A DNA stretch of 63,035 nt, taken from Sulfurospirillum sp. Its GTDB lineage: Bacteria; Campylobacterota; Campylobacteria; Campylobacterales; Sulfurospirillaceae. How positions within the stretch are numbered: the stretch's first letter is position 1; every line of letters starts with the position of its first letter. The DNA lies in contig JASFYR010000011.1 in assembly GCA_045047115.1 (NCBI GenBank), forward strand, positions 1-63,035, in the 5' to 3' direction. The notes under the pieces were generated by a model, which saw only the letters and a program-made list of their open reading frames with translations, was not told where the DNA came from and did no database searches. Shown here one piece after another: positions 1 through 63,035 of this stretch. The position numbers and the translations under genes were made by a program.

Positions 1-160
1 AACATTCTATGCAAAGCATAAGCTTTAGTGAGAGGAATTTAACTTGGGCTTTGCCTAAGTTAAAGGAGACATCAATATGAAACATTCTATGCAAAGCATT
101 AGCTTTAGTGAGAGAAATTTATTGGGGGCTCTGCTCCCAATAAAGGAGACAATTAAATGA
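1..160 (+). repeat. Two tandem 80 bp copies of an RBS-associated two-hairpin repeat element, upstream of secY (first copy truncated by window edge)
   Basis: 1-80 and 81-160 are near-identical (period exactly 80). Each has TATGC-AAA-GCAT(A/T), the linker AGCTTTAGTGAGA(G/A)GAA-type sequence, a ~12 bp hairpin and AAAGGAGACA..ATGA. Confidence 0.9.
77..160 (+). CDS. Putative 27 aa mini-ORF encoded by the repeat (MKHSMQSISFSERNLLGALLPIKETIK)
   Basis: AAGGAG at 63-68 precedes ATG 77; stop TGA 158-160 overlaps the secY ATG (ATGA). Translation not demonstrated. Confidence 0.45.
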   Translation: MKHSMQSISFSERNLLGALLPIKETIK

Positions 161-1419
161 GTAAAGATTTAACAAGAAAGATTTTGATTACCTTAGGTTT
201 CATCTTTGCATACAGGATATTGGCTTATGTGCCGGTACCTGGTGTAAATTTAGATGTTGTAAAAGAGTTTTTTGACTCAAACAGTTCAAATGCACTGGGC
301 ATGTTCAATATGTTTAGTGGAAATGCTGCAAAAAGACTGAGTATAATTTCACTCGGAATTATGCCTTATATCACTGCTTCAATTGTTATGGAACTTTTAG
401 CTGCAACATTCCCGACTCTTGGAAAAATGAAAAAAGAGAGAGACGGAATGACAAAGTATATGCAAATCATCCGTTATGCAACGATTGGTATCACTATAAT
501 CCAAGCCGTTGGTGTATCTATGGGTCTTGGAAGTTTGACAGGTCGTGGTGGCGAGAGTGCTGTTATGATTGATAAAACAACTTTTATGGCAATAGCTGCT
601 GCATCCATGCTGACAGGAACCATGCTTCTTATGTGGATTGGTGAACAAATCACTCAAAGAGGCATAGGAAATGGTATCAGCTTGATTATCTTCGCGGGTA
701 TTGTTTCAGGCATACCTCATGCGATAGGCGGAACTATAAACCTTGTAAACACAGGTGAGCTTAACTTTTTAGTTGTCATTGCCATACTGGTGGTGATACT
801 TGTGACTGTGGGGGTTATCATCTATGTAGAGATGGGTGAGAGAAGAGTGCCGATATCGTATTCGAGAAAAGTCATGATGCAAAATCAACATAAGAGAATC
901 ATGAACTATGTGCCTATAAAAGTGAACTTAAGCGGTGTGATTCCACCTATTTTTGCGAGTGCAATTTTGATGTTTCCATCAACTCTGCTTCAGGCAAGTA
1001 CAAATCCTATAGTGTTGAGTATAAAGGATTTTCTGAGTCCTGGCAGTTATGTATTTAATATTTTGACATTTTTATTTGTTATATTCTTTTCGTATTTTTA
1101 TGCATCAATTGTATTTAATGCAAAAGACATTTCAGAAAATTTAAAAAAACAAGGCGGATTTATACCTGGAGTACGACCTGGGATTCATACGGCCGATTTC
1201 TTAAATGATGTTGCAAGTCGTTTGACATTTTGGGGAGCAATCTACCTAGGACTGATTTCAACACTTCCTTGGGTTTTAGTAAAATTTATGGGAGTTCCTT
1301 TCTATTTTGGAGGAACGGCAGTTTTGATTGTTGTTCAAGTTGCACTAGATACTATGAGAAAGATAGAAGCTCAGATATATATGAGCAAATATGAAACTTT
1401 GAGTGCAGTAGGTTTATAA
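157..1419 (+). CDS. secY: Preprotein translocase subunit SecY
   Basis: Motifs LGIMPYITASI, GIGNGISLIIFAGI, IPGVRPG, FGGTAVLIVV; position before map-infA. Confidence 0.98.
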   Translation: MSKDLTRKILITLGFIFAYRILAYVPVPGVNLDVVKEFFDSNSSNALGMFNMFSGNAAKRLSIISLGIMPYITASIVMELLAATFPTLGKMKKERDGMTKYMQIIRYATIGITIIQAVGVSMGLGSLTGRGGESAVMIDKTTFMAIAAASMLTGTMLLMWIGEQITQRGIGNGISLIIFAGIVSGIPHAIGGTINLVNTGELNFLVVIAILVVILVTVGVIIYVEMGERRVPISYSRKVMMQNQHKRIMNYVPIKVNLSGVIPPIFASAILMFPSTLLQASTNPIVLSIKDFLSPGSYVFNILTFLFVIFFSYFYASIVFNAKDISENLKKQGGFIPGVRPGIHTADFLNDVASRLTFWGAIYLGLISTLPWVLVKFMGVPFYFGGTAVLIVVQVALDTMRKIEAQIYMSKYETLSAVGL

Positions 1420-2177
1420 TGGCTATAGCCCTTAAGAGCCAAAAAGATATACAAAAATTGTCTGTGGCAAATAAGATTGTAGCTAAAACACTAAACTACT
1501 TAGAAAAAGAAGTTCACCCGGGTATGTCTCTTTTAGAGATAAATGCTTTGGGTGAAGATTTTATACTAACTCACGGTGCAACCCCTGCTTTTAAAGGACT
1601 TTATGGATTTCCAGCTGGAGTTTGTACATCAGTAAACGAAGTTATAATTCATGGTATTCCAACTGAATATAAAATAAAAGAGGGTGACATACTGGGACTT
1701 GATATCGGAAGCAAGATAGATGGGTGGTATGGTGATGCTGCAATTACCATGGGAATCGGTGATATAACAAAAGAAGATGAAGAACTGATAGCCTGTTCCA
1801 AAGATGCACTTTATCATGCGATTAATTTTATAAAAGCCGGTATGCGATTTAAAGAACTTAGTTTTGAGCTTGAAAATTTTATACTCTCAAGAGGTTTCGT
1901 CCCTCTTAGAAGTTTTTGTGGACATGGAATAGGTAAAAAACCTCATGAAGAGCCGGAAATTCCAAACTATTTAGAAGGAAATAATCCAAAACAGGGTCCA
2001 AAGATAAAAAATGGTATGGTCTTTTGTTTGGAGCCTATGATATGCCAAAAAGAGAGCGAAGCAAAAATCTTGGATGATAAGTGGTCGGTAGTCTCAGGCG
2101 ACGGGCTAAGAGGAAGCCACTATGAGCACTGTGTGGCGATAATAAATAACAGAGCGGAAATACTCTCAGTAGAGTAG
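1419..2177 (+). CDS. map: Type I methionine aminopeptidase
   Basis: SVNEVIIHGIP, DG..GD, GHGIG..HEEP, EPM and HYEH metal-site motifs; secY-map-infA order. Confidence 0.97.
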   Translation: MAIALKSQKDIQKLSVANKIVAKTLNYLEKEVHPGMSLLEINALGEDFILTHGATPAFKGLYGFPAGVCTSVNEVIIHGIPTEYKIKEGDILGLDIGSKIDGWYGDAAITMGIGDITKEDEELIACSKDALYHAINFIKAGMRFKELSFELENFILSRGFVPLRSFCGHGIGKKPHEEPEIPNYLEGNNPKQGPKIKNGMVFCLEPMICQKESEAKILDDKWSVVSGDGLRGSHYEHCVAIINNRAEILSVE

Positions 2178-2195
2178 CGGCAAATCAAAGGCATA

Positions 2196-2366
2196 CAGAG
2201 CACCGGCCCGTGCTTTAGTAGAGCGTGAATTGACCAGAAATTCACTTTCTGGTTAAGATGACAGTTAAACAAAGTAATACGACCGCAAGGTTGTGCTTTA
2301 GTAGCGTGTGAATTGTTTAGGAATTCACTTCCTAAACAAGATGACAGTTAAACAGGAGAATATATG
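2196..2366 (+). repeat. Two tandem 83 bp structured units in the infA leader, distantly related to the 80 bp element
   Basis: GTGCTTTAGTAG (2210, 2293), GTGAATTG (2225, 2308) and GATGACAGTTAAACA (2257, 2340) repeat with period 83. The 11 bp stems differ in sequence but both pair and share the loop TTCAC. Confidence 0.85.
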
Positions 2367-2582
2367 GCGAAAGCAGATGTGATAGAGATAGACGGTAAAG
2401 TTATAGAGGCATTGCCAAACGCAACTTTTAAAGTTGAAGTTCAGAACAACCATGTGATTTTATGTCACATAGCTGGAAAGATGAGGATGCATTATATAAA
2501 GATAATGCCAGGAGACAAAGTTAAGGTAGAATTGACACCTTATAGCTTGGACAAAGGTAGAATTACATACCGATATAAGTAA
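2364..2582 (+). CDS. infA: Translation initiation factor IF-1
   Basis: 72 aa; [33 protein letters not shown]. Confidence 0.98.
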
Positions 2583-2601
2583 ATTATTAGCTTAATTTGG
2601 G

Positions 2602-2745
2602 TATAATTCATACCTTTTGTAAAACTGTGTGAAGAAGAATTGAAAAAAAACCACTATTTTTTCAATTGTTGGTCTAGTAAAACATCGCTAAACCTGTGAC
2701 AGTTTACTTGGTGATAGAGTGGAAAAAATAGACAAAGGCTGAAAA
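2602..2745 (+). promoter_or_regulatory. Promoter (-10 TATAAT) and structured 5' leader of the rpmJ-rpsM-rpsK-rpsD-rpoA-rplQ operon
   Basis: TATAAT 2602-2607; 11 bp stem 2638-2648/2657-2667; further helices 2672-2733. Confidence 0.55.
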
Positions 2746-2859
2746 ATGAAAGTACGACCTTCTGTAAAGAAGATGTGCGATAAATGCAAAGTGATCAAAC
2801 GAAAAGGTGTCGTTAGAGTCATTTGTGTAAATCCAAAACATAAACAGAGACAAGGATAA
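2746..2859 (+). CDS. rpmJ: 50S ribosomal protein L36 (missed by ORF track)
   Basis: Manual translation [37 protein letters not shown], 37 aa, Zn-ribbon form. Confidence 0.98.
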
Positions 2860-2861
2860 CC

Positions 2862-3230
2862 ATGGCAAGAATTGCAGGTGTAGACCTTCCAAACAAAAAA
2901 AGAGTAGAGTATGCTTTGACATATATCTACGGTGTAGGCTTGACCAGCTCTAGAGCGATATTAAATGCAACAGGCATTTCTTATGATAAAAGAGCAAGTG
3001 AGCTGAATGAAGAAGAGATAGCTTCTATCCGTAATGAATTACAAAAAAACTATGCAGTTGAGGGTGATTTAAGAAAAGATGTCGCTATGAATATAAAAGC
3101 TTTGATGGATATGGGAAGCTATAGAGGTCTAAGACATAGACGAGGACTTCCTGTTAGAGGTCAAAAAACAAAAACTAATGCGCGTACACGAAAAGGTAAG
3201 AAAAGAACCGTCGGCGCAAAAGCTAAATAG
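2862..3230 (+). CDS. rpsM: 30S ribosomal protein S13
   Basis: [25 protein letters not shown]. Confidence 0.98.
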
Positions 3231-3248
3231 AGTCTCAAAGGGAAACAG

Positions 3249-3641
3249 ATGGCAAAAAGAAAAGTAGCTAGAAAAAAAGTCGTTAAGAAAAATATTGCAA
3301 AAGGTATAGTTTTTATATCAGCAACATTCAATAACACTGTAGTGACTGTAACTGATGAGATGGGAAATGTTATTGCGTGGAGTAGTGCTGGTAGCCTTGG
3401 TTTTAAAGGCAGCAAAAAGTCAACTCCATATGCAGCTCAACAAGCAGTTGATGATGCGTTGGCAAAAGCAAAAGAACATGGAATCAAAGAGCTTGGTATA
3501 AAAGTTCAAGGTCCTGGTAGCGGTCGTGAAACTGCAGTCAAAAGTGTAGGTGCTTATGAGGGTATAAGAGTAACTTTTCTAAAAGATATAACTCCACTAC
3601 CACATAATGGTTGTAGGCCTCCAAAAAGAAGAAGAGTTTAA
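3249..3641 (+). CDS. rpsK: 30S ribosomal protein S11
   Basis: [29 protein letters not shown]. Confidence 0.98.
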
Positions 3642-3695
3642 TTCTGAAACAGAGTTATCTCAAAGTATTAATTATGTATAAAATTGGGAGAAAAG

Positions 3696-4322
3696 ATGGC
3701 AAGATATAGAGGACCAGTTGAAAAGCTTGAGAGAAGATTAGGTGTGAGCCTGGCTCTTAAAGGTGAGAGAAGACTTGCTGGCAAAAGTGCTCTTGATAAG
3801 AGACCTTATGCACCTGGACAACACGGTCAAAGAAGAACAAAAATCAGTGAATATGGATTGCAGTTAAGAGAGAAGCAAAAAGCTAAATTTATGTATGGTG
3901 TTTCTGAAAAACAGTTTAGAAGACTATTTTCAGATGCAAACAAATCAGAAGGAAATACAGGTACAAATCTTATCCTTTTGATAGAGAGAAGACTCGATAA
4001 TGTTGCATATCGTATGGGTTTTGCAACAACTAGAAGATTTGCTCGTCAGTTAGTAACGCACGGACACTTATTGGTAAACGGTAAAAAAGTTGACATTCCT
4101 TCATACAGAGTAAAAGCCGGAGATAAATTGGAGATTAGAGAGAAATCAAAAAACAATCCACAAATTGTGCGTGCACTTGAACTGACTGCACAAACAGGAA
4201 TTGTTCCGTGGGTTGACATAGATACAAACAAAGCTTTTGGAATTTTTACAAGAATTCCTGACCGTGAAGAAGTAGTAATACCGATTGAAGAGAGATTAAT
4301 CGTTGAGCTATACTCTAAATAA
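3696..4322 (+). CDS. rpsD: 30S ribosomal protein S4
   Basis: MARYRGP start (ATG 3696 after GGGAG), QLREKQK, IVELYSK. Confidence 0.98.
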
Positions 4323-4338
4323 GTAAGTAGGTAGCATT

Positions 4339-5352
4339 ATGAATAGTATAAAAACATCAGCATATATGCCAACAGAGATTGAAGTAGAAAACATCTCTAA
4401 AAATAAGATTAAAGTGATAGCATATCCATTTGAATCAGGTTTTGGAGTGACTTTGGCTCATCCCCTGAGAAGACTTCTGTTTAACTCAACTGTGGGATTT
4501 GCACCAATTGCCGTAAGAATTGAGGGAGTTACTCACGAATTTGACAGTATAAGAGGCATGTTGGAAGATGTCGCACTTTTTATCATAAATCTAAAAAATA
4601 TCCGCTTTAAAATCCTGGGTGATGAGGATAGAGTTATTTTAAACTACTCATTTAGCGGACCAAAAGAGATAAAAGGAAGTGATCTTAATAACGATCAAGT
4701 TGAGATTGTTACACCTGAAAACCACTTTTGTACTATAAATGAAGATGCGGAACTTAACTTTTCAGTTATAGTTGAAAAAGGCATAGGATATGTTCCTAGC
4801 GAAAATATCAGAGAAGATTTGGATGCGGATTATATCGCATTGGATGGTTTTTTTACACCTGTTAAAAAAGCTGTATATGATATAGAAAATGTACTTGTAG
4901 AAGATAATCCGAATTTTGAAAAGGTTATTTTCACAGTTGAAACTGATGGGCTTATTCCACCGTTGACTGCTTTTAAAAACTCTTTGGAAGCTATGTATTC
5001 ACAAATGTCTGTATTTAACGGTTTACTCGAAATCGAAGTAGGAAGCAATGATGAGAGTGAAATTGTCAGCGTTGAGTTTGGTAAGCTTTTACAAAGCATT
5101 GATGATCTAAATCTAAGTGCTCGTAGTTTTAACTGTTTGGATAGAGCTTCAATCAAGTATATCGGTGAATTAGCACTGATGGATGAAACCGAATTGAAAA
5201 ACTTAAAAAATCTTGGAAAAAAATCTCTTGAAGAGATAAGACAAGTGATGGAAGATCTGGAATTTCCTATAGGTTTTGAGTTCGAAGACGGAACAAAAGA
5301 TGTGCTAAGAGAAAAAATTCAAGATTTAAAATCTGAAACGAATGAGGGCTAA
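4339..5352 (+). CDS. rpoA: RNA polymerase subunit alpha
   Basis: [35 protein letters not shown]. Confidence 0.98.
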
Positions 5353-5354
5353 AA

Positions 5355-5705
5355 ATGAGACATAAGCATGGATATAGAAAGCTAGGTCGTACTTCTACAC
5401 ACAGAGGCGCGCTTCTTAAAAACCTGGCAATCGCAATTATAAAATATGAAAAAATTGAGACAACTCTACCTAAAGCAAAAGAGCTTAGGGGATTTATAGA
5501 GAAGTTAATCACAAGAGCAGGAAAAGGTGATTTTAATGCTCATAGAGCTGTATTTGCAGCTTTACAAGACAAAGAGTGTACTAAAAAACTAGTTGAAGAA
5601 ATAGCACCAAAGTATGTTGAAAGAAATGGTGGCTATACAAGAATAATCAAAACAAGAAATAGAAGAGGCGACGCTGCTTCTATGGCTTTTCTAGAATTAG
5701 TATAA
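5355..5705 (+). CDS. rplQ: 50S ribosomal protein L17
   Basis: [26 protein letters not shown]. Confidence 0.98.
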
Positions 5706-5714
5706 TTTTAATCA

Positions 5715-5737
5715 GGAGACTGTTATACGCAGTCTCC
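5715..5737. terminator. Hairpin between convergent rplQ and suhB
   Basis: GGAGACTG..CAGTCTCC stem; no strong U-tract. Confidence 0.5.
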
Positions 5738-5751
5738 AAACTTCAAAAACT

Positions 5752-6525
5752 TTAATTTTCTATATAGGATAATAACTCTTCGTGTATTTTACCGTTGGTT
5801 GCAACGATGCATCTGTCATTAAACATATCATATGGTAGATTGTAGCTATTTGTTACTTTGCCTCCAGCCTCTTCTAGAATTAGTATTCCAGCACTTACAT
5901 CCCAAGATTTTAGATTTATCTCATAATATCCCTCATAAATACCATTTGCCACCATGCAAAGGTCAATAGAGGCACTTCCTAGTCTTCTGATATCCTGGCA
6001 CTTTGGTAATATCATCTTTAGCTTTTTAATCACCCAGTTTAAATCATCTCTATTTGAGGCACTTGTATATGGAAAACCGGTTGATATAAGTGATGTTTGA
6101 AAATTTGCATCATTGCTTACTTCTAGTAATTTTCCATTTAAGTATGATCCGTTTCCCGCAATTGCAGTATAAAGCTCATTCAATATAGGGTTGTAAACGA
6201 TACCAATATATGCTTTTTTATTCTTATAAACACCAATAGAGATGGCGCAATGAGGTATTTTGTTCACAAAATTTGTAGTTCCGTCTATCGGGTCGATTAT
6301 TATTGAATTGCCAAATTCTATTTTACTGTTGTCTGACTCTTCGGCAATTATATTGTACTCCTCAAAAGAGGATGAAAGTTTGTCTATCAAAAATTTCTCT
6401 ATGCCTTTGTCATACTGTGTTACCAAGTCTTTTTTGCCTTTGAATTCGATAGATTTTTTATTATTATAACCCTTTTTGAAAATTACACCAGCTTCTTTAA
6501 CTATATCTATGAGTTTATCTATCAT
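5752..6525 (-). CDS. suhB: Inositol monophosphatase family protein
   Basis: DLVT..D, IIDPIDGTTNF, IRRLGSA, WDVSAG. Likely start ATG 6525; the extra 54 codons in the ORF track lie inside the inserted element. Confidence 0.88.
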   Translation of the reverse strand: MIDKLIDIVKEAGVIFKKGYNNKKSIEFKGKKDLVTQYDKGIEKFLIDKLSSSFEEYNIIAEESDNSKIEFGNSIIIDPIDGTTNFVNKIPHCAISIGVYKNKKAYIGIVYNPILNELYTAIAGNGSYLNGKLLEVSNDANFQTSLISTGFPYTSASNRDDLNWVIKKLKMILPKCQDIRRLGSASIDLCMVANGIYEGYYEINLKSWDVSAGILILEEAGGKVTNSYNLPYDMFNDRCIVATNGKIHEELLSYIEN

Positions 6526-6526
6526 T

Positions 6527-6800
6527 TTATTACTCCACCGACTGAATACACCAATTTTTGAAAAACAGAGACTTGGTAAGATGTGAACAGAAAAATTTGC
6601 AGGACTAGCATTTGCTAATTCAAGAATTTTTCTGTTTGCAGATTGCCAAGTATCTGTTTTCCCTTCGGGTGCTTTAGTTTTGCCCATATACTTCGTTAGA
6701 TTTATTCAACTTAAGCTTAGCTAAGCCTTCATAAATCTGCCTCGTCTATGAACAAAACTAAAACATCAAAAGTTGGTGTATTTAGTCGGTGGAGTAATAA
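6527..6800. mobile_element. MITE-like non-autonomous element (~274 bp) with 35 bp terminal inverted repeats and two long internal hairpins
   Basis: 6527-6561 vs 6766-6800 are 33/35 inverted-identical (TTATTACTCCACCGACT.AATACACCAA.TTTTGA). Internal stems 6562-6660 and 6670-6765 are separated by CCCTTCGGG. Confidence 0.8.
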
Positions 6801-6912
6801 CTCCTCTATTTTACATATTATAACATACTCTCTTTTTGTATAGGTACTTATTAACTTTTTAGTAATACTATTTAGTTATAATTTTATTATATAAACAAAA
6901 TAAGGAGCAAAG

Positions 6913-7491
6913 ATGAAAAAAAAGATTTTACTGATTTCAGTAGCATTAACGATATCAAATTTTGCTTATGCAAGTAATATAAATATAAATCGTAATGGCG
7001 CCAGCGGAAACACTGACGAAGTGCAAATAGCCAATATAGCAACTCAAAACAATGAGCTGAGCCAAGCAAGCATGTTGCAACTCTCCCAAGATATTGGCAC
7101 TATGGCTGATAGAATTAACCAAATGGCTGATAGAATTAACCAAATGGCAGATAAAATTGTCAAAACCCAGGAGATACAGAGTGAAAACTTGCAAGTAACC
7201 CAAGGAAATATATTAAAAGCACAAAAATCTATATCAAATGTTTTGCAAAATATAAATAACCCTCAGGCAAGAAGTGAGTTGCAAGCAGCTCAAGCAAATT
7301 TAGAAAAAGCAATATCTGTAAAAAATTCAAAAAATGTAACAAACATAACCAGGCCAAGCAATACGGAAAATAGTAATATGAGTGGCATGGATAATAGTAT
7401 GGGCGGTATGAGTGATGGTATGGGCGGCGGCATGGGCGGTGGAGGAGCAGGCGGTGGAGGAGCAGGCGGTGGAGGAGCAGGCGGCTTTTAG
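6913..7491 (+). CDS. Secreted hypothetical protein with MADRINQ heptad repeats and Met/Gly-rich tail
   Basis: AAGGAG RBS; signal peptide ending AYA; 21 bp repeats 7102-7164; 15 bp repeats 7435-7479. Confidence 0.75.
   Translation: MKKKILLISVALTISNFAYASNININRNGASGNTDEVQIANIATQNNELSQASMLQLSQDIGTMADRINQMADRINQMADKIVKTQEIQSENLQVTQGNILKAQKSISNVLQNINNPQARSELQAAQANLEKAISVKNSKNVTNITRPSNTENSNMSGMDNSMGGMSDGMGGGMGGGGAGGGGAGGGGAGGF
7102..7164 (+). repeat. In-frame 21 bp tandem repeat (2 exact + 1 degenerate)
   Basis: ATGGCTGATAGAATTAACCAA x2 then ATGGCAGATAAAATTGTCAAA. Confidence 0.9.
7435..7479 (+). repeat. In-frame 15 bp tandem repeat x3 (GGGGA)
   Basis: GGCGGTGGAGGAGCA x3. Confidence 0.9.
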
Positions 7492-7577
7492 TATACTCAT
7501 AATTATAACTATCTTTCATAATTCAGTCGCTTTTAACCAAAGATTTGGTTAAATATGAAAAAATATTAGGACATAAA

Positions 7578-7856
7578 ATGATACCTTTTTCAGATGAAGA
7601 GTTACTTCCGGCAGTTGAGAAATCTTTAGATAAAGTTAAGCCTATGTTGGCACTTGATGGCGGTGGTCTGACACTTTTGGGGATTAAAAATGGCAAAGTT
7701 TTTGTGCAACTTCAAGGTGCTTGTCACGGTTGTGCCTCAGCTTCACAAACTCTAAAGTATGGCATAGAGAGACAACTCAGGATTGACATACATCCGGAGA
7801 TAGAAGTTATAAGCATACCTTTAGGAACAGAGTTTAATATAGAGGACTTTGCGTAG
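7578..7856 (+). CDS. NifU C-terminal/NfuA-like Fe-S scaffold
   Basis: PMLALDGG, LQGACHGC; start MIPFSDEEL at 7578. Confidence 0.9.
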   Translation: MIPFSDEELLPAVEKSLDKVKPMLALDGGGLTLLGIKNGKVFVQLQGACHGCASASQTLKYGIERQLRIDIHPEIEVISIPLGTEFNIEDFA

Positions 7857-7858
7857 AA

Positions 7859-8425
7859 ATGAATCTACATATTACCTTGGGCATAGACAGCTTTTATAAA
7901 AAAGATTATGCTTTGGCACTTTTCTATTTTTCACTTGCCTTGCAAGAAGATTTAGACTCTAAAGACGCAAGGTTGGGCGCTATTTTATCAGATATGGCAA
8001 GTGAAAAAGAGATAGAAGCAAATGCACTTTTTGAATATTATCTTCTCTCAAAAGAGAGTGGCCAAGAGGTAGAGGAAGAGACTATTGAAGAGATCATTGG
8101 TTTGGTTGATAATAGTATAGAATCTATCTATAATCTGATTGAGAAAAAAGAGCTTGAGCATGCTATAGCGCAAGAGAATGGTATAGAATATGAGGATTTC
8201 AAAGAGCTGATAAAAAACAGAGGAAGTTTTAAAAAAGCATTTGAAGATATTATGTTTTCCACGAAAGTTCTTATATCGAAAAAAGAGGATTTTATAGATT
8301 TTTTAGAGAAGTTGATAGACAATGGATTTACTGAAATGTCACTAAACTATCTTGAAAGTGCGATGAGTGTTTTTCCAAACGATAAAAAACTACTATCACT
8401 TGTGAATAGAGCATCAGAGTATTGA
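7859..8425 (+). CDS. Conserved Campylobacterota TPR-like hypothetical protein
   Basis: Helical acidic protein in the conserved nfuA-X-murE position; FEDIMFSTKV motif. Confidence 0.7.
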   Translation: MNLHITLGIDSFYKKDYALALFYFSLALQEDLDSKDARLGAILSDMASEKEIEANALFEYYLLSKESGQEVEEETIEEIIGLVDNSIESIYNLIEKKELEHAIAQENGIEYEDFKELIKNRGSFKKAFEDIMFSTKVLISKKEDFIDFLEKLIDNGFTEMSLNYLESAMSVFPNDKKLLSLVNRASEY

Positions 8426-9723
8426 AACAAGAGATAAAAGACGGTTATAATTTTTCATTTATAACCGATAACTCATCCCAATGTGACAAAAAAGGTGCAT
8501 TTTTCCTTTCAAAATTAAATAAACGATACTTAGAAGATGCAAAGAGCAGAGGTTGTGTGCATATACTGGGTGCAAATGAAGTTTCAAATATTTTAGGGAT
8601 TGATGAGCATATAAAAATCATAGGTATCACAGGCACAAATGGTAAAACCACAACTGCTGCTGCCATATACTCCATACTTTTGGATTTAGGCATAAAAGTT
8701 GCACTCCAAGGTACCAGAGGTTGTTTTATAAATGAGAGACAAATTGCCCAAAAAGGTTTGACAACTCCTGCAATCTTTGAAACTATGCTGCATATCAAAG
8801 AAGCAATAAATGAAGAGTGTAGATACTTCATAATGGAAGTCAGTTCGCACGCGATAGAGCAAAACAGGATAGATGGTCTAAATTTTGCATTGAAAATCTT
8901 TACAAATGTCACTCAAGATCATCTGGATTATCATAAAAGTTTAGAAAATTATATCGGAGTAAAGAGTAGTTTTTTTGCTGATAAAACGATAAAGCTCATC
9001 AACAAAGATGAAAAAAAGATTAATTTCAATCCCAAAAACTGTCGAACTTATGGTATAGAAAATTCTGCTACATATAAAATTTTAGCATATAGTCTAAACG
9101 ATGGCATAAGTGCAGCTTTGGCGAAGATAGAAAAGGTGTATGAGTTTTCTAGCCCTATGAGAGGTTTTTTTAATCTTTATAATCTGTTGGCTGCAATCAG
9201 TGCAGTGGATATGCTTGAAGTTGCATCGATGGAGAAGATCTGTGAAGCAGTAGAGAATTTTGCCGGAGTGCAGGGTCGTATGGAGATAGTGAGCCAGAAG
9301 CCACTTGTTATCGTTGATTTTGCACATACACCAGATGGCATGGAGAAGGTACTAGATAGCATGAAGGGCAGAGACATAGTTGTTGTTTTTGGAGCAGGGG
9401 GTGAGCGAGACAGAGGCAAAAGAGCCAAAATGGGCTTTATAGCTTCTAAATTTGCTAAAAAGATTGTTGTTACAAGTGATAATCCAAGAAATGAAAAACC
9501 AGAATTTATAATACAAGACATACTTGCAGGAATCAAAAATCCAAAAGCTCTACATATAGAGGTGGATAGAAAAAAAGCTATAAAAAAGGCGATTGATTGG
9601 CAGAAAGAAGATGAGGTTTTATTGGTCTTGGGTAAAGGTGACGAGACATATCAAGATATTGGTACAGAGTTGATTCCATTTGATGATAGAAAAATAATCA
9701 AAAAATTAATGAAATTAGGATAA
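8422..9723 (+). CDS. murE: UDP-MurNAc-tripeptide synthetase (meso-DAP ligase)
   Basis: GITGTNGKTT, MEVSSH, DHLDYH, DFAHTPDG, DNPR. Confidence 0.96.
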   Translation: MKQEIKDGYNFSFITDNSSQCDKKGAFFLSKLNKRYLEDAKSRGCVHILGANEVSNILGIDEHIKIIGITGTNGKTTTAAAIYSILLDLGIKVALQGTRGCFINERQIAQKGLTTPAIFETMLHIKEAINEECRYFIMEVSSHAIEQNRIDGLNFALKIFTNVTQDHLDYHKSLENYIGVKSSFFADKTIKLINKDEKKINFNPKNCRTYGIENSATYKILAYSLNDGISAALAKIEKVYEFSSPMRGFFNLYNLLAAISAVDMLEVASMEKICEAVENFAGVQGRMEIVSQKPLVIVDFAHTPDGMEKVLDSMKGRDIVVVFGAGGERDRGKRAKMGFIASKFAKKIVVTSDNPRNEKPEFIIQDILAGIKNPKALHIEVDRKKAIKKAIDWQKEDEVLLVLGKGDETYQDIGTELIPFDDRKIIKKLMKLG

Positions 9724-9728
9724 AATAG

Positions 9729-10097
9729 ATGACATTTGAGATGTTGTACAGTAAAATACACAGAGCTGTGGTGAGTGATGCAAATCTAAATTATGTAGGT
9801 TCGATTACAATCGATGCGGAGTTGATGGATGCTGCAAATCTAAGAATCGGACAAAAAGTTGAGATTGTAAATATTAACAATGGTGAGAGATTTAGCACCT
9901 ATGTGATAGAGGGCAAGAGAGGTGCAAAAGATATATGTCTAAATGGAGCAGCTGCAAGAAAAGCAGAAGTTGGAGACAGGATTATCATCATAGCTTATGC
10001 TAGCATGAGCGAAGAAGAGGCCAAACAGTTCAAGCCAAGCGTTGTATTGGTAAATGATGAGAATGATATAGAAGAGATAAGAGATTTTGTAGGTTAA
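9729..10097 (+). CDS. panD: Aspartate 1-decarboxylase
   Basis: [19 protein letters not shown]. Confidence 0.97.
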
Positions 10098-10110
10098 GGG
10101 TAGGTGTAAT

Positions 10111-10422
10111 ATGTTTGAAAATATGGATTTTTCCAAAATGGGTGAGATGCTAGAAGTTGCTCAAAAACAGGCAAAGAAGATGGAAGAAGAGGCCAACAAT
10201 AAAGAGTTTAGTGCAAAAAGTGGTGGAGGACTTGTAAAAGTGAGCCTGAACGGGCATGGCGAAGTGGTAGATTTAAGCATAGATGATTCACTGCTTGAGG
10301 ACAAAGAATCTTTGCAGATTCTTTTGATAAGTGCTATAAATGATGGTTTTAAAATGGTAGAAGATGATAAAAAACTAGCAGCAACCCAAATGCTAGGTGG
10401 TTTGGGTGACTTTGGAAAATAA
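10111..10422 (+). CDS. YbaB/EbfC nucleoid-associated protein
   Basis: SGGGLVKV..NG, D.E.LQ.L..SAIND. Confidence 0.9.
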   Translation: MFENMDFSKMGEMLEVAQKQAKKMEEEANNKEFSAKSGGGLVKVSLNGHGEVVDLSIDDSLLEDKESLQILLISAINDGFKMVEDDKKLAATQMLGGLGDFGK

Positions 10423-10430
10423 GGAGACTT

Positions 10431-11441
10431 ATGAGATTTATACTGATTTTAATTTTTACCGTAAATGCACTTTTTAGTGTCAGTTTTACCTATCCGGACT
10501 TTAAAAAGTGTTATAAAAAGGATGTAAAGTCAATTGTATATTTTGGTTCTACGCAAGCTATAGCTGTTAGCAAACATTATGCAGTTGCATATCTGAAGAA
10601 AAAACCAAAACATTCATTTGTAAGATATGACCCGTTTCTAAATCTGTATCTTTTTTATAGTAAAAAAAATCTACATCCTGTGAAGTTAAAAAATACAGAT
10701 AAGCTAACCTTGGGTGAGTGGCTGGCAAGCATGGATGATGACTCTATGTACACTGGTAACTTTGCCCAAAGAGGGATAGGGCTAAATATATTTTTTAAAC
10801 AAAACAGTAAAACTCCGCCAAACAGTATGATTTCATGTTTGTGCTGTAGTATATATGGGATTGGAGTAGGGAATGGAAAGTTTATATCTTCAAATTTTAT
10901 AAAGAGATTCTTAGACTCCAAAAGTGTCGCTTATGGCGATATAGGAGTAAGATTTTTAAGACGAGGAAAAGATGTTATAGTCTCCTCAGTAAACCCAATG
11001 TTCCCACATCAATTGCTTGAAGTTGGCGATATAATCAAGAAGATAGATAGCAAAAAAGTCAAAAAAATTGAAGATATTGAAGATTACATACTGTTTCAAA
11101 AAATAGGTAAAATAGTAAAACTCCAATTTGTAAGAAACAACAAGCTGATTACACAGAAGATAAAAGTCTTGAAAAGATATGGCGGTGGAGAGTTGAGTGA
11201 TTCATTTTTGGAGAGAAAAGGGATGTTTTTTGACAAAAATTTAAGAATAAAAGCCATAAAAAAAGGCTCGTTTGCATGGAAGAGCGGATTGCGCACAGGA
11301 GATAAACTACTTCAAATCGACAGAATAAATGTAGCAAATGAAGATGATATAAGAAGAATTTTTTCAAGTTTGAAGAAAAAAGAGGTAAATCTACTTTTTG
11401 ATAGAAATGATTTCCAATTTTTTATTAAGGTGGTTTTGTGA
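10431..11441 (+). CDS. Periplasmic PDZ-domain protein
   Basis: Signal peptide; two PDZ-like segments (LEVGDII, GLRTGDKLLQID). Confidence 0.8.
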   Translation: MRFILILIFTVNALFSVSFTYPDFKKCYKKDVKSIVYFGSTQAIAVSKHYAVAYLKKKPKHSFVRYDPFLNLYLFYSKKNLHPVKLKNTDKLTLGEWLASMDDDSMYTGNFAQRGIGLNIFFKQNSKTPPNSMISCLCCSIYGIGVGNGKFISSNFIKRFLDSKSVAYGDIGVRFLRRGKDVIVSSVNPMFPHQLLEVGDIIKKIDSKKVKKIEDIEDYILFQKIGKIVKLQFVRNNKLITQKIKVLKRYGGGELSDSFLERKGMFFDKNLRIKAIKKGSFAWKSGLRTGDKLLQIDRINVANEDDIRRIFSSLKKKEVNLLFDRNDFQFFIKVVL

Positions 11442-12301
11442 GTGCCAAGTTTGATTTATTGGAAGGATTTGAGTCTTATTTGAGGAAAAATGGACCTAAG
11501 ACAGAAGGTTTCCATCCATATTTCCAAAAAGCACTAGATGAGATACTCAAAGCCGGAGGAAAAAGGTTCAGGCCGATGTTACTTTTGAGTGTTGTTGATG
11601 TCTGCTCGCCTTTTTTGGTGCCAAATTCATATTGTGTTGCTCTTGGGCTAGAGATGTTGCATACTTACTCTTTGATCCACGATGATTTGCCGGCTATGGA
11701 TGATGCAGATCTCAGGCGTGGTCATCCGACTCTACATGTAACTTATGATGAAGTTACAGCTATACTTGCGGGAGATGCCCTAAACACCGATGCTTTTTAT
11801 ATGATTGCCAATGCGCCTTTGAGTAGTGAAATAAGGATAGAACTTGTAAAAATTCTGGCAAAAAATGGTGGAAGCGGTGGTATGGTAATCGGTCAGGCAA
11901 TTGACTGTGAATTTGAAGATAAAATTTTAAAACAGAGCGAGTTGGAGTTTTTGCATCTAAACAAGACTGCAAAGCTCATAGCAGCCTCGCTTCTTATGGG
12001 GGCAGTTATATGTGAATTGGATGAAAAAAGCAAAAATGCCATATATAATTTTGGTTTAAATCTTGGGCTTTTGTTCCAGATTCAAGATGATATCATAGAT
12101 GCAACCCAAAGTGAAGAAGAGGCTGGAAAACCGACGGGAAATGATGAGCATAAAAATTCATTTGTAAACCTTTTAGGGCTTGATGGAGCATTGGAATATA
12201 AGCAAAAAGCACTAGAAGCTTTACATGTGGAGTTAAAAAAATTAGATAAAAATCTAGCAAAAAGGCTAGGTATAATAGTAAAGGGATATTTTGATGGATG
12301 A
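11438..12301 (+). CDS. ispA: Geranyltranstransferase (FPP synthase)
   Basis: GGKRFRP, HDDLPAMDDADLRRG, FQIQDD. Confidence 0.93.
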   Translation: MSAKFDLLEGFESYLRKNGPKTEGFHPYFQKALDEILKAGGKRFRPMLLLSVVDVCSPFLVPNSYCVALGLEMLHTYSLIHDDLPAMDDADLRRGHPTLHVTYDEVTAILAGDALNTDAFYMIANAPLSSEIRIELVKILAKNGGSGGMVIGQAIDCEFEDKILKQSELEFLHLNKTAKLIAASLLMGAVICELDEKSKNAIYNFGLNLGLLFQIQDDIIDATQSEEEAGKPTGNDEHKNSFVNLLGLDGALEYKQKALEALHVELKKLDKNLAKRLGIIVKGYFDG

Positions 12302-14279
12302 TTTAGATATGTTGCAAAAGCAGGCCGATACGATTAGATTTTTGTGCGCAGATATGGTTCAGCGTGCAAACAGTGGACACCCCGGAGCCCCTATGGGTTT
12401 GGCGGATATTATCACAGTGTTAAGCAAACACCTAAGACACAATCCTAAAAATCCAAAATGGTTAAACAGGGATAGATTGGTTTTTAGCGGTGGGCATGCT
12501 TCTTCACTTATATATTCATTTTTGTATCTAAGCGGATATGATATGAGTTTGGATGATTTGAAAAAATTTAGACAACTAGACAGCAAGACTCCAGGTCACC
12601 CTGAGTATGGAGAAGTTCCGGGAGTTGAGATAACCACAGGACCTTTAGGACAAGGTGTTGCAAATGCTGTTGGTTTTGCAATGGCTGAGAAATTAGCGCA
12701 AAGTAAACTAAATAGTGATACAGCAAAGATAATAGACCATAAAGTTTATGGGCTTTGCGGAGATGGTGACCTGGAGGAGGGTATAAGCTATGAAGCTTGT
12801 GCATTAGCAGGACATTTGGTGCTTGATAATTTAGTACTTTTTTACGATAGTAACCATATCACGATAGAGGGAAGTACCAACTTGGCTTGGGGTGAAGATG
12901 TGAAGATGCGTTTTGAAGCGCAAGGATGGCAAGTTTCACGCATAGACGGACATGATTATGAAGAGATAAATGAAGTTTTAGAAAATGCAAAAGAGCAGAG
13001 TAAGCCATATCTTATCATAGCGAACACAATCATAGGAAAAGGTGCAGTTGGACTTGAAGGTACAAGTGCAACCCACGGTGCTCCATTGGGTGAAGAGATT
13101 ATAAGAGAGTCAAAAAAACAAGCCGGTTTTGATCCAGACATTAAGTTTTTTGTACCAGAAGATGTAAAAGCAAGATTTGAGTGCGCAGTGGAAAAAGGTG
13201 ATTTGCTTGAGAGAGAGTGGAAAAAACTTTTAAATGAGGCACCATTGATAGAGCAAAATGAAGCTCTAAGGGCTCTTCTAAATCCTGATTTTTCAAAAAT
13301 CCAGTGGCCTGGTTTTGAAGATAGTTCCAAAGTTGCCACAAGAGACAGTAATGGTCAGATTTTAAATGCGATAGCCAGAGCAGTCCCTGGATTTGTAGGT
13401 GGAAGTGCTGATTTGGCTCCATCAAACAAGAGTTATCTAAAAGATATGGGAGAGTTCCCAACAGGTAGAAATATACACTTTGGTATCCGTGAACACTCGA
13501 TGGCAGCTATAACAAACGCTATCTCTCTTTATGGTCTTTTTATACCTTTTAGCGCAACATTTTTTATATTTAGTGATTATTTAAAGCCGGCTGCCAGGCT
13601 TTCAGCATTGATGAAAATCCAAAATTTCTTTGTATGGACTCATGATAGCATAGGAGTTGGAGAAGATGGACCGACTCATCAGCCTATAGAGCAGTTGAGC
13701 CAGTTTCGTGCTATGCCAAACTTTTATACATTTCGCCCGGCAGATGCAAGTGAAAATGTAGAGTGCTGGAAAAAAGCATTAGAGATGAAAAATTCTCCAT
13801 CTGCTTTTGTGCTTTCTCGCCAAAAACTTCAAACTTTAAAAGCGGGTGAAATTGAGTTTGGTGAAGTAGCAAATGGCGGATATTTGGTCAAAAAGAGAAA
13901 AGATGCAACTCTTACCATCATAGCAAGCGGAAGTGAGCTTATGACTTCACTTAAAGCGGCTTGTCATTTAGAACTTGCAGGAATCAATGCAAATGTAGTA
14001 AGTGTGCCTTGTTTTGATCTTTTCGTAGAACAAGACAAGAAATATATAGATAAAATTATCGATCCAAACACCAAAGTTTTAGCAGTTGAAGCAGCTAGTG
14101 GAAACGAGTGGTATAGATTTGCCGATGAGGTTTTGGGCATGAACAGTTTTGGTGCAAGTGCCCCAGCAGATGAACTCTTTAAGAAGTTTGGTTTTACGAT
14201 AAAAGGTGTAAAGCAAAAGGCGATGTCCATGATGAATAAAGAGTATGTGCAGACTGAAGCAAAAGGTGAAAAACTATAA
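12294..14279 (+). CDS. tkt: Transketolase
   Basis: SGHPGAPMG, GDGDLEEG, FGIREH, THDSIGVGEDGPTHQP. Confidence 0.97.
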   Translation: MDDLDMLQKQADTIRFLCADMVQRANSGHPGAPMGLADIITVLSKHLRHNPKNPKWLNRDRLVFSGGHASSLIYSFLYLSGYDMSLDDLKKFRQLDSKTPGHPEYGEVPGVEITTGPLGQGVANAVGFAMAEKLAQSKLNSDTAKIIDHKVYGLCGDGDLEEGISYEACALAGHLVLDNLVLFYDSNHITIEGSTNLAWGEDVKMRFEAQGWQVSRIDGHDYEEINEVLENAKEQSKPYLIIANTIIGKGAVGLEGTSATHGAPLGEEIIRESKKQAGFDPDIKFFVPEDVKARFECAVEKGDLLEREWKKLLNEAPLIEQNEALRALLNPDFSKIQWPGFEDSSKVATRDSNGQILNAIARAVPGFVGGSADLAPSNKSYLKDMGEFPTGRNIHFGIREHSMAAITNAISLYGLFIPFSATFFIFSDYLKPAARLSALMKIQNFFVWTHDSIGVGEDGPTHQPIEQLSQFRAMPNFYTFRPADASENVECWKKALEMKNSPSAFVLSRQKLQTLKAGEIEFGEVANGGYLVKKRKDATLTIIASGSELMTSLKAACHLELAGINANVVSVPCFDLFVEQDKKYIDKIIDPNTKVLAVEAASGNEWYRFADEVLGMNSFGASAPADELFKKFGFTIKGVKQKAMSMMNKEYVQTEAKGEKL

Positions 14280-14956
14280 AAACCATAGGATTATTGGGTG
14301 GTATGAGCTGGGAGAGCAGTGCCGCCTACTACAAAATTATTAATGAATATACAAATGAACTTTTAGGTTCTTTAAATAATGCAAAATCTATACTGGTAAC
14401 AGTAAATTTTGAAGAGATAGAGAAGCTACAACACAAAGGCAAATGGAAAGAGGCAGCTGACATACTCATAAAAGCAGCCCAAAGTTTACAAAACGGCGGA
14501 GCTGATTTTATAGTAATATGCACAAATACCATGCACAAACTTCTACCACAGATAACTCTACATGTAGAGATTCCTTTTTTGCATATTGCCCAGGCTACTG
14601 CAAACAAGATTAAAAAAGACAGAGTCAAAAAAGTACTGCTTTTGGGTACAAAATTTACGATGCAAGAGAATTTTTACAAGCAAATACTCATAGATAATGG
14701 TATAGAAGTGACTATACCAAATGATAAAGATATGGATACAGTTCACAAAGTTATCTACAATGAATTGTGTCTGGGTGAGATAAAAGATGAATCTAAAAAA
14801 GCATTTATAGAGATAATAAAAAAAGAAAAAGAGGTCAATGGCGTCATACTCGGATGTACAGAAATCGGTATGTTGGTCTCACAAAATGATATGGATATAA
14901 ATGTTTATGATACCACTGTAATTCATGCAAAAGAGGCTGTGAGGATGGCACTATGA
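14276..14956 (+). CDS. Aspartate/glutamate racemase family protein (YgeA-like); probable ATA start
   Basis: GGMSWES, ICTNTMH, ILGCTEI. In-frame upstream reads I-KTIGLL from ATA 14276. Confidence 0.85.
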   Translation: MKTIGLLGGMSWESSAAYYKIINEYTNELLGSLNNAKSILVTVNFEEIEKLQHKGKWKEAADILIKAAQSLQNGGADFIVICTNTMHKLLPQITLHVEIPFLHIAQATANKIKKDRVKKVLLLGTKFTMQENFYKQILIDNGIEVTIPNDKDMDTVHKVIYNELCLGEIKDESKKAFIEIIKKEKEVNGVILGCTEIGMLVSQNDMDINVYDTTVIHAKEAVRMAL

Positions 14957-15618
14957 AAAAAAGAGCTATGATTTTTGATTTGGACGGAACACTGCTTGAT
15001 ACTCTCAAAGATATAGCCATAAGTGTCAATTATGTGCTTAGTATATATAACAAGAAGCCGATTTTATTAGATGATTTCAGGTATCTGGTAGGTGAGGGTG
15101 CTTTGAAACTGATGCAAGATGCTCTAAGGGTTGATGAAAAAGAGGCACGAAAAGCATTGGTACTATTTGAGAAGCATTATGCAAATCAATATGCCCAAAA
15201 TACAAAACTATATGAAGGCATAGGAAAACTCTTGACTTTTTTGAAGAAAAAAGGCTTTAAAATGGCGATTTTATCAAATAAACCAGATAGCTTCACCAAG
15301 CTTTGTGGTATAAAATACTTAAGAGATTGGAATTTTGATGCAGTATATGGCATAAGAGAAGGAGTCTCTAGAAAACCTGATGCCGCAGGTGCTTTTGAGA
15401 TACTCAAAGAGTTGCATATAGAGCCTGGGGAGTGTTTGTTTATGGGAGACACAAAGATAGACATGATGACAGCAAAAAATGCAGATATAGACTCTATAGG
15501 AGTTTTATGGGGATTTAGAGATAAAGTTGAGCTAGAGGAGAATGGTGCAAAATATATTGTCAAGACACCAGTAGAAGCTGTAAAATTGATAGAGAGTTTG
15601 GAGGAAAGTATTGATTAA
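14953..15618 (+). CDS. HAD hydrolase (phosphoglycolate phosphatase-like)
   Basis: FDLDGTL, SNK, KP, GD...D motifs. Confidence 0.9.
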   Translation: MKKRAMIFDLDGTLLDTLKDIAISVNYVLSIYNKKPILLDDFRYLVGEGALKLMQDALRVDEKEARKALVLFEKHYANQYAQNTKLYEGIGKLLTFLKKKGFKMAILSNKPDSFTKLCGIKYLRDWNFDAVYGIREGVSRKPDAAGAFEILKELHIEPGECLFMGDTKIDMMTAKNADIDSIGVLWGFRDKVELEENGAKYIVKTPVEAVKLIESLEESID

Positions 15619-16072
15619 AACTTTTTTGATAGTTTTCTTATTAGTTGTTAGTTCTGAATCTATAGAGATAAAATGCAAAGGCTGTTCGGCCGGTAAGGAT
15701 ATGGTAAAGTGCGACTACTATGTAGTAAAACAACATAATCTAACATATCAAAGGAGTTGCCTAGCATACGCTCAATATATAGACATGGACGGTATGTATG
15801 CTAAAGCTGCATGGTATTATCTTTTGGGTGGTGATAAGCAAAAAGCAAAAAAGAGTGCCACTAAAGCTCTTCGGGAAGGATATCACTATGCCGCTGAGTA
15901 TAAAGGCTTTGCTGATTTATTAGTTGGTAATCAAAAAGAGGCGCAAAAAGCGTTGATCTTCTTTAGAAATAAGGTAAAAAATATAGATTATGCTAAAAGA
16001 GATATAGAAATTATGAAATACATTTATATAAATTTTGATTCTAAAAGTGTCGATAAGATACTATACAGATAG
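15611..16072 (+). CDS. Hypothetical exported protein, Cys-containing, helical-repeat-like
   Basis: 153 aa ORF with hydrophobic N-terminus, overlapping the upstream stop. Confidence 0.6.
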   Translation: MIKTFLIVFLLVVSSESIEIKCKGCSAGKDMVKCDYYVVKQHNLTYQRSCLAYAQYIDMDGMYAKAAWYYLLGGDKQKAKKSATKALREGYHYAAEYKGFADLLVGNQKEAQKALIFFRNKVKNIDYAKRDIEIMKYIYINFDSKSVDKILYR

Positions 16073-16094
16073 ACTACAATAGCAGTCTATCTGT
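16065..16094. terminator. Hairpin between convergent genes
   Basis: ACAGATAGACT..AGTCTATCTGT 11 bp stem. Confidence 0.55.
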
Positions 16095-16101
16095 CAAATC
16101 T

Positions 16102-17052
16102 CTATACTCCTGCTTCTTCTCTTCTTTGGAGCAGTTCCCATTTCTTGTCAACATCATTTTGCATTTGGGTAATGATATGCTCATTTTCCTTTTTAAACAG
16201 ATGTTTAAACCTTCCTTGAACTCCTAGATAATCTCTTACAGGGACTATATTTTTTGGTCTGTATGTGATTGTTAGTTTAGTGCCATTCTCTATTTCGTAG
16301 AGCGGAAAAACAAGTGAATCTGTACCTAAATCGCTCACATCTATCGTTTTATCTGCCGGAAATTTCCACTCAGTTGTGCAGGCACTCATAGCATTAATGA
16401 AAACAGGTCCTTCTGTAGCCAGGGCTTTTTGGTACTTTTTAACCATATCTTTCCACTTATTTGGTGCAACTTGTGCTACATAAGGCGCACCGTGAGCCGC
16501 CATAATCGCAACTATATCTTTTTTGTATTTTTTGTTTCCATAACTTACTCTTCCAGCAGGAGTTGTGGTTGTACTTGCTCCTCTTGGAGTTGAGCTACTT
16601 CGCTGTCCTCCTGTGTTTGCATACACTTCATTGTCAAGGCAGATATATGTAAAGTCATGACCTCTCTCAACCGCTCCGCTTAGAAATTGAAATCCTATAT
16701 CATAAGTTGCACCATCTCCGCCAAAAGCTACAAATTTGACTGGTTTATCAGGGTCTTTCAGTCTGCCTTTTCTCTTTAGTGTCTTATACATAGCCTCTGC
16801 TCCACTTGCCGCAGTTGCAGCATTTTCAAAGCCTATATGTATCCACGAGGCATCCCAGGAAGTGTGTGGATATACTGCGGTACAGACTTCAAGGCATCCT
16901 GTTGCATTTGCTATGACTAAGTTGTCATCGGTGCAGTTCAAAAGCTCTCTTACGATGATAGAGTGAGCACAACCGGGACAAAGGAGGTGTGCCCCTTCAA
17001 ATCTGTCATTTGAAGTTGAAAACTGTTTTAAATTTTTTATTATTTTACTCAT
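16102..17052 (-). CDS. porB: Pyruvate:ferredoxin oxidoreductase beta subunit (TPP-binding)
   Basis: CPGC, ATGCLEV, GGDG, DNEVYANTGGQRS. Confidence 0.92.
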   Translation of the reverse strand: MSKIIKNLKQFSTSNDRFEGAHLLCPGCAHSIIVRELLNCTDDNLVIANATGCLEVCTAVYPHTSWDASWIHIGFENAATAASGAEAMYKTLKRKGRLKDPDKPVKFVAFGGDGATYDIGFQFLSGAVERGHDFTYICLDNEVYANTGGQRSSSTPRGASTTTTPAGRVSYGNKKYKKDIVAIMAAHGAPYVAQVAPNKWKDMVKKYQKALATEGPVFINAMSACTTEWKFPADKTIDVSDLGTDSLVFPLYEIENGTKLTITYRPKNIVPVRDYLGVQGRFKHLFKKENEHIITQMQNDVDKKWELLQRREEAGV

Positions 17053-18286
17053 CAATTTGCTCCTGATTAAAAAAAGAGAGTTTAGGACCTCTTAACCCGC
17101 TAAACTGTTGTAGCGGTGTCACGAGTCTGCCTGCTTGTGCATTTTTTACAATATCAGCGTAAATCTCTTTTATATCTTTTTGTGTTATATCTCTTCCGCC
17201 AAGTCCGTATATGTAGTTATTTATGATGGGCTTATTATTGCTTTGATACATCGCTGCGCTGATTTCGTTAAATAGCATACCCAAAGTTCCGCCGGGCGCA
17301 CTTCTATCAAGTGTGGCTAGTGCTTTTACATCTTTTAATGCAACTACAACTTCTTTAAAAGGAAAAGGTCTTATGACTCTAGTTGCTACAACTCCGGCTT
17401 TTATACCGCTGCTCTTTCGTAAATCTTTCGCAGCTTGCACAGCACTTTCAACTGTACTCCCAAGCGCTACTATGGCAACTTCGGCATCTTCCATCATATA
17501 ACTCTCTACTGCTTTGTACTCTCTGTTTGTCAAACTCTTAAACTCTTCAAAGACTGTATTTATGATATTTGATGAATCCATCAAAGCTTTTTGTTGCCTA
17601 GCTTTAAACTCAAAATGCCAATCTTCTTCAGTTTGAGCACCATAAGTGACAGGCTTACAAAAATCAAGCATAGGATTTACTTCTTTGTAATCACCTATGA
17701 ATTTATAAGCTACTTCATCTTGAAGTGGTTTTACATTTTGCGCAGTATGAGAAGTGATAAATCCGTCTTGATTGACCATGACTGGAAGTCTGACATTTAA
17801 ATCTTCACCTATCTTAAATCCCATAAGCATCAAATCATAAGCTTCTTGGGCATTAAAAGCATCTATCATGATCCAGCCGGCATCTCTTCCCAGGTACATA
17901 TCCGAGTGGTCACCGTTTACATTTAGAGGTGAAGCTAATGCTCGATTTACCAAGCCAAGTACTATCGGCAGTCTCATTCCACTTGCCTGATACAAAACTT
18001 CTATCATCAGAGCAAAACCTTGAGAACTTGTTGCAGTTGCTACTCTTCCGCCAGCCGCAGCAGCTCCTACACAGCCACTCATAGCAGCGTGTTCACTCTC
18101 TACCAAAACAAACTCACCGTCTATGTATCCGTCAGCCAAAAACTTCGCATATCCGTGAACTGTCGGAGTTGATGGAGTTATCGGATAAGCCGCAACAACA
18201 TCGATTTGTGCTTGTCTCATAGCCTGGGCAAAAGCCATATTGCCATCCCAAACTTCTACTTCTTGTAATTCTAATTTTTCTGCCAT
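17045..18286 (-). CDS. porA: Pyruvate:ferredoxin oxidoreductase alpha subunit
   Basis: YPITP, VESEHAAMS, TATSSQG, YGLGGRD; start MAEKLELQ at 18286. Confidence 0.92.
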   Translation of the reverse strand: MAEKLELQEVEVWDGNMAFAQAMRQAQIDVVAAYPITPSTPTVHGYAKFLADGYIDGEFVLVESEHAAMSGCVGAAAAGGRVATATSSQGFALMIEVLYQASGMRLPIVLGLVNRALASPLNVNGDHSDMYLGRDAGWIMIDAFNAQEAYDLMLMGFKIGEDLNVRLPVMVNQDGFITSHTAQNVKPLQDEVAYKFIGDYKEVNPMLDFCKPVTYGAQTEEDWHFEFKARQQKALMDSSNIINTVFEEFKSLTNREYKAVESYMMEDAEVAIVALGSTVESAVQAAKDLRKSSGIKAGVVATRVIRPFPFKEVVVALKDVKALATLDRSAPGGTLGMLFNEISAAMYQSNNKPIINNYIYGLGGRDITQKDIKEIYADIVKNAQAGRLVTPLQQFSGLRGPKLSFFNQEQIDE

Positions 18287-18681
18287 TACTTTTCCTTCTT
18301 CTTTTTCTGCGGCCACTGTGACAACACTGTATCGTTGTCATCATTTTCAAAAAACATTATAAGCGATTTTGGATTTGTCGGGCAGACTTCTGCACATATT
18401 CCGCACCCTTTGCAATGTTCGTAATCGATTCCAAGCATCGCTTTATCTCTTGAGACGATAGCCGTGTCTGGGCAAAATACCCAACAATTTTGACAATCAA
18501 TGCAGACATCCTTGTTAAATACAGGCTTGAAAACTCTCCAATCAGCAACGCTTGAGGTAAATGAGTTAGTCTGAGCATAGTTTCTCTCTTCTTGTTTTTG
18601 GTTTACAACATCGCAACTCTTATCTTCAAACGAAGGAAGAACTGCTCCTGCTTCAACCTGATCCCATCCTTTGTATTCCAT
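18286..18681 (-). CDS. porD: Pyruvate:ferredoxin oxidoreductase delta subunit (2x[4Fe-4S])
   Basis: CIDCQNCWVFCP and CKGCGICAEVCP. Confidence 0.92.
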   Translation of the reverse strand: MEYKGWDQVEAGAVLPSFEDKSCDVVNQKQEERNYAQTNSFTSSVADWRVFKPVFNKDVCIDCQNCWVFCPDTAIVSRDKAMLGIDYEHCKGCGICAEVCPTNPKSLIMFFENDDNDTVLSQWPQKKKKEK

Positions 18682-18693
18682 CCTTATTCCTTT

Positions 18694-19251
18694 CTACTTG
18701 ACTTCATTGTATGCGCGGGTTATCGCGGTCATGTTGGCGTCTATAATCTTTTGTGGAAATTTACTCAAAACTTTAAGCATAGCATTTTTAAAGTACTCTA
18801 TATCAAACATTTCTGATACCCTCATCAAGGCCCCAAGCATCGGGGTATTTGGTATGGCCCTTCCTATAGTATCCATAGAGATCTTCATGCAATCTACTAC
18901 ATGTACGGATTTGCCCTCCAATTTTGGTATGAGTTTTATCAATTCGTTTTTGGGAAGATGAGAAGTTATGATGTAGCGTGTATCCTCTTTTTCATTTGCG
19001 GTTATATCAGCTGAAAATGCAAGAGCAGGGTCAATTACAAGCACATAATCAGGTTTCATAAATTTTTCGTGATTTATGATAGGCTCATCATCTATCCTAT
19101 TATATGCTGTCATCGCCGCACCTCTTTTGGCTGAACCGTAAAAGGCAAATGCCTGCACCTCTTTGCCTGTATTTGCCACAACATCACCAAGCCCTTTAGC
19201 TCCCGTAACTGCACCTTGTCCGGCACGACTATGCCATCTTATCTCTAACAT
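18694..19251 (-). CDS. porC: Pyruvate:ferredoxin oxidoreductase gamma subunit
   Basis: EIRWHSRAGQGAVT, YGSAKRG, PNTPMLGA. Confidence 0.92.
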   Translation of the reverse strand: MLEIRWHSRAGQGAVTGAKGLGDVVANTGKEVQAFAFYGSAKRGAAMTAYNRIDDEPIINHEKFMKPDYVLVIDPALAFSADITANEKEDTRYIITSHLPKNELIKLIPKLEGKSVHVVDCMKISMDTIGRAIPNTPMLGALMRVSEMFDIEYFKNAMLKVLSKFPQKIIDANMTAITRAYNEVK

Positions 19252-19436
19252 ACAATCTCCTTGTCGAGTTTTTGTTTATACTTACTACAGTTTAAATACC
19301 CTGTAACAGGACTTTTGAGACTCTAGAGAGTATAAATAAGATAAATTTTGTCCTATTTTATGAAAAGCCGGCTTAAGTTAAGCTTTAATGCTGTTTTTTT
19401 TGATATAATTTCGCCAATCAAAAAAAAGAGTGAGAT

Positions 19437-20624
19437 ATGATTTTTAAAAAAGAGAACTATTTTTTATCGCAACCGCATCAACCATTTTTTATATTAGGTG
19501 TAGTAAATGCAACTATTTTTATGTTTATTTTTATGCTGGCTTACAAGGGTGTAGTTGATTTGAAGACAACAATCCCTTTTTTTCATGCTTATTCACTCAT
19601 ATTTTTGGTTTTTACCAACTTTTTTATAGGTTTTTTGTTTACCACTTTTCCTAGATTTAACCAAAGTGAGACTGTATCGAAAAAATTTTATGTAAATCTT
19701 TTTTACACCAATGTTATAGGCTCGATTCTATTTTTATGCGCTGTGATTATCTCAGGAATTTTTACTTTTTTTGCGATGTTTTTACTTTTTATTTCTTATG
19801 TTTTTATGGTTTTAAAACTTCAAAATATATACAATGAGGGATACTCTGTAAACAAAAAAGACTCTTTTTGGATTTTGATGGCTTTTTACTTTGGTATTGT
19901 AGGGCAGATTCTGTTTTTGGCAGCAAAGCAGGGTGTCGATATTGAAAATCTAGCGGTTAATTTGTCATTTTATCTTTATCTTATATTTTTATCTTTCATC
20001 GTTGCCCAAAGGATGATTCCATTTTTTTCACACTCAATGGAACCAAAAGACAGCAGATTTATAAGTGCAGTGTTTATGCTTTTTCTTTTGAAAGTTATAT
20101 GTTCCACGTTTGAAATATACTATTTTGTAAAGATATTCGAGGCTTTGCTAGATGCCGTTACCGGGCTCTACATGCTAAAAGAGTTTTTTAGATGGAAACT
20201 TTTAAAGCCGGGTTTACCGGCGATTTTGTGGGTTTTACACTTGGGTCTTTTCTGGCTGCCGATTGCCTTCTTGCTCTCTTCTTTGGGTTTGGTTGTTGAA
20301 TTGTTATTTGATATTAGTTTCTATTTTCTAGGCATCCACCTTGTGGCTTTAGGGTTTTTGACGACAGTTTTCGTAGGTTTTGGTACAAGAGTAGTTTTGG
20401 GGCACTCCGGTCAAACTCCACATGCTGATAATTTTGCTAAAAACATCTTTTTATTTATACAGTTTGTACTTTTGACAAGAGTGTTTTTCAGTCTAAATGT
20501 AGGCTTTGGCTGGGGGATGAACTTTATATTTGATATATCAGTAAGTGCTTGGTTGTTCCTGTTTTTAGTCTGGGGTTTCAGATATGGCAGAATTTTATTG
20601 TTCAAGCAAAATCCTGCTCACTAA
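19437..20624 (+). CDS. nnrS: NnrS family membrane protein
   Basis: PHQPFF, HAYSLIF, GFLFT.FP, RMIPFF, RVVLGHSG; ~12 TM segments. Confidence 0.85.
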   Translation: MIFKKENYFLSQPHQPFFILGVVNATIFMFIFMLAYKGVVDLKTTIPFFHAYSLIFLVFTNFFIGFLFTTFPRFNQSETVSKKFYVNLFYTNVIGSILFLCAVIISGIFTFFAMFLLFISYVFMVLKLQNIYNEGYSVNKKDSFWILMAFYFGIVGQILFLAAKQGVDIENLAVNLSFYLYLIFLSFIVAQRMIPFFSHSMEPKDSRFISAVFMLFLLKVICSTFEIYYFVKIFEALLDAVTGLYMLKEFFRWKLLKPGLPAILWVLHLGLFWLPIAFLLSSLGLVVELLFDISFYFLGIHLVALGFLTTVFVGFGTRVVLGHSGQTPHADNFAKNIFLFIQFVLLTRVFFSLNVGFGWGMNFIFDISVSAWLFLFLVWGFRYGRILLFKQNPAH

Positions 20625-20683
20625 AGAAACAAAAAGTAAGTTTTGGATAGAATAGAGCGAAAAATACATAAAATAGGTAAAAT

Positions 20684-21529
20684 ATGATATATGAACACGA
20701 GATACCAACAGGCAGTAAACTATATTTTGGAAAGAGTGCCAAACTCAAAAGAGAGATAGAGAGTGTTGCAAGTAGAATTTTTGAGCAGAAGGGTTTTGAA
20801 GAGATTGTCACCCCTTTTCTCTCATATCATCAGCATGGAAATATAACAGAAAAAGAGCTTATAAGATTTTCTGATGGAACAAATCATATACTCTCTTTGA
20901 GAGCAGACAGTACAATGGATGTCGTAAGACTGATGAGCAAAAGACTGGGCCGTAGCACTACTCAAGATAAATGGTTTTACATACAGCCTGTTTTTAAATT
21001 TCCAAGTTTTGAGATAAATCAAATAGGTGCTGAATTTGTAGGTGCTAAAAATCTCTCATTTGGCGTAGATATAAGCTCTCTTGTATTTAGTGAATTCAGA
21101 CTCTCCCCGCTTCTTCAGATATGCAATATAAATATACCAAATATGTTAGCAAAAAAGTTTGATTTGGATATTGGGATATTTGAAAGAGGCGAGATAGAGA
21201 AACTCTTCTCTTTAAAGATGCCATGGTTGGACGGCTTGGTAAAAACTCAGAGTTTGGAACAGCTTAATGCAGTCATGGATATAGCACCTAAAGATATACA
21301 GAAGGAACTCATCAAAATGCGAGAGATGAATGAGAAAATAACCTATGATAGAGTCGTTTTTTCACCTCTGTATTATGCCAGAATGAGGTATTATGATGGT
21401 CTGTTTTTTAGATTTATAGAGAAAAATCTAACTTTGGGACTTGGTGGAAATTATGAGTGTGATGGAGTAAAATCAGCAGGATTTGCTCTATATACAGACG
21501 CAGTTATAGATACAATTTTAAAAAAGTAG
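20684..21529 (+). CDS. hisZ: ATP phosphoribosyltransferase regulatory subunit
   Basis: EEIVTP, LRADST, QIGAE, YYDGLFF, GG.Y; directly upstream of purA. Confidence 0.88.
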   Translation: MIYEHEIPTGSKLYFGKSAKLKREIESVASRIFEQKGFEEIVTPFLSYHQHGNITEKELIRFSDGTNHILSLRADSTMDVVRLMSKRLGRSTTQDKWFYIQPVFKFPSFEINQIGAEFVGAKNLSFGVDISSLVFSEFRLSPLLQICNINIPNMLAKKFDLDIGIFERGEIEKLFSLKMPWLDGLVKTQSLEQLNAVMDIAPKDIQKELIKMREMNEKITYDRVVFSPLYYARMRYYDGLFFRFIEKNLTLGLGGNYECDGVKSAGFALYTDAVIDTILKK

Positions 21530-22792
<1,263 letters not shown>

Positions 22793-22799
22793 TATAAGT

Positions 22800-23219
22800 A
22801 TGCCTATAGTTTTTTCTAAAATATCTAAGATAAACAGACAAAAATTAGATAAGCTAGAGAGTGAGCTTTTTATGATTAAATCTGAAATAAAAAAGATAAA
22901 AAGAAACATAAAAGAGACATACAGTTATATAGACAATCTTATTATCCCTCAAAACGGGACTATAAAAGAGTTTAATGTTTTTGCTCAAAGAAGAAAAGTG
23001 CTAAATCTTCAAAAAGACAGACAAAAGAGGGATTTACATAAAAAAGAGGTAAAATTATCTCATAAATATGAAGAGTATAAAAAGGCAAAATTAGAGTATG
23101 AAAAGATAAAATATCTTAAAGAACAAGAGATAGCCAAAAAATTAAAAAAGATAAAAAAAGATGAACAAAAAGAGTTAGATGAGATGTCAAATCTGCTCTT
23201 TAAAAGGAATAAACAGTGA
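22800..23219 (+). CDS. FliJ-like coiled-coil protein
   Basis: Lys/Glu-rich coiled coil ending EQKELDE; conserved purA-fliJ-motE order. Confidence 0.65.
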   Translation: MPIVFSKISKINRQKLDKLESELFMIKSEIKKIKRNIKETYSYIDNLIIPQNGTIKEFNVFAQRRKVLNLQKDRQKRDLHKKEVKLSHKYEEYKKAKLEYEKIKYLKEQEIAKKLKKIKKDEQKELDEMSNLLFKRNKQ

Positions 23220-23743
23220 AAAGCATTTTTTTTATACTGTCATTGGTTTTGTTTTCCTACGCAAGCAGTGTGGATTGCAATCAAATCTTTGAGAGTAGAA
23301 AATCAGAACTCCTTAAAGATATAGAGAAGATAGATGAGGCAAGACAATCTTTTGAAGCACTGAAGGCTGCTACAAATGCCCTGTTTGAGAAACAAAAAAC
23401 GCATATACAAGAGGAAAATAGAAAACTTGATAATAAAAAAGCCGGTCTTGAAAAAAAACAGAAACATATAGAAGAGTTGATAGCTCAAAACAAAAAGCTT
23501 TTAGAGTTGATAAAAAATGCAAAAAACAACAAACTAAGCGAGACATATACCAAGATGAAAGATTCTGCGGCAGCCAGTGTCTTTGAAGACATGGATACAG
23601 TGCAGGCAAGCTCTATTATATTTACACTGACTGCAAAAAAAATATCAAAAATTTTAGCTAAAATGGATCCTAAAAAAGCCTCTAAAATAACACTGAGACT
23701 ACAGCAAGGCCCACCGTTTACAGTGATGAAAAAAAAGAAATAG
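23216..23743 (+). CDS. MotE/MgtE_N-like periplasmic protein
   Basis: DCNQIFESRK, Y.KMKDS.AA, ILAKMDPKKAS. Confidence 0.75.
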   Translation: MKSIFFILSLVLFSYASSVDCNQIFESRKSELLKDIEKIDEARQSFEALKAATNALFEKQKTHIQEENRKLDNKKAGLEKKQKHIEELIAQNKKLLELIKNAKNNKLSETYTKMKDSAAASVFEDMDTVQASSIIFTLTAKKISKILAKMDPKKASKITLRLQQGPPFTVMKKKK

Positions 23744-23766
23744 ATGAAATTCCAAAGGATTAGAAT

Positions 23767-24381
23767 TTGGATTTATTGAGTATTTTTACTTTTATAGGTG
23801 CTATTTTTATCTTTATGGCAACACCGGGACCTGGAGTTTTAGCAGTCATCTCAAGGGCTCTTGGCTCTGGTTTCTCGCACGCGATGTTTATGTCCTTGGG
23901 TATGGTTTTGGGAGATATTATCTTTTTATTGCTTACAATTTTTGGTTTGAGTGTCATTGCTTCAACTTTTTCGACTATATTTATAATTATAAAAATTTTA
24001 GGTGGCATATATCTTATCTATCTGGGTATTAAAATGTATATGTCAAAAACTTCTTATTTTGATACAAATATAAAAGAAAGCAGTAGTTTTGCCGGAGATT
24101 TTTTTGCCGGAGTTTTTATTACTCTTAGCAATCCAAAAGTGATAGCTTTTTATGTTGGATTTTTGCCTACCTTTATAGATTTGTCAAATCTGACTTATGA
24201 AGATACCGCTTTGGTTGTTTTCTTAGTGCTTACAATCCTCTCTTTGATACTCTCATCATATGCCTACTTTGCTTCGAAGGCAAAAGAATCAATAAGGCAT
24301 AAAAAGACACAAACTATCTTGAACAGAGTTGCCGGTACTGTTATGATATTTGTAGGTGGCTTGTTAATACTTAAAAAATAA
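23767..24381 (+). CDS. LysE/RhtB family amino acid exporter
   Basis: TPGPG, GGIYLIYLG, LSNPKVIAFY. Confidence 0.92.
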   Translation: MDLLSIFTFIGAIFIFMATPGPGVLAVISRALGSGFSHAMFMSLGMVLGDIIFLLLTIFGLSVIASTFSTIFIIIKILGGIYLIYLGIKMYMSKTSYFDTNIKESSSFAGDFFAGVFITLSNPKVIAFYVGFLPTFIDLSNLTYEDTALVVFLVLTILSLILSSYAYFASKAKESIRHKKTQTILNRVAGTVMIFVGGLLILKK

Positions 24382-24488
24382 TGAGACTACTTTAATATAA
24401 AAATATTTCTGTGACATTTTTGCATATAAACAGATATTTACCTAACTTTGGATAAAATGTAAAAAATCTAATAAAGTAAGGTTGAGTG

Positions 24489-25043
24489 ATGAAAGTCAGA
24501 TTGCCTCATGCTCCCTATATTGCAAATAAAATAGCGATTGATATGTTAAATAGTGGATTTATAAAATTGTTGCAAGGCTTAGAGCCTGTTGCTAAAATCT
24601 CTAAAGAATTTTTAGAAGAAGATATAAAAAAAGAGATTGCTCTTGAAGAGAGAGTTGATGATATTCTTGATGACAATGACGATGAGATAGAGTTTCGTCA
24701 AGTCGATAGAAGAAATATGTTTTGGCTTATAAAAAAGAAATTGGCCAAAGAGTACGGAGTAATTTTATCTTATGAAGATAGGTTCAGTGAAGTCTCACAC
24801 AAAATATTAGAGAGACTTTGGAAAGAGGATTTGATAGATTATTCGGTCTCAGAGAACAGAGTCAAAAATGTTATCTACACTTCGATGGAAAGTTATCTTG
24901 AGAATTTTGAAGGTATAGAGGATACTGTGGCTGATCAGATAGATAACTATAAAAGAAAGCTAGTACCTGGATCTGCTGAATATGATCTTGTATTTGAAAA
25001 ATTATATGAAGAAGAGTTGAAAAGAAGAGGCATGGCACTATGA
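24489..25043 (+). CDS. DUF507 family protein
   Basis: MKVRLPHAPYIA..., LVPGS.EYD...YEEELKRRG. Confidence 0.8.
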   Translation: MKVRLPHAPYIANKIAIDMLNSGFIKLLQGLEPVAKISKEFLEEDIKKEIALEERVDDILDDNDDEIEFRQVDRRNMFWLIKKKLAKEYGVILSYEDRFSEVSHKILERLWKEDLIDYSVSENRVKNVIYTSMESYLENFEGIEDTVADQIDNYKRKLVPGSAEYDLVFEKLYEEELKRRGMAL

Positions 25044-26170
25044 GTCTCAAACCCGTTTGGATATATATCGAAAGTGGTATATTTTTAGAAGCCAAAAGCT
25101 TTGGCAGTGAGGGCACAAGAGTCGGAGAGATAGTTTTTAATACATCTATGAGCGGTTATCAGGAGATTATGAGTGATCCTAGCTATGCCGGACAGTATGT
25201 TGTCTTCACTATGCCTGAGATTGGAATAGTCGGTGTAAATGATGATGATATGGAAAGTAAAGCAGTACATGCGAGCGGCATGATAGTGAGAAATTATAAT
25301 AAGGATTTTTCAAATTTTAGAGCACAGGAAACTTTGGATAAGTTTATCCAAAAGCACGAGGCTATGGGAATTTGCGATATAGATACAAGATTCTTGACTA
25401 AACAGATAAGAGACAATGGAGCCAAAATGATGATAGCTTCAACTGAAATTTCAGATAAAAACAAACTCAAAAAGATACTTGAGGATTTCCCTAGAATTGA
25501 AGAGGTTGATTTTATACAAGAGGTTAGCACAAAAGAGAAGTATATGCATAAAAGTGGTGCCTGGGATAGTGTAGCCCAAAAATACAAAGACATAAAAGAC
25601 AACGCAGAGAAAAAAGTTGTAGTGATTGATTTTGGTGTAAAGAGAAATATCTTGAATGAGCTCTGTGAGGCTGGACTAAGTGTTGAAGTGATGCCTAGTG
25701 ATTTTGATGCGGATGATTTGATAAAAAGATATAAAAATGGTGACATGGACGGCGTGTTTTTATCAAATGGACCAGGCGATCCTATGTATTATAAAACTGA
25801 AGTGCAGAAGATAAAAAAGTTGATAGGTGCTGATATACCTATGTTTGCGATATGTTTGGGACATCAGCTTTTAAGTATAGCACACGGGCACCCTACATAT
25901 AAACTGGCTTTTGGACAACACGGAGGAAATCACCCTGTCAGAAATGAAAAGAGCAAAGTAGTTGAGATAACAGCACAAAATCACAACTACAATGTGCCTG
26001 ACTCTATCTGTTCTATCGCGAAAATTACACATATAAATCTATTTGACAACACTATAGAGGGTGTCGACTATGATGATAAACCGATATTTTCAGTACAACA
26101 TCATCCTGAAGCGAGTCCGGGACCGCATGACAGCAAGTATATATTTAGAGAATTTGTGCAGAGACTGTAA
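25040..26170 (+). CDS. carA: Carbamoyl-phosphate synthase small subunit
   Basis: GEIVFNT, DPSYAGQ, SNGPGDP, ICLGHQ, QHHPEASPGPHD. Confidence 0.97.
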   Translation: MSLKPVWIYIESGIFLEAKSFGSEGTRVGEIVFNTSMSGYQEIMSDPSYAGQYVVFTMPEIGIVGVNDDDMESKAVHASGMIVRNYNKDFSNFRAQETLDKFIQKHEAMGICDIDTRFLTKQIRDNGAKMMIASTEISDKNKLKKILEDFPRIEEVDFIQEVSTKEKYMHKSGAWDSVAQKYKDIKDNAEKKVVVIDFGVKRNILNELCEAGLSVEVMPSDFDADDLIKRYKNGDMDGVFLSNGPGDPMYYKTEVQKIKKLIGADIPMFAICLGHQLLSIAHGHPTYKLAFGQHGGNHPVRNEKSKVVEITAQNHNYNVPDSICSIAKITHINLFDNTIEGVDYDDKPIFSVQHHPEASPGPHDSKYIFREFVQRL

Positions 26171-26182
26171 GAGGATACCCAC

Positions 26183-26872
26183 ATAGATACTATAAATATT
26201 TCTACCATAGTCATTGTAGCATTTCTAGGAAGTTTGGGGCACTGCATAGGTATGTGTGGAGGTTTTATAGTAGCATACAGTAGCTCTAAGATAGATGCCA
26301 AATCTTCAAAATTCAGGCAGTTTGTCTCTCATGCTTTTTATAGTTTTGGCAGAATTACATCTTATATCTTCATAGGTATGGCTTCAGGAGCTTTGGGTAG
26401 TGTGGTTGCATTTTCTAAAACATCTATGGGGTATTTTTACTTTTTTATCGGTATATTTATGATTTTTATGGGTTTTTCTCTGATGGGGAAAATCAGATTT
26501 TTAACTTCGCTTGAATCTTCACTTGCCACAAACAACTTTGTAAAAAATATTTTCTCATTTTTAATTCACTCCAAGAGTATATACAGTTTTTACGGGCTAG
26601 GTATGTTAAATGGTTTCTTGCCTTGTGGATTGGTTTACTTCTTTGCTGTTTCCGCTGCTACTACCGGCTCGGTTTTTTGGGGTGGCTTTACGATGTTGAT
26701 TTTCGGGTTATCTACTATGCCGGCACTTTTGGGTTTTGGATATATAGTTGGATTTTTAAAAGGCAGCAGTTTTAGAGAGATAATGATAAAGGTAGCTTCT
26801 GTTGTAATTATCTTGTATGGAATATATATGTCGTATCTTGGATATATGTCAGTTGTCAGTTGTCTAAAATGA
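26183..26872 (+). CDS. DsbD_2/TauE-SafE-like membrane protein (cbb3 biogenesis-associated); probable ATA start
   Basis: HCIGMCGG and GFLPCGLVY. The first TM segment (IDTINISTIVIVAFLGS) lies upstream of the ORF-track TTG. Confidence 0.82.
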   Translation: MDTINISTIVIVAFLGSLGHCIGMCGGFIVAYSSSKIDAKSSKFRQFVSHAFYSFGRITSYIFIGMASGALGSVVAFSKTSMGYFYFFIGIFMIFMGFSLMGKIRFLTSLESSLATNNFVKNIFSFLIHSKSIYSFYGLGMLNGFLPCGLVYFFAVSAATTGSVFWGGFTMLIFGLSTMPALLGFGYIVGFLKGSSFREIMIKVASVVIILYGIYMSYLGYMSVVSCLK

Positions 26873-27966
26873 CTTTAGACCAATATAAAAATGCGATAGA
26901 ACAGAGTAATATAGTTTCTAAAACAGATATAAACGGTATAATAACTTTTGTAAATGATGAGTTTTGTAAGATTTTTGAATACACAAGAGAGGAGCTCATA
27001 GGTAAAAATCATAATATCGTTAGACATCCTGATGTCCCAAAAGAGATATTTAAGAGTCTATGGGATACGATTTTGGCAAAAAAGACATATAAAGCGATGG
27101 TGAAAAACCTCTCAAAATACGGCAAAACTCTCTATGTAAATACAACCGTGATACCTATCTTAGATAAAAGAGGAGAAATAGAAGAGTTTATCGCCATAAG
27201 ATACGATATGACTGAGAGTGTAGAGTTGGCACGCCAAATGCAGGAAAAAGACAGATTTCTTTTTCAACAGTCCAGGCTTGCTGCAATGGGAGAGATGATA
27301 GGAAATATCGCACATCAATGGCGTCAGCCTCTAAATGAGCTAGGTATCACTGTTTATCAAATGAAAAAATTTTTTTTATCTGATAAAAGAGAGAAAGAAT
27401 TTTTGCAGAGTTATGATCACTCTAAAGATGTGATAAAAAAAATGTCGAGCACTATAGAGGATTTTAGGAATTTTTTTAATCCGAATAAACAAAAAGAGAT
27501 ATTTCTTTTAAGAGATGCGATTGATGAGCTTTTAAGGATGATGCAAGGAAGTATACAGAGGCACTCTTTGCATATAGAGGCAGAAAACAAGAAAAAGATT
27601 TATATATATGGGTTTTTTAATGAATTTAATCAAGTGATGTTAAATCTTATAAATAACTCAAAAGATGCTTTTAATCAAAGAAAAATTAAAAAAAGAGAGA
27701 TTAAAATTGCAGTTGATATAGATGAAAAGCAAAATGCAGTTATCATATACAGTGATAATGCTAAAGGTATAGATGAAAATATAATAGATAAGATTTTTGA
27801 TCCATATTTTACAACCAAACATTCAAGTGAGGGGACAGGATTGGGATTATACATGAGTGAAATGATAATTCAAAAAAGTATGAGCGGAAGTATAAAAGCC
27901 TATAATAACAAAAATGGTGCAACATTTGAGATAAAGATACCTGCACTAAAGGAGACAGTAAAATGA
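26869..27966 (+). CDS. Cytoplasmic PAS-domain sensor histidine kinase
   Basis: PAS (SKTD..G.ITFVN..F, HNIVRHPD), H-box IAHQWRQPL, DPYFTTK, GTGLGL. ATG 26869 overlaps the upstream stop. Confidence 0.93.
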   Translation: MTLDQYKNAIEQSNIVSKTDINGIITFVNDEFCKIFEYTREELIGKNHNIVRHPDVPKEIFKSLWDTILAKKTYKAMVKNLSKYGKTLYVNTTVIPILDKRGEIEEFIAIRYDMTESVELARQMQEKDRFLFQQSRLAAMGEMIGNIAHQWRQPLNELGITVYQMKKFFLSDKREKEFLQSYDHSKDVIKKMSSTIEDFRNFFNPNKQKEIFLLRDAIDELLRMMQGSIQRHSLHIEAENKKKIYIYGFFNEFNQVMLNLINNSKDAFNQRKIKKREIKIAVDIDEKQNAVIIYSDNAKGIDENIIDKIFDPYFTTKHSSEGTGLGLYMSEMIIQKSMSGSIKAYNNKNGATFEIKIPALKETVK

Positions 27967-28046
27967 AATATTCTATGCGAAGCATAAGCAATAGTCACGA
28001 GGAATTTAACTTGGGCTTTGCTCAAGTCAAAGGAGACAATAAAATG
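27963..28046 (+). repeat. Single 81 bp copy of the RBS-associated two-hairpin element between kinase and regulator
   Basis: ATGAAATATTCTATGCGAAGCATAAGC..GAGGAATTTAACTTGGGCTTTGCTCAAGTCAAAGGAGACAATAAAATG closely matches 1-80. Confidence 0.9.
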
Positions 28047-28715
28047 AATAATTTAAAAACACTTACGGTTTTATTTGTAGAAGATGAAAGCAATATAAGA
28101 ACAGCGCTGAAAAAAGCTATAAGTGATGAATTTAAAAACTTTATTTTGGCGAGAGACGGTAGTGAGGGTTTGAAAAAATTTCAAAAGTATAAGCCTGATA
28201 TCGTCATAACTGATATAATGATGCCTATAATTGATGGTTTGGAAATGTCAAGGGAGATTAAGAAGATTTCACGGGATACGCCAATTGTGGTATTGAGTGC
28301 TTTTGATGAAAAAGAGAGACTCATGAGTGCCATAAATATAGGTATAGATAAGTATTTGATGAAGCCCATTGACGCAGATGAGCTTTTGAGTACGCTTAAA
28401 TATATTTCAAAAGATATGCTTTCTCTCGGTGATACAATTGACCTTGGAAATGGATATATTTTTGATAAAATTGCAAGAGTTTTGATTAAGGATGGCAAGA
28501 CCATACCTCTTACTAAAAAAGAACTTCTCTTTATATCAATTTTGGTAAAAAATCTTGGTGCCTATGTGCTTCATGAAGAGTTAAAAAAGTATGTATGGAC
28601 AAATAAAAATGTCAGTGATGCAGCCATCAGAACATTTGTAAAAAGAGTCAGAGGAAAAACTGATAAAAACTTTATAGAAAATATTCCGGGGCTTGGATAC
28701 AAAATTAGTCTGTAA
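28044..28715 (+). CDS. OmpR-family response regulator
   Basis: FVEDE, ITDIMMP..DG, KP, winged-helix C-terminus (RTFVKRVR, GLGYK). The 27 upstream in-frame codons are repeat-derived. Confidence 0.93.
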   Translation: MNNLKTLTVLFVEDESNIRTALKKAISDEFKNFILARDGSEGLKKFQKYKPDIVITDIMMPIIDGLEMSREIKKISRDTPIVVLSAFDEKERLMSAINIGIDKYLMKPIDADELLSTLKYISKDMLSLGDTIDLGNGYIFDKIARVLIKDGKTIPLTKKELLFISILVKNLGAYVLHEELKKYVWTNKNVSDAAIRTFVKRVRGKTDKNFIENIPGLGYKISL

Positions 28716-28786
28716 AATTAATAATTATTAAATAATTATTTAATACAAATTTAATCTTATTAAGCTTTATTATATTAAGTTTGTAC

Positions 28787-28821
28787 TATAATTCTGATAA
28801 TTATGTGATAAATGTGTGACA
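28787..28821 (+). promoter_or_regulatory. cco promoter -10 box followed by three 11 bp-spaced direct repeats
   Basis: TATAAT 28787-28792; TCTGATA 28793, TGTGATA 28804, TGTGACA 28815. Confidence 0.5.
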
Positions 28822-28846
28822 TAAAAATATATTTTAGGAGGAATTG

Positions 28847-30310
28847 ATGCAGTCTAGTAATGCAATTAACTATGACTATACAGTTGCAAAATACTTTACA
28901 GTTTCCGCTATTGTGCTGGGCATTGTGGGTATGACTGTTGGTGTAATCATCGCATTTCAATTGGCTTTCCCTGAGTTAAATAACTTATTTGGAGAGTATG
29001 GAACATTTGGAAGGTTGAGACCAATACATACCGACGGGGTTGCTTTTGGTTTTACAGTGAGTGGCATAATGGCCACTTGGTATTATGTGGGGCAGAGAGT
29101 TTTAAAAGTCTCTATGGCAGAATCAAAATTTTTGATGTTTATAGGGAAACTACAATTTTGGCTATATATTCTTGTTGTGGCAGTTGCTGTTGTTTCACTG
29201 GCTATGGGGCAAACAACCTCAAAAGAGTATGCAGAATTTGAGTGGCCTGTAGATATAGGTATCGTCATTGTTTGGGTTTTGTGGGGAATTAGCATCTTCG
29301 GACTTATAGGTATAAGAAGAGAAAAAGTTCTATACATCTCTGTATGGTACTATATAGCAACATTTTTAGGTGTGGCAATGTTGTATCTGTTTAATAATAT
29401 GGAAGTACCTACCTATTTTGTATCCGGCATGGGTAATTGGTTTCACTCAGTATCTATGTATGCAGGAAGCAATGATGCGATGGTTCAGTGGTGGTATGGA
29501 CACAATGCGGTTGCATTTGTCTTTACAGTGCCTATTATAGCTATGATTTACTACTTTTTACCAAAAGAATCAGGTCAACCTATATTTTCATATAAACTAT
29601 CACTTCTTTCATTTTGGGGTTTGATGTTTGTTTATCTTTGGGCTGGTGGACACCACCTTTTATACTCAACAGTTCCTGATTGGGTTCAGACAATGGCATC
29701 AATCTTCTCTATTATTTTGATTTTACCATCTTGGGGAAGTGCTATTAACATACTACTTACTATGAAAGGTGAGTGGGGACAGTTAAAAGATAACCCATTG
29801 ATTAAATTTTATGTACTGGCTTCAACTTTCTATATGCTAAGTACCCTTGAAGGCCCTATTCAGGCTATTAAGTCAGTAAATGCTCTTGCGCACTTTACAG
29901 ATTGGATTCCTGGACATGTTCACGATGGTACTTTAGGCTGGGTTGGATTTATGATTATTGGTGGAATTTTTCATATGGCTCCGAGAATGTTCAAAAGAGA
30001 GATATTTAGTAAAAAACTTGTTGAAGCACAATTTTGGCTTCAAACAACAGGAATAGTTATGTACTTTACAAGTATGTGGATATCAGGTATCACTCAAGGT
30101 ATGATGTGGAGAGCAACTGATCAATACGGTAACTTGGGTTACTCATTTATTGATACTGTTGAAGTCTTGCATCCTTACTGGACACTAAGAGCGGTTGGTG
30201 GCACGTTTTATCTAATAGGTGTATTTATGTGGGCATATAACATCTATAAAACAGCAACTTCAAGCAAAGCAATTGAGAAAGAACCTCAATATGCTTCACC
30301 TATGGCATAA
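28847..30310 (+). CDS. ccoN: cbb3-type cytochrome c oxidase subunit I
   Basis: GRLRPIHT, WWYGHNAV, WAGGHHL, GHVH. Confidence 0.97.
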   Translation: MQSSNAINYDYTVAKYFTVSAIVLGIVGMTVGVIIAFQLAFPELNNLFGEYGTFGRLRPIHTDGVAFGFTVSGIMATWYYVGQRVLKVSMAESKFLMFIGKLQFWLYILVVAVAVVSLAMGQTTSKEYAEFEWPVDIGIVIVWVLWGISIFGLIGIRREKVLYISVWYYIATFLGVAMLYLFNNMEVPTYFVSGMGNWFHSVSMYAGSNDAMVQWWYGHNAVAFVFTVPIIAMIYYFLPKESGQPIFSYKLSLLSFWGLMFVYLWAGGHHLLYSTVPDWVQTMASIFSIILILPSWGSAINILLTMKGEWGQLKDNPLIKFYVLASTFYMLSTLEGPIQAIKSVNALAHFTDWIPGHVHDGTLGWVGFMIIGGIFHMAPRMFKREIFSKKLVEAQFWLQTTGIVMYFTSMWISGITQGMMWRATDQYGNLGYSFIDTVEVLHPYWTLRAVGGTFYLIGVFMWAYNIYKTATSSKAIEKEPQYASPMA

Positions 30311-30321
30311 GGAGGTATGAG

Positions 30322-30987
30322 ATGTTTCATTGGTTAGAAAAAAATCCATTCTTTTTTGCAGTAGTAACATTTTTGGTGATGGCCTATGCTGGCATAGTTA
30401 CAATTCTTCCCGATTTTATGGAGAGTGCAAGGCCTCTTAAGGGAACCAAACCATATACTATGTTGCAAATTGCAGGAAGACAAGTTTATATACAAAATGG
30501 CTGTAATACTTGTCATTCACAGTTAATTCGTCCGTTTAAGTCTGAGACAGACAGATATGGAAAATATTCACTTAGTGGCGAGTATGCTTATGACAGACCT
30601 TTCCTTTGGGGAAGCAGAAGAATAGGTCCGGATCTTCACAGGGTTGGAAATTACAGAACAACAGACTGGCATGAGAATCATATGTTAAATCCGGCAGCTG
30701 TTGTGCCTGGTTCTATCATGCCAAAATATGGTTTTATATTTAAAAAGAGCGCAGATTTAAAGACTGCTTATGCAGAGGCTGATACAGTCAAGAAAGTTTT
30801 TGATGTTCCTTATGATAAGCCAGGTATGCCAAAACTTGGATCATATGATCAAGCTAAAAAAGCAGCCTACAAAGAGGCTGGTAAAATTGTGGCTGATATG
30901 AAAAATCAAGATGTTAAAGATGCATACAAAAAAGGTGACATTAAAGAGATAGTAGCGTTAATCGCATATATGAATGGTTTAAAATAA
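30322..30987 (+). CDS. ccoO: cbb3-type oxidase subunit II
   Basis: GCNTCHSQLIRP, WGSRRIGPDL, SIMP. Confidence 0.97.
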   Translation: MFHWLEKNPFFFAVVTFLVMAYAGIVTILPDFMESARPLKGTKPYTMLQIAGRQVYIQNGCNTCHSQLIRPFKSETDRYGKYSLSGEYAYDRPFLWGSRRIGPDLHRVGNYRTTDWHENHMLNPAAVVPGSIMPKYGFIFKKSADLKTAYAEADTVKKVFDVPYDKPGMPKLGSYDQAKKAAYKEAGKIVADMKNQDVKDAYKKGDIKEIVALIAYMNGLK

Positions 30988-30997
30988 GGAATTTATC

Positions 30998-31225
30998 GTG
31001 GATATGGAACTCATAAGGAATCTGCAGGGTTGGGGATATGTAAGTATGATTTTTATACTTACTATCGGGCTTTATGCCTATATATATCATCTCTACAAGT
31101 CTCAAAAAGATGGTGTAAAGGATTATGAAAAGTACTCCAATATGGCACTTAGTGATGATATAGAAGACTCTTTGGTTGAAGAGAAGTATCTGCGCAATAA
31201 CAAAAAAGATAATGAGGAGCGTTAA
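30998..31225 (+). CDS. ccoQ: cbb3-type oxidase subunit IV
   Basis: Single TM, DYEKY..MAL.D; position between ccoO and ccoP. Confidence 0.88.
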   Translation: MDMELIRNLQGWGYVSMIFILTIGLYAYIYHLYKSQKDGVKDYEKYSNMALSDDIEDSLVEEKYLRNNKKDNEER

Positions 31226-31227
31226 AA

Positions 31228-32079
31228 ATGAATTGGCTGAATGATAATGTTAATTTGCTGACACTGTTAGGTGCAGCAGCAATCATAATCCTCACTGTAG
31301 GCGTCGCTGGTAAGTACATCAAACAGATTAAAACCGACAAAGCAACAGGTGAGTTAACAGGAGATAATTGGGATGGTATAGGAGAGTTTAGTAATCCAAT
31401 GCCTATGGGTTGGTCACTGGCTTTTTTAGGGACTATAGTTTGGGGATTATGGTACTTTTTTATGGGTTATCCGTTGGGAACATTTTCTCAGATTGGACAA
31501 TACAATGAAGAAGTAAGTAACTATACAAAAAGATTTGAGAGCAAATGGGCAAACCCGGATCATGAAACACTAATGGGTATGGGAGAGGGAGTATTTTTAG
31601 TTCAATGCTCACCTTGCCATGGTATCACAGGTGATGGAATGAATGGAAAAGCAGCAGATCTTACAACTTGGGGTAGTGAAAAGCATATAGTAAATGTGGT
31701 CTTGAAAGGCTCAAAAGGCCAAGGTTATCCTCTAGGAGAGATGCCAGCAGGTCTTTTAGATAAAGCAAGTGCAGAGGCAGTTGCAGCTTATATAGTTCAA
31801 GATTTGGCAAAAGATGGCAAGAGTAAACATCCTGAACTTGTAGCAAAAGGCAAAGCTCTTTGGGCAACATGTGGTGCCTGTCATGGAATGGACGGCAAAG
31901 GTATGGGAGGAAGTGCTCCTGCTTTGGTCGACTATGGTAAGGCAAAATTTGTTGTTGATGTTTTAAATCACGGTAAACTTGGAGCTATTGGTCAAATGCC
32001 TAAGTTTAACGATGGAAGACTTACGGATATACAAAAAACTGCAGTTGGCACTTATGTTAACTCTTTGAGTCAGGAGTAA
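31228..32079 (+). CDS. ccoP: cbb3-type oxidase subunit III (diheme)
   Basis: WDGIGE..NP.P, CSPCH, CGACH. Confidence 0.96.
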   Translation: MNWLNDNVNLLTLLGAAAIIILTVGVAGKYIKQIKTDKATGELTGDNWDGIGEFSNPMPMGWSLAFLGTIVWGLWYFFMGYPLGTFSQIGQYNEEVSNYTKRFESKWANPDHETLMGMGEGVFLVQCSPCHGITGDGMNGKAADLTTWGSEKHIVNVVLKGSKGQGYPLGEMPAGLLDKASAEAVAAYIVQDLAKDGKSKHPELVAKGKALWATCGACHGMDGKGMGGSAPALVDYGKAKFVVDVLNHGKLGAIGQMPKFNDGRLTDIQKTAVGTYVNSLSQE

Positions 32080-32082
32080 GAT

Positions 32083-32295
32083 ATGGAAAATACAAATAGA
32101 AGTGTTTTTGGATTAAGTGGTGTGACAGGTATGTTGATAGCGACCGTATTGTTGCTTAGTATTTTAGTTGGTTTGACTGTTTGGGGCATAAAAGCTCAGC
32201 AGGAAGTTGCAAATAAACCTTATACCATACAAAATGCAAGTACTATAAAAATGAGAGATGGAAATGCTGAAAAGCATATATCTATCGCTAAATAA
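32083..32295 (+). CDS. DUF4006 family small membrane protein
   Basis: NRSVFGLSGVTGMLIATVLLLSIL; cco-downstream position. Confidence 0.8.
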   Translation: MENTNRSVFGLSGVTGMLIATVLLLSILVGLTVWGIKAQQEVANKPYTIQNASTIKMRDGNAEKHISIAK

Positions 32296-32304
32296 GGGGA
32301 TATT

Positions 32305-32406
32305 ATGGCAGATAAAATGGATGTAATAATAACTTGGGGTTTGATTATAATGGCAGCAGTTTCTGCTTTTGCAGTTTTGACTCCGAATCACTTATTTGTT
32401 GGTTGA
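32305..32406 (+). CDS. 33 aa single-TM protein (missed by ORF track)
   Basis: AAGGGG RBS; MADKMDVIITWGLIIMAAVSAFAVLTPNHLFVG; stop overlaps the next ATG (TGATG). Confidence 0.75.
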   Translation: MADKMDVIITWGLIIMAAVSAFAVLTPNHLFVG

Positions 32407-33011
32407 TGAAAAGCTATCCTTTTCAAATGCACAAGAAGATTTTTCTTCTTGTGCTATTTTTATTTACTATGACACTTCATGCTAAGAAATTTGTTTATAA
32501 TGATGGCGTCATACTAAATAAAACTGAAGTAAAAATAGAAGAGATGGCAAATGAGCTTTATAAAAAAACAGGTATCAGTGCCTATCTTTTGACGAAAAAA
32601 AAGCTTAATGGTATATCAATTGTTGAGTATGAAAAAGATTTTGCCAAAAAGTTAAAACCACCATATGCAATACTTTCAATCATACTAAATGAACAAAAAA
32701 TTGATATTTATAGCTCGCATGATTTGGCTGATTCTTTTGATAAAGAAGCTATACTCTCGCCATACCCATGGGAGGGTTCAATCATACCTCTTTTGACGCT
32801 TAAGAAAAAGTATGTTAGTGTTAGTGCTGCTATGTTAAATGGTTATGCAGATATGGTTGAGCGAATTGCAAATTCAAAAGATATAAAATTAAAAAGCGGA
32901 ATCGGAAGTACAAATAGAAATATATATTTTTCTCTTCAACTATCTATTTTTCTATTTTTACTAGCAGTTTTTGGTTGGTATATTATAAGAAAATTAAGAA
33001 AGAGCAGGTAA
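32406..33011 (+). CDS. TPM-like domain membrane protein
   Basis: ELYKKTGIS, IIPLL, AAMLNGYAD, C-terminal TM; start 32406. Confidence 0.7.
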   Translation: MKSYPFQMHKKIFLLVLFLFTMTLHAKKFVYNDGVILNKTEVKIEEMANELYKKTGISAYLLTKKKLNGISIVEYEKDFAKKLKPPYAILSIILNEQKIDIYSSHDLADSFDKEAILSPYPWEGSIIPLLTLKKKYVSVSAAMLNGYADMVERIANSKDIKLKSGIGSTNRNIYFSLQLSIFLFLLAVFGWYIIRKLRKSR

Positions 33012-33508
33012 TGGGTGAAAAAAAAGATAGAAATTATTGGCCTCATGGCATTTTAGCTCTCATAATAGCAGTTGTGATAGGCGGAATACTTAGTGTAAAA
33101 ACAGCTTTGGAAAATCCTGTCCAGGAGTCAACATATTTTATGAAAACTTACCAAAGTGTTGAAGACAATGCTTATGAGTTGGAAAAACAAAAAGATGAGT
33201 TTGATAAAAATTTTCAGATAATTTACAGTATAGCAAGGTTTAAGATAGGAAAAAATAAGTTTGCAATCAAAATATTAGATAAAACAGACCATAAACCTGT
33301 AAATAATGCAGATGTAGAAATGCTATTAACAAGATATGAGACTAATACTCTTAATAAAAAACTTAAACCTCTAAAAGTTATAAATGGAACATATATCTTT
33401 AAAGACTTGGATATACAAAAATTAGGTCGCTGGAAAGTGCTGACAACTACAAAGATAGACAAATACAAAGGCTTTAACTCTTACGAAGTAAATGCTACTA
33501 GGAAATGA
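33011..33508 (+). CDS. FixH/CcoH-like protein
   Basis: YWPHGI TM anchor, NPV, YQ.V; Ig-like C-terminus; cco context. Confidence 0.75.
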   Translation: MGEKKDRNYWPHGILALIIAVVIGGILSVKTALENPVQESTYFMKTYQSVEDNAYELEKQKDEFDKNFQIIYSIARFKIGKNKFAIKILDKTDHKPVNNADVEMLLTRYETNTLNKKLKPLKVINGTYIFKDLDIQKLGRWKVLTTTKIDKYKGFNSYEVNATRK

Positions 33509-35847
33509 CAAGAATATTTTCAACTAATAGGGGTGTTAGGGATTTTTACGCACTCTATAAGGGGGAAAGCGCCCTTTTGCCAAAAGCGATCACAATAGCA
33601 GAGTTTGAATCCAAAACAATAATTGTAAAAGATAGAACATTTATTGATAGTGACACTAGAATGCTGCTTTTAAGAGGAGCTATAGATTTCAAGGAATTTA
33701 AGAGACTTCAGTTTAGCTCTGAATTTATGACATTTTTAAGTCACAGTGAGTATATTTTTAGGTTTTTTGATGAGCTGGCAAGTGAACAAATAGATATAAA
33801 TGAACTGAAAAAATATGATATGTATGCGCTTTATGATGAGCATCTTGAGGCATTGGAGATACTAAGAGATAGGTATTTAGAACTTCTTGACAAAAATGCA
33901 TTTGTAGATAGGATAAATTTGGCAAATCATTACAGCATCAATGAAGACTATCTTAAAAATCTTGAAGCACTTAAATTTAGAGTTGATGGCTTTTTGACTA
34001 AATTTGAAACTACTCTTTTTGAAAAGTGCTCGAAAATCATACCAATTTATATGGACATTGAGATAAACCGGTATAATAAAAAAACAAAATCAATCTTTGA
34101 AAATTTTGGCTTTAAATTAGAAGAGAACAAAGAGTACAGTCTCAATCTAAGTGACAAAAGTATTATTACATGTGGAAATACTTCAAATAAGAGTATAAAG
34201 GTGGATGTGAAAGTGTTCAACTCAAGACTTTCACAGATAGGAGCTGTCTTTTCATTCATTGCTGAGTTTATCAAAGAAGGAATTGCTCCTGAAGATATAG
34301 CAGTAGTTTTGCCAGATGAGAGCTTAAGCACTTTTTTAAAAGAGCTTGATATGCATAATAATTTTAACTTTGCCATGGGATTTTCTCTTAAAAACTCTAT
34401 GGTTTATAAAAGACTAGAAGCAGTCTTACTCTATCTTGGTAACAAAAATGATGAAGAAAAAGCAAGAGTTGAGAGATTAAAGATTCCTAAAGATCTACTT
34501 GAAAACATAAAAAATCTTTATAAAAAAAAGCAAGATACTGATACCCCGATTAAAATCATAAATGATTTTTTGGATTTAGATGAAAATGAGAGCAATGCAG
34601 AAGAGTTTAAGGAGGAGATTTTTAGATTTTCAAAGCTTGTCTCAAATCTAAAAGAGCTCACATTGGAACAGATCCTTAGACTCTTTTTGCAGAGATTAAA
34701 AAAAAGAAGCAAGGATGATGCAAGAGGTGGAAAGATAACAGTTATGGGACTTTTGGAGACTAGAGGAAGTAATTTTAAGGGTGTTATTGTGCCAGATTTT
34801 AGTGACGACTTTGTGCCAAAACGAAGCCAAAAAGATCTTTTTTTAAATACCCAAATTAGAAAAAATATAGGACTTCCTACAAAAGATGATAGAGAAAACT
34901 TGCAAAAATACTACTACTATAAATTATTTTCCTCTGCGAAAAAAGCAGCAATCTGCACAGTTGCAAATGAGCATGTTATGCCATCTCGTTTTTTAGATGA
35001 GTTGGAACTAAACTACAATTCAAATATCGACACGAGAATCTTCAATACTCTTTTATTTGACAAAAGAGAAATCTTTATACCAAAAGCAGAGACGATAACT
35101 GGTATAAAGTATGATTTGCACCAAAGCCCACTGAGTGCTACAAAACTAGAGACTCTTTTGGTTTGTAAAAGAAAATTTTACTATAAATATATAAAAAGAC
35201 TAAAAGAACCTCAAAATATACTCGCTGAGTCAAATGCCAAAATCGGGCTCAAATTGCATAAGGCACTAGAGAGGGTCTTTTTTAAAGGTATGGCTTTAGA
35301 TGATGAAAAAAAAGTGCTGGAGCGACTAAGAGGAGAGTTGATACAAGAACATACAAAAGAACTAGAAGAGTTTGAGCTTGAAGGATGGTTGGTGCTTATG
35401 AAAGAGTTTGTTTTGCGGGAGAAAAGAAGATACGAAAGCGGTTTTAGAATTTTTGAAACGGAATTGGAGCTTCGTTCCGGATTTGAAGGCTTTGAAATAA
35501 AAGGCAAGCTGGATAGAATAGATATAAAAGATTCTAAACTCTTCGTCATAGACTATAAGAGTGGAGACACAAACTCTCTGTTAAAGCAAAAAATAGAAAA
35601 TCTTACAAATTTTCAACTCCCATTTTACTATCTTTTAGCAAAACAACTAGGAAATGTTGACGGTGTATTTTATTATGATTTAAAAGAAGCTGTGTTAAAA
35701 AAAGAGATTATGATAGAAGAAAAAATAGAAAAACTTAAATTAATATTAAATACCTTCAGTGAGCCTATAAAGACATTTGATCTATGTGAAAATCATAGCA
35801 ATTGTCGTTACTGCCCATATAAAAAATTATGTTTAAGAGAAAATTAA
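33505..35847 (+). CDS. addB: AddB-like inactivated helicase/PD-(D/E)XK nuclease
   Basis: VMGLLETRG, SRFL, KGKLDRID, IDYKSG; Fe-S Cys (C...C..CPY..LC). Confidence 0.9.
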   Translation: MTRIFSTNRGVRDFYALYKGESALLPKAITIAEFESKTIIVKDRTFIDSDTRMLLLRGAIDFKEFKRLQFSSEFMTFLSHSEYIFRFFDELASEQIDINELKKYDMYALYDEHLEALEILRDRYLELLDKNAFVDRINLANHYSINEDYLKNLEALKFRVDGFLTKFETTLFEKCSKIIPIYMDIEINRYNKKTKSIFENFGFKLEENKEYSLNLSDKSIITCGNTSNKSIKVDVKVFNSRLSQIGAVFSFIAEFIKEGIAPEDIAVVLPDESLSTFLKELDMHNNFNFAMGFSLKNSMVYKRLEAVLLYLGNKNDEEKARVERLKIPKDLLENIKNLYKKKQDTDTPIKIINDFLDLDENESNAEEFKEEIFRFSKLVSNLKELTLEQILRLFLQRLKKRSKDDARGGKITVMGLLETRGSNFKGVIVPDFSDDFVPKRSQKDLFLNTQIRKNIGLPTKDDRENLQKYYYYKLFSSAKKAAICTVANEHVMPSRFLDELELNYNSNIDTRIFNTLLFDKREIFIPKAETITGIKYDLHQSPLSATKLETLLVCKRKFYYKYIKRLKEPQNILAESNAKIGLKLHKALERVFFKGMALDDEKKVLERLRGELIQEHTKELEEFELEGWLVLMKEFVLREKRRYESGFRIFETELELRSGFEGFEIKGKLDRIDIKDSKLFVIDYKSGDTNSLLKQKIENLTNFQLPFYYLLAKQLGNVDGVFYYDLKEAVLKKEIMIEEKIEKLKLILNTFSEPIKTFDLCENHSNCRYCPYKKLCLREN

Positions 35848-35848
35848 G

Positions 35849-38563
35849 ATGATAAAAAATCTGGCACTTGAAGCTAGTGCAGGAAGTGGAAAGACATTTG
35901 CTCTTAGTGTAAGATATATTTCTTTGCTGATTCTCGGTTCACCTCCTTCTGAAATTTTAACACTTACTTTTACAAATAAAGCAGCGCTTGAGATGAAGAG
36001 GAGAATTTTTGATACCTTAAAAAATCTTGAAACAGCGGATGAATTGGTTGAAATCATAAAAATTACCTCTAAAAGCAAGGATGAGATTCTCTCTTTGAAA
36101 CCAAAAGTTCTAAGAGAGTTTTTGAGGAGTGATTTGAAGATATCTACGATAGACTCTTTTTTCTCCTCAATTTTGAGAAAGTTCTCATTTAATATTGGTT
36201 TAATGCCGGATTTTAAGCTTGAAGAGACTCTTTTGAGTGATGACTTGATAGAGAGATTTTTGAAGATTTGCAAAAGTGGGTTACTATATAAATCATTGAT
36301 TCTGTTTTCGCTGAATGAGAAGAAAAAACTAGCAGATATATTTTCTCTTTTTGCTTTGCTTTTTGAAAAACACAGCGAGATTGATTTTGAAAATTTTGCC
36401 AAACAAAACAGAGAATATCCAAATGAAAAAGAAATACTTGTTCTAGTGAGTGATATAAAACAAAAATTTCAAAACAGAGGATTGCCGAAAAATGCTCTTA
36501 AGACCTTTGAAGTTCAAAGTGTTAAAGAGTTGTTGGAGAAGAAATTTTTACAAAGAGAAGATCTTGCTTACTGGACATATAAAAAATATGTGAATTGTGA
36601 GTTAAATGATCTGCATAATGAGCTCAAAGATAGATTAAGTAGATATGTAAAAGCAAAAGAGGGCTATGTTATAAATCAGCTTTCAAAACAATATATTGCA
36701 TTTTGTGGTGCAATGGATATAGATTCAAAACAAAATTCGACCCTTAGCTTTTCTCAAATGACAAACAGGCTATTTGACATACTAAGAGACGATATAAACA
36801 GAGACTTTTTATACTTTAGGCTGGATGGAAGTTTTAAACATCTTTTGATAGATGAATTTCAAGATACAAATATAGTCCAGTATAAAATCCTGGAGCCTTT
36901 TATGCAAGAGATTGTTTCCGGAGTTGGCGTCAGTGAGGACAGAACGCTCTTTTTGGTCGGTGATACCAAACAGTCTATATATAGGTTTAGAGGAGGAGCT
37001 AAAGAGCTTTTCTCTTATGCTGCAACTTCACTAAATCTTGAGATTGGAGTTTTAGGGGTAAACTACAGAAGCTCTTCCAGTGTTGTGGATTTTATTAATA
37101 AAACATTTAGCGATAAAATCAGTGGATATAGAAATCAAGAGATCAAAAAAGAGGCAAATACGGGGTATGTTGCTGTTGTTATAGACGACGATATAGAAAA
37201 AAATCTTATATCAAATTTGCAAAATCTTTTAAGTCTCGGTATTTTGCAAAGTGATATAGCTGTTTTGTGCTACACAAACAAAGAAGCTTTGATGCTAAAA
37301 GAGTTGATAGAAGATAAGATATATGGAGCTAAAGCAAGTCTGGAGGCAAAGAGAAAACTAATAGAGGTGCCTGTCATATCTGGAATTATTGATTTTGTAT
37401 TTTATCTGTATTTTAAGGATGAGTTGTATCTGGAAAATTTTTGTGTAAAATGTGGTAAAAGTTATAAGGAAGATGAGCATCTTTTTGATTTGGGAGCTAG
37501 TGTAGATACTCTGGTGGCAAGAATTATTCGATATTTTAATCTTTTTGACGGCAGGGATGATGTGCTTCTTTTTATCGAAAGTTGTGCAGGATTTCGTGAT
37601 GTAGAAGAGTTTTTGTTTAACTATCAAAATATATCTCAAAATTCTTTAAACAGTGAGAGTGAAGGAATACGAGTTTTGACTATTCACAAATCAAAAGGTT
37701 TGGAATTTTCAAATGTATTTGTTGTTGATAGACTCAAAAGAGCCAGAAGTGGTGCAGGTACTTTTATATTTGATTATGATGATATTCAATTGCAAAACAT
37801 ATATCTAAAGGTAAAAAATAGAGAATATTTTGATGACGAATATAAAAAAGCAAAAGTCAAAGAGGGCATAAAAGAGTATGAGGATGCACTCAATACGCAG
37901 TATGTCGCATTTACAAGAGCAAAAAATAACCTTTTTATACTATCCAAAGAGAAAAGTTCTGCTTTTTCAAATCTTGATCTTTGTGAATTGCAAAAAGGTG
38001 AAGTATATGTTCAAAATGAAAAAAAATCTAAGGATAGAGCTGATATTTCTTGTTTTAAGCCTAACAGATATGGAATCCAAGAGGTCGCAAAAGCTGAACT
38101 TTCCAAAGTAAAAACAGATGACTTTATGGCAGTAGAGTTTGGTTTGGCACTTCATTATATGCTTGAGATGCTGGGTGGGTTTGAGCCGAGATATATAGGC
38201 AATGCCTACGAGAGCCTAAGAAACAGGTATAAAGGTGTTTTAGATGAGAGTGATTTGGAAGATATTAAAAAAAGAGTGCTAAAATTACTTAAAAACAGTG
38301 AGTTTAGAAAAATCATACAAGGCGCAAAGTTGAGTAAGGAACAGCCTGTGTATTATAGGCAGGAAAGAAAACAACTGGATCTTTTGTTGGAATTTAGTGA
38401 TAAAGTTGTAGTGGTTGACTACAAGAGTTCGGAGTTGTTGCAATCTTCACATGTAAAACAGGTTGGTCTTTATAAAAAAGCCCTAAAAGAGATATATGCC
38501 AAAGAGTGCGAGGCATATCTGTGCTATCTGAAAAGAGATGACATTAAGTTGGTAAAGGTTTGA
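35849..38563 (+). CDS. addA: AddA (RecB-like) helicase-nuclease
   Basis: ASAGSGKT, TFTNKAA, DEFQDT, TIHKSKGLEF, YVAFTRA, DYKS. Confidence 0.93.
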   Translation: MIKNLALEASAGSGKTFALSVRYISLLILGSPPSEILTLTFTNKAALEMKRRIFDTLKNLETADELVEIIKITSKSKDEILSLKPKVLREFLRSDLKISTIDSFFSSILRKFSFNIGLMPDFKLEETLLSDDLIERFLKICKSGLLYKSLILFSLNEKKKLADIFSLFALLFEKHSEIDFENFAKQNREYPNEKEILVLVSDIKQKFQNRGLPKNALKTFEVQSVKELLEKKFLQREDLAYWTYKKYVNCELNDLHNELKDRLSRYVKAKEGYVINQLSKQYIAFCGAMDIDSKQNSTLSFSQMTNRLFDILRDDINRDFLYFRLDGSFKHLLIDEFQDTNIVQYKILEPFMQEIVSGVGVSEDRTLFLVGDTKQSIYRFRGGAKELFSYAATSLNLEIGVLGVNYRSSSSVVDFINKTFSDKISGYRNQEIKKEANTGYVAVVIDDDIEKNLISNLQNLLSLGILQSDIAVLCYTNKEALMLKELIEDKIYGAKASLEAKRKLIEVPVISGIIDFVFYLYFKDELYLENFCVKCGKSYKEDEHLFDLGASVDTLVARIIRYFNLFDGRDDVLLFIESCAGFRDVEEFLFNYQNISQNSLNSESEGIRVLTIHKSKGLEFSNVFVVDRLKRARSGAGTFIFDYDDIQLQNIYLKVKNREYFDDEYKKAKVKEGIKEYEDALNTQYVAFTRAKNNLFILSKEKSSAFSNLDLCELQKGEVYVQNEKKSKDRADISCFKPNRYGIQEVAKAELSKVKTDDFMAVEFGLALHYMLEMLGGFEPRYIGNAYESLRNRYKGVLDESDLEDIKKRVLKLLKNSEFRKIIQGAKLSKEQPVYYRQERKQLDLLLEFSDKVVVVDYKSSELLQSSHVKQVGLYKKALKEIYAKECEAYLCYLKRDDIKLVKV

Positions 38564-38564
38564 G

Positions 38565-38987
38565 ATGAAAAGTGTTTTGATTTTTATAGTGGTTTTATTG
38601 GTGGCGATTCAGTTTATACCTGCAAAGATAACAAATCCCAAGAGTGATAAAAACTTGGAGATAAAAGCCCCACAAGCAGTGATAAAGATACTTAAAAATT
38701 CGTGTTATGATTGTCACTCAAACGAGGTAAAAATTCCTTGGTACGCAAGCATTGCACCGGCTTCGTTTTTTATGAAAAGACATGTTGATTTGGGGCGCCA
38801 ATGGGTAAATTTCTCTATTTGGGAGAGCTACACCCCAAAACAAAAAGATAAAAAACTCGAAGAGATATTTAAATCTGTCTATCATGCGATGCCGTTGCCA
38901 AGCTACCTAAAACTACACAAAAGGGCAAATTTATCCCAAAAACAAAAACAAATCATTAGGGAGTGGACAGGTAAAATACCATACTAA
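38565..38987 (+). CDS. Heme-binding domain (monoheme c) protein
   Basis: SCYDCHSN, PWY, NFS.W, MP..Y...H. Confidence 0.85.
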   Translation: MKSVLIFIVVLLVAIQFIPAKITNPKSDKNLEIKAPQAVIKILKNSCYDCHSNEVKIPWYASIAPASFFMKRHVDLGRQWVNFSIWESYTPKQKDKKLEEIFKSVYHAMPLPSYLKLHKRANLSQKQKQIIREWTGKIPY

Positions 38988-39060
38988 GTTGTAGATTATT
39001 ATTGTGCAATAAGATATAATGCAGTGAGTAAAGTCAGATAATATCTCAGAGGTAAACTAT

Positions 39061-39270
39061 ATGGATATCAGCGTATTTTTGATAGCTTTTTTGTTTTTTA
39101 TACCACTATATTTGATAGGAATTGTTTCTGACAGTAAACCTTTGACAATTTTTTTAGCGATAATAGCAGTATTGATAGCTATGTTTTTTGGTGGTGAAAA
39201 ATATATGTATTTTGATGTTATGGCTATAGGTATCGCTATCTTTTTTGCATTTTTAAAAATAGATAGATAA
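39061..39270 (+). CDS. Small hydrophobic hypothetical protein
   Basis: GAGG RBS; 69 aa with ~3 hydrophobic segments; TATAAT upstream. Confidence 0.55.
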   Translation: MDISVFLIAFLFFIPLYLIGIVSDSKPLTIFLAIIAVLIAMFFGGEKYMYFDVMAIGIAIFFAFLKIDR

Positions 39271-39398
39271 AGTCAAGGGTAAAATAATCTTATATTTTAC
39301 TGAAATTCAGCTATATAAAAGTTTTATTTAACTACAATCACACTTCGATAAAAAGATATGAAAACAATCTAACAAAAAGCATAAGCATCAGGGTGAGA

Positions 39399-39586
39399 TA
39401 AACACTCTGCATAAAGTGCAAGCACAAGTTCGAGGAATTTTTGATGGGCTTTCAAGGAAGCATTGCTAACGCGACCGCATTTGCTTGCTTTGCCCCGATA
39501 AGATGTAAACACTCTGCATAAAGTGCAAGCTTTAGTGAGAGGAATTTTTGATGGGCTTTGCCCATAAAAAAGGAGAAATTAAATGA
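39399..39586 (+). repeat. Two copies of the RBS-associated two-hairpin element in the rplM leader (first copy carries a 39 nt insert)
   Basis: TAAACACTCTGCATAAAGTGCAAGC at 39399 and 39506, and GAGGAATTTTTGATGGGCTTT in both. The second has AGCTTTAGTGAGAGGAATTT identical to position 21-40. Confidence 0.88.
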
Positions 39587-40014
39587 AAACAACTATTGCC
39601 GTAAAAGCATGTGATGTAAAAAGAGACTGGGTTGTTGTAGATGCTGCAGGGAAAAAATTCGGTAGGGTTCTTACTGAAGTAGCAACACTTCTAAGAGGTA
39701 AGCATAAGCCTTACTTCACTCCAAATGTTGATTGCGGTGACTTTGTAGTCATCATCAATGCAGAAAAAGTAGAGTTTAGTGGAAATAAACTAAACACAAA
39801 ACTTTACCATAGACATACAGGATATTTTGGTGGTGTTAAGAGCGATAAACTCGAAGACTTGCTAAAAAATAATCCTGCTAAATTATATAGACTGGCAGTT
39901 AGAGGAATGTTGCCAAAAACAAACCTTGCTAAAAATATGATAAAAAAACTTAAAGTATATGCTGGCAGTGAGCATCCTCACACAGCGCAAATAAGCAAAG
40001 TGGAGGACAAGTAG
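39583..40014 (+). CDS. rplM: 50S ribosomal protein L13
   Basis: LRGKHKP.FTP.VDCGD, AVRGMLPK, HPH.AQ. Confidence 0.98.
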   Translation: MKTTIAVKACDVKRDWVVVDAAGKKFGRVLTEVATLLRGKHKPYFTPNVDCGDFVVIINAEKVEFSGNKLNTKLYHRHTGYFGGVKSDKLEDLLKNNPAKLYRLAVRGMLPKTNLAKNMIKKLKVYAGSEHPHTAQISKVEDK

Positions 40015-40404
40015 ATGGCAAAAGTATATGCAACAGGAAAAAGAAAAACTGCAATTGCAAAAGTATGGGTAGCAACAGGGAGCGGAAATATAGTAGTAAA
40101 TGGTATAGATTTTGAAGCTTGGCTTGGTGGTCATGAGACTATCAAAAAAAGAGTTAGACAACCACTGGAGCTTACAAAGCAACTTGAAAGTTTAGATATA
40201 AAAGCTACAACTTTTGGTGGTGGATACTCAGCTCAAGCAGATGCATTGCGTCACGGTATATCAAAAGCATTGGCTTCTATGGATGAAGATTACAGAGCAG
40301 TTCTTAAGCCTTACGGCCTTCTTACAAGAGATTCAAGAATCGTCGAAAGAAAGAAATTTGGTAGAAGAAAAGCAAGAAGAAGTCCACAGTTTAGTAAAAG
40401 ATAG
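40015..40404 (+). CDS. rpsI: 30S ribosomal protein S9
   Basis: ATGKRK, GGG..AQA.A.RHG, ERKK, QFSKR. Confidence 0.98.
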
Positions 40405-40414
40405 TTTTTACAAC

Positions 40415-40436
40415 AAGAGGAGTTTTTACTCCTCTT
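40415..40436 (+). terminator. Hairpin after rpsI
   Basis: AAGAGGAGT-TTTT-ACTCCTCTT perfect 9 bp stem; weak U-tract. Confidence 0.5.
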
Positions 40437-40442
40437 CCTACT

Positions 40443-40904
40443 ATGAGTAAAAAAGTCCTCATAAGTTCCTGTCTTCTTGGTGAAAATGTCAAGTATGACG
40501 GAGGAAATAACTACATATCACAAAATCCTTTCATAGAAAAACTAAAATCCCAAAATCTTATAGTCCCAACTTGCCCTGAAGTAGAGGGAGGTTTGCCAAT
40601 TCCGAGAGTTGTGGTCGAGATAAAAGATGCAAAAGCCATCAATAAAAACGGTGTTGATAAAACCAAAGAGTTTGAAAAAGGTGCTCAAAAAGCTTTTGGT
40701 AAAGTTAAACTTTTTGATATAAAGATGGCTATAATGAAGAGTAAAAGCCCCTCTTGTGGACGTGATTTTATATATGATGGCAGTTTTACAAAAAAATTGA
40801 TAGAAGGTGATGGTGTAAGTGTAAAATTGCTAAAGATGGGAGGCATAAGGATTTTTACTGAAAATGAGATTACAGAAGCAAGGGAGTTTTGGGAAAAGCT
40901 TTGA
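40443..40904 (+). CDS. DUF523 family (2-thiouracil desulfurase-like)
   Basis: SSCLLG..VKYDG, CPEVEGGL..PR, KSPSCG. Confidence 0.9.
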   Translation: MSKKVLISSCLLGENVKYDGGNNYISQNPFIEKLKSQNLIVPTCPEVEGGLPIPRVVVEIKDAKAINKNGVDKTKEFEKGAQKAFGKVKLFDIKMAIMKSKSPSCGRDFIYDGSFTKKLIEGDGVSVKLLKMGGIRIFTENEITEAREFWEKL

Positions 40905-40936
40905 TATAATACAAAATCTCAAACCGGGAGACTTCA

Positions 40937-41887
40937 ATGATACAAGCTTTCAAACATGCAGATAATCAAATCCAAACCATAAAAACAAAAAACGAACAAA
41001 CTCTCAAAGATGCTATCTGGATAGATATAAACGAACCGTCGAAAAAAGAGATGAGGCTTATAGCGCAAGTCAGCTCTCTTCCTGTTCCAACTCTCGAAGA
41101 GATACAGGAGATCGAGTCTAGTTCTCACTATGAGACATATAATAACGGTTTTCAGCTTAACTGCCTCTTTTTGCAGCTCATAGGCAGAGATGACAATTCA
41201 AATGCAAATGTACTTTTTTTAGTGGGAAAAGATAAAGTGATTACTATATGTCAAGATGAAGTGCCTGAACTCAGACTTCTTAGGACATATTTCAAAAAAA
41301 ATCTTATAAAACTTATAACACCCAAAGAGATATTTTTAAAGTTGATGGAGATGAAGATAGACAGAGTTGCCGATACACTCGAAGACTCGTATAAAAGACT
41401 TAATAAGATAGGTAAAAATGTTCTCTCGGTTAAGAGTGACAGCATAGAAGATGCCATAGAGGATTTGGCTCAAGAGGACGATACGCTGGGTATGATTCGC
41501 CTATGCCTTATGGATACACAAAGAGATATGCTCATGCTTCAAAAGAGAAAATCAAGATGGCTTCAAGATGACAAAGACGAGATAAATGATATATTGACAG
41601 ATATCGAGACTCTCATGCCTCATAACACCTTTCTGTCAGAAAAGACAGACTTTTTGATGAATGCAGCCCAAGGTTTTATAAATATTCAGCAAAATAAAAT
41701 TATAAAGATATTTTCAATCGCTTCAGTTGTATTTTTGCCACCTACGATGATAGCTAGCATATATGGCATGAATTTTAGGTTTATGCCTGAACTTCACTGG
41801 GAGTTTGGTTACCTTTTTGCCCTTGTTCTTATCGCTATATCGGGAGTTATGCCATATCTGTTTTTTAAGAAAAAAGGATGGTTATAA
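40937..41887 (+). CDS. corA: Mg2+/Co2+ transporter CorA
   Basis: EIESS, PPT.IASIYGMNF..MPEL, KKGWL. Confidence 0.95.
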   Translation: MIQAFKHADNQIQTIKTKNEQTLKDAIWIDINEPSKKEMRLIAQVSSLPVPTLEEIQEIESSSHYETYNNGFQLNCLFLQLIGRDDNSNANVLFLVGKDKVITICQDEVPELRLLRTYFKKNLIKLITPKEIFLKLMEMKIDRVADTLEDSYKRLNKIGKNVLSVKSDSIEDAIEDLAQEDDTLGMIRLCLMDTQRDMLMLQKRKSRWLQDDKDEINDILTDIETLMPHNTFLSEKTDFLMNAAQGFINIQQNKIIKIFSIASVVFLPPTMIASIYGMNFRFMPELHWEFGYLFALVLIAISGVMPYLFFKKKGWL

Positions 41888-41965
41888 TAGGATAAAATAA
41901 GTCTCATTTACCTTTTATTTATAAAAGGTTACTATTTGTTTAGGCTTTAATCATATAATTTCACT

Positions 41966-42056
41966 ACCAAGACGCAACCCTCCTTTTTAGAAAACGAATA
42001 TTTTTTTTTAAAATCAGCGTTCGAGATGCCCACCTTGAACGCTGATTTTATGTTTT
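41966..42056 (+). ncRNA. Candidate sRNA, copy 1 (C-rich anti-SD motifs)
   Basis: TATAAT 41954-41959; ACCAAGACGCAACCCTCCTTTT; 17 bp stem 42009-42050 with loop ATGCCCAC; paralog at 44136. Confidence 0.65.
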
Positions 42057-42060
42057 GACT

Positions 42061-43146
42061 TTACTCTACAAAAATTAAAAAAAAAAAAACGATAAAAAGT
42101 ATAAAGTTTAAAAATCCCTCTAGTACATTTGTTTCACCATCATTAAAATGAACGATACTCACTACTAAAGTTATTCCTATCATCGTCATCTGAAGTGGAG
42201 TAAGAGCCAAATCTATGTTAAAGTGCATAATTTCAGCTACCACTATAACGCTTGGAACCGTTAAAAGAAGTGTTGCGAGGCTTGCTCCAAGGGCTATGTT
42301 TATGACAGTTTGCATATTGTTATTTGATGCTGACTTTATAGCGGTTATCAGCTCAGGCGAAGCGGATATGACAGCTACCACAAAGGCACCAAGAGTTATA
42401 GGAAGTCCTATGGATTCTATGCTGTTGCCCATAAAAAGAGCCAGAAGTTCTGAAAGCAGTCCTATAATCACAATAGATACAGAGAGTATGACGGCATGAT
42501 ATAGTCCGTTAATCTTAGCAATATTTATGTATTCTTGCTCTGTTTTTTGATTGCTTTGATAGTTATATGTAAAAAAATACTTATGGTTTTTGAGCTGAAT
42601 TTTTGTAAAGAGTATATAGAGCATGGCAAAAGCAACGACTACAAAGTTTTCATACATTATCAGATTTTTATCTGGTATAAAATGAGGAAGTACCATGGCT
42701 ATCGTAAAAGCGACTATGAGCATAGATATATATGAGTTGGATGAGTCCATGTTGTACTTTTGCTCACCGTATTTGATACCGCCTATAAAAGCACAGATAC
42801 CTAAAAGCCCATTTATGTCTAGCATCACAGCTGAATATATAGTATCTCTTGCGAGTGTCGGACTATGGGCATTTGTCATCATAATAACGATGATAACTAT
42901 CTCTACGATGACAGCGGAGATAGTGAGTATGAGTGTGCCATAAGGTTCACCATACTTTTTGGCGAGTTTTTCTGCATGATGAGCGACATTGATAGCGGAA
43001 TAGATGATGACGGAAAATATAAGCAAAAAACCGATGATATTTCCTATTATACTGCTCTCTAGCATGTGTTCAAGTGCAAATACACCTATTAAGCATACAA
43101 GTGATAACCAAAGAGCTTTTTCACCCAAGAGTTTGCTAATCTCCAT
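42061..43146 (-). CDS. Ca2+/H+ antiporter (ChaA/CaCA family)
   Basis: GEPYGTLILT...E, LARDT, SPE, NIALGA, TNVLEG. Confidence 0.9.
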   Translation of the reverse strand: MEISKLLGEKALWLSLVCLIGVFALEHMLESSIIGNIIGFLLIFSVIIYSAINVAHHAEKLAKKYGEPYGTLILTISAVIVEIVIIVIMMTNAHSPTLARDTIYSAVMLDINGLLGICAFIGGIKYGEQKYNMDSSNSYISMLIVAFTIAMVLPHFIPDKNLIMYENFVVVAFAMLYILFTKIQLKNHKYFFTYNYQSNQKTEQEYINIAKINGLYHAVILSVSIVIIGLLSELLALFMGNSIESIGLPITLGAFVVAVISASPELITAIKSASNNNMQTVINIALGASLATLLLTVPSVIVVAEIMHFNIDLALTPLQMTMIGITLVVSIVHFNDGETNVLEGFLNFILFIVFFFLIFVE

Positions 43147-44002
43147 CTTCGACTAATGCCTTTAAATTTCTACATGTAAAGAGTTTAAGCGTCTCATTTT
43201 TCATCGATTTTAACTCGTTAGTAAACCCTTTTTTTGCAAAAAGAAGTAAAAAATCAGGCTCAATTCCTACAGTTTTGCAGTTTTCTTTGAGTTTTGTCAG
43301 CTCACTCTTTTTTACTTTCGTGTTTATATATCTACTGCTTCCTGCTATAATCTTTCCATCTTTGGTTTTGGCGAGTAAGTTTATCTCCCTGTCCTCATCC
43401 CAATATCTTCCTGCGTTATATATCTTTTCATCTCTAAAGTAGAGTTTTACAAGCTCAAAGCAGAGTTGCTCAAATATAAGCTGGGTAAATTCCATTTTTT
43501 TATTACTAAAAGAGTCATAAAATTCACCATAATCGCCACTCTTTATCCCTTTGAAAAGTGGAGAGACAAAAGAGAACCAAAATCGCACAAAAGGCGATGT
43601 AAATAAAATCCGTTCAGCCGTATAATTGTGCTCAAAAGATGATTCAAGCTTTATAACTCCCAAATCAAGCAGATCTTCAACACAATCCATACCGTCATTG
43701 TAAGCAACTTTAGCCCTTTTAAATGTAGAGTTTGTCCGACGATCTCCAAGAGCCGCACCTGTGAGTATAGAAGGAAAAAGCTCGTCTTTTGTGGTGTATG
43801 CACTAATGTCATTTCTTAAAAATTTGTATCTGTCAAGAATGTCTGTTTTTATGAGCTCCAGAAGAGGTAGGTTCATATCTATCTCTATTCCCAAACCTCC
43901 AAAAACTGCAAAATACTCTACTGCATCTTCCATATTTTTGGGTTTATTCACCTTGCAAAAGTTACTAAATTGCTCTTTTAGAGAGTGTTTATTAAAATCT
44001 AT
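43136..44002 (-). CDS. DUF234-domain protein; probable ATA start
   Basis: EYFAVFGG, PFVRFWFSFV.P, FEQL, GRYWD. Frame stays open upstream to ATA 44002 behind AAGGA. Confidence 0.75.
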   Translation of the reverse strand: MDFNKHSLKEQFSNFCKVNKPKNMEDAVEYFAVFGGLGIEIDMNLPLLELIKTDILDRYKFLRNDISAYTTKDELFPSILTGAALGDRRTNSTFKRAKVAYNDGMDCVEDLLDLGVIKLESSFEHNYTAERILFTSPFVRFWFSFVSPLFKGIKSGDYGEFYDSFSNKKMEFTQLIFEQLCFELVKLYFRDEKIYNAGRYWDEDREINLLAKTKDGKIIAGSSRYINTKVKKSELTKLKENCKTVGIEPDFLLLFAKKGFTNELKSMKNETLKLFTCRNLKALVEDGD

Positions 44003-44135
44003 GATAAATCCTTTAAAATTTATACAAATTATACCATATTTAAACTAGCGCTATAATCGGAAGTTTAACCGGTTTATTTACTTTATGTTTGATATAGGTT
44101 GTTTTTTATTTAATATATAATCCTATACTTTCATT

Positions 44136-44214
44136 ACCAAGACGCAACCCTCCTTTTAAAACGAATATGTTTTTAAGATTAGCGTTCGAGATGCCCACCT
44201 CGAACGCTTTTTTT
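44136..44214 (+). ncRNA. Candidate sRNA, copy 2
   Basis: TATACT 44124-44129; identical 5' 22 nt; perfect 10 bp stem 44181-44208 with loop ATGCCCAC followed by a T-run. Confidence 0.65.
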
Positions 44215-44243
44215 ATGTCTAAATCTTATGGTATAATCTCAAA

Positions 44244-45737
44244 ATGAAAAACTTAATTTTTATACTAATTTTTATCGTTTCGCTTGATGCTTCAACTCTT
44301 AGACTCTCTATCAGCGCAAATCCGAGTCGAATAAATCCGATACTCTCAACAGACAGCTCAAGCAGTGAGATAACACAGTGGATATTTAACTCTCTTATCA
44401 CTTATGACAAAAATGCAAAAATCAAGATGATGTTGGCTGGTAGCTATGAGTTTCAAAATGATACTACGCTTATTTTTCATCTCAAACATGGAGTTAAGTG
44501 GAGTGATGGAGCTCCCTTTAGTGCCAAAGATGTACTTTTTACTTATAAAACTATCATTTCGCCCAAAATTTTCACTCCATACTCATCAAGTTTTAAACAT
44601 ATCAAAAGTGTTACCGCACTGGATGATTATACGCTCAAGGTGGTATATAAGTATCCGTATTTTAAAGCACTTGAAACATGGATGATGGAGATTTTACCTG
44701 AGCATCTTCTAAAAAATGAAAAAAATATGATGACAAGCAAATTTAATCAAGCCCCTATCGGCACAGGACCTTATATACTGAAGAAATTTTCTATATCAAA
44801 TGACATAGTTTTGAGGGCAAATCCTGGTTACTTCATACATAAGCCCTATATTGATGAGATAGTTTATCACTATCTTCCCGATAGTTCGGCAAATTTTTTA
44901 ATGTTAAAATCAGGTCTTTTGGATGTTGGCTCACTTACGCCCTTGCAACTTGAGAGACAGATAGACAGCGGTTTTAAAAAGAGGTTTAGTATCTATGAGT
45001 CGCCTTCTCACTCCTACTCATACATAGGCTTCAACCTTAAAAATCCAAAGTTTCAAGATCCTCTCGTACGCAGAGCTCTTTCGCTGGCTATAAACAGACA
45101 AGAGTTGGCAAAAGTGATGTTCTTTGGACATGCAAAAGTGTGTACTGGTCCTTTTTTACCGGGAACTGGAGCATTTAATCCACTTGTTTTAGCTCCCAAG
45201 CAAGATATCCCAAAGGCAAAAGAGCTCCTTAAGCAGGCAGGCTATGATAAAAATCATCCTCTGAGTTTTGAACTTTCAACAAACACGGGTTCCATTAGAA
45301 CATACATGGCGCAAATCCTCCAATCCCAGCTGAGAAAAGCGGGAGTAATAGTAAAACTTCGTATCATGGAGTGGCAAGCTTTTTTAAATACAGTAGTGAT
45401 GCCAAAAAGATTTGAAACTGTACTTCTGGCATGGTCTGTTGGCCTTAAGCCTGATGCTTACAGCATATGGGACAGTAAGTCATATAAAAAAGGCGGTTTT
45501 AATTTTATAGGATATAAAAATAAAGAGGTTGACAGACTCATAGAAAAAGCTGAAAAGACAGTGGATAATAAAAAGTTTGACTCAATCTATCGAAAAATTT
45601 TCAAACTAATCACAGATGATAATCCATATCTCTTTTTGGTGATTCCAAACTCTATAACAGTAGTAAATAAAAAGATTCATCCCGTAAGTCCTTCTATCAT
45701 AGGCGTAATGCACAATGAGATACAGTGGAAAAAATAG
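44244..45737 (+). CDS. Peptide ABC transporter substrate-binding protein (family 5)
   Basis: Signal peptide, GVKWSDG.PF.AKDV.FT, PIGTGPY, VRRALS.AINR. Confidence 0.92.
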   Translation: MKNLIFILIFIVSLDASTLRLSISANPSRINPILSTDSSSSEITQWIFNSLITYDKNAKIKMMLAGSYEFQNDTTLIFHLKHGVKWSDGAPFSAKDVLFTYKTIISPKIFTPYSSSFKHIKSVTALDDYTLKVVYKYPYFKALETWMMEILPEHLLKNEKNMMTSKFNQAPIGTGPYILKKFSISNDIVLRANPGYFIHKPYIDEIVYHYLPDSSANFLMLKSGLLDVGSLTPLQLERQIDSGFKKRFSIYESPSHSYSYIGFNLKNPKFQDPLVRRALSLAINRQELAKVMFFGHAKVCTGPFLPGTGAFNPLVLAPKQDIPKAKELLKQAGYDKNHPLSFELSTNTGSIRTYMAQILQSQLRKAGVIVKLRIMEWQAFLNTVVMPKRFETVLLAWSVGLKPDAYSIWDSKSYKKGGFNFIGYKNKEVDRLIEKAEKTVDNKKFDSIYRKIFKLITDDNPYLFLVIPNSITVVNKKIHPVSPSIIGVMHNEIQWKK

Positions 45738-47830
45738 AAGGATATGATATCAAAAAAATTTTAGAAAAAGTTTTTGGGTTCAATGACTTTAAACCCCTGC
45801 AAAAAGAGAGTATAGAGACTATAATATCTAATAAAGATTTGCTTACGATATTGCCTACAGGCGGAGGAAAATCACTCTGCTATCAGCTACCGGCTCTATT
45901 TTTTGAAGATAAAACTACGATAGTCATATCCCCACTAATCGCACTTATAAATGATCAGGTTATAAACTTGAGACAAAATAATATAAGAGCAGAAAAACTT
46001 ACAAGCGAATTAAGTGTTCAAGAGAGTAGAGAAGTCTATGAAAAGATATACAGTGGTGAAGTTTCACTCCTGTATGTTTCACCTGAGAGGGCGGTGAGTG
46101 ATGGCTTTAAAAGTCTGATTGGGCAGATTGATGTTGGTTTTATAGTGATTGATGAGGCGCATTGTGTAAGTGAATGGGGGCATGAATTTAGACCTGACTA
46201 TCGCAAGCTTCATTTTTTAAAAGAGGAGTTCCCTCATATACCAATTGCAGCTTTTACAGCAACTGCTACCCAAAAAGTAGCGAATGATATAGTAAAATCT
46301 CTAAGATTGGACAATCCTGTTGTGCTAAAGGGGAGTTTTTTTAGGAAAAATCTCATATTAAATATACAAAAAAGAACGGGTAACGGCAGGGATAAACTGA
46401 TAAGATTTTTAAAAAATTACCAGGATGAGAGCGGGATTGTCTATACGTTTACGAGAAAAGAGAGTGAAGATACAGCTCACTTTTTGCGTAGTAAAAATTT
46501 TAAAGCACAAGCATACCATGCAGGGTTGAGTGCCAGGAAAAGAAAAACAGTCCAAGAGAGCTTTATAAAAGACGAGACAAAAATCATTGTGGCAACCATC
46601 GCTTTTGGTATGGGTATCGATAAGAGCAATGTTAGATTTGTTGTGCATATGGATCTTCCAAAGAGCATGGAGAGCTATTACCAAGAGATAGGAAGAGCCG
46701 GCAGAGACGGACTTAAAAGCGAGTGTCTGCTTCTGTATTCCATGAGTGATGTGATGAGAAAAGGGGAGCTTTTAAACTCTATAGAGGATGATATATATAG
46801 AAACAATGCAAAAAACAAGATAGAAGAGATGTACAATTATGCCAACAGCACAAGTTGTCGTCATCAAACTCTTGTGGGGTATTTTGAAGAGGAGATTGAT
46901 GAGTGCAAAGAGTCTTGTGACAATTGCAAAAGAGGTGAAATTGAAGAGATAGATATAACTAAAGAAGCAAGAATGTTGCTCTCTGCAGTTTATAGGACAA
47001 ATCAGAGTTTTGGTACGAACTATATCATAGATATACTAAGAGGAAGCAAGGGTAAAAAAATTCTGGATAATGCCCATGACAGGCTTAGTGTTTATGGGAT
47101 AGGCAAAGATATATCAAAGGCTAGTTGGGAGCTTATATTTGATAAGCTCTTTGAAAAAAGAGCCATAAAAAGAGGCGATTACAGAGAGCTGTTTATCACA
47201 AGTTTTGGAAATAGACTTTTAAAGGGAGAGGAGAAGCTTTTGGGAAGTGAGGAGATATTTCAAAAGCAAGAGAGTGTCTCTTTAGAGGTTGACGAGACTC
47301 TAAAAGATGAGAATTTTGAAGCTTTGAGGTCTCTTAGAGCAGAATTGGCAAAAAGAGATAGCGTTCCGGCTTATGTCATCTTTTCAGATGCAACGCTCAA
47401 AGAGATGAGCAAAAAACTACCAAATGATAAAGAGAGTTTTTTGAAGATAAATGGTGTAGGAGAGGTGAAACTTAAAAAATACGGAGAACTGTTTTTAGAA
47501 AAACTAAAAAGTTTAAAACAAAACAGACTGAGTGATACGGTACAAAAAACACTCGATTTGATACTGGAGGGAAAAAATATAAAAGAGATAGCAGTTATAA
47601 GAGAAGTGCGGGATTCTACGGTATTAAATCACCTCAAAATTATCTCAAAAACCAAGAAAATAGATGAAAGTTTAAAAGAAAAGATAGTGGGCGAATATCT
47701 TGAAACTATCCCTGAAGAATTTAAAAAATGGTATGATGATGGAGCAAAAAAAGTTGATAATTTTGAGATTTTTAAGTCGTATATCTACTCACTAAACAGT
47801 ATAAGGGAATTAGAGTTTGAAAAAGACTGA
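45725..47830 (+). CDS. recQ: DNA helicase RecQ
   Basis: PTGGGKSLCYQ, DEAHCVSEWGHEFRP, QEIGRAGRDG, Zn Cys motif, RQC and HRDC domains. Exact start uncertain. Confidence 0.95.
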   Translation: MEKIEGYDIKKILEKVFGFNDFKPLQKESIETIISNKDLLTILPTGGGKSLCYQLPALFFEDKTTIVISPLIALINDQVINLRQNNIRAEKLTSELSVQESREVYEKIYSGEVSLLYVSPERAVSDGFKSLIGQIDVGFIVIDEAHCVSEWGHEFRPDYRKLHFLKEEFPHIPIAAFTATATQKVANDIVKSLRLDNPVVLKGSFFRKNLILNIQKRTGNGRDKLIRFLKNYQDESGIVYTFTRKESEDTAHFLRSKNFKAQAYHAGLSARKRKTVQESFIKDETKIIVATIAFGMGIDKSNVRFVVHMDLPKSMESYYQEIGRAGRDGLKSECLLLYSMSDVMRKGELLNSIEDDIYRNNAKNKIEEMYNYANSTSCRHQTLVGYFEEEIDECKESCDNCKRGEIEEIDITKEARMLLSAVYRTNQSFGTNYIIDILRGSKGKKILDNAHDRLSVYGIGKDISKASWELIFDKLFEKRAIKRGDYRELFITSFGNRLLKGEEKLLGSEEIFQKQESVSLEVDETLKDENFEALRSLRAELAKRDSVPAYVIFSDATLKEMSKKLPNDKESFLKINGVGEVKLKKYGELFLEKLKSLKQNRLSDTVQKTLDLILEGKNIKEIAVIREVRDSTVLNHLKIISKTKKIDESLKEKIVGEYLETIPEEFKKWYDDGAKKVDNFEIFKSYIYSLNSIRELEFEKD

Positions 47831-47953
47831 GTATCTGCTTGTAAGCAGGCGGTTATCATTTGATTTGGTATTATTTTTGATGAGAAAATATCTCCGTTCC
47901 GCATCCTCAAACAGATATATATCAAGACATTATAAAAAAGGATTTTCTCTTTT

Positions 47954-48844
47954 TTATATGACAATCACCTTTTTTTCAGTTAAACACATAGCAAAACCCT
48001 TTTCATAGTATGCTGCTTCATTTATAAACAGAGCATACATCTCTTCATCTTCTTCACAGTTTATAACTTCGCCCTCCAGTGTTATAAAAAGAGGATCTCC
48101 TTTTGTGAGTTTAAAATATCCATTATCTTGCAAATTAGGATGTACGGTCGCATTTATATCTCCATCTTTGCCTCTTGGAAAATCGAGTAATTTTACATGG
48201 TCATAAATCTCGATGGTTTCATATCTTTTATTTAGATTGTCATTGTTGTATTTTTCAAAAAAGTCAAGTATATGGCTTACTAATTTTTCTGTTTCAAAAA
48301 ATAGATCAGCTCTTAGAACTCCTTGCGGAATAGGGCCCACTTCTATGGCAAAACCCTCTTTTGTGATTGAGTTGACAAATGAAACCTCTTTCGTATCGCC
48401 TCTCCACCTGAAAATGTGAAGATTAGGCTCTTTTTCTTTCAAATATGCTGCTGCTTGCCAAGTGAGTTTACTGTCATTATCTATGACGATAGAGAGTCCC
48501 ATGTTTGAAGTAGTTGAGTGCAGATCCACAATAAAATCAACTGCTGTTTTAACACTTCCTTTAGGCCCTAGTTTGGCATTTATATTTTTTGCAAGAATAT
48601 CTTCGTAATTGTATAGCATATCATTTGCCAGATCATTTTTTATAAATGCCCTGTTTAAATCTTTATCTACATATCTGGTGCATTTTTTCATGGCGCCGAC
48701 ATTGGTATGCATAACTACAGTCTTGAACCCCTTTCTTTTTACTAGGGCCGGATTTTTTTTATATTTATTGATAAGATAAACGCCGGTTAGTTCATTTCCA
48801 TGTGTTCCGCCTGTAATCGCAATGCTGTTTATTTTTTTAGACAT
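47954..48844 (-). CDS. Aspartoacylase (AstE/AspA family)
   Basis: GGTHGNE, RYVDKDLNR.F, DLHSTT.NMG, IEVGP.PQG, FINEAAYYEKG. Confidence 0.9.
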   Translation of the reverse strand: MSKKINSIAITGGTHGNELTGVYLINKYKKNPALVKRKGFKTVVMHTNVGAMKKCTRYVDKDLNRAFIKNDLANDMLYNYEDILAKNINAKLGPKGSVKTAVDFIVDLHSTTSNMGLSIVIDNDSKLTWQAAAYLKEKEPNLHIFRWRGDTKEVSFVNSITKEGFAIEVGPIPQGVLRADLFFETEKLVSHILDFFEKYNNDNLNKRYETIEIYDHVKLLDFPRGKDGDINATVHPNLQDNGYFKLTKGDPLFITLEGEVINCEEDEEMYALFINEAAYYEKGFAMCLTEKKVIVI

Positions 48845-48877
48845 GCTTCACCTCGATTTTTTAAAATTATAGCGTAA

Positions 48878-49252
48878 AAACTAAGCCAAGAGTTTCGCTC
48901 AGCCCTCATACTTATAACACACGATATAGCGGTAGTTCCTCAATTGTGCGATTATATAGCCGTGATGTATCTAGGCGAGATAGTTGAATATGCCAGTAAA
49001 AAAAAGCTTTTTTCCAATCCAAAACATCCATATACAAAAATGCTCTTCTCAACAGTTCCGGATATTCACACGCCGCTTGCAACACAGAGTGTACTGAAAA
49101 CCGGTGAAATCCAAAGTCCGATAGATTTGCCAAAAGGGTGTTTTTTTCAAAACAGATGTCTGTATAAAGAGGATAGTTGTACTCTGGCACATCCGGATTT
49201 GATAGATAACGGAGATAGGCATATGGTCAGATGTCCGATAGTGCTAAAGTAG
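48878..49252 (+). pseudogene. 3' fragment of an oligo/dipeptide ABC transporter ATPase
   Basis: In frame LILITHDIAVV..LCD..AVMYLGEIVE, P.HPYT..L, GCFF..RC; stop at 48875; no Walker A/B region or RBS. Confidence 0.85.
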
Positions 49253-49315
49253 TGAGATTAATTTACTGTTAATTTATCAATCTTATCATTTCATAACTTA
49301 ATTCAGGAGGAAGTT

Positions 49316-49693
49316 ATGAAAAAGATAGTTTTGGTTTTAGGAGTAGTCGGGCTTTTTAGTATGGTTTTTGCAGCAGATGCACAGACTCTGTTGAAGCAAA
49401 ACGGTTGTATGGTCTGTCATAATATCATGGGTAAAAAAACAGCACCTGCGTTTATGGGAGTAGCCAGACGAAATATAAGGTTTGAAGGTGTAAATGCCAA
49501 AGCAAATATCATAAATAGCATCAAGCATGGCAGTAAAGGCAAATATAGATACTTTCCTGATGCTCAAATGCCGCCATTTCCAAACATAAGTGACGAGGAC
49601 TTAAATACGATAGCAACTTATATACTCTCACTAAACTCAAATCGTCAAAGAGGCATGCGCAAGGGTAAGGGTAGTCAAAAAGGTATGATATAA
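49316..49693 (+). CDS. Class I monoheme cytochrome c
   Basis: Signal peptide, GCMVCH, MPP. Confidence 0.9.
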   Translation: MKKIVLVLGVVGLFSMVFAADAQTLLKQNGCMVCHNIMGKKTAPAFMGVARRNIRFEGVNAKANIINSIKHGSKGKYRYFPDAQMPPFPNISDEDLNTIATYILSLNSNRQRGMRKGKGSQKGMI

Positions 49694-49706
49694 AGGTTTA
49701 AAGCAG

Positions 49707-50366
49707 ATGATAGATATAGCGATGATAGAGGATGATGAGCAGTTAGCAGATATACTTGCCTCTTATCTTGGACAGTTTGATATACAAGTTACTAACTATC
49801 CTGATCCGTTTATAGGGCTTAGTGCCATCAATCTTGAAAGAGATAAGTTTAATCTCATAATTCTTGATTTGACTCTGCCGGGACTTGATGGGGTCGAGGT
49901 TTGTAGAGATTTGGTTAAGCTGGACATTCCTATCATCATATCAAGTGCAAGAAGTGATATAGAAGATAAGATCAAAACCCTCGAAATTGGTGCGGATGAT
50001 TATCTCTCAAAGCCATATGAGCCAAAAGAGCTAGAGCTTCGCATAAAGAGCGTTCTTAGGAGATATGGAGCCAAAAAAAAGAGTGAAGGGCTAAAAAAAG
50101 AGGAGTTGTTTAGAGTAAAATCAAACACGATATATCTGAAGAAGACTCCTTTGGATCTTACTCAAGCAGAGTTTCAAGTTCTCGGTTTGTTGATAGAGCG
50201 AAAAAACTCCATAGTTCCAAGATTTGATATATACGACAGTTGTGATTTTTTCCATAGTGAAGATGCAAGCGGTAGCTTAAATGTTATAATGACCAGAATC
50301 AAAAAGAAGATAGGCAAAAAGTACATAAAGACGATAAAAGGTATGGGGTATAAGCTGGAATGTTAA
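49707..50366 (+). CDS. OmpR-family response regulator
   Basis: IEDD, LDLTLP..DG, GADDY..KP, G.GYK. Confidence 0.93.
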   Translation: MIDIAMIEDDEQLADILASYLGQFDIQVTNYPDPFIGLSAINLERDKFNLIILDLTLPGLDGVEVCRDLVKLDIPIIISSARSDIEDKIKTLEIGADDYLSKPYEPKELELRIKSVLRRYGAKKKSEGLKKEELFRVKSNTIYLKKTPLDLTQAEFQVLGLLIERKNSIVPRFDIYDSCDFFHSEDASGSLNVIMTRIKKKIGKKYIKTIKGMGYKLEC

Positions 50367-51535
50367 AAAAAGAGTCTATATTTTTTATAATCACTCTCTC
50401 TTTTATTGTCTCTATAGTGCTCATTATATCTAGTTTTTATCTGCTAAATAAAAATTTAGAGTTACAAAGATACAAATATGTTGAAAATCGTATCTCATAC
50501 TTTAACCACAGAGCTATTATAGAGGCACTGGGCGATTTGAATGATTTGGGCTATACATATATAGATGATAGAAGAAAAATTCTCAAAAATTCTGAACTGC
50601 TTTACAGTTTTAAAAGAGGCAGAAAAGATATAAAGTATCTAAAATATAATAAAAAATTTTATATCTACTTTGTAACGCCAGGAGGAGAAATCCTGCTTGA
50701 AGATCGAAAACATATAAGCTACAATAAAAAACTCTTTGTTTTAATCTTTCTCATCACTATCGCTACTCTAGTCTCTTTTTATATCGTAGTCATCAAAAAA
50801 CTTTTACCTTTAAAGAGACTGCATCTGCAGGTAAAAAAACTAGCTGATGAAAATTTTGATGTTACGCTGGATATAAAGGGAGATGATGAAATAGCCACAC
50901 TTACAAAAGAGTTTAAAAAGAGTACTCAAAAGTTAAAGGAGTTAAAACTCTCAAGAGATATATTTATCAGAAATATAATGCATGAGCTGAAAACTCCTAT
51001 CACAAACGGTAAGTTGCTTACAACTCTTCTGCCAGATAAAACAAACAAAGAGCTTATGGAAAAAGTCTTTTACAGGATGCAAAATCTCATAGATGAGTTT
51101 TCACAGATAGAGAGATTTTTATCTCTAAAGCAGAATCCGGACTTTAAGAGCTATTTTTTAGAAGATCTGATAGACAGTGCTGTAGATATAAGTTTTTTTG
51201 AGGAGAGAAAAGTTATAAAAGAGTATGAAAACATAAAATTAAGTGTAGATTTCAGGCTCTTTATCATCGCTTTAAAAAATCTCATAGACAATGGTGTAAA
51301 ATACTCCAAAAATCAACAAGTAACTATAAAAACAGAAGATAAAACCATAGAGTTTATAAACAATGCACAAAAACTAAAATACCCACTTGAAAATTATCTG
51401 GAGCCATCATACAATCAAGTTTCAAACAAGCTAAGTCTTGGTATATACATAACAAATTACATCTTAAAATCAAACCATTTTCAGCTAGATTATAGATATG
51501 AGAACGGCCAAAATATATTTATAGTAAAAATATAG
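50360..51535 (+). CDS. Membrane sensor histidine kinase (ArsS/RacS-like, HAMP)
   Basis: 2 TM, GDDEIA, RNIMHELKTPIT, KNLIDNG.KY. Confidence 0.9.
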   Translation: MLKKESIFFIITLSFIVSIVLIISSFYLLNKNLELQRYKYVENRISYFNHRAIIEALGDLNDLGYTYIDDRRKILKNSELLYSFKRGRKDIKYLKYNKKFYIYFVTPGGEILLEDRKHISYNKKLFVLIFLITIATLVSFYIVVIKKLLPLKRLHLQVKKLADENFDVTLDIKGDDEIATLTKEFKKSTQKLKELKLSRDIFIRNIMHELKTPITNGKLLTTLLPDKTNKELMEKVFYRMQNLIDEFSQIERFLSLKQNPDFKSYFLEDLIDSAVDISFFEERKVIKEYENIKLSVDFRLFIIALKNLIDNGVKYSKNQQVTIKTEDKTIEFINNAQKLKYPLENYLEPSYNQVSNKLSLGIYITNYILKSNHFQLDYRYENGQNIFIVKI

Positions 51536-51568
51536 TATAATTTCATCACCTCTATATGTAGGAAAAAT

Positions 51569-52198
51569 ATGACAACTATACTTTTTGATTTGGACGGTAC
51601 TCTTATAGATTCTACGGAGGCTATTTTAGAGAGTTTTGAACAGAGTTTTGGAAGTTTTGATATGAAAACCCCGGATGATGAACTGATAAAGTCACTTATA
51701 GGATATCCACTAGACATCATGTATGCCAAACTTGGTGTGCAGGTGCAAATGATTGACGAAATTATAAATAGATATAAAAAACACTATCGAAAAATCTCAA
51801 GAGAAAAGACTGCACTATTACCATATGCGAAAGAGGCTCTGGAAGAGGCGGGTAGATTTGCAACTTTGGGCATAGTGACTACAAAAACCAAAAGATACTC
51901 CGTAGAATTACTGGAACATATGGAGATAATGAAACACTTTGAAGTACTTATAGGCAGGGAAGATGTACAAAATCCAAAACCTCACCCGGAGCCTGTTATA
52001 AAAGCACTTTCTGAGCTAAAAGCCCAAAAAGAAGATGCATGGATGATAGGCGATACCAAGATGGACTTGCAGAGTGCTAAAAGTGCCGGTATAAATTCTA
52101 TCGGTGTAACTTGTGGCTATGGAAGTGAAAATGAGTTGAAAAGTTTCACCAAAAATGTATATAAAAACTCCTATGATGCGGTAAAATCTATAAAATAA
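51569..52198 (+). CDS. HAD family hydrolase
   Basis: FDLDGTLIDS, KPHPEP, MIGD. Confidence 0.9.
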   Translation: MTTILFDLDGTLIDSTEAILESFEQSFGSFDMKTPDDELIKSLIGYPLDIMYAKLGVQVQMIDEIINRYKKHYRKISREKTALLPYAKEALEEAGRFATLGIVTTKTKRYSVELLEHMEIMKHFEVLIGREDVQNPKPHPEPVIKALSELKAQKEDAWMIGDTKMDLQSAKSAGINSIGVTCGYGSENELKSFTKNVYKNSYDAVKSIK

Positions 52199-52439
52199 AA
52201 TTTTTTCATAAAATTCTCATATTATGATGATAGTATTCTTGGATAAATAAGAAAAATTTTGTTGCTTGGTTGAATGTATATAAAATTTTTTATTTAATAG
52301 ATATATAAATATGAATTTTAATCTTATTTGTATTATTATTGCATATTAATAGATTATTAAGACAATGCTAAGTACAATAAGTTAAGTAAAATCTTAAAAA
52401 TTAAAACTAAAATTAAAACTTAAATAAAGGGGATAGATT

Positions 52440-55400
52440 ATGGCAAAAGTCATGAAGACTATGGATGGAAATGAAGCTGCAGCTTACTCAGCGTATGCTT
52501 TTACGGAAGTTGCGGGCATATATCCGATAACACCTTCTTCTCCTATGGCAGACCATACGGATGTATGGGCAAGTCAGGGAAAGAAAAACTTATTTGGTAT
52601 GCCGGTTAAGTTGGTTGAGATGCAAAGTGAAGCGGGAGCTGCAGGAGCGGTTCATGGCTCACTACAATCAGGCGCATTGACAACAACTTACACAGCTTCT
52701 CAAGGTTTACTGCTGAAGATACCAAATATGTATAAGATGGCAGGACAACTTTTGCCGGCAGTCATACATGTAGCAGCCAGATCTTTGGCAACACATGCAC
52801 TCTCCATATTTGGTGACCATCAAGATATATATGCGACTAGACAGACTGGATTTGCACTTTTGGCTTCAAGTTCTGTTCAAGAAGCTATGGATTTAGCCGG
52901 TGTTGCGCATCTCTCAGCCATAAAAGGAAGAGTACCTTTTTTACATTTTTTTGACGGCTTCAGAACTTCACACGAGATACAAAAAGTTGAAGTTATGGAC
53001 TATGCTGTCTGGGATAGACTCTTAGACAGAGAGGCAGTAGCAAAATTTAGAGAGGAAGCGCTAAATCCTGAAACCCCGAAAACCAGAGGTACTGCACAAA
53101 ATGATGATATATATTTTCAAGGAAGAGAGGCTCAAAACAAGTTTTATGATGCACTTCCTGATGTAGTAGCTGATTATATGGCTGAAGTTTCAAAAGTTAC
53201 AGGTAGGGATTATAAGCCGTTTACATATTATGGGGACCCTGAAGCTGACAGAATTATAGTAGCTATGGGTTCAGTAAATGAAACTGTAAAAGAGACAGTT
53301 GATTACTTAAGAGCCAAGGGTGAAAAAGTTGGTTTGATTGTGGTGCACCTCTATCGACCTTTTAGCGTAAAATATCTGTTTGCCGTTATGCCAAAGAGCG
53401 TAAAAAAGATAGCAGTTTTAGATAGAACAAAAGAACCTGGAAGTATTGGTGAGCCACTATTTTTAGATATGCAGGCTGCATATTATGGCAAAAAAGATGC
53501 TCCTGTTATAGTAGGTGGCAGATACGGTCTTTCTTCAAAAGATACAAATCCTGCACAAATCATAGCTGTTTTCAAAAATCTTGAAGCCAATGAGCCTAAA
53601 AGTGATTTTACTATCGGTATAATTGACGATGTTACATTTAAGTCATTATCGCTTGGAGAAAATATCTCTCTTGGTGGAGAAGGCGTAAAAGAGTGTCTAT
53701 TTTATGGAATAGGAGCTGATGGTACTGTTGGAGCAAATAAAAACTCTGTTAAGATTATCGGTGATAAGACTGACCTTTATGCTCAGGCATATTTTGCTTA
53801 TGACTCTAAAAAATCAGGAGGTTATACAAGAAGTCACCTGAGATTTGGACCAAATCCTATCCGTTCAACCTACCTTGTAACGAGACCTGACTTTGTTGCC
53901 TGTTCGGTTGCGGCATATATGGATGTATATGATATGATTGGCGGGCTGAAAGATGGTGGTACTTTCTTGCTTAACTCTATCTGGGATGCCGAAGAGACAG
54001 CTAAAAGAGTACCAAATAAATTCAAAAAAACACTGGCTCAAAAGCATGCTAAATTTTATGTTATAAATGCTACAAAAATAGCAAGAGATATCGGTCTTGG
54101 AAACAGAACAAATACTATCATGCAAGCAGCTTTCTTTAAACTGGCAAATATAATCGAGTTTGAAAAAGCGAAAGAGTTTATGAAAGAGTTTGCCCATAAA
54201 TCTTACATCAAAAAAGGCGAGGCCATAGTAGAGATGAACTATAAGGCTATCGAGAGCGGAGAGGCTGGGCTTGAAGAGGTAGCAGTAAATCCTGCTTGGG
54301 CAGATTTGGGCGATGAAATCTCTCTTGGGGTTCCAGAAAAATATCCCGGAGATCATTTTATAGAATCAATTTGTAAGCCTATGAATAAAGCATTGGGTGA
54401 TGAACTGCCGGTTTCAGCATTTATGGAGCATGTAGACGGTTCTGCCGAAAACGGCTCTACGGCATATGAAAAAAGAGGTGTGGCTACGATGGTTCCTACT
54501 TGGAATGAAGATACATGTATCCAGTGTAACCAGTGTTCATTTGTCTGCCCCCACTCAGTAATCAGACCATTTTTGATAAATGATGAAGAGTTGGAAATTG
54601 CTCCACAAGGTGTTAAAAACCATGTTATAGATGCAAAAGGCAAAGAGCTAAAAGGATTGAAATATAAAATTCAAATCTCTACACTTGATTGTACGGGATG
54701 CGAGCTTTGTGTTGAAATATGTCCTACAAAAGATAAGTCTTTGGTTATGGTTCCTATTAATCAAGAGCTAGACAATAATGAGCAGGAGAATGCCGATTAT
54801 CTCTTCAAAAAAGTGACATATAAAGATGATTTGGTAAAAAAATCAACTGTAAAAGGTTCACAATTTGCCAAGCCACTATTTGAGTACCATGGAGCATGTC
54901 CGGGATGTGGTGAAACACCTTATATCTCACTTGCAACTCAGCTATATGGTGAGCATATGATGATAGCAAATGCGACAGGTTGTTCATCTATCTATGGTGG
55001 ATCTATGCCTTCAACTCCATATACTACAAATGATGAAGGTCACGGACCGGCATGGGCAAACTCACTATTTGAAGATAATGCTGAGTTTGGTATGGGTATG
55101 CACCTTGCAAATGAGACTATCAGAAACAGAGTAGCAAATATCATGGCAAACTCTATGGATGAAGTGCCAAATGCCTTAGTAGCACTATATAAAGACTTTA
55201 TAGAGTATAAAGATGATAGAGTAAAAACAGCTGAGATAAGAGATAGATTGGTTCCATTGCTGGAAGAAAATCTTGATATCCCCAGTGTTAAAGAGCTTTT
55301 CAGCCTTAAGAAATATATAGCTAAAAAATCACAATGGATTATCGGTGGAGATGGTTGGGCATATGATATCGGTTATGGTGGATTGGATCATGTGAGTGCC

Positions 55401-55997
55401 AGTGGTCAGGATGTAAATATCTTGGTAGTTGATACAGAAGTTTACTCAAACACAGGTGGTCAAAGCTCAAAAGCTTCACAAGCCGGTTCAGTTGCTGAGT
55501 TTACTGCCTCAGGTAAAGCTTTAGCCAAGAAAGATTTGGGTCATATATCTATGACCTACGGTAATATCTATGTAGCCAGTATTAACTCAAATGCCTCTCA
55601 AGCTCATACTCTAAAGGTTATGCGTGAAGCTGAAGAGTTTCCGGGAGTTTCGGTTATCATCGCCTACTCACCTTGTATAGCTCACGGTGTAAAAGGCGGA
55701 ATTGGTAAGTCAGGTAAACAGGCTGATTTGGCAACAAAATGTGGATACTGGCCAACATATACTTATGATCCAAGACTCATGAAAGAGGGAAAAAATCCAC
55801 TCAAAATAGCTTGCAAAGAGCCAGATTGGGATCTATATGAAGAGTTTTTGCTAAAAGAGGTAAGATACAACGCTTTGAAAAAGTCAAATCCAGAACATGC
55901 AGAAGCACTATTTGAGAAAAATAAAAAAGATGCACAGTTTAGATGGAGACAGTTAAAGAGGATAGCTGAAGCGGATTATTCCAACGAAGTAGAATAA
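52440..55997 (+). CDS. nifJ: Single-chain pyruvate:ferredoxin/flavodoxin oxidoreductase
   Basis: 1185 aa; YPITPSS, DGFRTSHE, two 4Fe-4S motifs, GACPGCGETPY, GGDGWAYDIG. Confidence 0.96.
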   Translation: MAKVMKTMDGNEAAAYSAYAFTEVAGIYPITPSSPMADHTDVWASQGKKNLFGMPVKLVEMQSEAGAAGAVHGSLQSGALTTTYTASQGLLLKIPNMYKMAGQLLPAVIHVAARSLATHALSIFGDHQDIYATRQTGFALLASSSVQEAMDLAGVAHLSAIKGRVPFLHFFDGFRTSHEIQKVEVMDYAVWDRLLDREAVAKFREEALNPETPKTRGTAQNDDIYFQGREAQNKFYDALPDVVADYMAEVSKVTGRDYKPFTYYGDPEADRIIVAMGSVNETVKETVDYLRAKGEKVGLIVVHLYRPFSVKYLFAVMPKSVKKIAVLDRTKEPGSIGEPLFLDMQAAYYGKKDAPVIVGGRYGLSSKDTNPAQIIAVFKNLEANEPKSDFTIGIIDDVTFKSLSLGENISLGGEGVKECLFYGIGADGTVGANKNSVKIIGDKTDLYAQAYFAYDSKKSGGYTRSHLRFGPNPIRSTYLVTRPDFVACSVAAYMDVYDMIGGLKDGGTFLLNSIWDAEETAKRVPNKFKKTLAQKHAKFYVINATKIARDIGLGNRTNTIMQAAFFKLANIIEFEKAKEFMKEFAHKSYIKKGEAIVEMNYKAIESGEAGLEEVAVNPAWADLGDEISLGVPEKYPGDHFIESICKPMNKALGDELPVSAFMEHVDGSAENGSTAYEKRGVATMVPTWNEDTCIQCNQCSFVCPHSVIRPFLINDEELEIAPQGVKNHVIDAKGKELKGLKYKIQISTLDCTGCELCVEICPTKDKSLVMVPINQELDNNEQENADYLFKKVTYKDDLVKKSTVKGSQFAKPLFEYHGACPGCGETPYISLATQLYGEHMMIANATGCSSIYGGSMPSTPYTTNDEGHGPAWANSLFEDNAEFGMGMHLANETIRNRVANIMANSMDEVPNALVALYKDFIEYKDDRVKTAEIRDRLVPLLEENLDIPSVKELFSLKKYIAKKSQWIIGGDGWAYDIGYGGLDHVSASGQDVNILVVDTEVYSNTGGQSSKASQAGSVAEFTASGKALAKKDLGHISMTYGNIYVASINSNASQAHTLKVMREAEEFPGVSVIIAYSPCIAHGVKGGIGKSGKQADLATKCGYWPTYTYDPRLMKEGKNPLKIACKEPDWDLYEEFLLKEVRYNALKKSNPEHAEALFEKNKKDAQFRWRQLKRIAEADYSNEVE

Positions 55998-56007
55998 TTA
56001 TAACCAA

Positions 56008-56037
56008 GCGGAGAGTTTAGGCTCTCCGCAACTTTTT
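56008..56037 (+). terminator. Intrinsic terminator after PFOR
   Basis: GCGGAGAG..CTCTCCGC stem then AACTTTTT. Confidence 0.7.
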
Positions 56038-56230
56038 ATAAACCTAAGATTTCCCCTACCTCTTCATTGCTTTTTACGGCATTTGCGCTTTCGTGAATCA
56101 CAGTTGGCAGGCAGGCAGTACATACAAATACCTCTTCACCACCACAAATAGCTTTTACATATACTCTTTTTTGACCATCATCGCTTGCTTTTAGACAAAC
56201 ATTACAAACTTGAACACCATTTTTTTCCAT
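56036..56230 (-). CDS. Small Cys-rich (CxxC...CxxC) hypothetical protein
   Basis: AAGGA RBS before ATG 56230; CNVC and CTAC. Confidence 0.7.
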   Translation of the reverse strand: MEKNGVQVCNVCLKASDDGQKRVYVKAICGGEEVFVCTACLPTVIHESANAVKSNEEVGEILGL

Positions 56231-56317
56231 ACTAAATCCTTTAAATAAAATTTTACACGACATTATAGTTAAAAATTATAAATTTTAGATATAATTTGAA
56301 AAAAATAAGGATTCTAT

Positions 56318-56821
56318 ATGCCACTACTTGATAGTTTTACAGTTGACCATACCAAAATGCCGGCACCTGCAGTCAGGATTGCCAAAAATATGAAAACGCC
56401 ATGCGGAGACGATATAACAGTGTTTGATCTTCGTTTTTGCAGACCAAATAAAGAGATGCTGAGTGAAAAGGGTATCCATACACTTGAGCACCTTTTTGCT
56501 GGGTTTATGAGAGAACACTTAAATGGTGATGGAGTGGAGATTATAGATATATCACCTATGGGATGTCGTACGGGATTTTATATGAGCCTTTTAGGGACTC
56601 CAAAAGAAGAAGAGGTTGCTAAGGCTTGGAGAAAGTCAATGCAAGATATACTTGAAGTCAAAACTCAAGAAGATATACCGGAGTTAAACAGATACCAATG
56701 CGGTTCATATATGATGCACTCCCTAAAAGAGGCAAAGGAGATAGCAAAAAAAATTATAGAACAAGATATTGGGGTGATGAGTAACGAAGAACTAAAACTA
56801 GATCTGTCTAAGATTTCTTAA
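56318..56821 (+). CDS. luxS: S-ribosylhomocysteine lyase
   Basis: [27 protein letters not shown]. Confidence 0.98.
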
Positions 56822-57215
56822 ACTCTAGTTTTTTGCCAAAGCCCAGAGTATTGTCTGTGAATTTTAGATACTCTATATCTATACGCCACAGCTTTGGATT
56901 TAGGGCTATGGCGTAAGGGTATCTCTTTAGGTAGATTTTTTTCTCGTCACTTTTGGCTTCACCCCAGTTGCCATTAAACTGGATACCCTGAATTTTTCCA
57001 ATCTTTTTAGTCTCAAGGTGTATAGTTCCTGATACTTTTGGATTTTTCTTGGCAAATTTTACATGTAGAGTCTCTTCGTCAGATGCCACGATAAATCTTG
57101 GCGGATTTTCTAAAAAAATATAAAAACAGTTGGCACTATGAAGTTTATCGCGATTGAAAAAGGAGATAGAGATAACATGGTGTTTTTGTATGAAATTGAC
57201 TATCTTTTTATCCAC
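56808..57215 (-). CDS. YhbP/pyridoxamine 5'-phosphate oxidase-like protein
   Basis: [25 protein letters not shown]. Confidence 0.85.
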
Positions 57216-57591
57216 TGATATTTTGCCCCCATAATATTATCGCATCTATATCTTTTAAAATGAAATATATAACAACACACCAGATGAGCAGAATGACAAA
57301 TTCAGTGAGTAAAAAATTCCTACTTCCAAGTTTGTGCCTGAAGAGCAGAACTCCTAAAAAAATTCCTACAGCCCCACCTATTAGCGAGAAGAAGTGAAAA
57401 GTAAGCTCAGGTACTCTTCTTCTGTCTTTTGTAGAATTTAACTTATCTATGCCAAAGAGTATAAATGAAAAGATATTTATGGAGCCAAAATACCAAACTA
57501 TAACAGGTATGGAAGGCATAAAGGTATTTAGAGCAAATGCACCAAAGGTGAAGAGAAACATAATCAAAATTCTAAAACTATTACAGTACAT
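57208..57591 (-). CDS. DUF1294 family membrane protein
   Basis: N..SF..FGIDK, RVPE..., GG..G, FRHK; start MYCN at 57591 after GGAG. Confidence 0.85.
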   Translation of the reverse strand: MYCNSFRILIMFLFTFGAFALNTFMPSIPVIVWYFGSINIFSFILFGIDKLNSTKDRRRVPELTFHFFSLIGGAVGIFLGVLLFRHKLGSRNFLLTEFVILLIWCVVIYFILKDIDAIILWGQNISG

Positions 57592-57676
57592 AAAAACTCC
57601 TTGTTTTATTTTACCATTTTGTAGCAAAAAAATGGTATAATCCATGCTTACATGCAAAGACAATAGGAGAAAATAT

Positions 57677-58375
57677 ATGACAAATATAGAGTATATAAAA
57701 GAGATGTTTTTACTCCAGCAAAAATTAAACGATGAGACAAATGGGCTAGGCTGGGAGAATGGATACACAAAAAATAATAAGATTATTAATTGGAAAAGAT
57801 GTATATATATGGAATGTGCCGAACTAATAGACAGCTTTAATTGGAAGCACTGGAAAGATATAGACAAGCCGATAGATTGGGAAAATGCAGTCATAGAAAT
57901 AGTAGATATTTGGCATTTTGTTATGAGTCTGGTGTTGGAAGATGGAAAAGTCAATAGAGGAAAAGGCATAGATAGAATGGCTAGAGATGTGACTGATGTA
58001 CAGGGATTTGAGAGATTTACCAAAGAGCCTCAAAGTTTAAAAGATGCACAATCAGCTGAAATTATAAATGATATAGAGAAAATCATACATGAAACTACGG
58101 ATTTTAAAGTAGATATTTATGATAGTTTATTGAAAAATTACTTCTCTTTGGCTTTGAAGTGTGGCGTAAATCTAAAAATTCTATATAAGTACTACATAGC
58201 AAAAAATATTTTAAATGGTTTTAGACAAGACCATGGATATAAAGACGGAAGCTATAAAAAGGTATGGAACGGTAAAGAGGACAATGTCGTGATGCTTGAA
58301 ATCTTGGATGCAAAAGTTCTAGGTGCCGATGAACTATATAAAGAGTTAGACAAGGCTTATGCAGTCATCAACTAA
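57677..58375 (+). CDS. dut: Dimeric (all-alpha) dUTPase
   Basis: E.AELIDS..WKHWK, EIVDIWHF, KN.LN.FRQDHGY.DGSY.K.W.GKEDN. Confidence 0.92.
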   Translation: MTNIEYIKEMFLLQQKLNDETNGLGWENGYTKNNKIINWKRCIYMECAELIDSFNWKHWKDIDKPIDWENAVIEIVDIWHFVMSLVLEDGKVNRGKGIDRMARDVTDVQGFERFTKEPQSLKDAQSAEIINDIEKIIHETTDFKVDIYDSLLKNYFSLALKCGVNLKILYKYYIAKNILNGFRQDHGYKDGSYKKVWNGKEDNVVMLEILDAKVLGADELYKELDKAYAVIN

Positions 58376-58908
58376 TTATAAACTACACTTTTGCTTTTAG
58401 GGGTCTCTAGAAATTCAACTTTTGAGACCTTTATGTCAATTTTACTCATCTTTTTTTGTATGATTTCAAGAAGCCAGGCAGAGATGTTTTCACTTGTGGG
58501 TATAAAGTCAACTATCACATAACCCTCGTACATCTCAAAGATATGTTCAGGTTCATCTTGTATAAAAGCAAAATCTACAGTTTTAAAACCATCATTATGC
58601 TCTATGAGATTTTTTTTGTCCCCAAAATGCGGTAGAAGTATGGCAAAAAGAGGGTCGTTTATATCTATGATGAACTTATGATCAAGGGTATCATCCAAAA
58701 ATCTTTTAAACCAATTCAAATGCCCAAAATCAGTCACCATGCCATCTTTGAGAGTATCGCTTTGAAGATAGATGATTATCTTGCCTTGATGTCCGTGAAG
58801 ATGCCTGCAAGTAGAGCAACTCTTAAGTGCAAACTCTTTATCCAAAACTTGCGTCCAGACTCTGTGACCATAACAAAAATCAAACTCTTTAGAAATCTCC
58901 CAGTACAT
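58372..58908 (-). CDS. queD: 6-carboxytetrahydropterin synthase
   Basis: YGHRV, CRHLHGH, MVTDF, LDH, PTSEN, ET. Confidence 0.88.
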   Translation of the reverse strand: MYWEISKEFDFCYGHRVWTQVLDKEFALKSCSTCRHLHGHQGKIIIYLQSDTLKDGMVTDFGHLNWFKRFLDDTLDHKFIIDINDPLFAILLPHFGDKKNLIEHNDGFKTVDFAFIQDEPEHIFEMYEGYVIVDFIPTSENISAWLLEIIQKKMSKIDIKVSKVEFLETPKSKSVVYN

Positions 58909-58950
58909 ATATAGCCATCCTAAACTTTTATAGGGAGGTATTATACTGTT

Positions 58951-59691
58951 TTAAAGCAAAATTATCGCTTTCATTGCTGAGATGCTTAGGTTTAGGGGCT
59001 CTTCCCCCAGTGCTTCGAGGGAGTTTTTGACTCTGTCTATCATTAATGAGAGTGTTATCTCAAAGTTGAAATTTGAGTGATCCAAAAGGGTCTCTTTGCC
59101 ATTTTTTAGAGAAGGTAAATCTTCTACATTTTTGATAGTTATATCGTGATACTTTTTATTTAGCTCCAGTTGCCAGTTAAGCTGCCAGGTGGCAAATATA
59201 AATCTTCCATTTTTGTCTTTGGCATTTCTGATTTTCCATCTTAGGACTTTGAGTGTGTAGTAAACTTTTTTAAATAGATTTGCATCATATCCAAGAGCAG
59301 TCATATGATGACCATCTCCCAGACTGTAGGCTTTGTAAAACATCTTATAAAGTCCAAGAATTAAAAAATCACTTCTGTTTTTTACTCCCTTGTCAAATGC
59401 TTTTTTTATATAGTTGCTATATGAGCCTTCTTTAATGAGGTGCATCGTATCGTAACTTTGTTCTATGTCAAAAGTTATCTCCCCTGAGAGTTTTTTATTG
59501 CTTAGTTCGGGATTTCTTAAATCAAGGATTTTTTTATATTTTAAAAGTAAAATTGCCAGGTCCTGGTAGTCTCTGGATATGATTGTAGCGCTATTTGATT
59601 GTAGTATTTCTGATGTTCTTTGATTGTTCGAACATGCGCAGAAAAAAGATATGATAAATGATATTAAAATTATATTTAATAGGTATTTCAT
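58951..59691 (-). CDS. Hypothetical lipoprotein
   Basis: N-terminal hydrophobic stretch with lipobox-like FCAC; 246 aa. Confidence 0.65.
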   Translation of the reverse strand: MKYLLNIILISFIISFFCACSNNQRTSEILQSNSATIISRDYQDLAILLLKYKKILDLRNPELSNKKLSGEITFDIEQSYDTMHLIKEGSYSNYIKKAFDKGVKNRSDFLILGLYKMFYKAYSLGDGHHMTALGYDANLFKKVYYTLKVLRWKIRNAKDKNGRFIFATWQLNWQLELNKKYHDITIKNVEDLPSLKNGKETLLDHSNFNFEITLSLMIDRVKNSLEALGEEPLNLSISAMKAIILL

Positions 59692-59750
59692 CCCAAAAGT
59701 ATAGCATATTTTGCTATAATTCCAATCTATTTTGTTTAAAGGTTATTGTT

Positions 59751-60329
59751 TTGTTAAAAGTTGTTGAAATATTTTATTCTATACAGGGAGAGGGTGCCTT
59801 TGCCGGCGTTGCAAGTATATTTATTCGGCTTCATGGTTGCAATCTTGCCTGTTCGTTTTGTGATGATTCTTTGCATACAGGAAACTATAAAATATATGAT
59901 TTTGATGCAATCTTGGAAGAGATAAAAAGATATCCGTCCAAGCAAATCATCTTAACAGGTGGCGAACCGACACTTTATAATCTAAATGAATTTATAAATT
60001 TCTTACATACAGAGGGTTATTTTATTTGTGTCGAAACCAATGGTTATAGATTTGAAAATATAGAAAAAGCCGATTGGATAACATACAGCCCAAAAAATTG
60101 GGATGATATAAAAGAAGATTACTGGAGTGAAATTAAATTTATAGTTTCAAAAGAGAGTGATATAGAAAAAATAGTGAATTTTCAAACAAAAAAACCTGTC
60201 TTTATACAACCTTTAAACTTTTTTGATAAGCCAAATTTTGAAAATTTGGATTTTTGTATAGATATAGTTAAAAAATACCCAAATTTAAAACTTAGTATTC
60301 AAACGCATAAATTTTTAGGAGTGAGATAA
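59751..60329 (+). CDS. queE: 7-carboxy-7-deazaguanine synthase (radical SAM)
   Basis: EIFYSIQGEG, CNLACSFCD, TGGEP, ETNG, SPK, QTHK; TTG start 59751. Confidence 0.92.
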   Translation: MLKVVEIFYSIQGEGAFAGVASIFIRLHGCNLACSFCDDSLHTGNYKIYDFDAILEEIKRYPSKQIILTGGEPTLYNLNEFINFLHTEGYFICVETNGYRFENIEKADWITYSPKNWDDIKEDYWSEIKFIVSKESDIEKIVNFQTKKPVFIQPLNFFDKPNFENLDFCIDIVKKYPNLKLSIQTHKFLGVR

Positions 60330-61000
60330 TGCTCACCAAATCTTTGATTATATTTAGTGGAGGACAAGACAGCACAACTTGCCTTGGTTGGGCAAAAGAG
60401 AGATTTGATTATGTAGAGACTATCACATTTGATTATGGCCAAAAGCATAAGGTAGAGATAGAGCAGGCGAAAAAGATAGCAAAGATACTGGGTGTGAAAA
60501 ATACTCTGCTTAGTATAAATGCCTTTACGGAGTTAAACGACTCTGCGCTTATAGATTCTAACCTTGATATATCGAGTTCGCACCATACAAAGCCAAATCT
60601 TCCTGCTTCTTTTGTGCCAAATAGAAATGCAATATTTTTTACTCTAGCTCATGCATTTGCACAAAAACAAGGCATTAATCATCTGGTTACTGGTATAAAT
60701 CAGACTGATTATTCGGGTTATCCTGATTGCAGAGAAAACTTTGTAAAAGCACTTGAGATTGCACTAAATCTTGGTAGTGAATCAAATATAAAGTTTCACT
60801 ACCCACTGATGCACTTAAGCAAGGGCGAGACTTTTGAATTGGCAAAAAAAGAGGGTATTTTGGATATCGTAGTAAATGAATCACACACTTGTTACAACGG
60901 AGACCATAAAAGTTTTCATGACTGGGGATATGGTTGCGGTGAGTGTCCTGCTTGCTTGCTTAGGGCAAAAGGGTGGGAGGAGTTCGTAGCAAGAAGATAA
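60329..61000 (+). CDS. queC: 7-cyano-7-deazaguanine synthase
   Basis: SGGQDSTT, FVPNRN, YPDCR, CGECPAC. Confidence 0.96.
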   Translation: MLTKSLIIFSGGQDSTTCLGWAKERFDYVETITFDYGQKHKVEIEQAKKIAKILGVKNTLLSINAFTELNDSALIDSNLDISSSHHTKPNLPASFVPNRNAIFFTLAHAFAQKQGINHLVTGINQTDYSGYPDCRENFVKALEIALNLGSESNIKFHYPLMHLSKGETFELAKKEGILDIVVNESHTCYNGDHKSFHDWGYGCGECPACLLRAKGWEEFVARR

Positions 61001-61018
61001 CCTTGCTACGAGATTTTT
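60984..61018. terminator. Hairpin at convergent queC / DUF302 junction
   Basis: TCGTAGCAAG..CTTGCTACGA 10 bp stem then GATTTTT. Confidence 0.6.
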
Positions 61019-61454
61019 ACATTCCTGCTTTTGTTGTGATTTTATCCATAGCGTTTGATAGCTTTGGAAGCACAGCACAGCCTGCCAAGCCATAACTTTT
61101 ATCAAGATTTTTAGGATCTTTATACTCTATTTTTGTTTTTCCATCAAAATCTTTATAAACTAAAACTTTCATAGGAAGGTCGATAGCTGCCTTTATATCT
61201 CTTTGCATAATTCTAGTGCCTAACTTTGGATTACCAAAGATTATAAGTTTTGCATCTGTCATATCAGACCCTATACTTTTAGCACCAGCTCTAAAGTCGA
61301 TTGTTGCAAAAAGTGTGATACCTTTTTTCTTTAGTATTTTCTCTATTTTTGCTACCGTCACATCAACAGAATTTGCACTACTTTTAGCAGTCAAACCACC
61401 AGCACTCAAAGCCACAACAGCAAACAGACTTAAAATTAAAACCTTTAATTTCAT
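61017..61454 (-). CDS. DUF302 family exported protein
   Basis: Signal peptide; FATID, IFGNP..GT, DLP.K.LV. Confidence 0.88.
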   Translation of the reverse strand: MKLKVLILSLFAVVALSAGGLTAKSSANSVDVTVAKIEKILKKKGITLFATIDFRAGAKSIGSDMTDAKLIIFGNPKLGTRIMQRDIKAAIDLPMKVLVYKDFDGKTKIEYKDPKNLDKSYGLAGCAVLPKLSNAMDKITTKAGM

Positions 61455-61513
61455 ATTATCTCCTCAAATTTATTGAGTATTCTAACAAAAGAAAGTGCAT
61501 TTTATGTGTAGTT

Positions 61514-61552
61514 AATTCCAAGGGGGTCAATTCCAAGGTGGCAACTGACCCC
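61514..61552. repeat. Isolated REP-like palindrome
   Basis: GGGGTCA..TGACCCC inverted repeat plus AATTCCAAGG x2, GC-rich in an AT-rich spacer. Confidence 0.45.
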
Positions 61553-61624
61553 TATTTATTAATATAAAATTTTGTTTAATTATTATATTATACAGCTAAT
61601 ATTATTTTTATTAAAGGTTATGGG

Positions 61625-62815
61625 ATGCGTATATTTTTTTTGATTTTCTCGATATTTTTATGTTTTGCACAAGCAAGAGTTCCGCAAAGGTTTTCAAATA
61701 GTAAATATTGTATAGGGTGTCATACTCAAAAAGGGATTGATTGGAAAACAACTTGGCATTCAAAATCAAATTCTAAAAAGAATATTCTATATAAAAAGGT
61801 TATGACATATGTAAGCGATATGACATATAAATCATTTGGTAGCATAGAGGTTGAATGTGGACAATGTCATAGTCCTAAAATGGGTGTTAAAAAGATAGAT
61901 TTCTCTTATGACCTCTCAAAAATATTTGGAATAGAGACTAATGAGACTAAAAAAGTTGAAAATGCTATGCACAATGAGACTTCAGATGATGGAATATCCT
62001 GCATCATCTGTCACAATATAGCTAAAATCAAACATACTAAGCAAATAAACACAAGAGGTTTTGAAGCAGTAGAATTTGGTGCACCAGGAGTAATGTTCGG
62101 ACCTTTTAGCCAGAGTAATCGTACCACTTACCATAAAATGCAAAAGAAAGATTATTTTAACCAAGATGCGAATCGCCTGTGTTTGGTTTGTCACTATGGA
62201 TATAAATATAAAAATATTTATGATTATGCGACAGGTATTGAGTACAAACCTACAACAACTGATAAAAAATGTGTAGATTGTCATATGGGAGAGTTGAAAA
62301 AATCAATTGTTGCCCCAAATATAATTGGAAAAACAAAAGCAATTCAAAGAGAGACTAGGCGACATCTTTTTAAAGGAGCAAGAAATAGTGATATTTTAAA
62401 GAATTCACTTGATATATCAGTAGAAAAAAATAGTTCAACCATAAAAATTAAGATAAAAAATATAACACCACACAATGTTCCGACAGGTTTTACAGGTAGA
62501 GAGATAGAGGTTAGTGTTATGTATGAAAAAGATGGAAAGATTATAGGTAAGCAGTCACAAAAAATCAACACTCTTTATGTTGATGAAGATAATCAAGAGA
62601 CACTCTCTTATGTAGCAAGTAAAATGGTATATGACAAAAGATTAAAACCTAATGAAGTTAGAAGTTATATTTTTAATAATATAACAGGAGCAAATAGAGC
62701 TATAATTGATATAACATATAAACTTATAAAGAGTAGTTTGATACCACTATTAGACATACAAGATGGTGTATTTACAAAAAAATATAAAGTGTTCAGTTTA
62801 ACTCTTGATATATAA
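61625..62815 (+). CDS. Periplasmic pentaheme cytochrome c
   Basis: Signal peptide; CIGCH, CGQCH, CIICH, CLVCH, CVDCH; heme-free C-terminal domain (H.VPTG..GR). Confidence 0.88.
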   Translation: MRIFFLIFSIFLCFAQARVPQRFSNSKYCIGCHTQKGIDWKTTWHSKSNSKKNILYKKVMTYVSDMTYKSFGSIEVECGQCHSPKMGVKKIDFSYDLSKIFGIETNETKKVENAMHNETSDDGISCIICHNIAKIKHTKQINTRGFEAVEFGAPGVMFGPFSQSNRTTYHKMQKKDYFNQDANRLCLVCHYGYKYKNIYDYATGIEYKPTTTDKKCVDCHMGELKKSIVAPNIIGKTKAIQRETRRHLFKGARNSDILKNSLDISVEKNSSTIKIKIKNITPHNVPTGFTGREIEVSVMYEKDGKIIGKQSQKINTLYVDEDNQETLSYVASKMVYDKRLKPNEVRSYIFNNITGANRAIIDITYKLIKSSLIPLLDIQDGVFTKKYKVFSLTLDI

Positions 62816-62865
62816 AAACTTAAAAATTTGGATTGATTTGTTTTCGTAGCAAAATAAAGTGCATC

Positions 62866-63035
62866 TATGAGACCACTGCACAGTAACAACACCCACAATG
62901 TCAGTAGGTTTTCTATAGGCCGTGGCAATCGTTTGAAGGACTAACTGGTTAATTCAAAAACGATTAACGAAGCATATAGGAAACCTACTGACACCCGAAG
63001 GGAAGCCTATCTTTGGGCAATCTTTAAAAGATAAA
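62866..63035 (+). mobile_element. Second MITE-like structured element, truncated by window end
   Basis: 19 bp stem 62899-62917/62975-62993; linkers TGAAGG, TAACGAAG, CACCCGAAGGGAA and GGCAATCT match the minus strand of 6527-6800. Confidence 0.65.

Follow-up and report, generated by a model that had tools for sequence, protein, structure and literature searches.

A dispersed two-hairpin repeat at gene starts of Sulfurospirillum sp. that behaves like a portable translation-start cassette

What are the short two-hairpin repeats that precede secY, infA, a response regulator gene and rplM on one contig of Sulfurospirillum sp., and how did they come to lie there? The window, i.e., the whole analysed stretch of 63,035 nucleotides, was originally predicted to carry seven copies of a structured element ending at start codons, either as a tiny mobile element or as a cis-regulatory translation module. 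The element behaves like a portable translation-start cassette copied around the genome. As the best explanation, to which we give about an even chance, we propose a transcribed, structured cassette that would supply a Shine-Dalgarno sequence (SD) and an AUG, and would spread by tandem amplification and by recombination at microhomology in start regions.

Copies in the window

The seven stretches named in the original prediction were all real copies in profile and covariance searches, and the hairpin sequences quoted for them were correct. No further copy was found in the window by the whole-genome searches; a degenerate partial copy was recognised by eye in comparison with copy 1. The features are as follows.

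1..79, plus strand: copy 1, subtype ii; truncated at the 5' end, where the contig begins; hairpin 1 TATGC-AAA-GCATA; linker AGCTTTAGTGAGAGGAA; hairpin 2 at 38-64; putative SD GGAG; ATG 77-79 overlapping TGA 78-80
80..159, plus strand: copy 2, subtype ii; ATG 157-159 is the secY start (secY 157-1419)
2189..2275, plus strand: subtype iii copy, first of a tandem pair; GCTTTAGTAGAGCGTGAATT, hairpin 2, AAGATGACAGTTAAA
2272..2358, plus strand: subtype iii copy, second of the tandem pair; followed by a separate putative SD (AGGAG) and the infA ATG at 2364
27946..27965, plus strand: element-type SD-spacer-ATG CTAAAGGAGACAGTAAAATG; left flank of copy 3
27966..28046, plus strand: copy 3, 81 nt; ATG 28044 is the response regulator start
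39358..39399, plus strand: degenerate partial copy
39400..39505, plus strand: copy 4; ~39-nt insertion (39453-39491) in the hairpin-2 loop; terminates in GATAAGATG
39506..39585, plus strand: copy 5, subtype ii; ATG 39583 is the rplM start

The ATG at 77-79 opens a frame of 27 codons across copy 2, which stops at TGA 158-160 in an ATGA overlap. The motif at 27946..27965 is a 20-nt direct repeat of the 3' end of copy 3, and AAAGGAGACAnTAAAATGAA is thereby present on both sides of this copy. The same 20 nt encode the final codons of the upstream histidine-kinase ORF (26860-27966), whose stop TGA overlaps that ATG. The partial copy consists of an ATG, the A-rich 5' end, the 3' half of hairpin 1 and the linker-like GGTGAGAT, and lacks hairpin 2.

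Placement of the repeat family in the genome

A profile was seeded with four window copies and then iterated over the whole genome. It gave 80 matches at E<=1e-3, while a covariance model gave 79 at E<=0.01. The 2.14-Mb genome (G000) carries about 80 copies of the ~80-nt element in 68 clusters, and 19 of 82 contig ends lie inside copies. All 58 clusters that could be judged are in sense orientation, none being antisense to the adjoining gene; 57 lie directly 5' of a protein-coding start, and one is located within the P12 helix of RNase P RNA. The description of a dispersed, structured sense-strand repeat ending at starts was thus borne out. A same-strand ORF of at least 60 aa begins just 3' of the element in 56 of the 68 clusters, and the gene ATG falls 1-5 nt past the model end in 39 of these 56, compared with 2.4% at 20,000 random sites. 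The other 12 clusters are at contig edges and point off the contig (10), precede a 49-aa ORF (1) or lie in rnpB (1). The 56 proteins led by the element have functions unrelated to one another, and their genes include secY, infA, rplM, rplK, rplL, rpsG, rpoC, rpoZ, dnaK, clpB, guaA, flgE, flgG, fliQ, glnB, leuB, serA, soxX, soxZ, argF, purE, purS and hemN.

RNA structure and covariation

The unit, measured roughly from ATG to the next ATG, is 80, 81 or 83 nt long. It contains two hairpins, P1 and P2, whose stem sequences vary while pairing is kept, a conserved linker (GCUUYAGU, 3-7 nt, GAA) and a conserved tail, G-R-N-GAC, starting at the foot of P2. The earlier observation that stems change and keep pairing was confirmed by a model-guided alignment of 65 copies, in which 89.3% of the cells pair, a value reached by none of 500 shuffles. 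P1 has at least 4 bp in 61 of the 65 copies, with many distinct stems; P2 is 96.6% paired, and nine of its 11 pairs are compensatory among the G000 copies. The corresponding values for 66 copies from other species were 91.3% of cells and 97.8% for P2. By manual count from the P2 pairing table, G·U/U·G and A·C/C·A numbered 42 and 8, respectively, and the fold z-scores were -2.3 to -3.7 for the sense and -2.0 to -2.2 for the antisense strand. From the excess of G·U over A·C, the fold can be assigned to the sense strand, and most likely to RNA rather than DNA.

In subtypes i and ii, the tail itself appears to serve as the SD, with an A/U-rich spacer between it and the AUG of the downstream gene. 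The claim that the element brings its own ribosome-binding site therefore probably holds for these main subtypes, but not for the diverged subtype iii/iv (~15 clusters, infA among them), in which the element ends 15-30 nt 5' of a separate SD. Subtype iii/iv and the RNase P RNA copy also retain the 17-nt linker and the tail, although the tail is no SD in them, so that a pure 'SD holder' model is insufficient. A bound factor or a tertiary fold may be the reason for this conservation.

The cis-regulatory alternative of the original prediction can be put in these terms: the linker and tail, displayed on two covarying helices, with GU(N)/(N)GAC perhaps as a short third one, would form an aptamer or operator for one trans-acting factor, which could be the ribosome, another RNA, a protein or a small molecule. 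One post-transcriptional regulon would then take in dozens of genes, many of which encode translation, transcription and chaperone proteins, with copying as a secondary matter. We consider this possible but doubtful. Covarying stems with invariant joining regions are the pattern of an aptamer, and the base after AGU covaries with the base before GAC (C:G 26, A:U 15, U:G 2, gap:A 15 and C:A 2 in G000; C:G 18 and gap:A 43 in other species), although this extra covariation comes from three subfamilies only and could reflect descent. Many targets belong to the cellular machinery (rplK, rplL, rplM, rpsG, infA, secY, rpoC, rpoZ, dnaK, clpB), but as a whole they are very mixed, with sulfur oxidation, flagella, synthesis of purines, amino acids and cofactors, and two response regulators. 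An Rfam search gave no family for the element, consistent with the earlier remark that it was not a recognised one, and no L7Ae-type k-turn binder was found in the genome.

The conserved unpaired core between the helices, together with the operon-internal sites rplO-secY, rpoB-rpoC, rplJ-rplL and map-infA, would also suit a signal for RNA processing or a small self-cleaving ribozyme of a new class, which would cut polycistronic mRNA at the 5' edge of the unit to leave a hairpin-protected, SD-bearing downstream message. Some ribozyme classes are multi-copy, as is this element. However, no Rfam ribozyme family matched even at E<=10, and a cleaving copy within the essential RNase P RNA would be self-destructive; we regard this reading, as a processing signal or a ribozyme, as very improbable.

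Gain, loss and age of the copies

Many Campylobacterales MAGs carry the element, as do all 24 same-family genomes searched, at 2 to >100 copies each. At orthologous sites it is present in certain species and missing from others, so that copies have been gained and lost between close relatives. The junction between the histidine kinase and response regulator genes (copy 3) carries the element in G000 and G003 and lacks it in G012, G009, G007 and G013. The rplM leader is filled in G000 only; the whole 39358-39582 block is missing in G003, G009, G007 and G013, where ~35 nt separate a promoter-like TACAAT from the ATG. Four sites (rpe, rplJ, a napG-like gene and a 163-aa gene) are filled in G013 and not in G000. 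The complete G013 genome has 21 copies, including four-copy arrays with units alike in profile-search score. These filled and empty sites between close relatives indicate that the element proliferates. Such differences at essential genes, the near-identical tandem arrays of up to four units, and the partial and interrupted copies all weigh against the aptamer.

Other sites are shared more widely: argF, rnpB and dnaK with genus g3, flgE and rnpB with genus g4, and infA with another family. At argF and rpoZ, orthologous copies have diverged in both stems and retain the fold. Judged from these comparisons, the copies in the infA, argF, dnaK and flgE leaders and in P12 of RNase P RNA appear to be very old, and their retention across genera with compensatory change suggests that the RNA fold is under selection and not merely tolerated. 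The retained sites and the fold of the divergent argF and rpoZ copies would suit the aptamer as well.

In rnpB, a whole two-hairpin unit takes the place of the P12 tip of RNase P RNA, and it is kept in three genera. The predicted role in translation start may hold for the gene-start copies but not here, where translation is irrelevant; this copy also counts against the aptamer. Vioque, in 1997, reportedly described cyanobacterial RNase P RNA with insertions of short tandem repeats in helix P12. There, as here, the dispensable P12 helix tolerates the insertion of a repeat that occurs throughout the genome, but the cyanobacterial repeats are tandem heptanucleotides and lack a defined fold.

Coupling frame and junctions

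In the proposed translation-start cassette, P2 would hold the SD in a fixed, unpaired context immediately 3' of a stable helix, so that initiation would be insulated from upstream sequence, and the hairpins may shield mRNA ends following intercistronic processing. Where an SD-ATG abuts upstream, a 27- or 28-codon frame would run through the unit to an ATGA stop on the gene start, which suggests termination-reinitiation coupling like that of a natural 'bicistronic design' leader. Translation couplers of this name are reportedly synthetic, engineered by Mutalik et al. in 2013. In them, SD1-ATG opens a short leader frame that contains SD2 close to its end and whose stop codon overlaps the gene start; the translating ribosome unwinds the structure and hands over to the gene start. 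The layout is like that of the present element, although the coupling is putative here and the full arrangement is found in 11 of 65 copies only.

An ATG abuts upstream in 22 of the 65 copies, and the rnpB copy also follows AATG. The frame closes in ATGA on the gene start in 11 of the 22, at a spacing of 80 or 83 nt in ten and of 92 nt, from a more distal ATG, in one; among the abutting-ATG copies, two are in frame with the gene and three stop 4-7 nt 5' of its start. About two-thirds of all copies have no abutting upstream ATG, many having ATAG/TAA instead, so that coupling would be applicable to a subset only. The coupling frame is stop-free in 31 of 45 bodies, versus 11 of 45 for each other frame, an openness partly forced by the conserved linker and common descent. 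Tiny genes for leader peptides of 27-28 aa, conserved at the protein level, would predict such openness, and 11 copies do have an SD-ATG with an open 27- to 31-codon frame to the next start (27 or 28 codons in ten). However, compensatory stem changes rewrite the peptide (FCGIHFRK, LTWALPKL and LLGALLPI at the same positions), two-thirds of the copies lack a start, the 81-nt copies join the gene in frame, subtype iii has no such frame and one copy lies in rnpB. This explanation is already disfavoured, and we give it hardly any credence.

The cassette may spread by local tandem amplification and, rarely, by copying into other start regions through the common short homology AAAGGAG..TAAAATGA, with template switching or gene conversion from an array as the possible mechanism. 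Such copying would explain the constant sense orientation and location at starts, the frequent second SD-ATG of element type on the left flank, and why no enzyme of its own is needed. Of the 35 genomic occurrences of the element-type motif GACA-spacer-ATG, 20 are 3' ends of copies, and six stand directly left of a copy that lacks a full upstream copy. Hybrid left SDs, e.g., AGAAGGACAGTAAAATG, are also present. As far as can be read from the sequence, the junctions resemble products of recombination at microhomology in start regions more than those of targeted transposition, contrary to the suggestion of a mobile element targeting RBS/start junctions. A handful of junctions, between species 70-90% identical, bear on this route. 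Left-flank remnants are equally expected from a decayed upstream copy. Because the median identity between loci is just 61%, no fresh copying event was caught.

Search for a mobilising enzyme

The suggested co-occurrence with a mobilising enzyme was not found: the genome has no detectable reverse transcriptase, and among the relatives compared no transposase tracks the element, Y1 genes not following its copy number. Three PF01797 genes are present in the genome, one IS200/605 TnpA and two RAYT-like genes, the latter flanked by inverted arrays of short repeats and not by the two-hairpin element. One of these arrays (GAGTTAAAGGGGACAG) and the 3' end of certain subtype-i copies have the 12-mer TTAAAGGGGACA in common. 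Orthologues of the C3 RAYT (>=85%) occur in only 2 of 40 relatives. The commoner RAYT type is present in five families in which no element was found, and was not found in G013 with its 21 copies.

These genes bear on a non-autonomous DNA transposon of the REP/RAYT or IS200/IS605 PATE kind, in which a Y1 HUH transposase acting in trans would recognise ssDNA hairpins and insert strand-specifically 3' of ...AATG, giving the sense orientation, the location at starts and the arrays. The two subterminal hairpins and single orientation of the unit would fit, as would the presence of the three PF01797 genes and the common 12-mer. The unit boundary follows ATG in the 22 copies mentioned above, and AATG even in rnpB; the unit also terminates in ATG, and self-targeting would build arrays. 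We nevertheless judge a transposon unlikely, since stem sequences differ widely even inside a single genome, which sets them apart from ends that a transposase recognises, the excess of G·U fits RNA pairing and not DNA, the RAYT-like genes show the flanks and distribution described above, the left flanks are element-type SD sequences of variable length without a fixed target, and the copies are old, as their median identity indicates.

Within a genome, REPs are well-conserved single imperfect palindromes that occur in both orientations and flank their RAYT gene. The present element resembles REP/BIME and IS200/IS605-derived palindrome-associated elements in being short, structured, high-copy and assembly-breaking, and Y1 transposase genes are present here as in REP/RAYT systems. 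It differs in its diverse stems and in its orientation, which is fixed to the gene.

Closest known analogues

The closest known analogues appear to be the Borrelia IR repeats and Neisseria REP2. The original prediction did not name these conceptual precedents. Borrelia IR-A/IR-B (Dunn 1994, via Delihas 2011, PMC3184786) are low-copy, plasmid-borne and contain a promoter; like the present element, they are described as repeats that lie upstream of genes and contain two stem-loops together with an RBS and an ATG. They belong to an unrelated phylum, and the description in PMC3184786 includes no covariation or arrays. REP2, a contact-regulated element (Parkhill 2000 and Morelle 2003, via Delihas 2011, PMC3184786), is 120-150 bp long with ~26 copies, includes a promoter and marks a co-regulated gene set in a betaproteobacterium. 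Compared by that description, both elements are dispersed and intergenic without terminal inverted repeats, have two internal stem-loops predicted at the RNA level, and lie immediately 5' of ORFs, carrying an RBS and an ATG fused to the ORF. The present element differs from REP2 in its length of ~80 nt, its 80 to >100 copies, its tandem arrays and operon-internal sites, the external promoter upstream at rplM, the subtype without its own SD, and the copy in RNase P RNA.

Copies of the element in the window and in the genome

The original prediction described an element of about 80 nt, in which two hairpins (P1 and P2) are separated by a conserved linker and followed by a tail, a spacer and ATG. 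This observation was confirmed, and every stretch that it named was found in the window, as follows.

Copies of the element in the window (forward strand)
1-159: two head-to-tail units, the second ending in the secY ATG (157)
2189-2358: diverged tandem pair, 6 nt before AGGAG and the infA ATG (2364)
27966-28046: single unit (copy 3), ending in the ATG of a response regulator
39358-39399: degenerate partial unit at rplM
39400-39505: unit at rplM (copy 4), with an insertion of ~39 nt (39453-39491) in the loop of hairpin 2
39506-39585: intact unit, ending in the rplM ATG

Contig C11 begins with the window and opens inside a unit. The assembly of the studied genome, G000, is 100%-complete (41 contigs, 2.14 Mb, 35% G+C). 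A profile made from four window copies and iterated to convergence gave 80 matches in this genome at E<=1e-3, and a covariance model made from 59 full copies gave 79 at E<=0.01. The matches were grouped into 68 clusters, 12 of which are tandem pairs as assembled. The median identity between loci was 61%, and the top pairs reached 93-99%. Because 19 of the 82 contig ends are located within 150 nt of a copy, the arrays break the assembly, and the true copy number is higher. As a separate matter, a conserved 14-nt motif near the 3' end of 16S rRNA had no match in the assembly, and therefore the rRNA operon of G000 is probably unassembled.

Fold and subtypes of the element

In the 5' part of the consensus, an A-rich stretch and TTCT precede P1, which is followed by AGCTTYAGT, 3-7 nt and GAA. 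The 3' part consists of TTT(P2)AAA, G-R-N-GA(C/A)A, an A/T-rich spacer and ATG. The stems were originally noted to vary with their pairing kept, and both P1 and P2 are indeed backed by covariation. Pairing was present in 96.6% of the P2 cells, with compensatory changes at 9 of the 11 pairs. P1 was misaligned by MAFFT because its loops are of 3 or 4 nt; copy-by-copy folding placed a P1 hairpin of at least 4 bp at the same position in 61 of 65 copies, with many different stems and two architectures, the TTCT-stem type and the ACAGAGC...GCTCGTG type. In a model-guided alignment of 65 copies, 89.3% of the cells of all helices were paired. None of 500 column shuffles was as high, and the pairing fell to 46-58% when the partners were slid by 1-3 columns.

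By our count, the P2 cells contain 42 G·U/U·G versus 8 A·C/C·A combinations, and this excess indicates that selection acts on the fold of the sense strand, in keeping with RNA. The fold was more stable than shuffled sequences, with z from -2.3 to -3.7 for the sense strand and weaker values, from -2.0 to -2.2, for the antisense strand. Outside P1 and P2, one pair of columns covaries, namely the base after AGT and the base before GAC (in G000, C:G 26, A:T 15, T:G 2, gap:A 15 and C:A 2; in other species, C:G 18 and gap:A 43). Such a pair would be compatible with a third, short helix, GU(N)/(N)GAC, which is only a lead because the covariation rests on three subfamilies.

Four subtypes were distinguished by the linker and the tail.

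Subtypes of the element
Subtype i: linker GTCGCGAGGAA; tail GGGGACA
Subtype ii: linker GT-GAGAGGAA; tail GGAGA(C/A)A
Subtype iii: linker GTAGAGCGTGAA; tail GATGACAGTTAAA
Subtype iv: linker GAGATGAA; tail GAAGA(C/A)A

The tail is the sole SD ahead of the ATG in subtypes i and ii. In subtype iii, and in most copies of subtype iv, a separate SD is located 15-30 nt further on. The generic SD region of G000 is AAAGGAGAAA, and GGGGACAATAAAATG is nearly restricted to the element.

Several other structures were considered and rejected. The pairings of the P1-loop AAAG with the linker CUUU and of the 5' UUCU with GGAA, preferred by RNAfold in some copies, show no covariation and cannot form where the loops are of 4 nt or P1 is of the ACAGAGC type. 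Kissing of the P1 and P2 loops (AAA/UUU) likewise shows no covariation. A pseudoknot of subtype iii between GTGAATT in the linker and AATTCAC in the P2 loop conflicts with the different loop in 6 of the 16 such copies. By eye, GAA opposite GGA as a kink-turn suits only subtypes ii and iv, and a regular C-stem is missing; the L7Ae family (PF01248) had no match in the 100%-complete G000.

The proposal that the element stands outside the described RNA families held against Rfam 15, in which no family matched at the gathering score. The gathering scan gave no match in the 63-kb window, though it holds ribosomal-protein operons, and a scan of the copies at E<=10 gave noise only. A full-text literature search found no description of the element in Sulfurimonas, Sulfurovum or other Campylobacterota. 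That this fold serves as a processing or ribozyme signal seems very unlikely to us.

Position of the element relative to gene starts

The sense orientation that was originally noted was seen in all of the 58 clusters that could be judged, 57 at gene starts and one within rnpB. No copy antisense to its neighbouring gene was found among the 68 clusters of G000. A same-strand ORF of at least 60 aa is located downstream of 56 clusters. The remaining 12 comprise 10 at contig edges facing outward, one before a 49-aa ORF and the one inside rnpB. The 49-aa ORF, MKIKPYSQNAYTPVPSAFTKFRRNCVIWQFVRFIVINIKMTVLILKSHH, follows a tandem pair at G000 C9:68691-68840 (L090 392-541).

In 39 of the 56 clusters, the tail has the SD and the ATG follows the end of the model by 1-5 nt. 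In 12 others, which belong to subtypes iii and iv and have their own SD, it lies 6-35 nt past the end, and in two it is further off (63 and 95 nt). The start picked by the script in the last three was an ATG within a GATGAC motif. At random sites, an ATG-led ORF occurred in the same 6-nt slot in only 2.4%. A looser criterion, any start within 110 nt, was satisfied by 47% of random sites and is worthless alone for that reason. The idea that the element supplies the RBS and ATG thus applies to the 39 clusters with SD in the tail, and not to the 12 clusters of subtypes iii and iv with a later SD of their own.

The functions of the 56 downstream proteins are unrelated. They include proteins of translation, transcription, chaperoning and secretion (SecY, IF-1, L13, L11, L7/L12, S7, RpoC, RpoZ, DnaK and ClpB), and also GuaA, FlgE, FlgG, FliQ, PII, LeuB, SerA, GlmM, SoxX, SoxZ, ArgF, PurE, PurS, HemN, NadC, ThrB, PdxA, Nfo, two response regulators and others. 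Many copies are operon-internal, and no conserved -10-like box was seen by eye in the consensus. At rplM, a TACAAT box is located upstream of the insert and is retained in relatives with the empty site. In a search of sequencing runs, the holders listed were DNA or unclassified, with small shares, and none was RNA.

An ATG abuts the 5' end in 22 of 65 copies. In 11 of these, a frame of 27 to 31 codons (27 or 28 in 10) crosses the unit, and its stop is part of an ATGA at the gene start, at a spacing of 80 or 83 nt in 10 and 92 nt in one. The rest of the 22 include two in frame with the gene (81 nt), three stopping 4-7 nt early and three reading ATG-TAA. The leader frame was stop-free in 31 of 45 bodies of subtypes i, ii and iv, versus 11 of 45 for each other frame; this openness is suggestive only, because a conserved TAG in CTTTAGT closes one other frame and the copies share descent. 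The leader peptide shows no conservation of sequence in places with covarying stems. A peptide gene, in which the product of this frame would matter, is the least probable of the readings that we weighed.

Distribution of the element and its copy in RNase P RNA

When the best 109 candidates per genome were scored with the covariance model, all of the 13 other genomes of the same genus had 21-106 matches, and all of the 11 further genomes of the family had 2-51. Among 16 genomes of other families in the order, four gave a single match each. A linker-pattern scan of one genome per prokaryote species left 80 kept loci among the matches listed, and the model confirmed 66 matches in these. Their labels were Sulfurimonas, Sulfurovum, Sulfurospirillum, Arcobacter, Campylobacteraceae, Campylobacterales, Campylobacterota, or a title without a taxon. 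None of the pattern-only hits among the matches listed, in Serratia, Klebsiella, cyanobacteria and others, was confirmed. In the 66 confirmed copies, 91.3% of the cells were paired (97.8% in P2), and most end in ATG or GTG.

Gene names at shared sites were assigned from N-terminal likeness to the G000 downstream proteins. A low-copy genus, g3, shares the argF, rnpB and dnaK sites with G000. Another genus, g4, shares the rnpB site and that of a flagellar hook-type gene, and has an accC site not present in G000. The infA site is common to G000 and another family. In the orthologous copies at argF and rpoZ, both stems differ and the fold is retained. Such anciently conserved sites, together with the invariant linker, leave room for our main rival explanation, that the element is a regulatory RNA bound by a factor; we consider it rather improbable.

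The rnpB copy of G000 (C9:162663-162733) sits within a full RNaseP_bact_a match (L089 329-728, 252 bits); the model matches around the copy, not the copy itself. A unit inside rnpB was also found in G015, G016, G020 and G023, and in the G023 alignment it is inserted into the RNase P RNA at the tip of helix P12. A perfect stem, CAUUUAAUG/CAUUAAAUG, closes the G000 unit, and the 3' strand of this stem is supplied by the spacer-AUG of the unit itself. The element is therefore a module that folds autonomously and that a non-coding RNA can tolerate, and three genera have kept it there.

Mobilising enzymes and similar repeats

The links to mobilising enzymes that had been suggested found no support. 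PF00078, for reverse transcriptases, had no match in G000, and the one IS110 transposase is away from every copy. Three PF01797 genes are present in G000, one IS200/IS605 TnpA and two RAYT-like genes.

Each of the RAYT-like Y1 genes (215 and 262 aa; G000 C3:14315-14959, L133/L135, and C7:19806-20141, L134) has inverted arrays of short G-rich repeats on both sides (GAGTTAAAGGGGACAG and GGGGTCAGGG). The element is absent around both genes; their flanks are GGGGACAG or GGGGTCAGGG arrays, which share only a 12-mer with it. This 12-mer, in the first array, is common to some subtype-i 3' ends, and the array was found nowhere else in G000. Close orthologues of the first-array RAYT were present in only 2 of 40 relatives. 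The commoner type is present in five families that do not have the element, and this query did not find it in the complete genome G013, which has 21 copies. A REP/BIME mobilised by RAYT was rejected, since the RAYT is not flanked by the element and does not co-occur with it across genomes. A DNA element mobilised by a Y1 enzyme is accordingly a less likely reading, and we regard it as unlikely. Genes of the 262-aa type are widespread across the order, and element-free families have them too.

An origin as an IS200/IS605-derived PATE was also rejected: by eye, the flanks of the IS on contig C20 form an unrelated hairpin, and the stems of the element are not conserved. The TnpA there is 138 aa (C20:19553-19921, L132), and the downstream TnpB-like frame appears interrupted.

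Similar repeats are known from Neisseria and Borrelia. In Delihas 2011 (PMC3184786), Neisseria REP2 is described as a repeat of 120-150 bp with 26 copies, without terminal inverted repeats, that has two RNA stem-loops and carries a promoter, RBS and ATG fused to ORFs. Borrelia IR-A/IR-B are described as similar, and the origin and spread of REP2/IR are left open there. Compared with these descriptions, our element is likewise a dispersed, sense-oriented repeat immediately upstream of ORFs, with two internal stem-loops and, except in subtypes iii and iv, an RBS and ATG fused to the ORF. In contrast to them as described, it is shorter, far more numerous, array-forming and found within operons, has a subtype without its own SD, and is present in RNase P RNA. 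On this analogy, the element may be an object of the same type, and the little-studied class of 'RBS+ATG' repeats would then extend to a third phylum.

Empty sites, junctions and proposed spread of the element

Empty sites in close relatives, which were expected of a mobile element, were found. The boundary of the histidine kinase and response regulator genes with copy 3 (the HK-RR junction) is filled in G000 and the relative G003, and is empty in G012, G009, G007 and G013. The rplM leader is filled only in G000, and is empty in G003, G009, G007 and G013. In G012, an unrelated insert of ~130 nt is located there instead, between a promoter-like box and the ATG (L104, G012:C60, ~1330-1470); its termini are long inverted repeats, AGAATCAAACCTCTTTTAAAACTATTTC ... 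GAAATAGTTTTAAAAGAGGTTTGATCT, and it has a MITE-like look. More than one kind of repeat seems to land in the rplM leader.

In the complete genome G013, the 21 matches are spread over about 11 sites, of which rpoZ, flgE and rplL are common with G000. Sites empty in G000 are those at rpe, rplJ (4-unit array), a napG-like gene (4 units) and a 163-aa gene (4 units). The units of the four-unit arrays at G013:C1:945050-945348 and 526768-527073 (L114, L118) look identical by eye. Those of the former are ~71 nt, without the 3' side of the usual tail, which points to a truncated unit that was amplified locally in recent times.

A direct repeat of 20 nt, AAAGGAGACA(G/A)TAAAATGAA, stands on both sides of copy 3, and its left member codes for the last codons and TGA of the upstream kinase. 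In relatives whose HK-RR site is empty, the end of the kinase is shorter, with a generic GGAGAA..ATG at this place. The GACA-spacer-ATG motif occurs 35 times in G000, 20 times at 3' ends of copies, 9 times elsewhere, and 6 times immediately left of a copy without a full upstream copy. Several left flanks look hybrid, with a native SD and an element spacer (e.g. AGAAGGACAGTAAAATG). At rplM, the left break comes after the native ...GATAT, the corresponding point in arrays being ...AATAT|G. We interpret these junctions as array sequence copied into a start region via crossovers in the microhomology of SD, spacer and ATG; this copying is only inferred, because a decayed upstream copy would look alike.

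The ends (A-rich TTCT... and ...TAAAATG) are not inverted copies of each other, and no fixed-length target-site duplication was seen, as the flanking repeats vary from 20 nt at the response regulator and ~14 nt at hemN to the ATG only elsewhere. A MITE was rejected on both points. At hemN and rplM, the apparent duplications extend to coding bases, but they could just as well be the A-rich 5' end of the element or a decayed partial copy.

The original interpretation, a mobile element or a cis-regulatory translation module, is supported in part. From the sequences, we see about an even chance that the element is a structured, transcribed start cassette that supplies SD and AUG, partly couples translation, and spreads by amplification and recombination in start regions. 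More tentatively, it is conceivable that this cassette is self-propagating and free of any enzyme, with the similarity of start regions serving as 'integration site' and recombination or template switching carrying it from gene to gene. It would then persist because its fold gives the host gene a standardised, insulated and partly ribosome-coupled initiation region. If this enzyme-free process is real, up to ~3-5% of the genes in some Campylobacterales would start on a shared, exchangeable module, which one common factor could possibly read via the invariant linker.

Should the start cassette hold, the standard translation-initiation parts made by engineers would have an equivalent in nature, with a single small RNA fold reused across an order of vent and sediment bacteria before ribosomal, chaperone, flagellar, sulfur-oxidation and biosynthetic genes. 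The element would be a clean case for sequence spread without a dedicated enzyme, and its hundreds of naturally varied copies with compensatory changes are a resource for solving an unknown RNA junction motif.

The repeat also bears on assembly and annotation. About a quarter of the contig ends of G000 fall in it, start codons and N-termini nearby are prone to mis-calling, and upstream genes gain element-encoded C-terminal codons. At copy 3, the histidine-kinase ORF (26860-27966) ends in element-derived codons (…LKETVK*), and an alternative response-regulator ORF (27963-28715) begins 27 codons further upstream and reads in frame through the 81-nt unit. The two are likely sources of mis-annotated ends.

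Follow-up and report, generated by a model that had tools for sequence, protein, structure and literature searches.

A dispersed two-hairpin repeat at start codons in Sulfurospirillum whose mini-ORFs probably relay ribosomes to secY and other genes

Mycobacterial interspersed repetitive units (MIRUs) reportedly go back to work by Supply et al. from 1997. Start-codon insertion of the MIRU type is known mainly from mycobacteria and has been argued from anatomy. In the spc operon, rplO usually precedes secY, and ATGA overlaps mediate translational coupling. According to the accessible text of PMC12548453, MIRUs, which seem to be mobile, insert at start codons and carry an internal ORF coupled at -4 spacing, which likely minimizes the effect on the gene. 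The accessible parts of two further papers describe repeats of 40 to 100 bp with overlapping ORFs, some 40 to 50 copies per genome, and tetranucleotide repeats at filled sites (PMC3184786), as well as tandem units of 77 bp (PMC4213456). Neisseria REP2 and Borrelia IR-A consist of two stem-loops with a promoter, a ribosome-binding site (RBS), and an ATG (PMC3184786, in part), and REPs have been reported in Sulfurovum (PMC3733652, in part).

In this study, we analyzed a 63,035-nucleotide stretch of Sulfurospirillum sp. DNA, referred to as the window, which begins at the edge of contig C11 with repeat units directly ahead of secY. The family to which these units belong resembles MIRUs in being a dispersed repeat of about 80 nt with tens of copies (85 matches, including partial ones) and tandem arrays, in its start-codon insertions with empty and filled sites, and in an internal ORF at -4 spacing. 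The accessible portions of PMC12548453, PMC3184786, and PMC4213456 name no mobilizer for MIRUs, and none was found for the present repeat either. Where MIRU sites show a tetranucleotide repeat, clean pairs of filled and empty sites here show ATGA on both sides, with a longer element-like tail in some left flanks (see below). The present repeat differs from MIRUs, with which it was compared by description rather than by sequence, in that it is AT-rich and belongs to another phylum, has a fixed two-hairpin anatomy with a conserved core, lacks a mini-ORF in most copies, and includes a subtype without a Shine-Dalgarno sequence (SD) that enters RNase P RNA. With REP2 and IR-A it shares a dispersed position directly upstream of genes, two stem-loops, an RBS, and an ATG. 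Unlike them, it has no shared regulon, lies mostly between co-directional genes, and forms relay ORFs; with regard to a built-in promoter, no sigma-70-like match was found at positions 1 to 160 by a scan that does not model the promoters of this phylum. By analogy, the family can be said to act like a MIRU and to be built like Neisseria REP2.

The GTAG and CGTC REPs and the RAYT and TIRYT systems are likewise short palindromic intergenic repeats with arrays and covarying stems, and one subtype of the present family ends in GGGGACA(G), comparable to the TIRYT motif GGGGWSAS (PMC3733652, in part). In contrast to the GTAG and CGTC REPs, no inverted dimers and no enrichment at gene ends were seen, and copies lie in sense orientation before genes; the RAYT and TIRYT systems differ in their association with Y1 transposases, near which a present copy is rare. 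BoxC and intrastrand triplexes share with the repeat a pyrimidine tract, a purine tract, and a mirrored purine tract in one strand (PMC4666352, in part), whereas the present tracts are short, show a strand bias, and are linked to start codons. A literature search, mostly of openly readable papers, returned no description of this repeat family. It is apparently an unnamed family of Campylobacterota, which may overlap with one of the REP families listed in PMC3733652.

Units before secY and the repeat family

The secY gene, the identity of which is supported by Pfam, is preceded by a tandem repeat with a period of 80, 1.9 copies, and 83% matches according to TRF. The 27-codon ORF of unit 2 reads MKHSMQSISFSERNLLGALLPIKETIK, and its TGA at 158 to 160 overlaps the secY ATG at 157; the frame of unit 1, open at its 5' end, reads HSMQSISFSERNLTWALPKLKETSI, and its TGA at 78 to 80 overlaps the ATG at 77. 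The final two A's of each 12-bp hairpin are the first two of AAGGAG, and the adjacent GGAG is unpaired in the predicted fold. The sequence-only reading had described both overlaps, and these proved exact; the AAGGAG that it placed before each next start, with hairpin 2 abutting, was found as well. It had also pointed upstream for the rplO stop and further units. At the end of contig C29, the spc operon runs up to an L15-like ORF, followed by TAG, 3 nt, and an ATG that opens another full 27-codon unit. We take this ORF to be rplO from gene order in the spc operon and from its sequence; a Pfam L15/L27A search of this genome gave no match. The end of C29 and the start of the window overlap by 15 identical nt, and since the C29 unit differs from window unit 1 by one base, secY is probably preceded by at least three units.

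Table 1. Positions of repeat units, their parts, and associated genes in the window
Feature	Position	Strand	Remarks
Repeat unit 1	1..80	+	5' end cut by contig edge; frame 3-80, TGA overlaps ATG 77
Unit 1 hairpin 1	9..19	+	4 bp, AAA loop; sequence and family covariation
Unit 1 conserved box and core, GCTTTAGT..GAGGAATT	22..39	+	sequence conservation
Unit 1 hairpin 2	38..64	+	12 bp, abuts SD
Shine-Dalgarno AAGGAG of mini-ORF 2	63..68	+	
Unit 2 mini-ORF	77..160	+	27 codons; ATGA overlap at each end; no Pfam match
Unit 2 hairpin 1	89..99	+	sequence and family covariation
Unit 2 conserved box and core	102..119	+	
Unit 2 hairpin 2	118..144	+	12 bp; sequence unlike unit 1 yet fully paired
Shine-Dalgarno AAGGAG of secY	143..148	+	repeat-supplied
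secY	157..1419	+	Pfam
Two SD-less family copies between map and infA	2198..2352	+	infA has separate SD behind them
Family copy between two coupled genes	27963..28047	+	81-nt spacing; its ATG in frame with response regulator
Partial copy and full copy giving rplM its SD and ATG, without mini-ORF	39401..39585	+	

These units are members of a dispersed, structured repeat family of about 80 nt. An nhmmer profile built from 34 seed copies yielded 85 matches in this genome and 0 in the reversed genome; partial matches are counted, and some may be counted twice, since many contigs of the genome (G000) start or end inside copies, which marks assembly breaks. The array local to secY that had been proposed from the first lines of sequence is thereby ruled out.

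From 5' to 3', a unit is composed of hairpin 1, a conserved box and core (GCTTYAGT..GAGGAATT), hairpin 2, and the tail AAGG(A/G)GACA, with an ATG four or five bases 3' of it; the usual unit brings its own SD and ATG. In 68 loci plus the window unit, taken from 159 available units, hairpin 2 was 93% paired, compared to 71% in shuffles and 48 to 66% in slid registers, with G-U pairs present and compensatory changes at 10 of 12 pairs. Of 217 distinct sequences, 189 form a hairpin 1 of 4 bp or more, compared to 31 with the arms swapped. A conserved 5' inverted copy of the tail, as terminal inverted repeats of a MITE would require, was not seen in 69 aligned units, and closing pairing of the unit ends was confined to the RNase P copies. 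No terminators were called on either strand of the units. Readings as a K-turn, an anti-SD switch, or attC were dropped by eye, as the features were not conserved across subtypes. Homogenization within genomes was weak, the nearest neighbor coming from the same genome with a frequency of 0.39, compared to 0.27 expected.

Among the other copies in the window, the site at 27963 is filled in G000 and in one relative (G003) and empty in four other genomes (1/5 relatives filled, 4/5 empty). The two copies before rplM, one partial and one full, are separated by a different palindromic stretch (39454 to 39500), which recurs near position 65230 of contig C9 and is perhaps a second repeat family. The window also holds, at 6913 to 7491, a secreted-looking ORF of 192 amino acids that contains a 21-nt triple repeat and has a tail rich in Gly and Met.

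Distribution, orientation, and insertion sites

All 13 genomes of the genus contained the repeat pattern, with 5 to 57 matches each; the pattern was steady in three further genera of the family and rare elsewhere (1 control match over 41 genomes). Order-wide, 44 of 301 genomes carried it, with one control match. For a GTDB scan, about 520 stretches were estimated, with titles including Sulfurospirillum, Sulfurovum, Sulfurimonas, Arcobacter, and Hydrogenimonas; the first 80 matches listed were all from Campylobacterota, except for one unclassified record. The cultured strain Sulfurospirillum arcachonense DSM 9755 is among the carriers of the pattern. Two matches in a viral collection, both without the hairpin, were taken as chance.

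The downstream gene was in sense for 61 of 63 matches with a called neighbor (from crude gene calls), the upstream neighbor was co-directional in 52 of 55 resolved cases, compared to 533 of 632 ordinary starts, and adjacent copies were arranged head-to-tail except for one divergent pair. In four relatives, 67 distinct proteins encoded downstream of copies had mixed housekeeping functions, 15 of them without an NCBIfam match; the downstream genes include trpA, pyrH, rpoC, clpX, purE, hemN, aroC, polA, rplM, and atpE. At gathering score, Rfam gave no match in 20 repeat loci, and two chance-level matches were all that it returned for positions 1 to 6000 of the window. With no Rfam match and no common pathway among the 67 proteins, a riboswitch or known Rfam family was rejected.

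For 90 genes behind a terminal unit in four genomes (G008, G009, G010, and G012), 81 clear orthologues were identified in G000, where 38 of the sites were filled and 43 were empty. In clean filled/empty pairs (such as L059), ATGA occurs with the native upstream sequence on the left and with the element tail on the right. The left flank was element-like in 17 of 37 cases, compared to 128 of 1,679 ordinary starts, so that ATGA is probably not a clean target duplication; such flanks speak for recombination within the tail from SD to ATGA and against duplication of a fixed target. Behind terminal units, the start read ATGA in 121 of 132 cases, compared to 920 of 1,679 ordinary ATG starts. At the rplO-secY junction, the gap in other genera is -8 to +2 (16 of 18 genomes), and a spacer of 48 to 150 nt that ends in a hairpin and an SD is present in all 11 genomes of the same genus. 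A genome from another family (G036, L027) has an unrelated 45-nt spacer at this junction, in which a 13-codon ORF stops one base short of the secY ATG.

Open frame, hairpin 2, and competing explanations

Enough sequence context was available for 167 units, and 57 of these carry a 5'-edge ATG together with an SD or a coupled upstream stop. Unit spacing in this set was 83 nt in 25 cases and 80 nt in 19, which makes 83 nt no rarer than the 80-bp period that had been credited with regenerating the ATGA overlap. Forty-four of the 57 end in ATGA, a -4 overlap that is found in a minority of all copies, 7 stop 0 or 1 base before the ATG, 2 are in frame, and 4 stop early. The used frame was open to the SD in 53 of the 57 units, compared to 23 and 20 for the other two frames. 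When one unit per gene site was counted, the values were 26 of 28 compared to 8 and 10, and in an independent set of 101 further GTDB units they were 22 of 29 compared to 7 and 7, with exact ATGA in only 12 of 29 and a clearly early stop in 7. Total lengths of 3n+2 were observed in 78% of units, compared to 43% after shuffling of the four segment lengths (P = 5e-5, although relatedness among copies and genomes leads to overstated P values). No clear rule emerged for tandem periods that lack a junction ATG (5, 4, and 2 by frame).

An unbroken relay was present at 31 of 60 intra-operon junctions, compared to 13.7 expected after random insertion of 1 or 2 nt, and relays out of frame were found at 30 of 60 element junctions but at only 6 of 128 element-free spacers. 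An earlier control, which relied on in-frame starts and crude gene calls, did not discriminate (nearby start in 68 of 148 element-free and 8 of 13 element spacers). Some relay ORFs span three units and reach 81 to 82 codons. The other 29 junctions have no relay, 23 of them lacking an ATG or GTG near the upstream stop, which indicates that the relay is not obligatory. In seven of the 11 same-genus rplO-secY spacers (48 to 139 nt), an ATG or GTG overlaps the rplO stop, and the frames that open there end -1 to +4 from the secY ATG. In two secY orthologues (L007 and L008) the ORF stops in the hairpin loop, 22 nt before secY, and in two others (L012 and L013) a relay needs a TTG start. A conserved or leader peptide was rejected, as there was no Pfam match, three core frames are used, and the peptides vary freely. 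From these patterns we infer that selection acts on an open, coupled frame and not on the peptide. The proposed passage of ribosomes from unit to unit is well supported at the sequence level, because the frame from the 5' start is open in 26 of 28 sites, compared to 8 and 10, while the peptides are free to vary. As proposed by the sequence-only reading, the relay is thus backed by the kept frame, the 3n+2 compensation, and the secY spacers, but not as an obligatory step.

We consider it likely that a dispersed repeat with its own SD and ATG inserts at ATGA starts and that within operons its mini-ORF relays ribosomes to the downstream gene. The open 5'-edge frame, together with the family, its sense orientation, the filled and empty sites, and the covarying hairpins, is the directly observed part of this explanation. 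Insertion at the ATGA start codon would split a coupled junction, here that of rplO and secY, which abut or overlap in other genera, and a left-over or co-inserted ATG would open a frame through the unit. Selection would then keep variants of 3n+2 length (ATGA) or with a stop 0 to 2 nt before the ATG, and tandem duplication of such a unit would regenerate the chain; arrays that lose the junction ATG could be read through as one longer ORF. The mini-ORF, with a peptide that is likely irrelevant, would carry ribosomes over the insert and keep the downstream gene translationally coupled, while the hairpin beside the SD likely lowers, but does not block, independent initiation. Short-homology recombination in the SD-to-ATGA tail would be the preferred route of mobilization.

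The open frame could instead be an inherited by-product, copied from founder units that had an ATG, an open frame, and a 3n+2 length, with the unit's own SD doing all of the work. Among the 93 units that lack a 5' ATG, 63 also have an open ATGA frame, so part of the frame signal is indeed inherited; in addition, 29 of 55 units fall into two combinations of lengths, left tails often derive from the element, and half of the intra-operon junctions do without a relay. We nevertheless regard this account as unlikely, given that differing segment lengths compensate beyond permutation, that rplO-secY spacers of 48, 51, 118, and 139 nt, largely unrelated in sequence, keep the relay, that all three frames through the core are in use (34/11/3), and that read-through ORFs of several units end on the start. 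An account in which hairpin 2 silences the RBS and has to be melted by translation of the mini-ORF appears slightly less probable still. Opening of the -20 to +13 footprint is predicted to cost 9.5 kcal/mol at element starts and 12.9 kcal/mol at secY, compared to 7.1 kcal/mol at ordinary genes, and even the L007/L008 ORF gets to the hairpin loop. However, opening of the stretch from SD to ATG is predicted to cost only 2.2 kcal/mol, compared to 4.2 kcal/mol at ordinary genes, and 1.8 kcal/mol at secY, where GGAG and ATG are predicted to be unpaired (predictions at 37°C; 127 element starts and 200 sampled from 607 ordinary starts). A coupled 5' ATG is absent in 93 of 148 distinct units, including those before rpoC, polA, and rplM. 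Melting of hairpin 2 to expose the RBS, as proposed from the sequence of the locus, accordingly appears not to be needed. From the easy opening and the many units without a coupled ATG, hairpin 2 probably dampens independent initiation without silencing it. The repeat could also be a domesticated cis-acting RNA module, i.e., a 5' stabilizer or processing mark plus a strong SD, which tunes segmental operon expression, with the mini-ORF only making it tolerable. Strong covariation with G-U pairs, strict sense orientation, a core sequence conserved over several families, and a self-contained fold inside RNase P RNA are in its favor, but the downstream genes have no pathway in common and more than half of the sites are empty in a close relative; as a full explanation we hold it to be quite improbable, although it is compatible with the relay of ribosomes preferred here.

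Besides hundreds of natural start-codon insertions in another phylum, the family offers their empty counterparts, variants in length, and arrays of several units, and with them a measurable signature of selection for translational coupling over inserted DNA, secY included. It opens to testing the movement of such repeats, the mode of coupling (re-initiation or unfolding), and the way in which mobile DNA can rewrite the RBSs of essential genes. Annotation of carrier genomes should allow for false N-terminal extensions and small ORFs at repeat copies, and the repeat accounts for many of their assembly breaks.

SD-less subtype, mirror tracts, and mobilizer search

A second subtype, with the core TGAA and the tail AAGA, has no SD. 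Its units are found in stable RNAs or 14 to 38 nt ahead of a native start, infA in the window being one example. A full SD-less copy was found inside the RNase P RNA gene of this genome (contig C9, positions 162661 to 162736; L355), which Rfam recognizes with 251.9 bits; its position is presumably the tip of helix P12. Repeats are present in 5 of 30 RNase P loci from three genera (L355, L339, L342, L344, and L349), and four more were found with a wider unit set. These copies are predicted to fold as a branched extension forming a self-contained domain, and some of the carrier genera have almost no other copies. An origin of the family from RNase P RNA is not favored, as only these 5 of 30 loci carry the repeat and most RNase P genes of the same genus lack it. 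In G003, two RNase P RNA matches occur (contigs C25 and C1), one with a repeat at a different position. A further copy (L381, contig C24 of G301) lies directly before a sequence that is probably the 5' end of 16S rRNA.

In 335 distinct units, the varying positions of core and tail are mirror partners, with the combinations G/G in 253, T/A in 63, G/A in 14, and T/G in 4. This mirror covariation fits a purine-motif triplex code but may reflect hitch-hiking with subfamilies. On a more speculative view, which we rate as rather unlikely but worth stating, the repeat would be a SINE-like element that homes to start codons by an as yet undiscovered ATGA-specific mobilization reading a folded single strand, with mirror purine tracts covarying as G·G and T·A triplexes. 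Its SD-bearing form would rewrite RBSs genome-wide and its SD-less form would occupy leaders and RNase P RNA, a possible source, and the element would build bicistronic couplers.

No nuclease or transposase was recognized by eye among the neighbors of the copies in G000, and no reverse transcriptase was found in G000 or G003. The three Y1 transposases of G000 have no copies nearby, and over all Y1-transposase loci 1 of 32 has one repeat copy in its vicinity; an IS110 locus has none. The sole GIY-YIG nuclease match lies in a 609-codon frame, probably UvrC, and was set aside. At one locus of G000 (contig C20, 18120 to 19951; L001), an IS200/IS605-type tnpA precedes a TnpB-like frame that is apparently frameshifted. 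Two further loci (contig C3, 14312 to 14959, and contig C7, 19755 to 20543; L002 and L003) encode Y1 transposases that are TIRYT-like and have GGGGACAG and GGGGTCAG as inverted repeats, and GGGGACAG equals the tail of one repeat subtype.

Follow-up and report, generated by a model that had tools for sequence, protein, structure and literature searches.

Neisseria REP2 and Borrelia IR-A/B repeats, in the passages of PMC3184786 that describe them, contain two stem-loops predicted at the RNA level, a promoter, a site for ribosome binding, and an ATG and lie directly upstream of genes. REP2 is there given as 120 to 150 bp long, present in about 23 to 26 copies, and carrying its promoter inside (PMC3184786). 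The mycobacterial MIRU (Supply et al. 1997) appear in the same passages as 40- to 100-bp co-transcribed units of polycistronic operons, whose small open reading frames overlap the flanking genes, whose sites are empty or filled in different species, and whose tandem number varies (PMC3184786). REP/BIME sequences with RAYT transposases and Correia- or ERIC-type MITEs are dispersed, intergenic, hairpin forming, and transcribed and can alter mRNA stability (see PMC3479197). Here we describe a repeat of Sulfurospirillum sp. that we compare with these systems. The spacer between map and infA probably consists of two copies of a dispersed, sense-oriented, two-hairpin intercistronic repeat, which would serve as a portable structured spacer with no specificity for IF-1. 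Such a genome-wide account would replace a gene-specific regulatory story.

The window (the entire 63,035-nt stretch of DNA that was analyzed) carries secY (157-1419, Pfam SecY match), a 252-codon open reading frame that the sequence-only reading of this DNA had called map (1419-2177), and infA (2364-2582, Pfam eIF-1a/IF-1, E = 7e-27). The 186-nt spacer between map and infA is filled by two direct 83-nt units, as that reading had proposed; segments 2210-2271 and 2293-2354 share 82% identity and begin 83 nt apart. Both units lie on the + strand and belong to type C, which lacks a Shine-Dalgarno (SD) sequence. Unit 1 (2196-2270), supported by repeat and inverted-repeat analysis and covariance models, comprises a degenerate hairpin P1 (2196-2213), GCTTTAGT (2212-2219), a linker with GAATT (2220-2231), hairpin P2 (2230-2256) with the loop TTCAC (2241-2245), and the tail AAGATGACAGTTAAAC (2255-2270). 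Unit 2 (2278-2353), supported by inverted-repeat analysis and covariance model R2, comprises P1 (2279-2294), GCTTTAGT (2295-2302), the linker with GAATT (2303-2314), P2 (2313-2339) with the loop TTCAC (2324-2328), and a tail (2338-2353). Its P1 is the hairpin ACGACC-GCAA-GGTTGT, which had been recognized earlier, with a possible T2278.G2295 extension.

The P2 stem of unit 2 (2313-2323/2329-2339) is 11 nt long and 100% complementary, and that of unit 1 (2230-2240/2246-2256), also of 11 nt, is 91% Watson-Crick, the odd pair being G.U. The two 11-bp stems, the shared TTCAC loop, and the compensatory changes between the units were thus correctly read from the letters alone. Both tails read AAGATGACA and contain no SD. 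The native infA SD, AGGAG (2354-2358), and the ATG (2364-2366) form a + strand segment, 2354-2366, outside the repeat unit. The earlier statement that only unit 2 retains a ribosome binding site needs one correction: this AGGAG stands 3' of the unit 2 tail and belongs to neither unit. Relatives without the element between map and infA keep an AGGAGG-type SD at that place.

The sense RNA of 2178-2380 was predicted to fold at -55.8 kcal/mol (z = -3.57), and none of 200 shuffles folded as well; the antisense strand of the same interval was unremarkable (z = -0.91, 37 of 200 shuffles as good). The only inverted repeats in 2170-2370 were the stems and a GTGAATT/AATTCAC pair. A promoter scan limited to the sigma-70 consensus returned one copy-specific 9/12 match at 2230-2259, and the units showed no excess of sigma-70-like sequences that would indicate a conserved promoter (total of 13, compared with 9.3 +/- 2.8 in shuffles). 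On the other side of infA, the infA-rpmJ spacer (2583-2745) is 163 nt, long for this operon, and contains a TATAAT-like box; its only Rfam match was at chance level (rox2, E = 1.2).

Iterated nhmmer searches of the 2.14-Mb assembly converged on 78 matches, of which 63 were taken as full-length copies and 15 were left out as partial or cut by a contig end. The assembly holds 10 tandem pairs. It also breaks at the element: 18 of 82 contig ends, the start of the window included, lie within 150 nt of a family match. Covariance model R2 was built from 40 SD-bearing copies and no infA-type copy. It found unit 2 at 56 bits (E = 4.9e-12) and, once filters were switched off, gave 27.4 bits for unit 1 (E = 2e-6 over 601 nt); the R1 model, applied to cut-outs of the locus, scored unit 1 at 69.2 bits. 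A sequence-only profile of the SD-bearing copies gave E = 0.37 for unit 2 and nothing for unit 1, so the infA units are linked to the SD-bearing copies only by the structure-aware model. The sequence-only reading had staked its parallel with the element before secY on a search of this kind, and since a model made of SD-bearing copies alone reaches both infA units, the parallel stands: they form a second subfamily of the same element of about 80 nt. Rfam 15 gave no match at the gathering score in the whole window and, at E values up to 10, three chance-level matches in 1-2800, none overlapping a unit. Full-text searches of the literature outside subscription journals returned no paper describing the element.

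From 5' to 3', a unit consists of the P1 hairpin, (A)GCUUUAGU as a conserved single strand, a linker whose last bases are GAAUU, the 11-bp P2, and a tail. The single-stranded motifs, (A)GCUUUAGU among them, are more than 90% conserved, and the two stems vary freely. When the 63 copies were aligned by plain MAFFT, P2 was 96.0% paired, and 9 of its 11 pairs had changed on both sides, a count of non-independent events because the copies within a genome are paralogues that exchange modules. None of 500 shuffles reached the observed P2 score, and slid partner columns were only 45 to 65% paired. The remaining two alignments were model fitted and hence lean towards the model; in these, P2 and P1 were 96.3% and 77.1% paired in this genome and 98.2% and 86.9% paired among 98 copies from other genomes. 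Both hairpins covary strongly, which supports the proposal that selection acts on structure, to the extent that it favours structure more than stem sequence.

P1 typically has two outer and four inner pairs, with a single base bulged between them on the 3' strand, and all six pairs of this model fit in 42 of 61 copies. The outer pairs covary as CU/AG (32) versus CA/UG (13), and the AG of AGCUUUAGU was therefore assigned to P1. In paired cells, G.U exceeds A.C (61:18 and 121:23), which points to the sense strand as the folded strand. The fold would act in mRNA and not in duplex DNA. A candidate outer helix between GCUUUAGU and the tail was rejected on inspection, as GCAAU or GCUUC variants occur with no compensating change in the tail.

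The copies fall into two subtypes. The main variant has GAG-GAAUU as its linker, and its tail, AAAGGRGACAAUAAAAUG(A), serves as SD and start codon for the gene that follows. The infA variant has the linker GUGU-GAAUU or GCGU-GAAUU and the tail AAGAUGACA, and such a unit stands immediately 5' of the SD that belongs to the gene itself. A G precedes GAAUU in 41 of the 63 copies, and 38 or 39 of these 41 have the SD tail; a U, as at infA, precedes it in the other 22, of which 20 end in a tail with no SD, in most cases AAGAUGACA. P2 has two apex forms, GGAAUUYACUUCC and GRGCUUUGCYC, each of which occurs in both subtypes. Thus, linker type and tail type travel together, and the P2 apex that lies between them assorts independently. 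Read through, the type C units have stops in all three frames.

The distribution of the apex forms bears on the helix formed by GTGAATT and AATTCAC, which had been proposed to exclude the P2 stem. Inverted-repeat analysis confirmed this complementarity in both infA units, but the helix requires the GGAAUUYACUUCC apex. Many SD-less copies in this genome have the GCTTTGC-type apex, which was apparently also the majority form among about 90 copies from other genomes when their listing was read by eye. That apex lacks the complementarity, and the alternative helix is therefore not a feature of the family.

Orientation was counted in 74 copies not cut by a contig end, with genes called crudely as longest open reading frames. 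The nearest downstream gene was co-directional with the unit in 64 of 66 copies and the nearest upstream gene in 58 of 62, against a background of 78% co-directional neighbours. A gene start lies inside the tail in 34 of the 74 copies and within 40 nt in 13 more. Of the 63 full copies, 44 have their own ATG at the unit end, and in 39 of these 44 it reads ATGA. An SD plus ATG, the old overlapped stop/start, abuts the 5' side of the unit in 14 copies, and in all 13 of these that have a new ATG, the frame of the old ATG stays open through the unit: 8 such frames end at the ATGA overlap, 3 end within 7 nt, and 2 are in frame with the new ATG. In 27 of the 44 copies, the frame stopping at the TGA of ATGA stays open over 24 codons or more, with or without an upstream ATG; the open relay frame partly follows from the consensus itself. 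A tail-like sequence is missing from the 5' side of many copies.

Among the 57 downstream proteins, 56 were named by Pfam, and their functions are diverse: translation, transcription, secretion, chaperones, synthesis of amino acids, cofactors, and purines, flagella, and signalling. They include SecY, IF-1, L13, L11, L7/L12, RpoC, RpoZ, DnaK, ClpB, and ArgF; LeuB-like, PdxA, PurE, PurS, NadC, FlgG-like, and FliQ-like proteins; and two response regulators, cytochromes c, and SoxZ. The downstream genes form no regulon. A metabolite riboswitch was rejected on the ground that these genes share no coherent function.

The sequence-only reading had suggested a structured leader that switches IF-1 synthesis through the exclusive GTGAATT/AATTCAC helix, and three observations are in line with it. 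Both infA units can form the alternative 7-bp helix, at least one unit stands at infA in 10 of the 11 genus genomes read, and in one genome of another family the only copy detected lies upstream of infA. However, in this genome the element stands before no fewer than 57 different genes, whose functions are unrelated, and SD-less units of the infA type occur before flgG, rpoZ, dnaK, purE, rplK, rplL, cytochrome c genes, soxZ, and others; those with the GCTTTGC apex cannot form the helix at all. Comparison of the map-infA spacers, which had been recommended as a check, showed from 0 (G013) through 1 or 2 to 3 (G010) units within the genus; in the genomes examined from four other genera of the family, the spacer is 10 to 20 nt long, with AGGAGG and no unit. 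The switch is largely refuted by this distribution, and we regard it as very improbable. Since copies stand ahead of dozens of genes and in many relatives, the element was not made for IF-1 and is a genome-wide element of gene junctions. An ancient infA-specific site was likewise rejected: when 20 infA loci of other genera and families were scanned with filters off, only one genome (G026) had an upstream copy, and in one from another genus of the family (G024, L141:1941-2028), a unit lay downstream of infA, before the next gene.

Further copies, all on the + strand, occur elsewhere in the window. Two SD-bearing units (1-80 and 81-160; repeat search and R2) precede secY, which takes its SD and its ATG (157) from the tail of the second; the first letter of the contig falls inside this array. 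A unit at another contig end of the assembly (C29:42112-42191) is nearly identical to that at 1-80, and because near-identical units stand at both ends, the two contigs probably join. Two intergenic segments of about 180 nt (41906-42086 and 44076-44251) are 74 to 78% identical to each other and unrelated to the present family; each has a hairpin of the AGCGTTCGAG...CTTGAACGCT type and ends in ...CAACCCTCCTTTT.

One SD-bearing unit (27967-28047) lies between genes for a histidine kinase-like protein and a response regulator, at an overlapped ATGA. It follows the ATGA and is flanked on both sides by a copy of the 18-nt SD..ATGA segment, 17 of 18 positions being identical. The present genome and G003, the relative closest to it, have the unit at this junction, which is empty in the 10 other genus genomes read. 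The response regulator most likely starts at the unit's own ATG at 28044 and not at the old ATG at 27963. A mechanical open reading frame, 27963-28715, runs through the inserted unit and adds 27 codons to the protein, an example of the false N-terminal extensions that the element causes in open reading frame calls.

The rplM leader holds two units (39401-39586; repeat search and R2). The first (39401-39505) has a 39-nt insert in its P2 loop (39453-39491), and the SD and the ATG (39583) come from the second (39506-39586). ATGAAAACAA is present twice at this locus, at 39358-39367 and at the real start, 39583-39592. None of five relatives has units in the rplM leader, including G003, which is 91% identical in rplM. 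The 39-nt segment is conserved, stands directly after GCTTT, itself ends in GCTTT, and was found in at least three units of two genomes (also in this genome at C9, near 65181-65250, and at L223:123-252); it is either an optional extra stem or a nested mini-insertion.

Units are thus gained, lost, and tandemly duplicated at gene junctions among close relatives. Tandem units of one genome can share P2 and differ in P1 (G003 and G008). From three loci, with flanking direct repeats of 18 nt at the kinase-regulator junction and 10 nt at rplM, we infer that copies may enter at start codons through short homology between the unit tail (SD..ATGAAA) and the SD/start region of the target. Expression of the downstream gene would be kept because the unit either carries in a new SD and ATG or does not disturb the native one.

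A rival explanation is a purely selfish DNA element of the MITE or REP kind, moved by a host- or IS-encoded single-strand transposase (Y1/RAYT type) that would read its bulged hairpins as DNA; its orientation and phasing would be no more than those of the insertions that survived. Presence/absence differences and tandem expansion among close relatives agree with this explanation, as do bulged hairpins that keep their structure while the sequence varies, a behaviour known from hairpin-recognizing HUH systems. The genome has three Y1_Tnp-like genes, two of them RAYT-like and 215 to 262 amino acids long. The excess of G.U over A.C and the sense orientation of 64 of 66 copies agree instead with one transcribed strand being under selection. 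Inverted-repeat analysis at the infA units found no terminal inverted repeats, and no nhmmer match lies beside the two RAYT-like genes. Y1_Tnp is present in three genomes without the element (G027, G028, and G029) and was not found in four carriers (G018, G021, G025, and G034). Plasmid and phage records contained no copy, and the 38 pattern matches in viral contigs, none convincing, scored at most 23 bits, compared with 40 to 98 for true copies. In view of these observations, a selfish origin of this kind seems unlikely.

Several specific candidates of this class were rejected. A Y1/RAYT mobilizer is present in 32 of 41 genomes, is uncorrelated with the element, and does not adjoin copies. A MITE was set aside for lack of terminal inverted repeats, the flanking repeats being 10- to 18-nt copies of the SD/start region, and a REP/REPIN with RAYT was set aside for the strictly sense orientation and the absence of family matches beside RAYT-like genes. 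The RAYT-like genes of this genome are at C3:14312-14959 (215 amino acids) and C7:19755-20543 (262 amino acids, between comF-like and gyrA), and an IS200-type gene is at C20:19535-19951 (138 amino acids); the repeat flanks none of the three.

The repeat is widespread in the Campylobacterales. R1 matches, which are not exact copy numbers, were found in 13 of 13 genus genomes (22 to 104 each), in 24 of 24 family genomes (2 to 53 each), and in 41 of 151 genomes of an even sample of the order in which only 28 candidates per genome were scored. In the order, matches concentrate in six families (f1, 8/9; f6, 5/10; f8, 5/10; f11, 8/10; f16, 5/10; f20, 4/9), and with the same 28 candidates per genome, none were found in seven families sampled 6 to 10 times each. 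A type C 20-mer matches at least 110 stretches, and all 80 matches listed are in metagenome-assembled genomes labelled Sulfurospirillum, Campylobacteraceae, Helicobacteraceae, Campylobacterales, or Campylobacterota. Among sequencing runs, all searched as contigs, the best match covered 0.23 of the sampled words, RNA-labelled runs reached at most 0.09, and no usable RNA run contained this sequence. In other families of the order, the single-stranded motifs persist at single-copy sites. A hemB-argF copy is kept in three genomes of one genus (g3; L115, L118, and L119) that have 2 or 3 copies in total, and this may be an old orthologous site; the present genome also has a copy before argF (C25:48560-48629).

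The retention of a single-stranded motif across families of the order points to a putative factor that recognizes it specifically. In one such explanation, the units are landing pads for a single conserved factor acting in trans, be it a protein that binds RNA, a nuclease such as RNase Y/J, or a small RNA; it would read (A)GCUUUAGU and the GAGGAAUU linker, and the copies would form a global post-transcriptional network or an operon-punctuation system. This agrees with single-stranded motifs that are more than 90% conserved, and persist in other families, while the stems vary, and with an association of linker and tail (38 to 39 of 41 and 20 of 22) that holds despite the independent P2 apex. 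In addition, neither Hfq nor RNase E/G scored over the cut-off in any of the 151 order genomes, so other factors must organize mRNA fate in this order. Against it, no factor was found, the downstream genes share no function, and the association of linker and tail may be plain subfamily descent; we judge a single-factor landing pad to be distinctly unlikely. With 0 of 151 genomes over the cut-off in each case, both Hfq as a partner and an RNase E site were rejected. RNase E follows the rule RN|WUU, which GC|UUU fits.

A Nus-factor antitermination site of the boxB-boxA-boxC kind, or a self-cleaving ribozyme, was also considered. The hairpin, the CUUUA core, and the GUGUG run of type C loosely recall the order of rrn leaders, which is boxB-boxA-boxC, and the tandem structured units had prompted the cleavage idea of the sequence-only reading. 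However, the rrn leaders of two relatives (G013 and G015) carry GTTCATTA...TTTATCA and not GCTTTAGT, a difference in the boxA-like sequence on which boxA/Nus was rejected. No Rfam ribozyme matched, even at E values up to 10, and we know of no ribozyme core that the conserved nucleotides match. Both possibilities appear extremely improbable.

Our best guess for the effect on the transcript is that the repeat serves as a portable structured spacer or translation-start cassette. The SD-bearing form would replace the SD and ATG of its target, and the SD-less form would park directly before the native SD, as at infA. P1 would cap the upstream cistron at its 3' end, P2 would stand at the foot of the SD, and a retained old ATG could open a short relay reading frame that ends at the new start. 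Some 20 to 100 gene junctions per genome across this lineage carry one folded RNA module at the start codon, and the repeat would be among the clearest natural portable translation-start cassettes, with unusually strong covariation and both SD-bearing and SD-less forms. It may help to explain how operon mRNA is organized in bacteria without Hfq and RNase E. It also offers VNTR-like markers and is a possible source of natural parts for insulation or bicistronic design.

A broader scheme would make the repeat an RNA punctuation module of the whole order Campylobacterales, rather than a tolerated passenger. A conserved host factor would read the invariant (A)GCUUUAGU/GAGGAAUU single strands, which lie between two hairpins of free sequence, would cut or cap polycistronic mRNA at gene junctions, and would hand ribosomes on to the next start. 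Handover at the junction would then pass through the built-in SD and the relay frame, and the SD-less form would be used where the native SD is kept. We hold this scheme to be rather unlikely; if it is true, engineered bicistronic-design and insulator cassettes would have a natural parallel in this module.

Among described repeats, Neisseria REP2, Borrelia IR, and mycobacterial MIRU appear to be the closest known kind, as far as the cited passages portray them. Like REP2 and the Borrelia IR, the present family is multi-copy, intergenic, and adjacent to gene starts, with two internal stem-loops and no terminal inverted repeats, and it carries its own ribosome binding site and ATG (44 of 63 copies with ATG), which the type C units at infA lack; the likeness is one of description. 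Unlike REP2 as given there, its units are of about 80 nt and have no conserved sigma-70-like promoter that we could find. They are also mostly intercistronic (58 of 62), often tandem, present in several families of an order, and accompanied by an SD-less variant.

The likeness to MIRU, within the same accounts, lies in a sense-oriented position within operons (64 of 66 downstream and 58 of 62 upstream genes co-directional), in a variable tandem number with 0 to 3 units at one junction, and in empty and filled sites. The overlap of MIRU open reading frames with flanking genes may be set beside the 39 of 44 ATGA ends and the open frames found here (13 of 13 with an upstream ATG, 27 of 44 overall). 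MIRU are G+C rich and actinobacterial; by that description, it is the present family that has a two-hairpin fold with strong covariation and, built in, an extended SD. REP/BIME sequences and MITEs are found in either orientation and often follow genes; they carry terminal inverted repeats or form inverted pairs and provide no start codons. Unlike these, the present family is sense oriented, has no terminal inverted repeats, and supplies start codons. We place the family beside REP2, IR, and MIRU without assigning it to any named family; it differs from them in size, lineage, the lack of a detectable promoter, strength of covariation, order-wide spread, and possession of an SD-less form.
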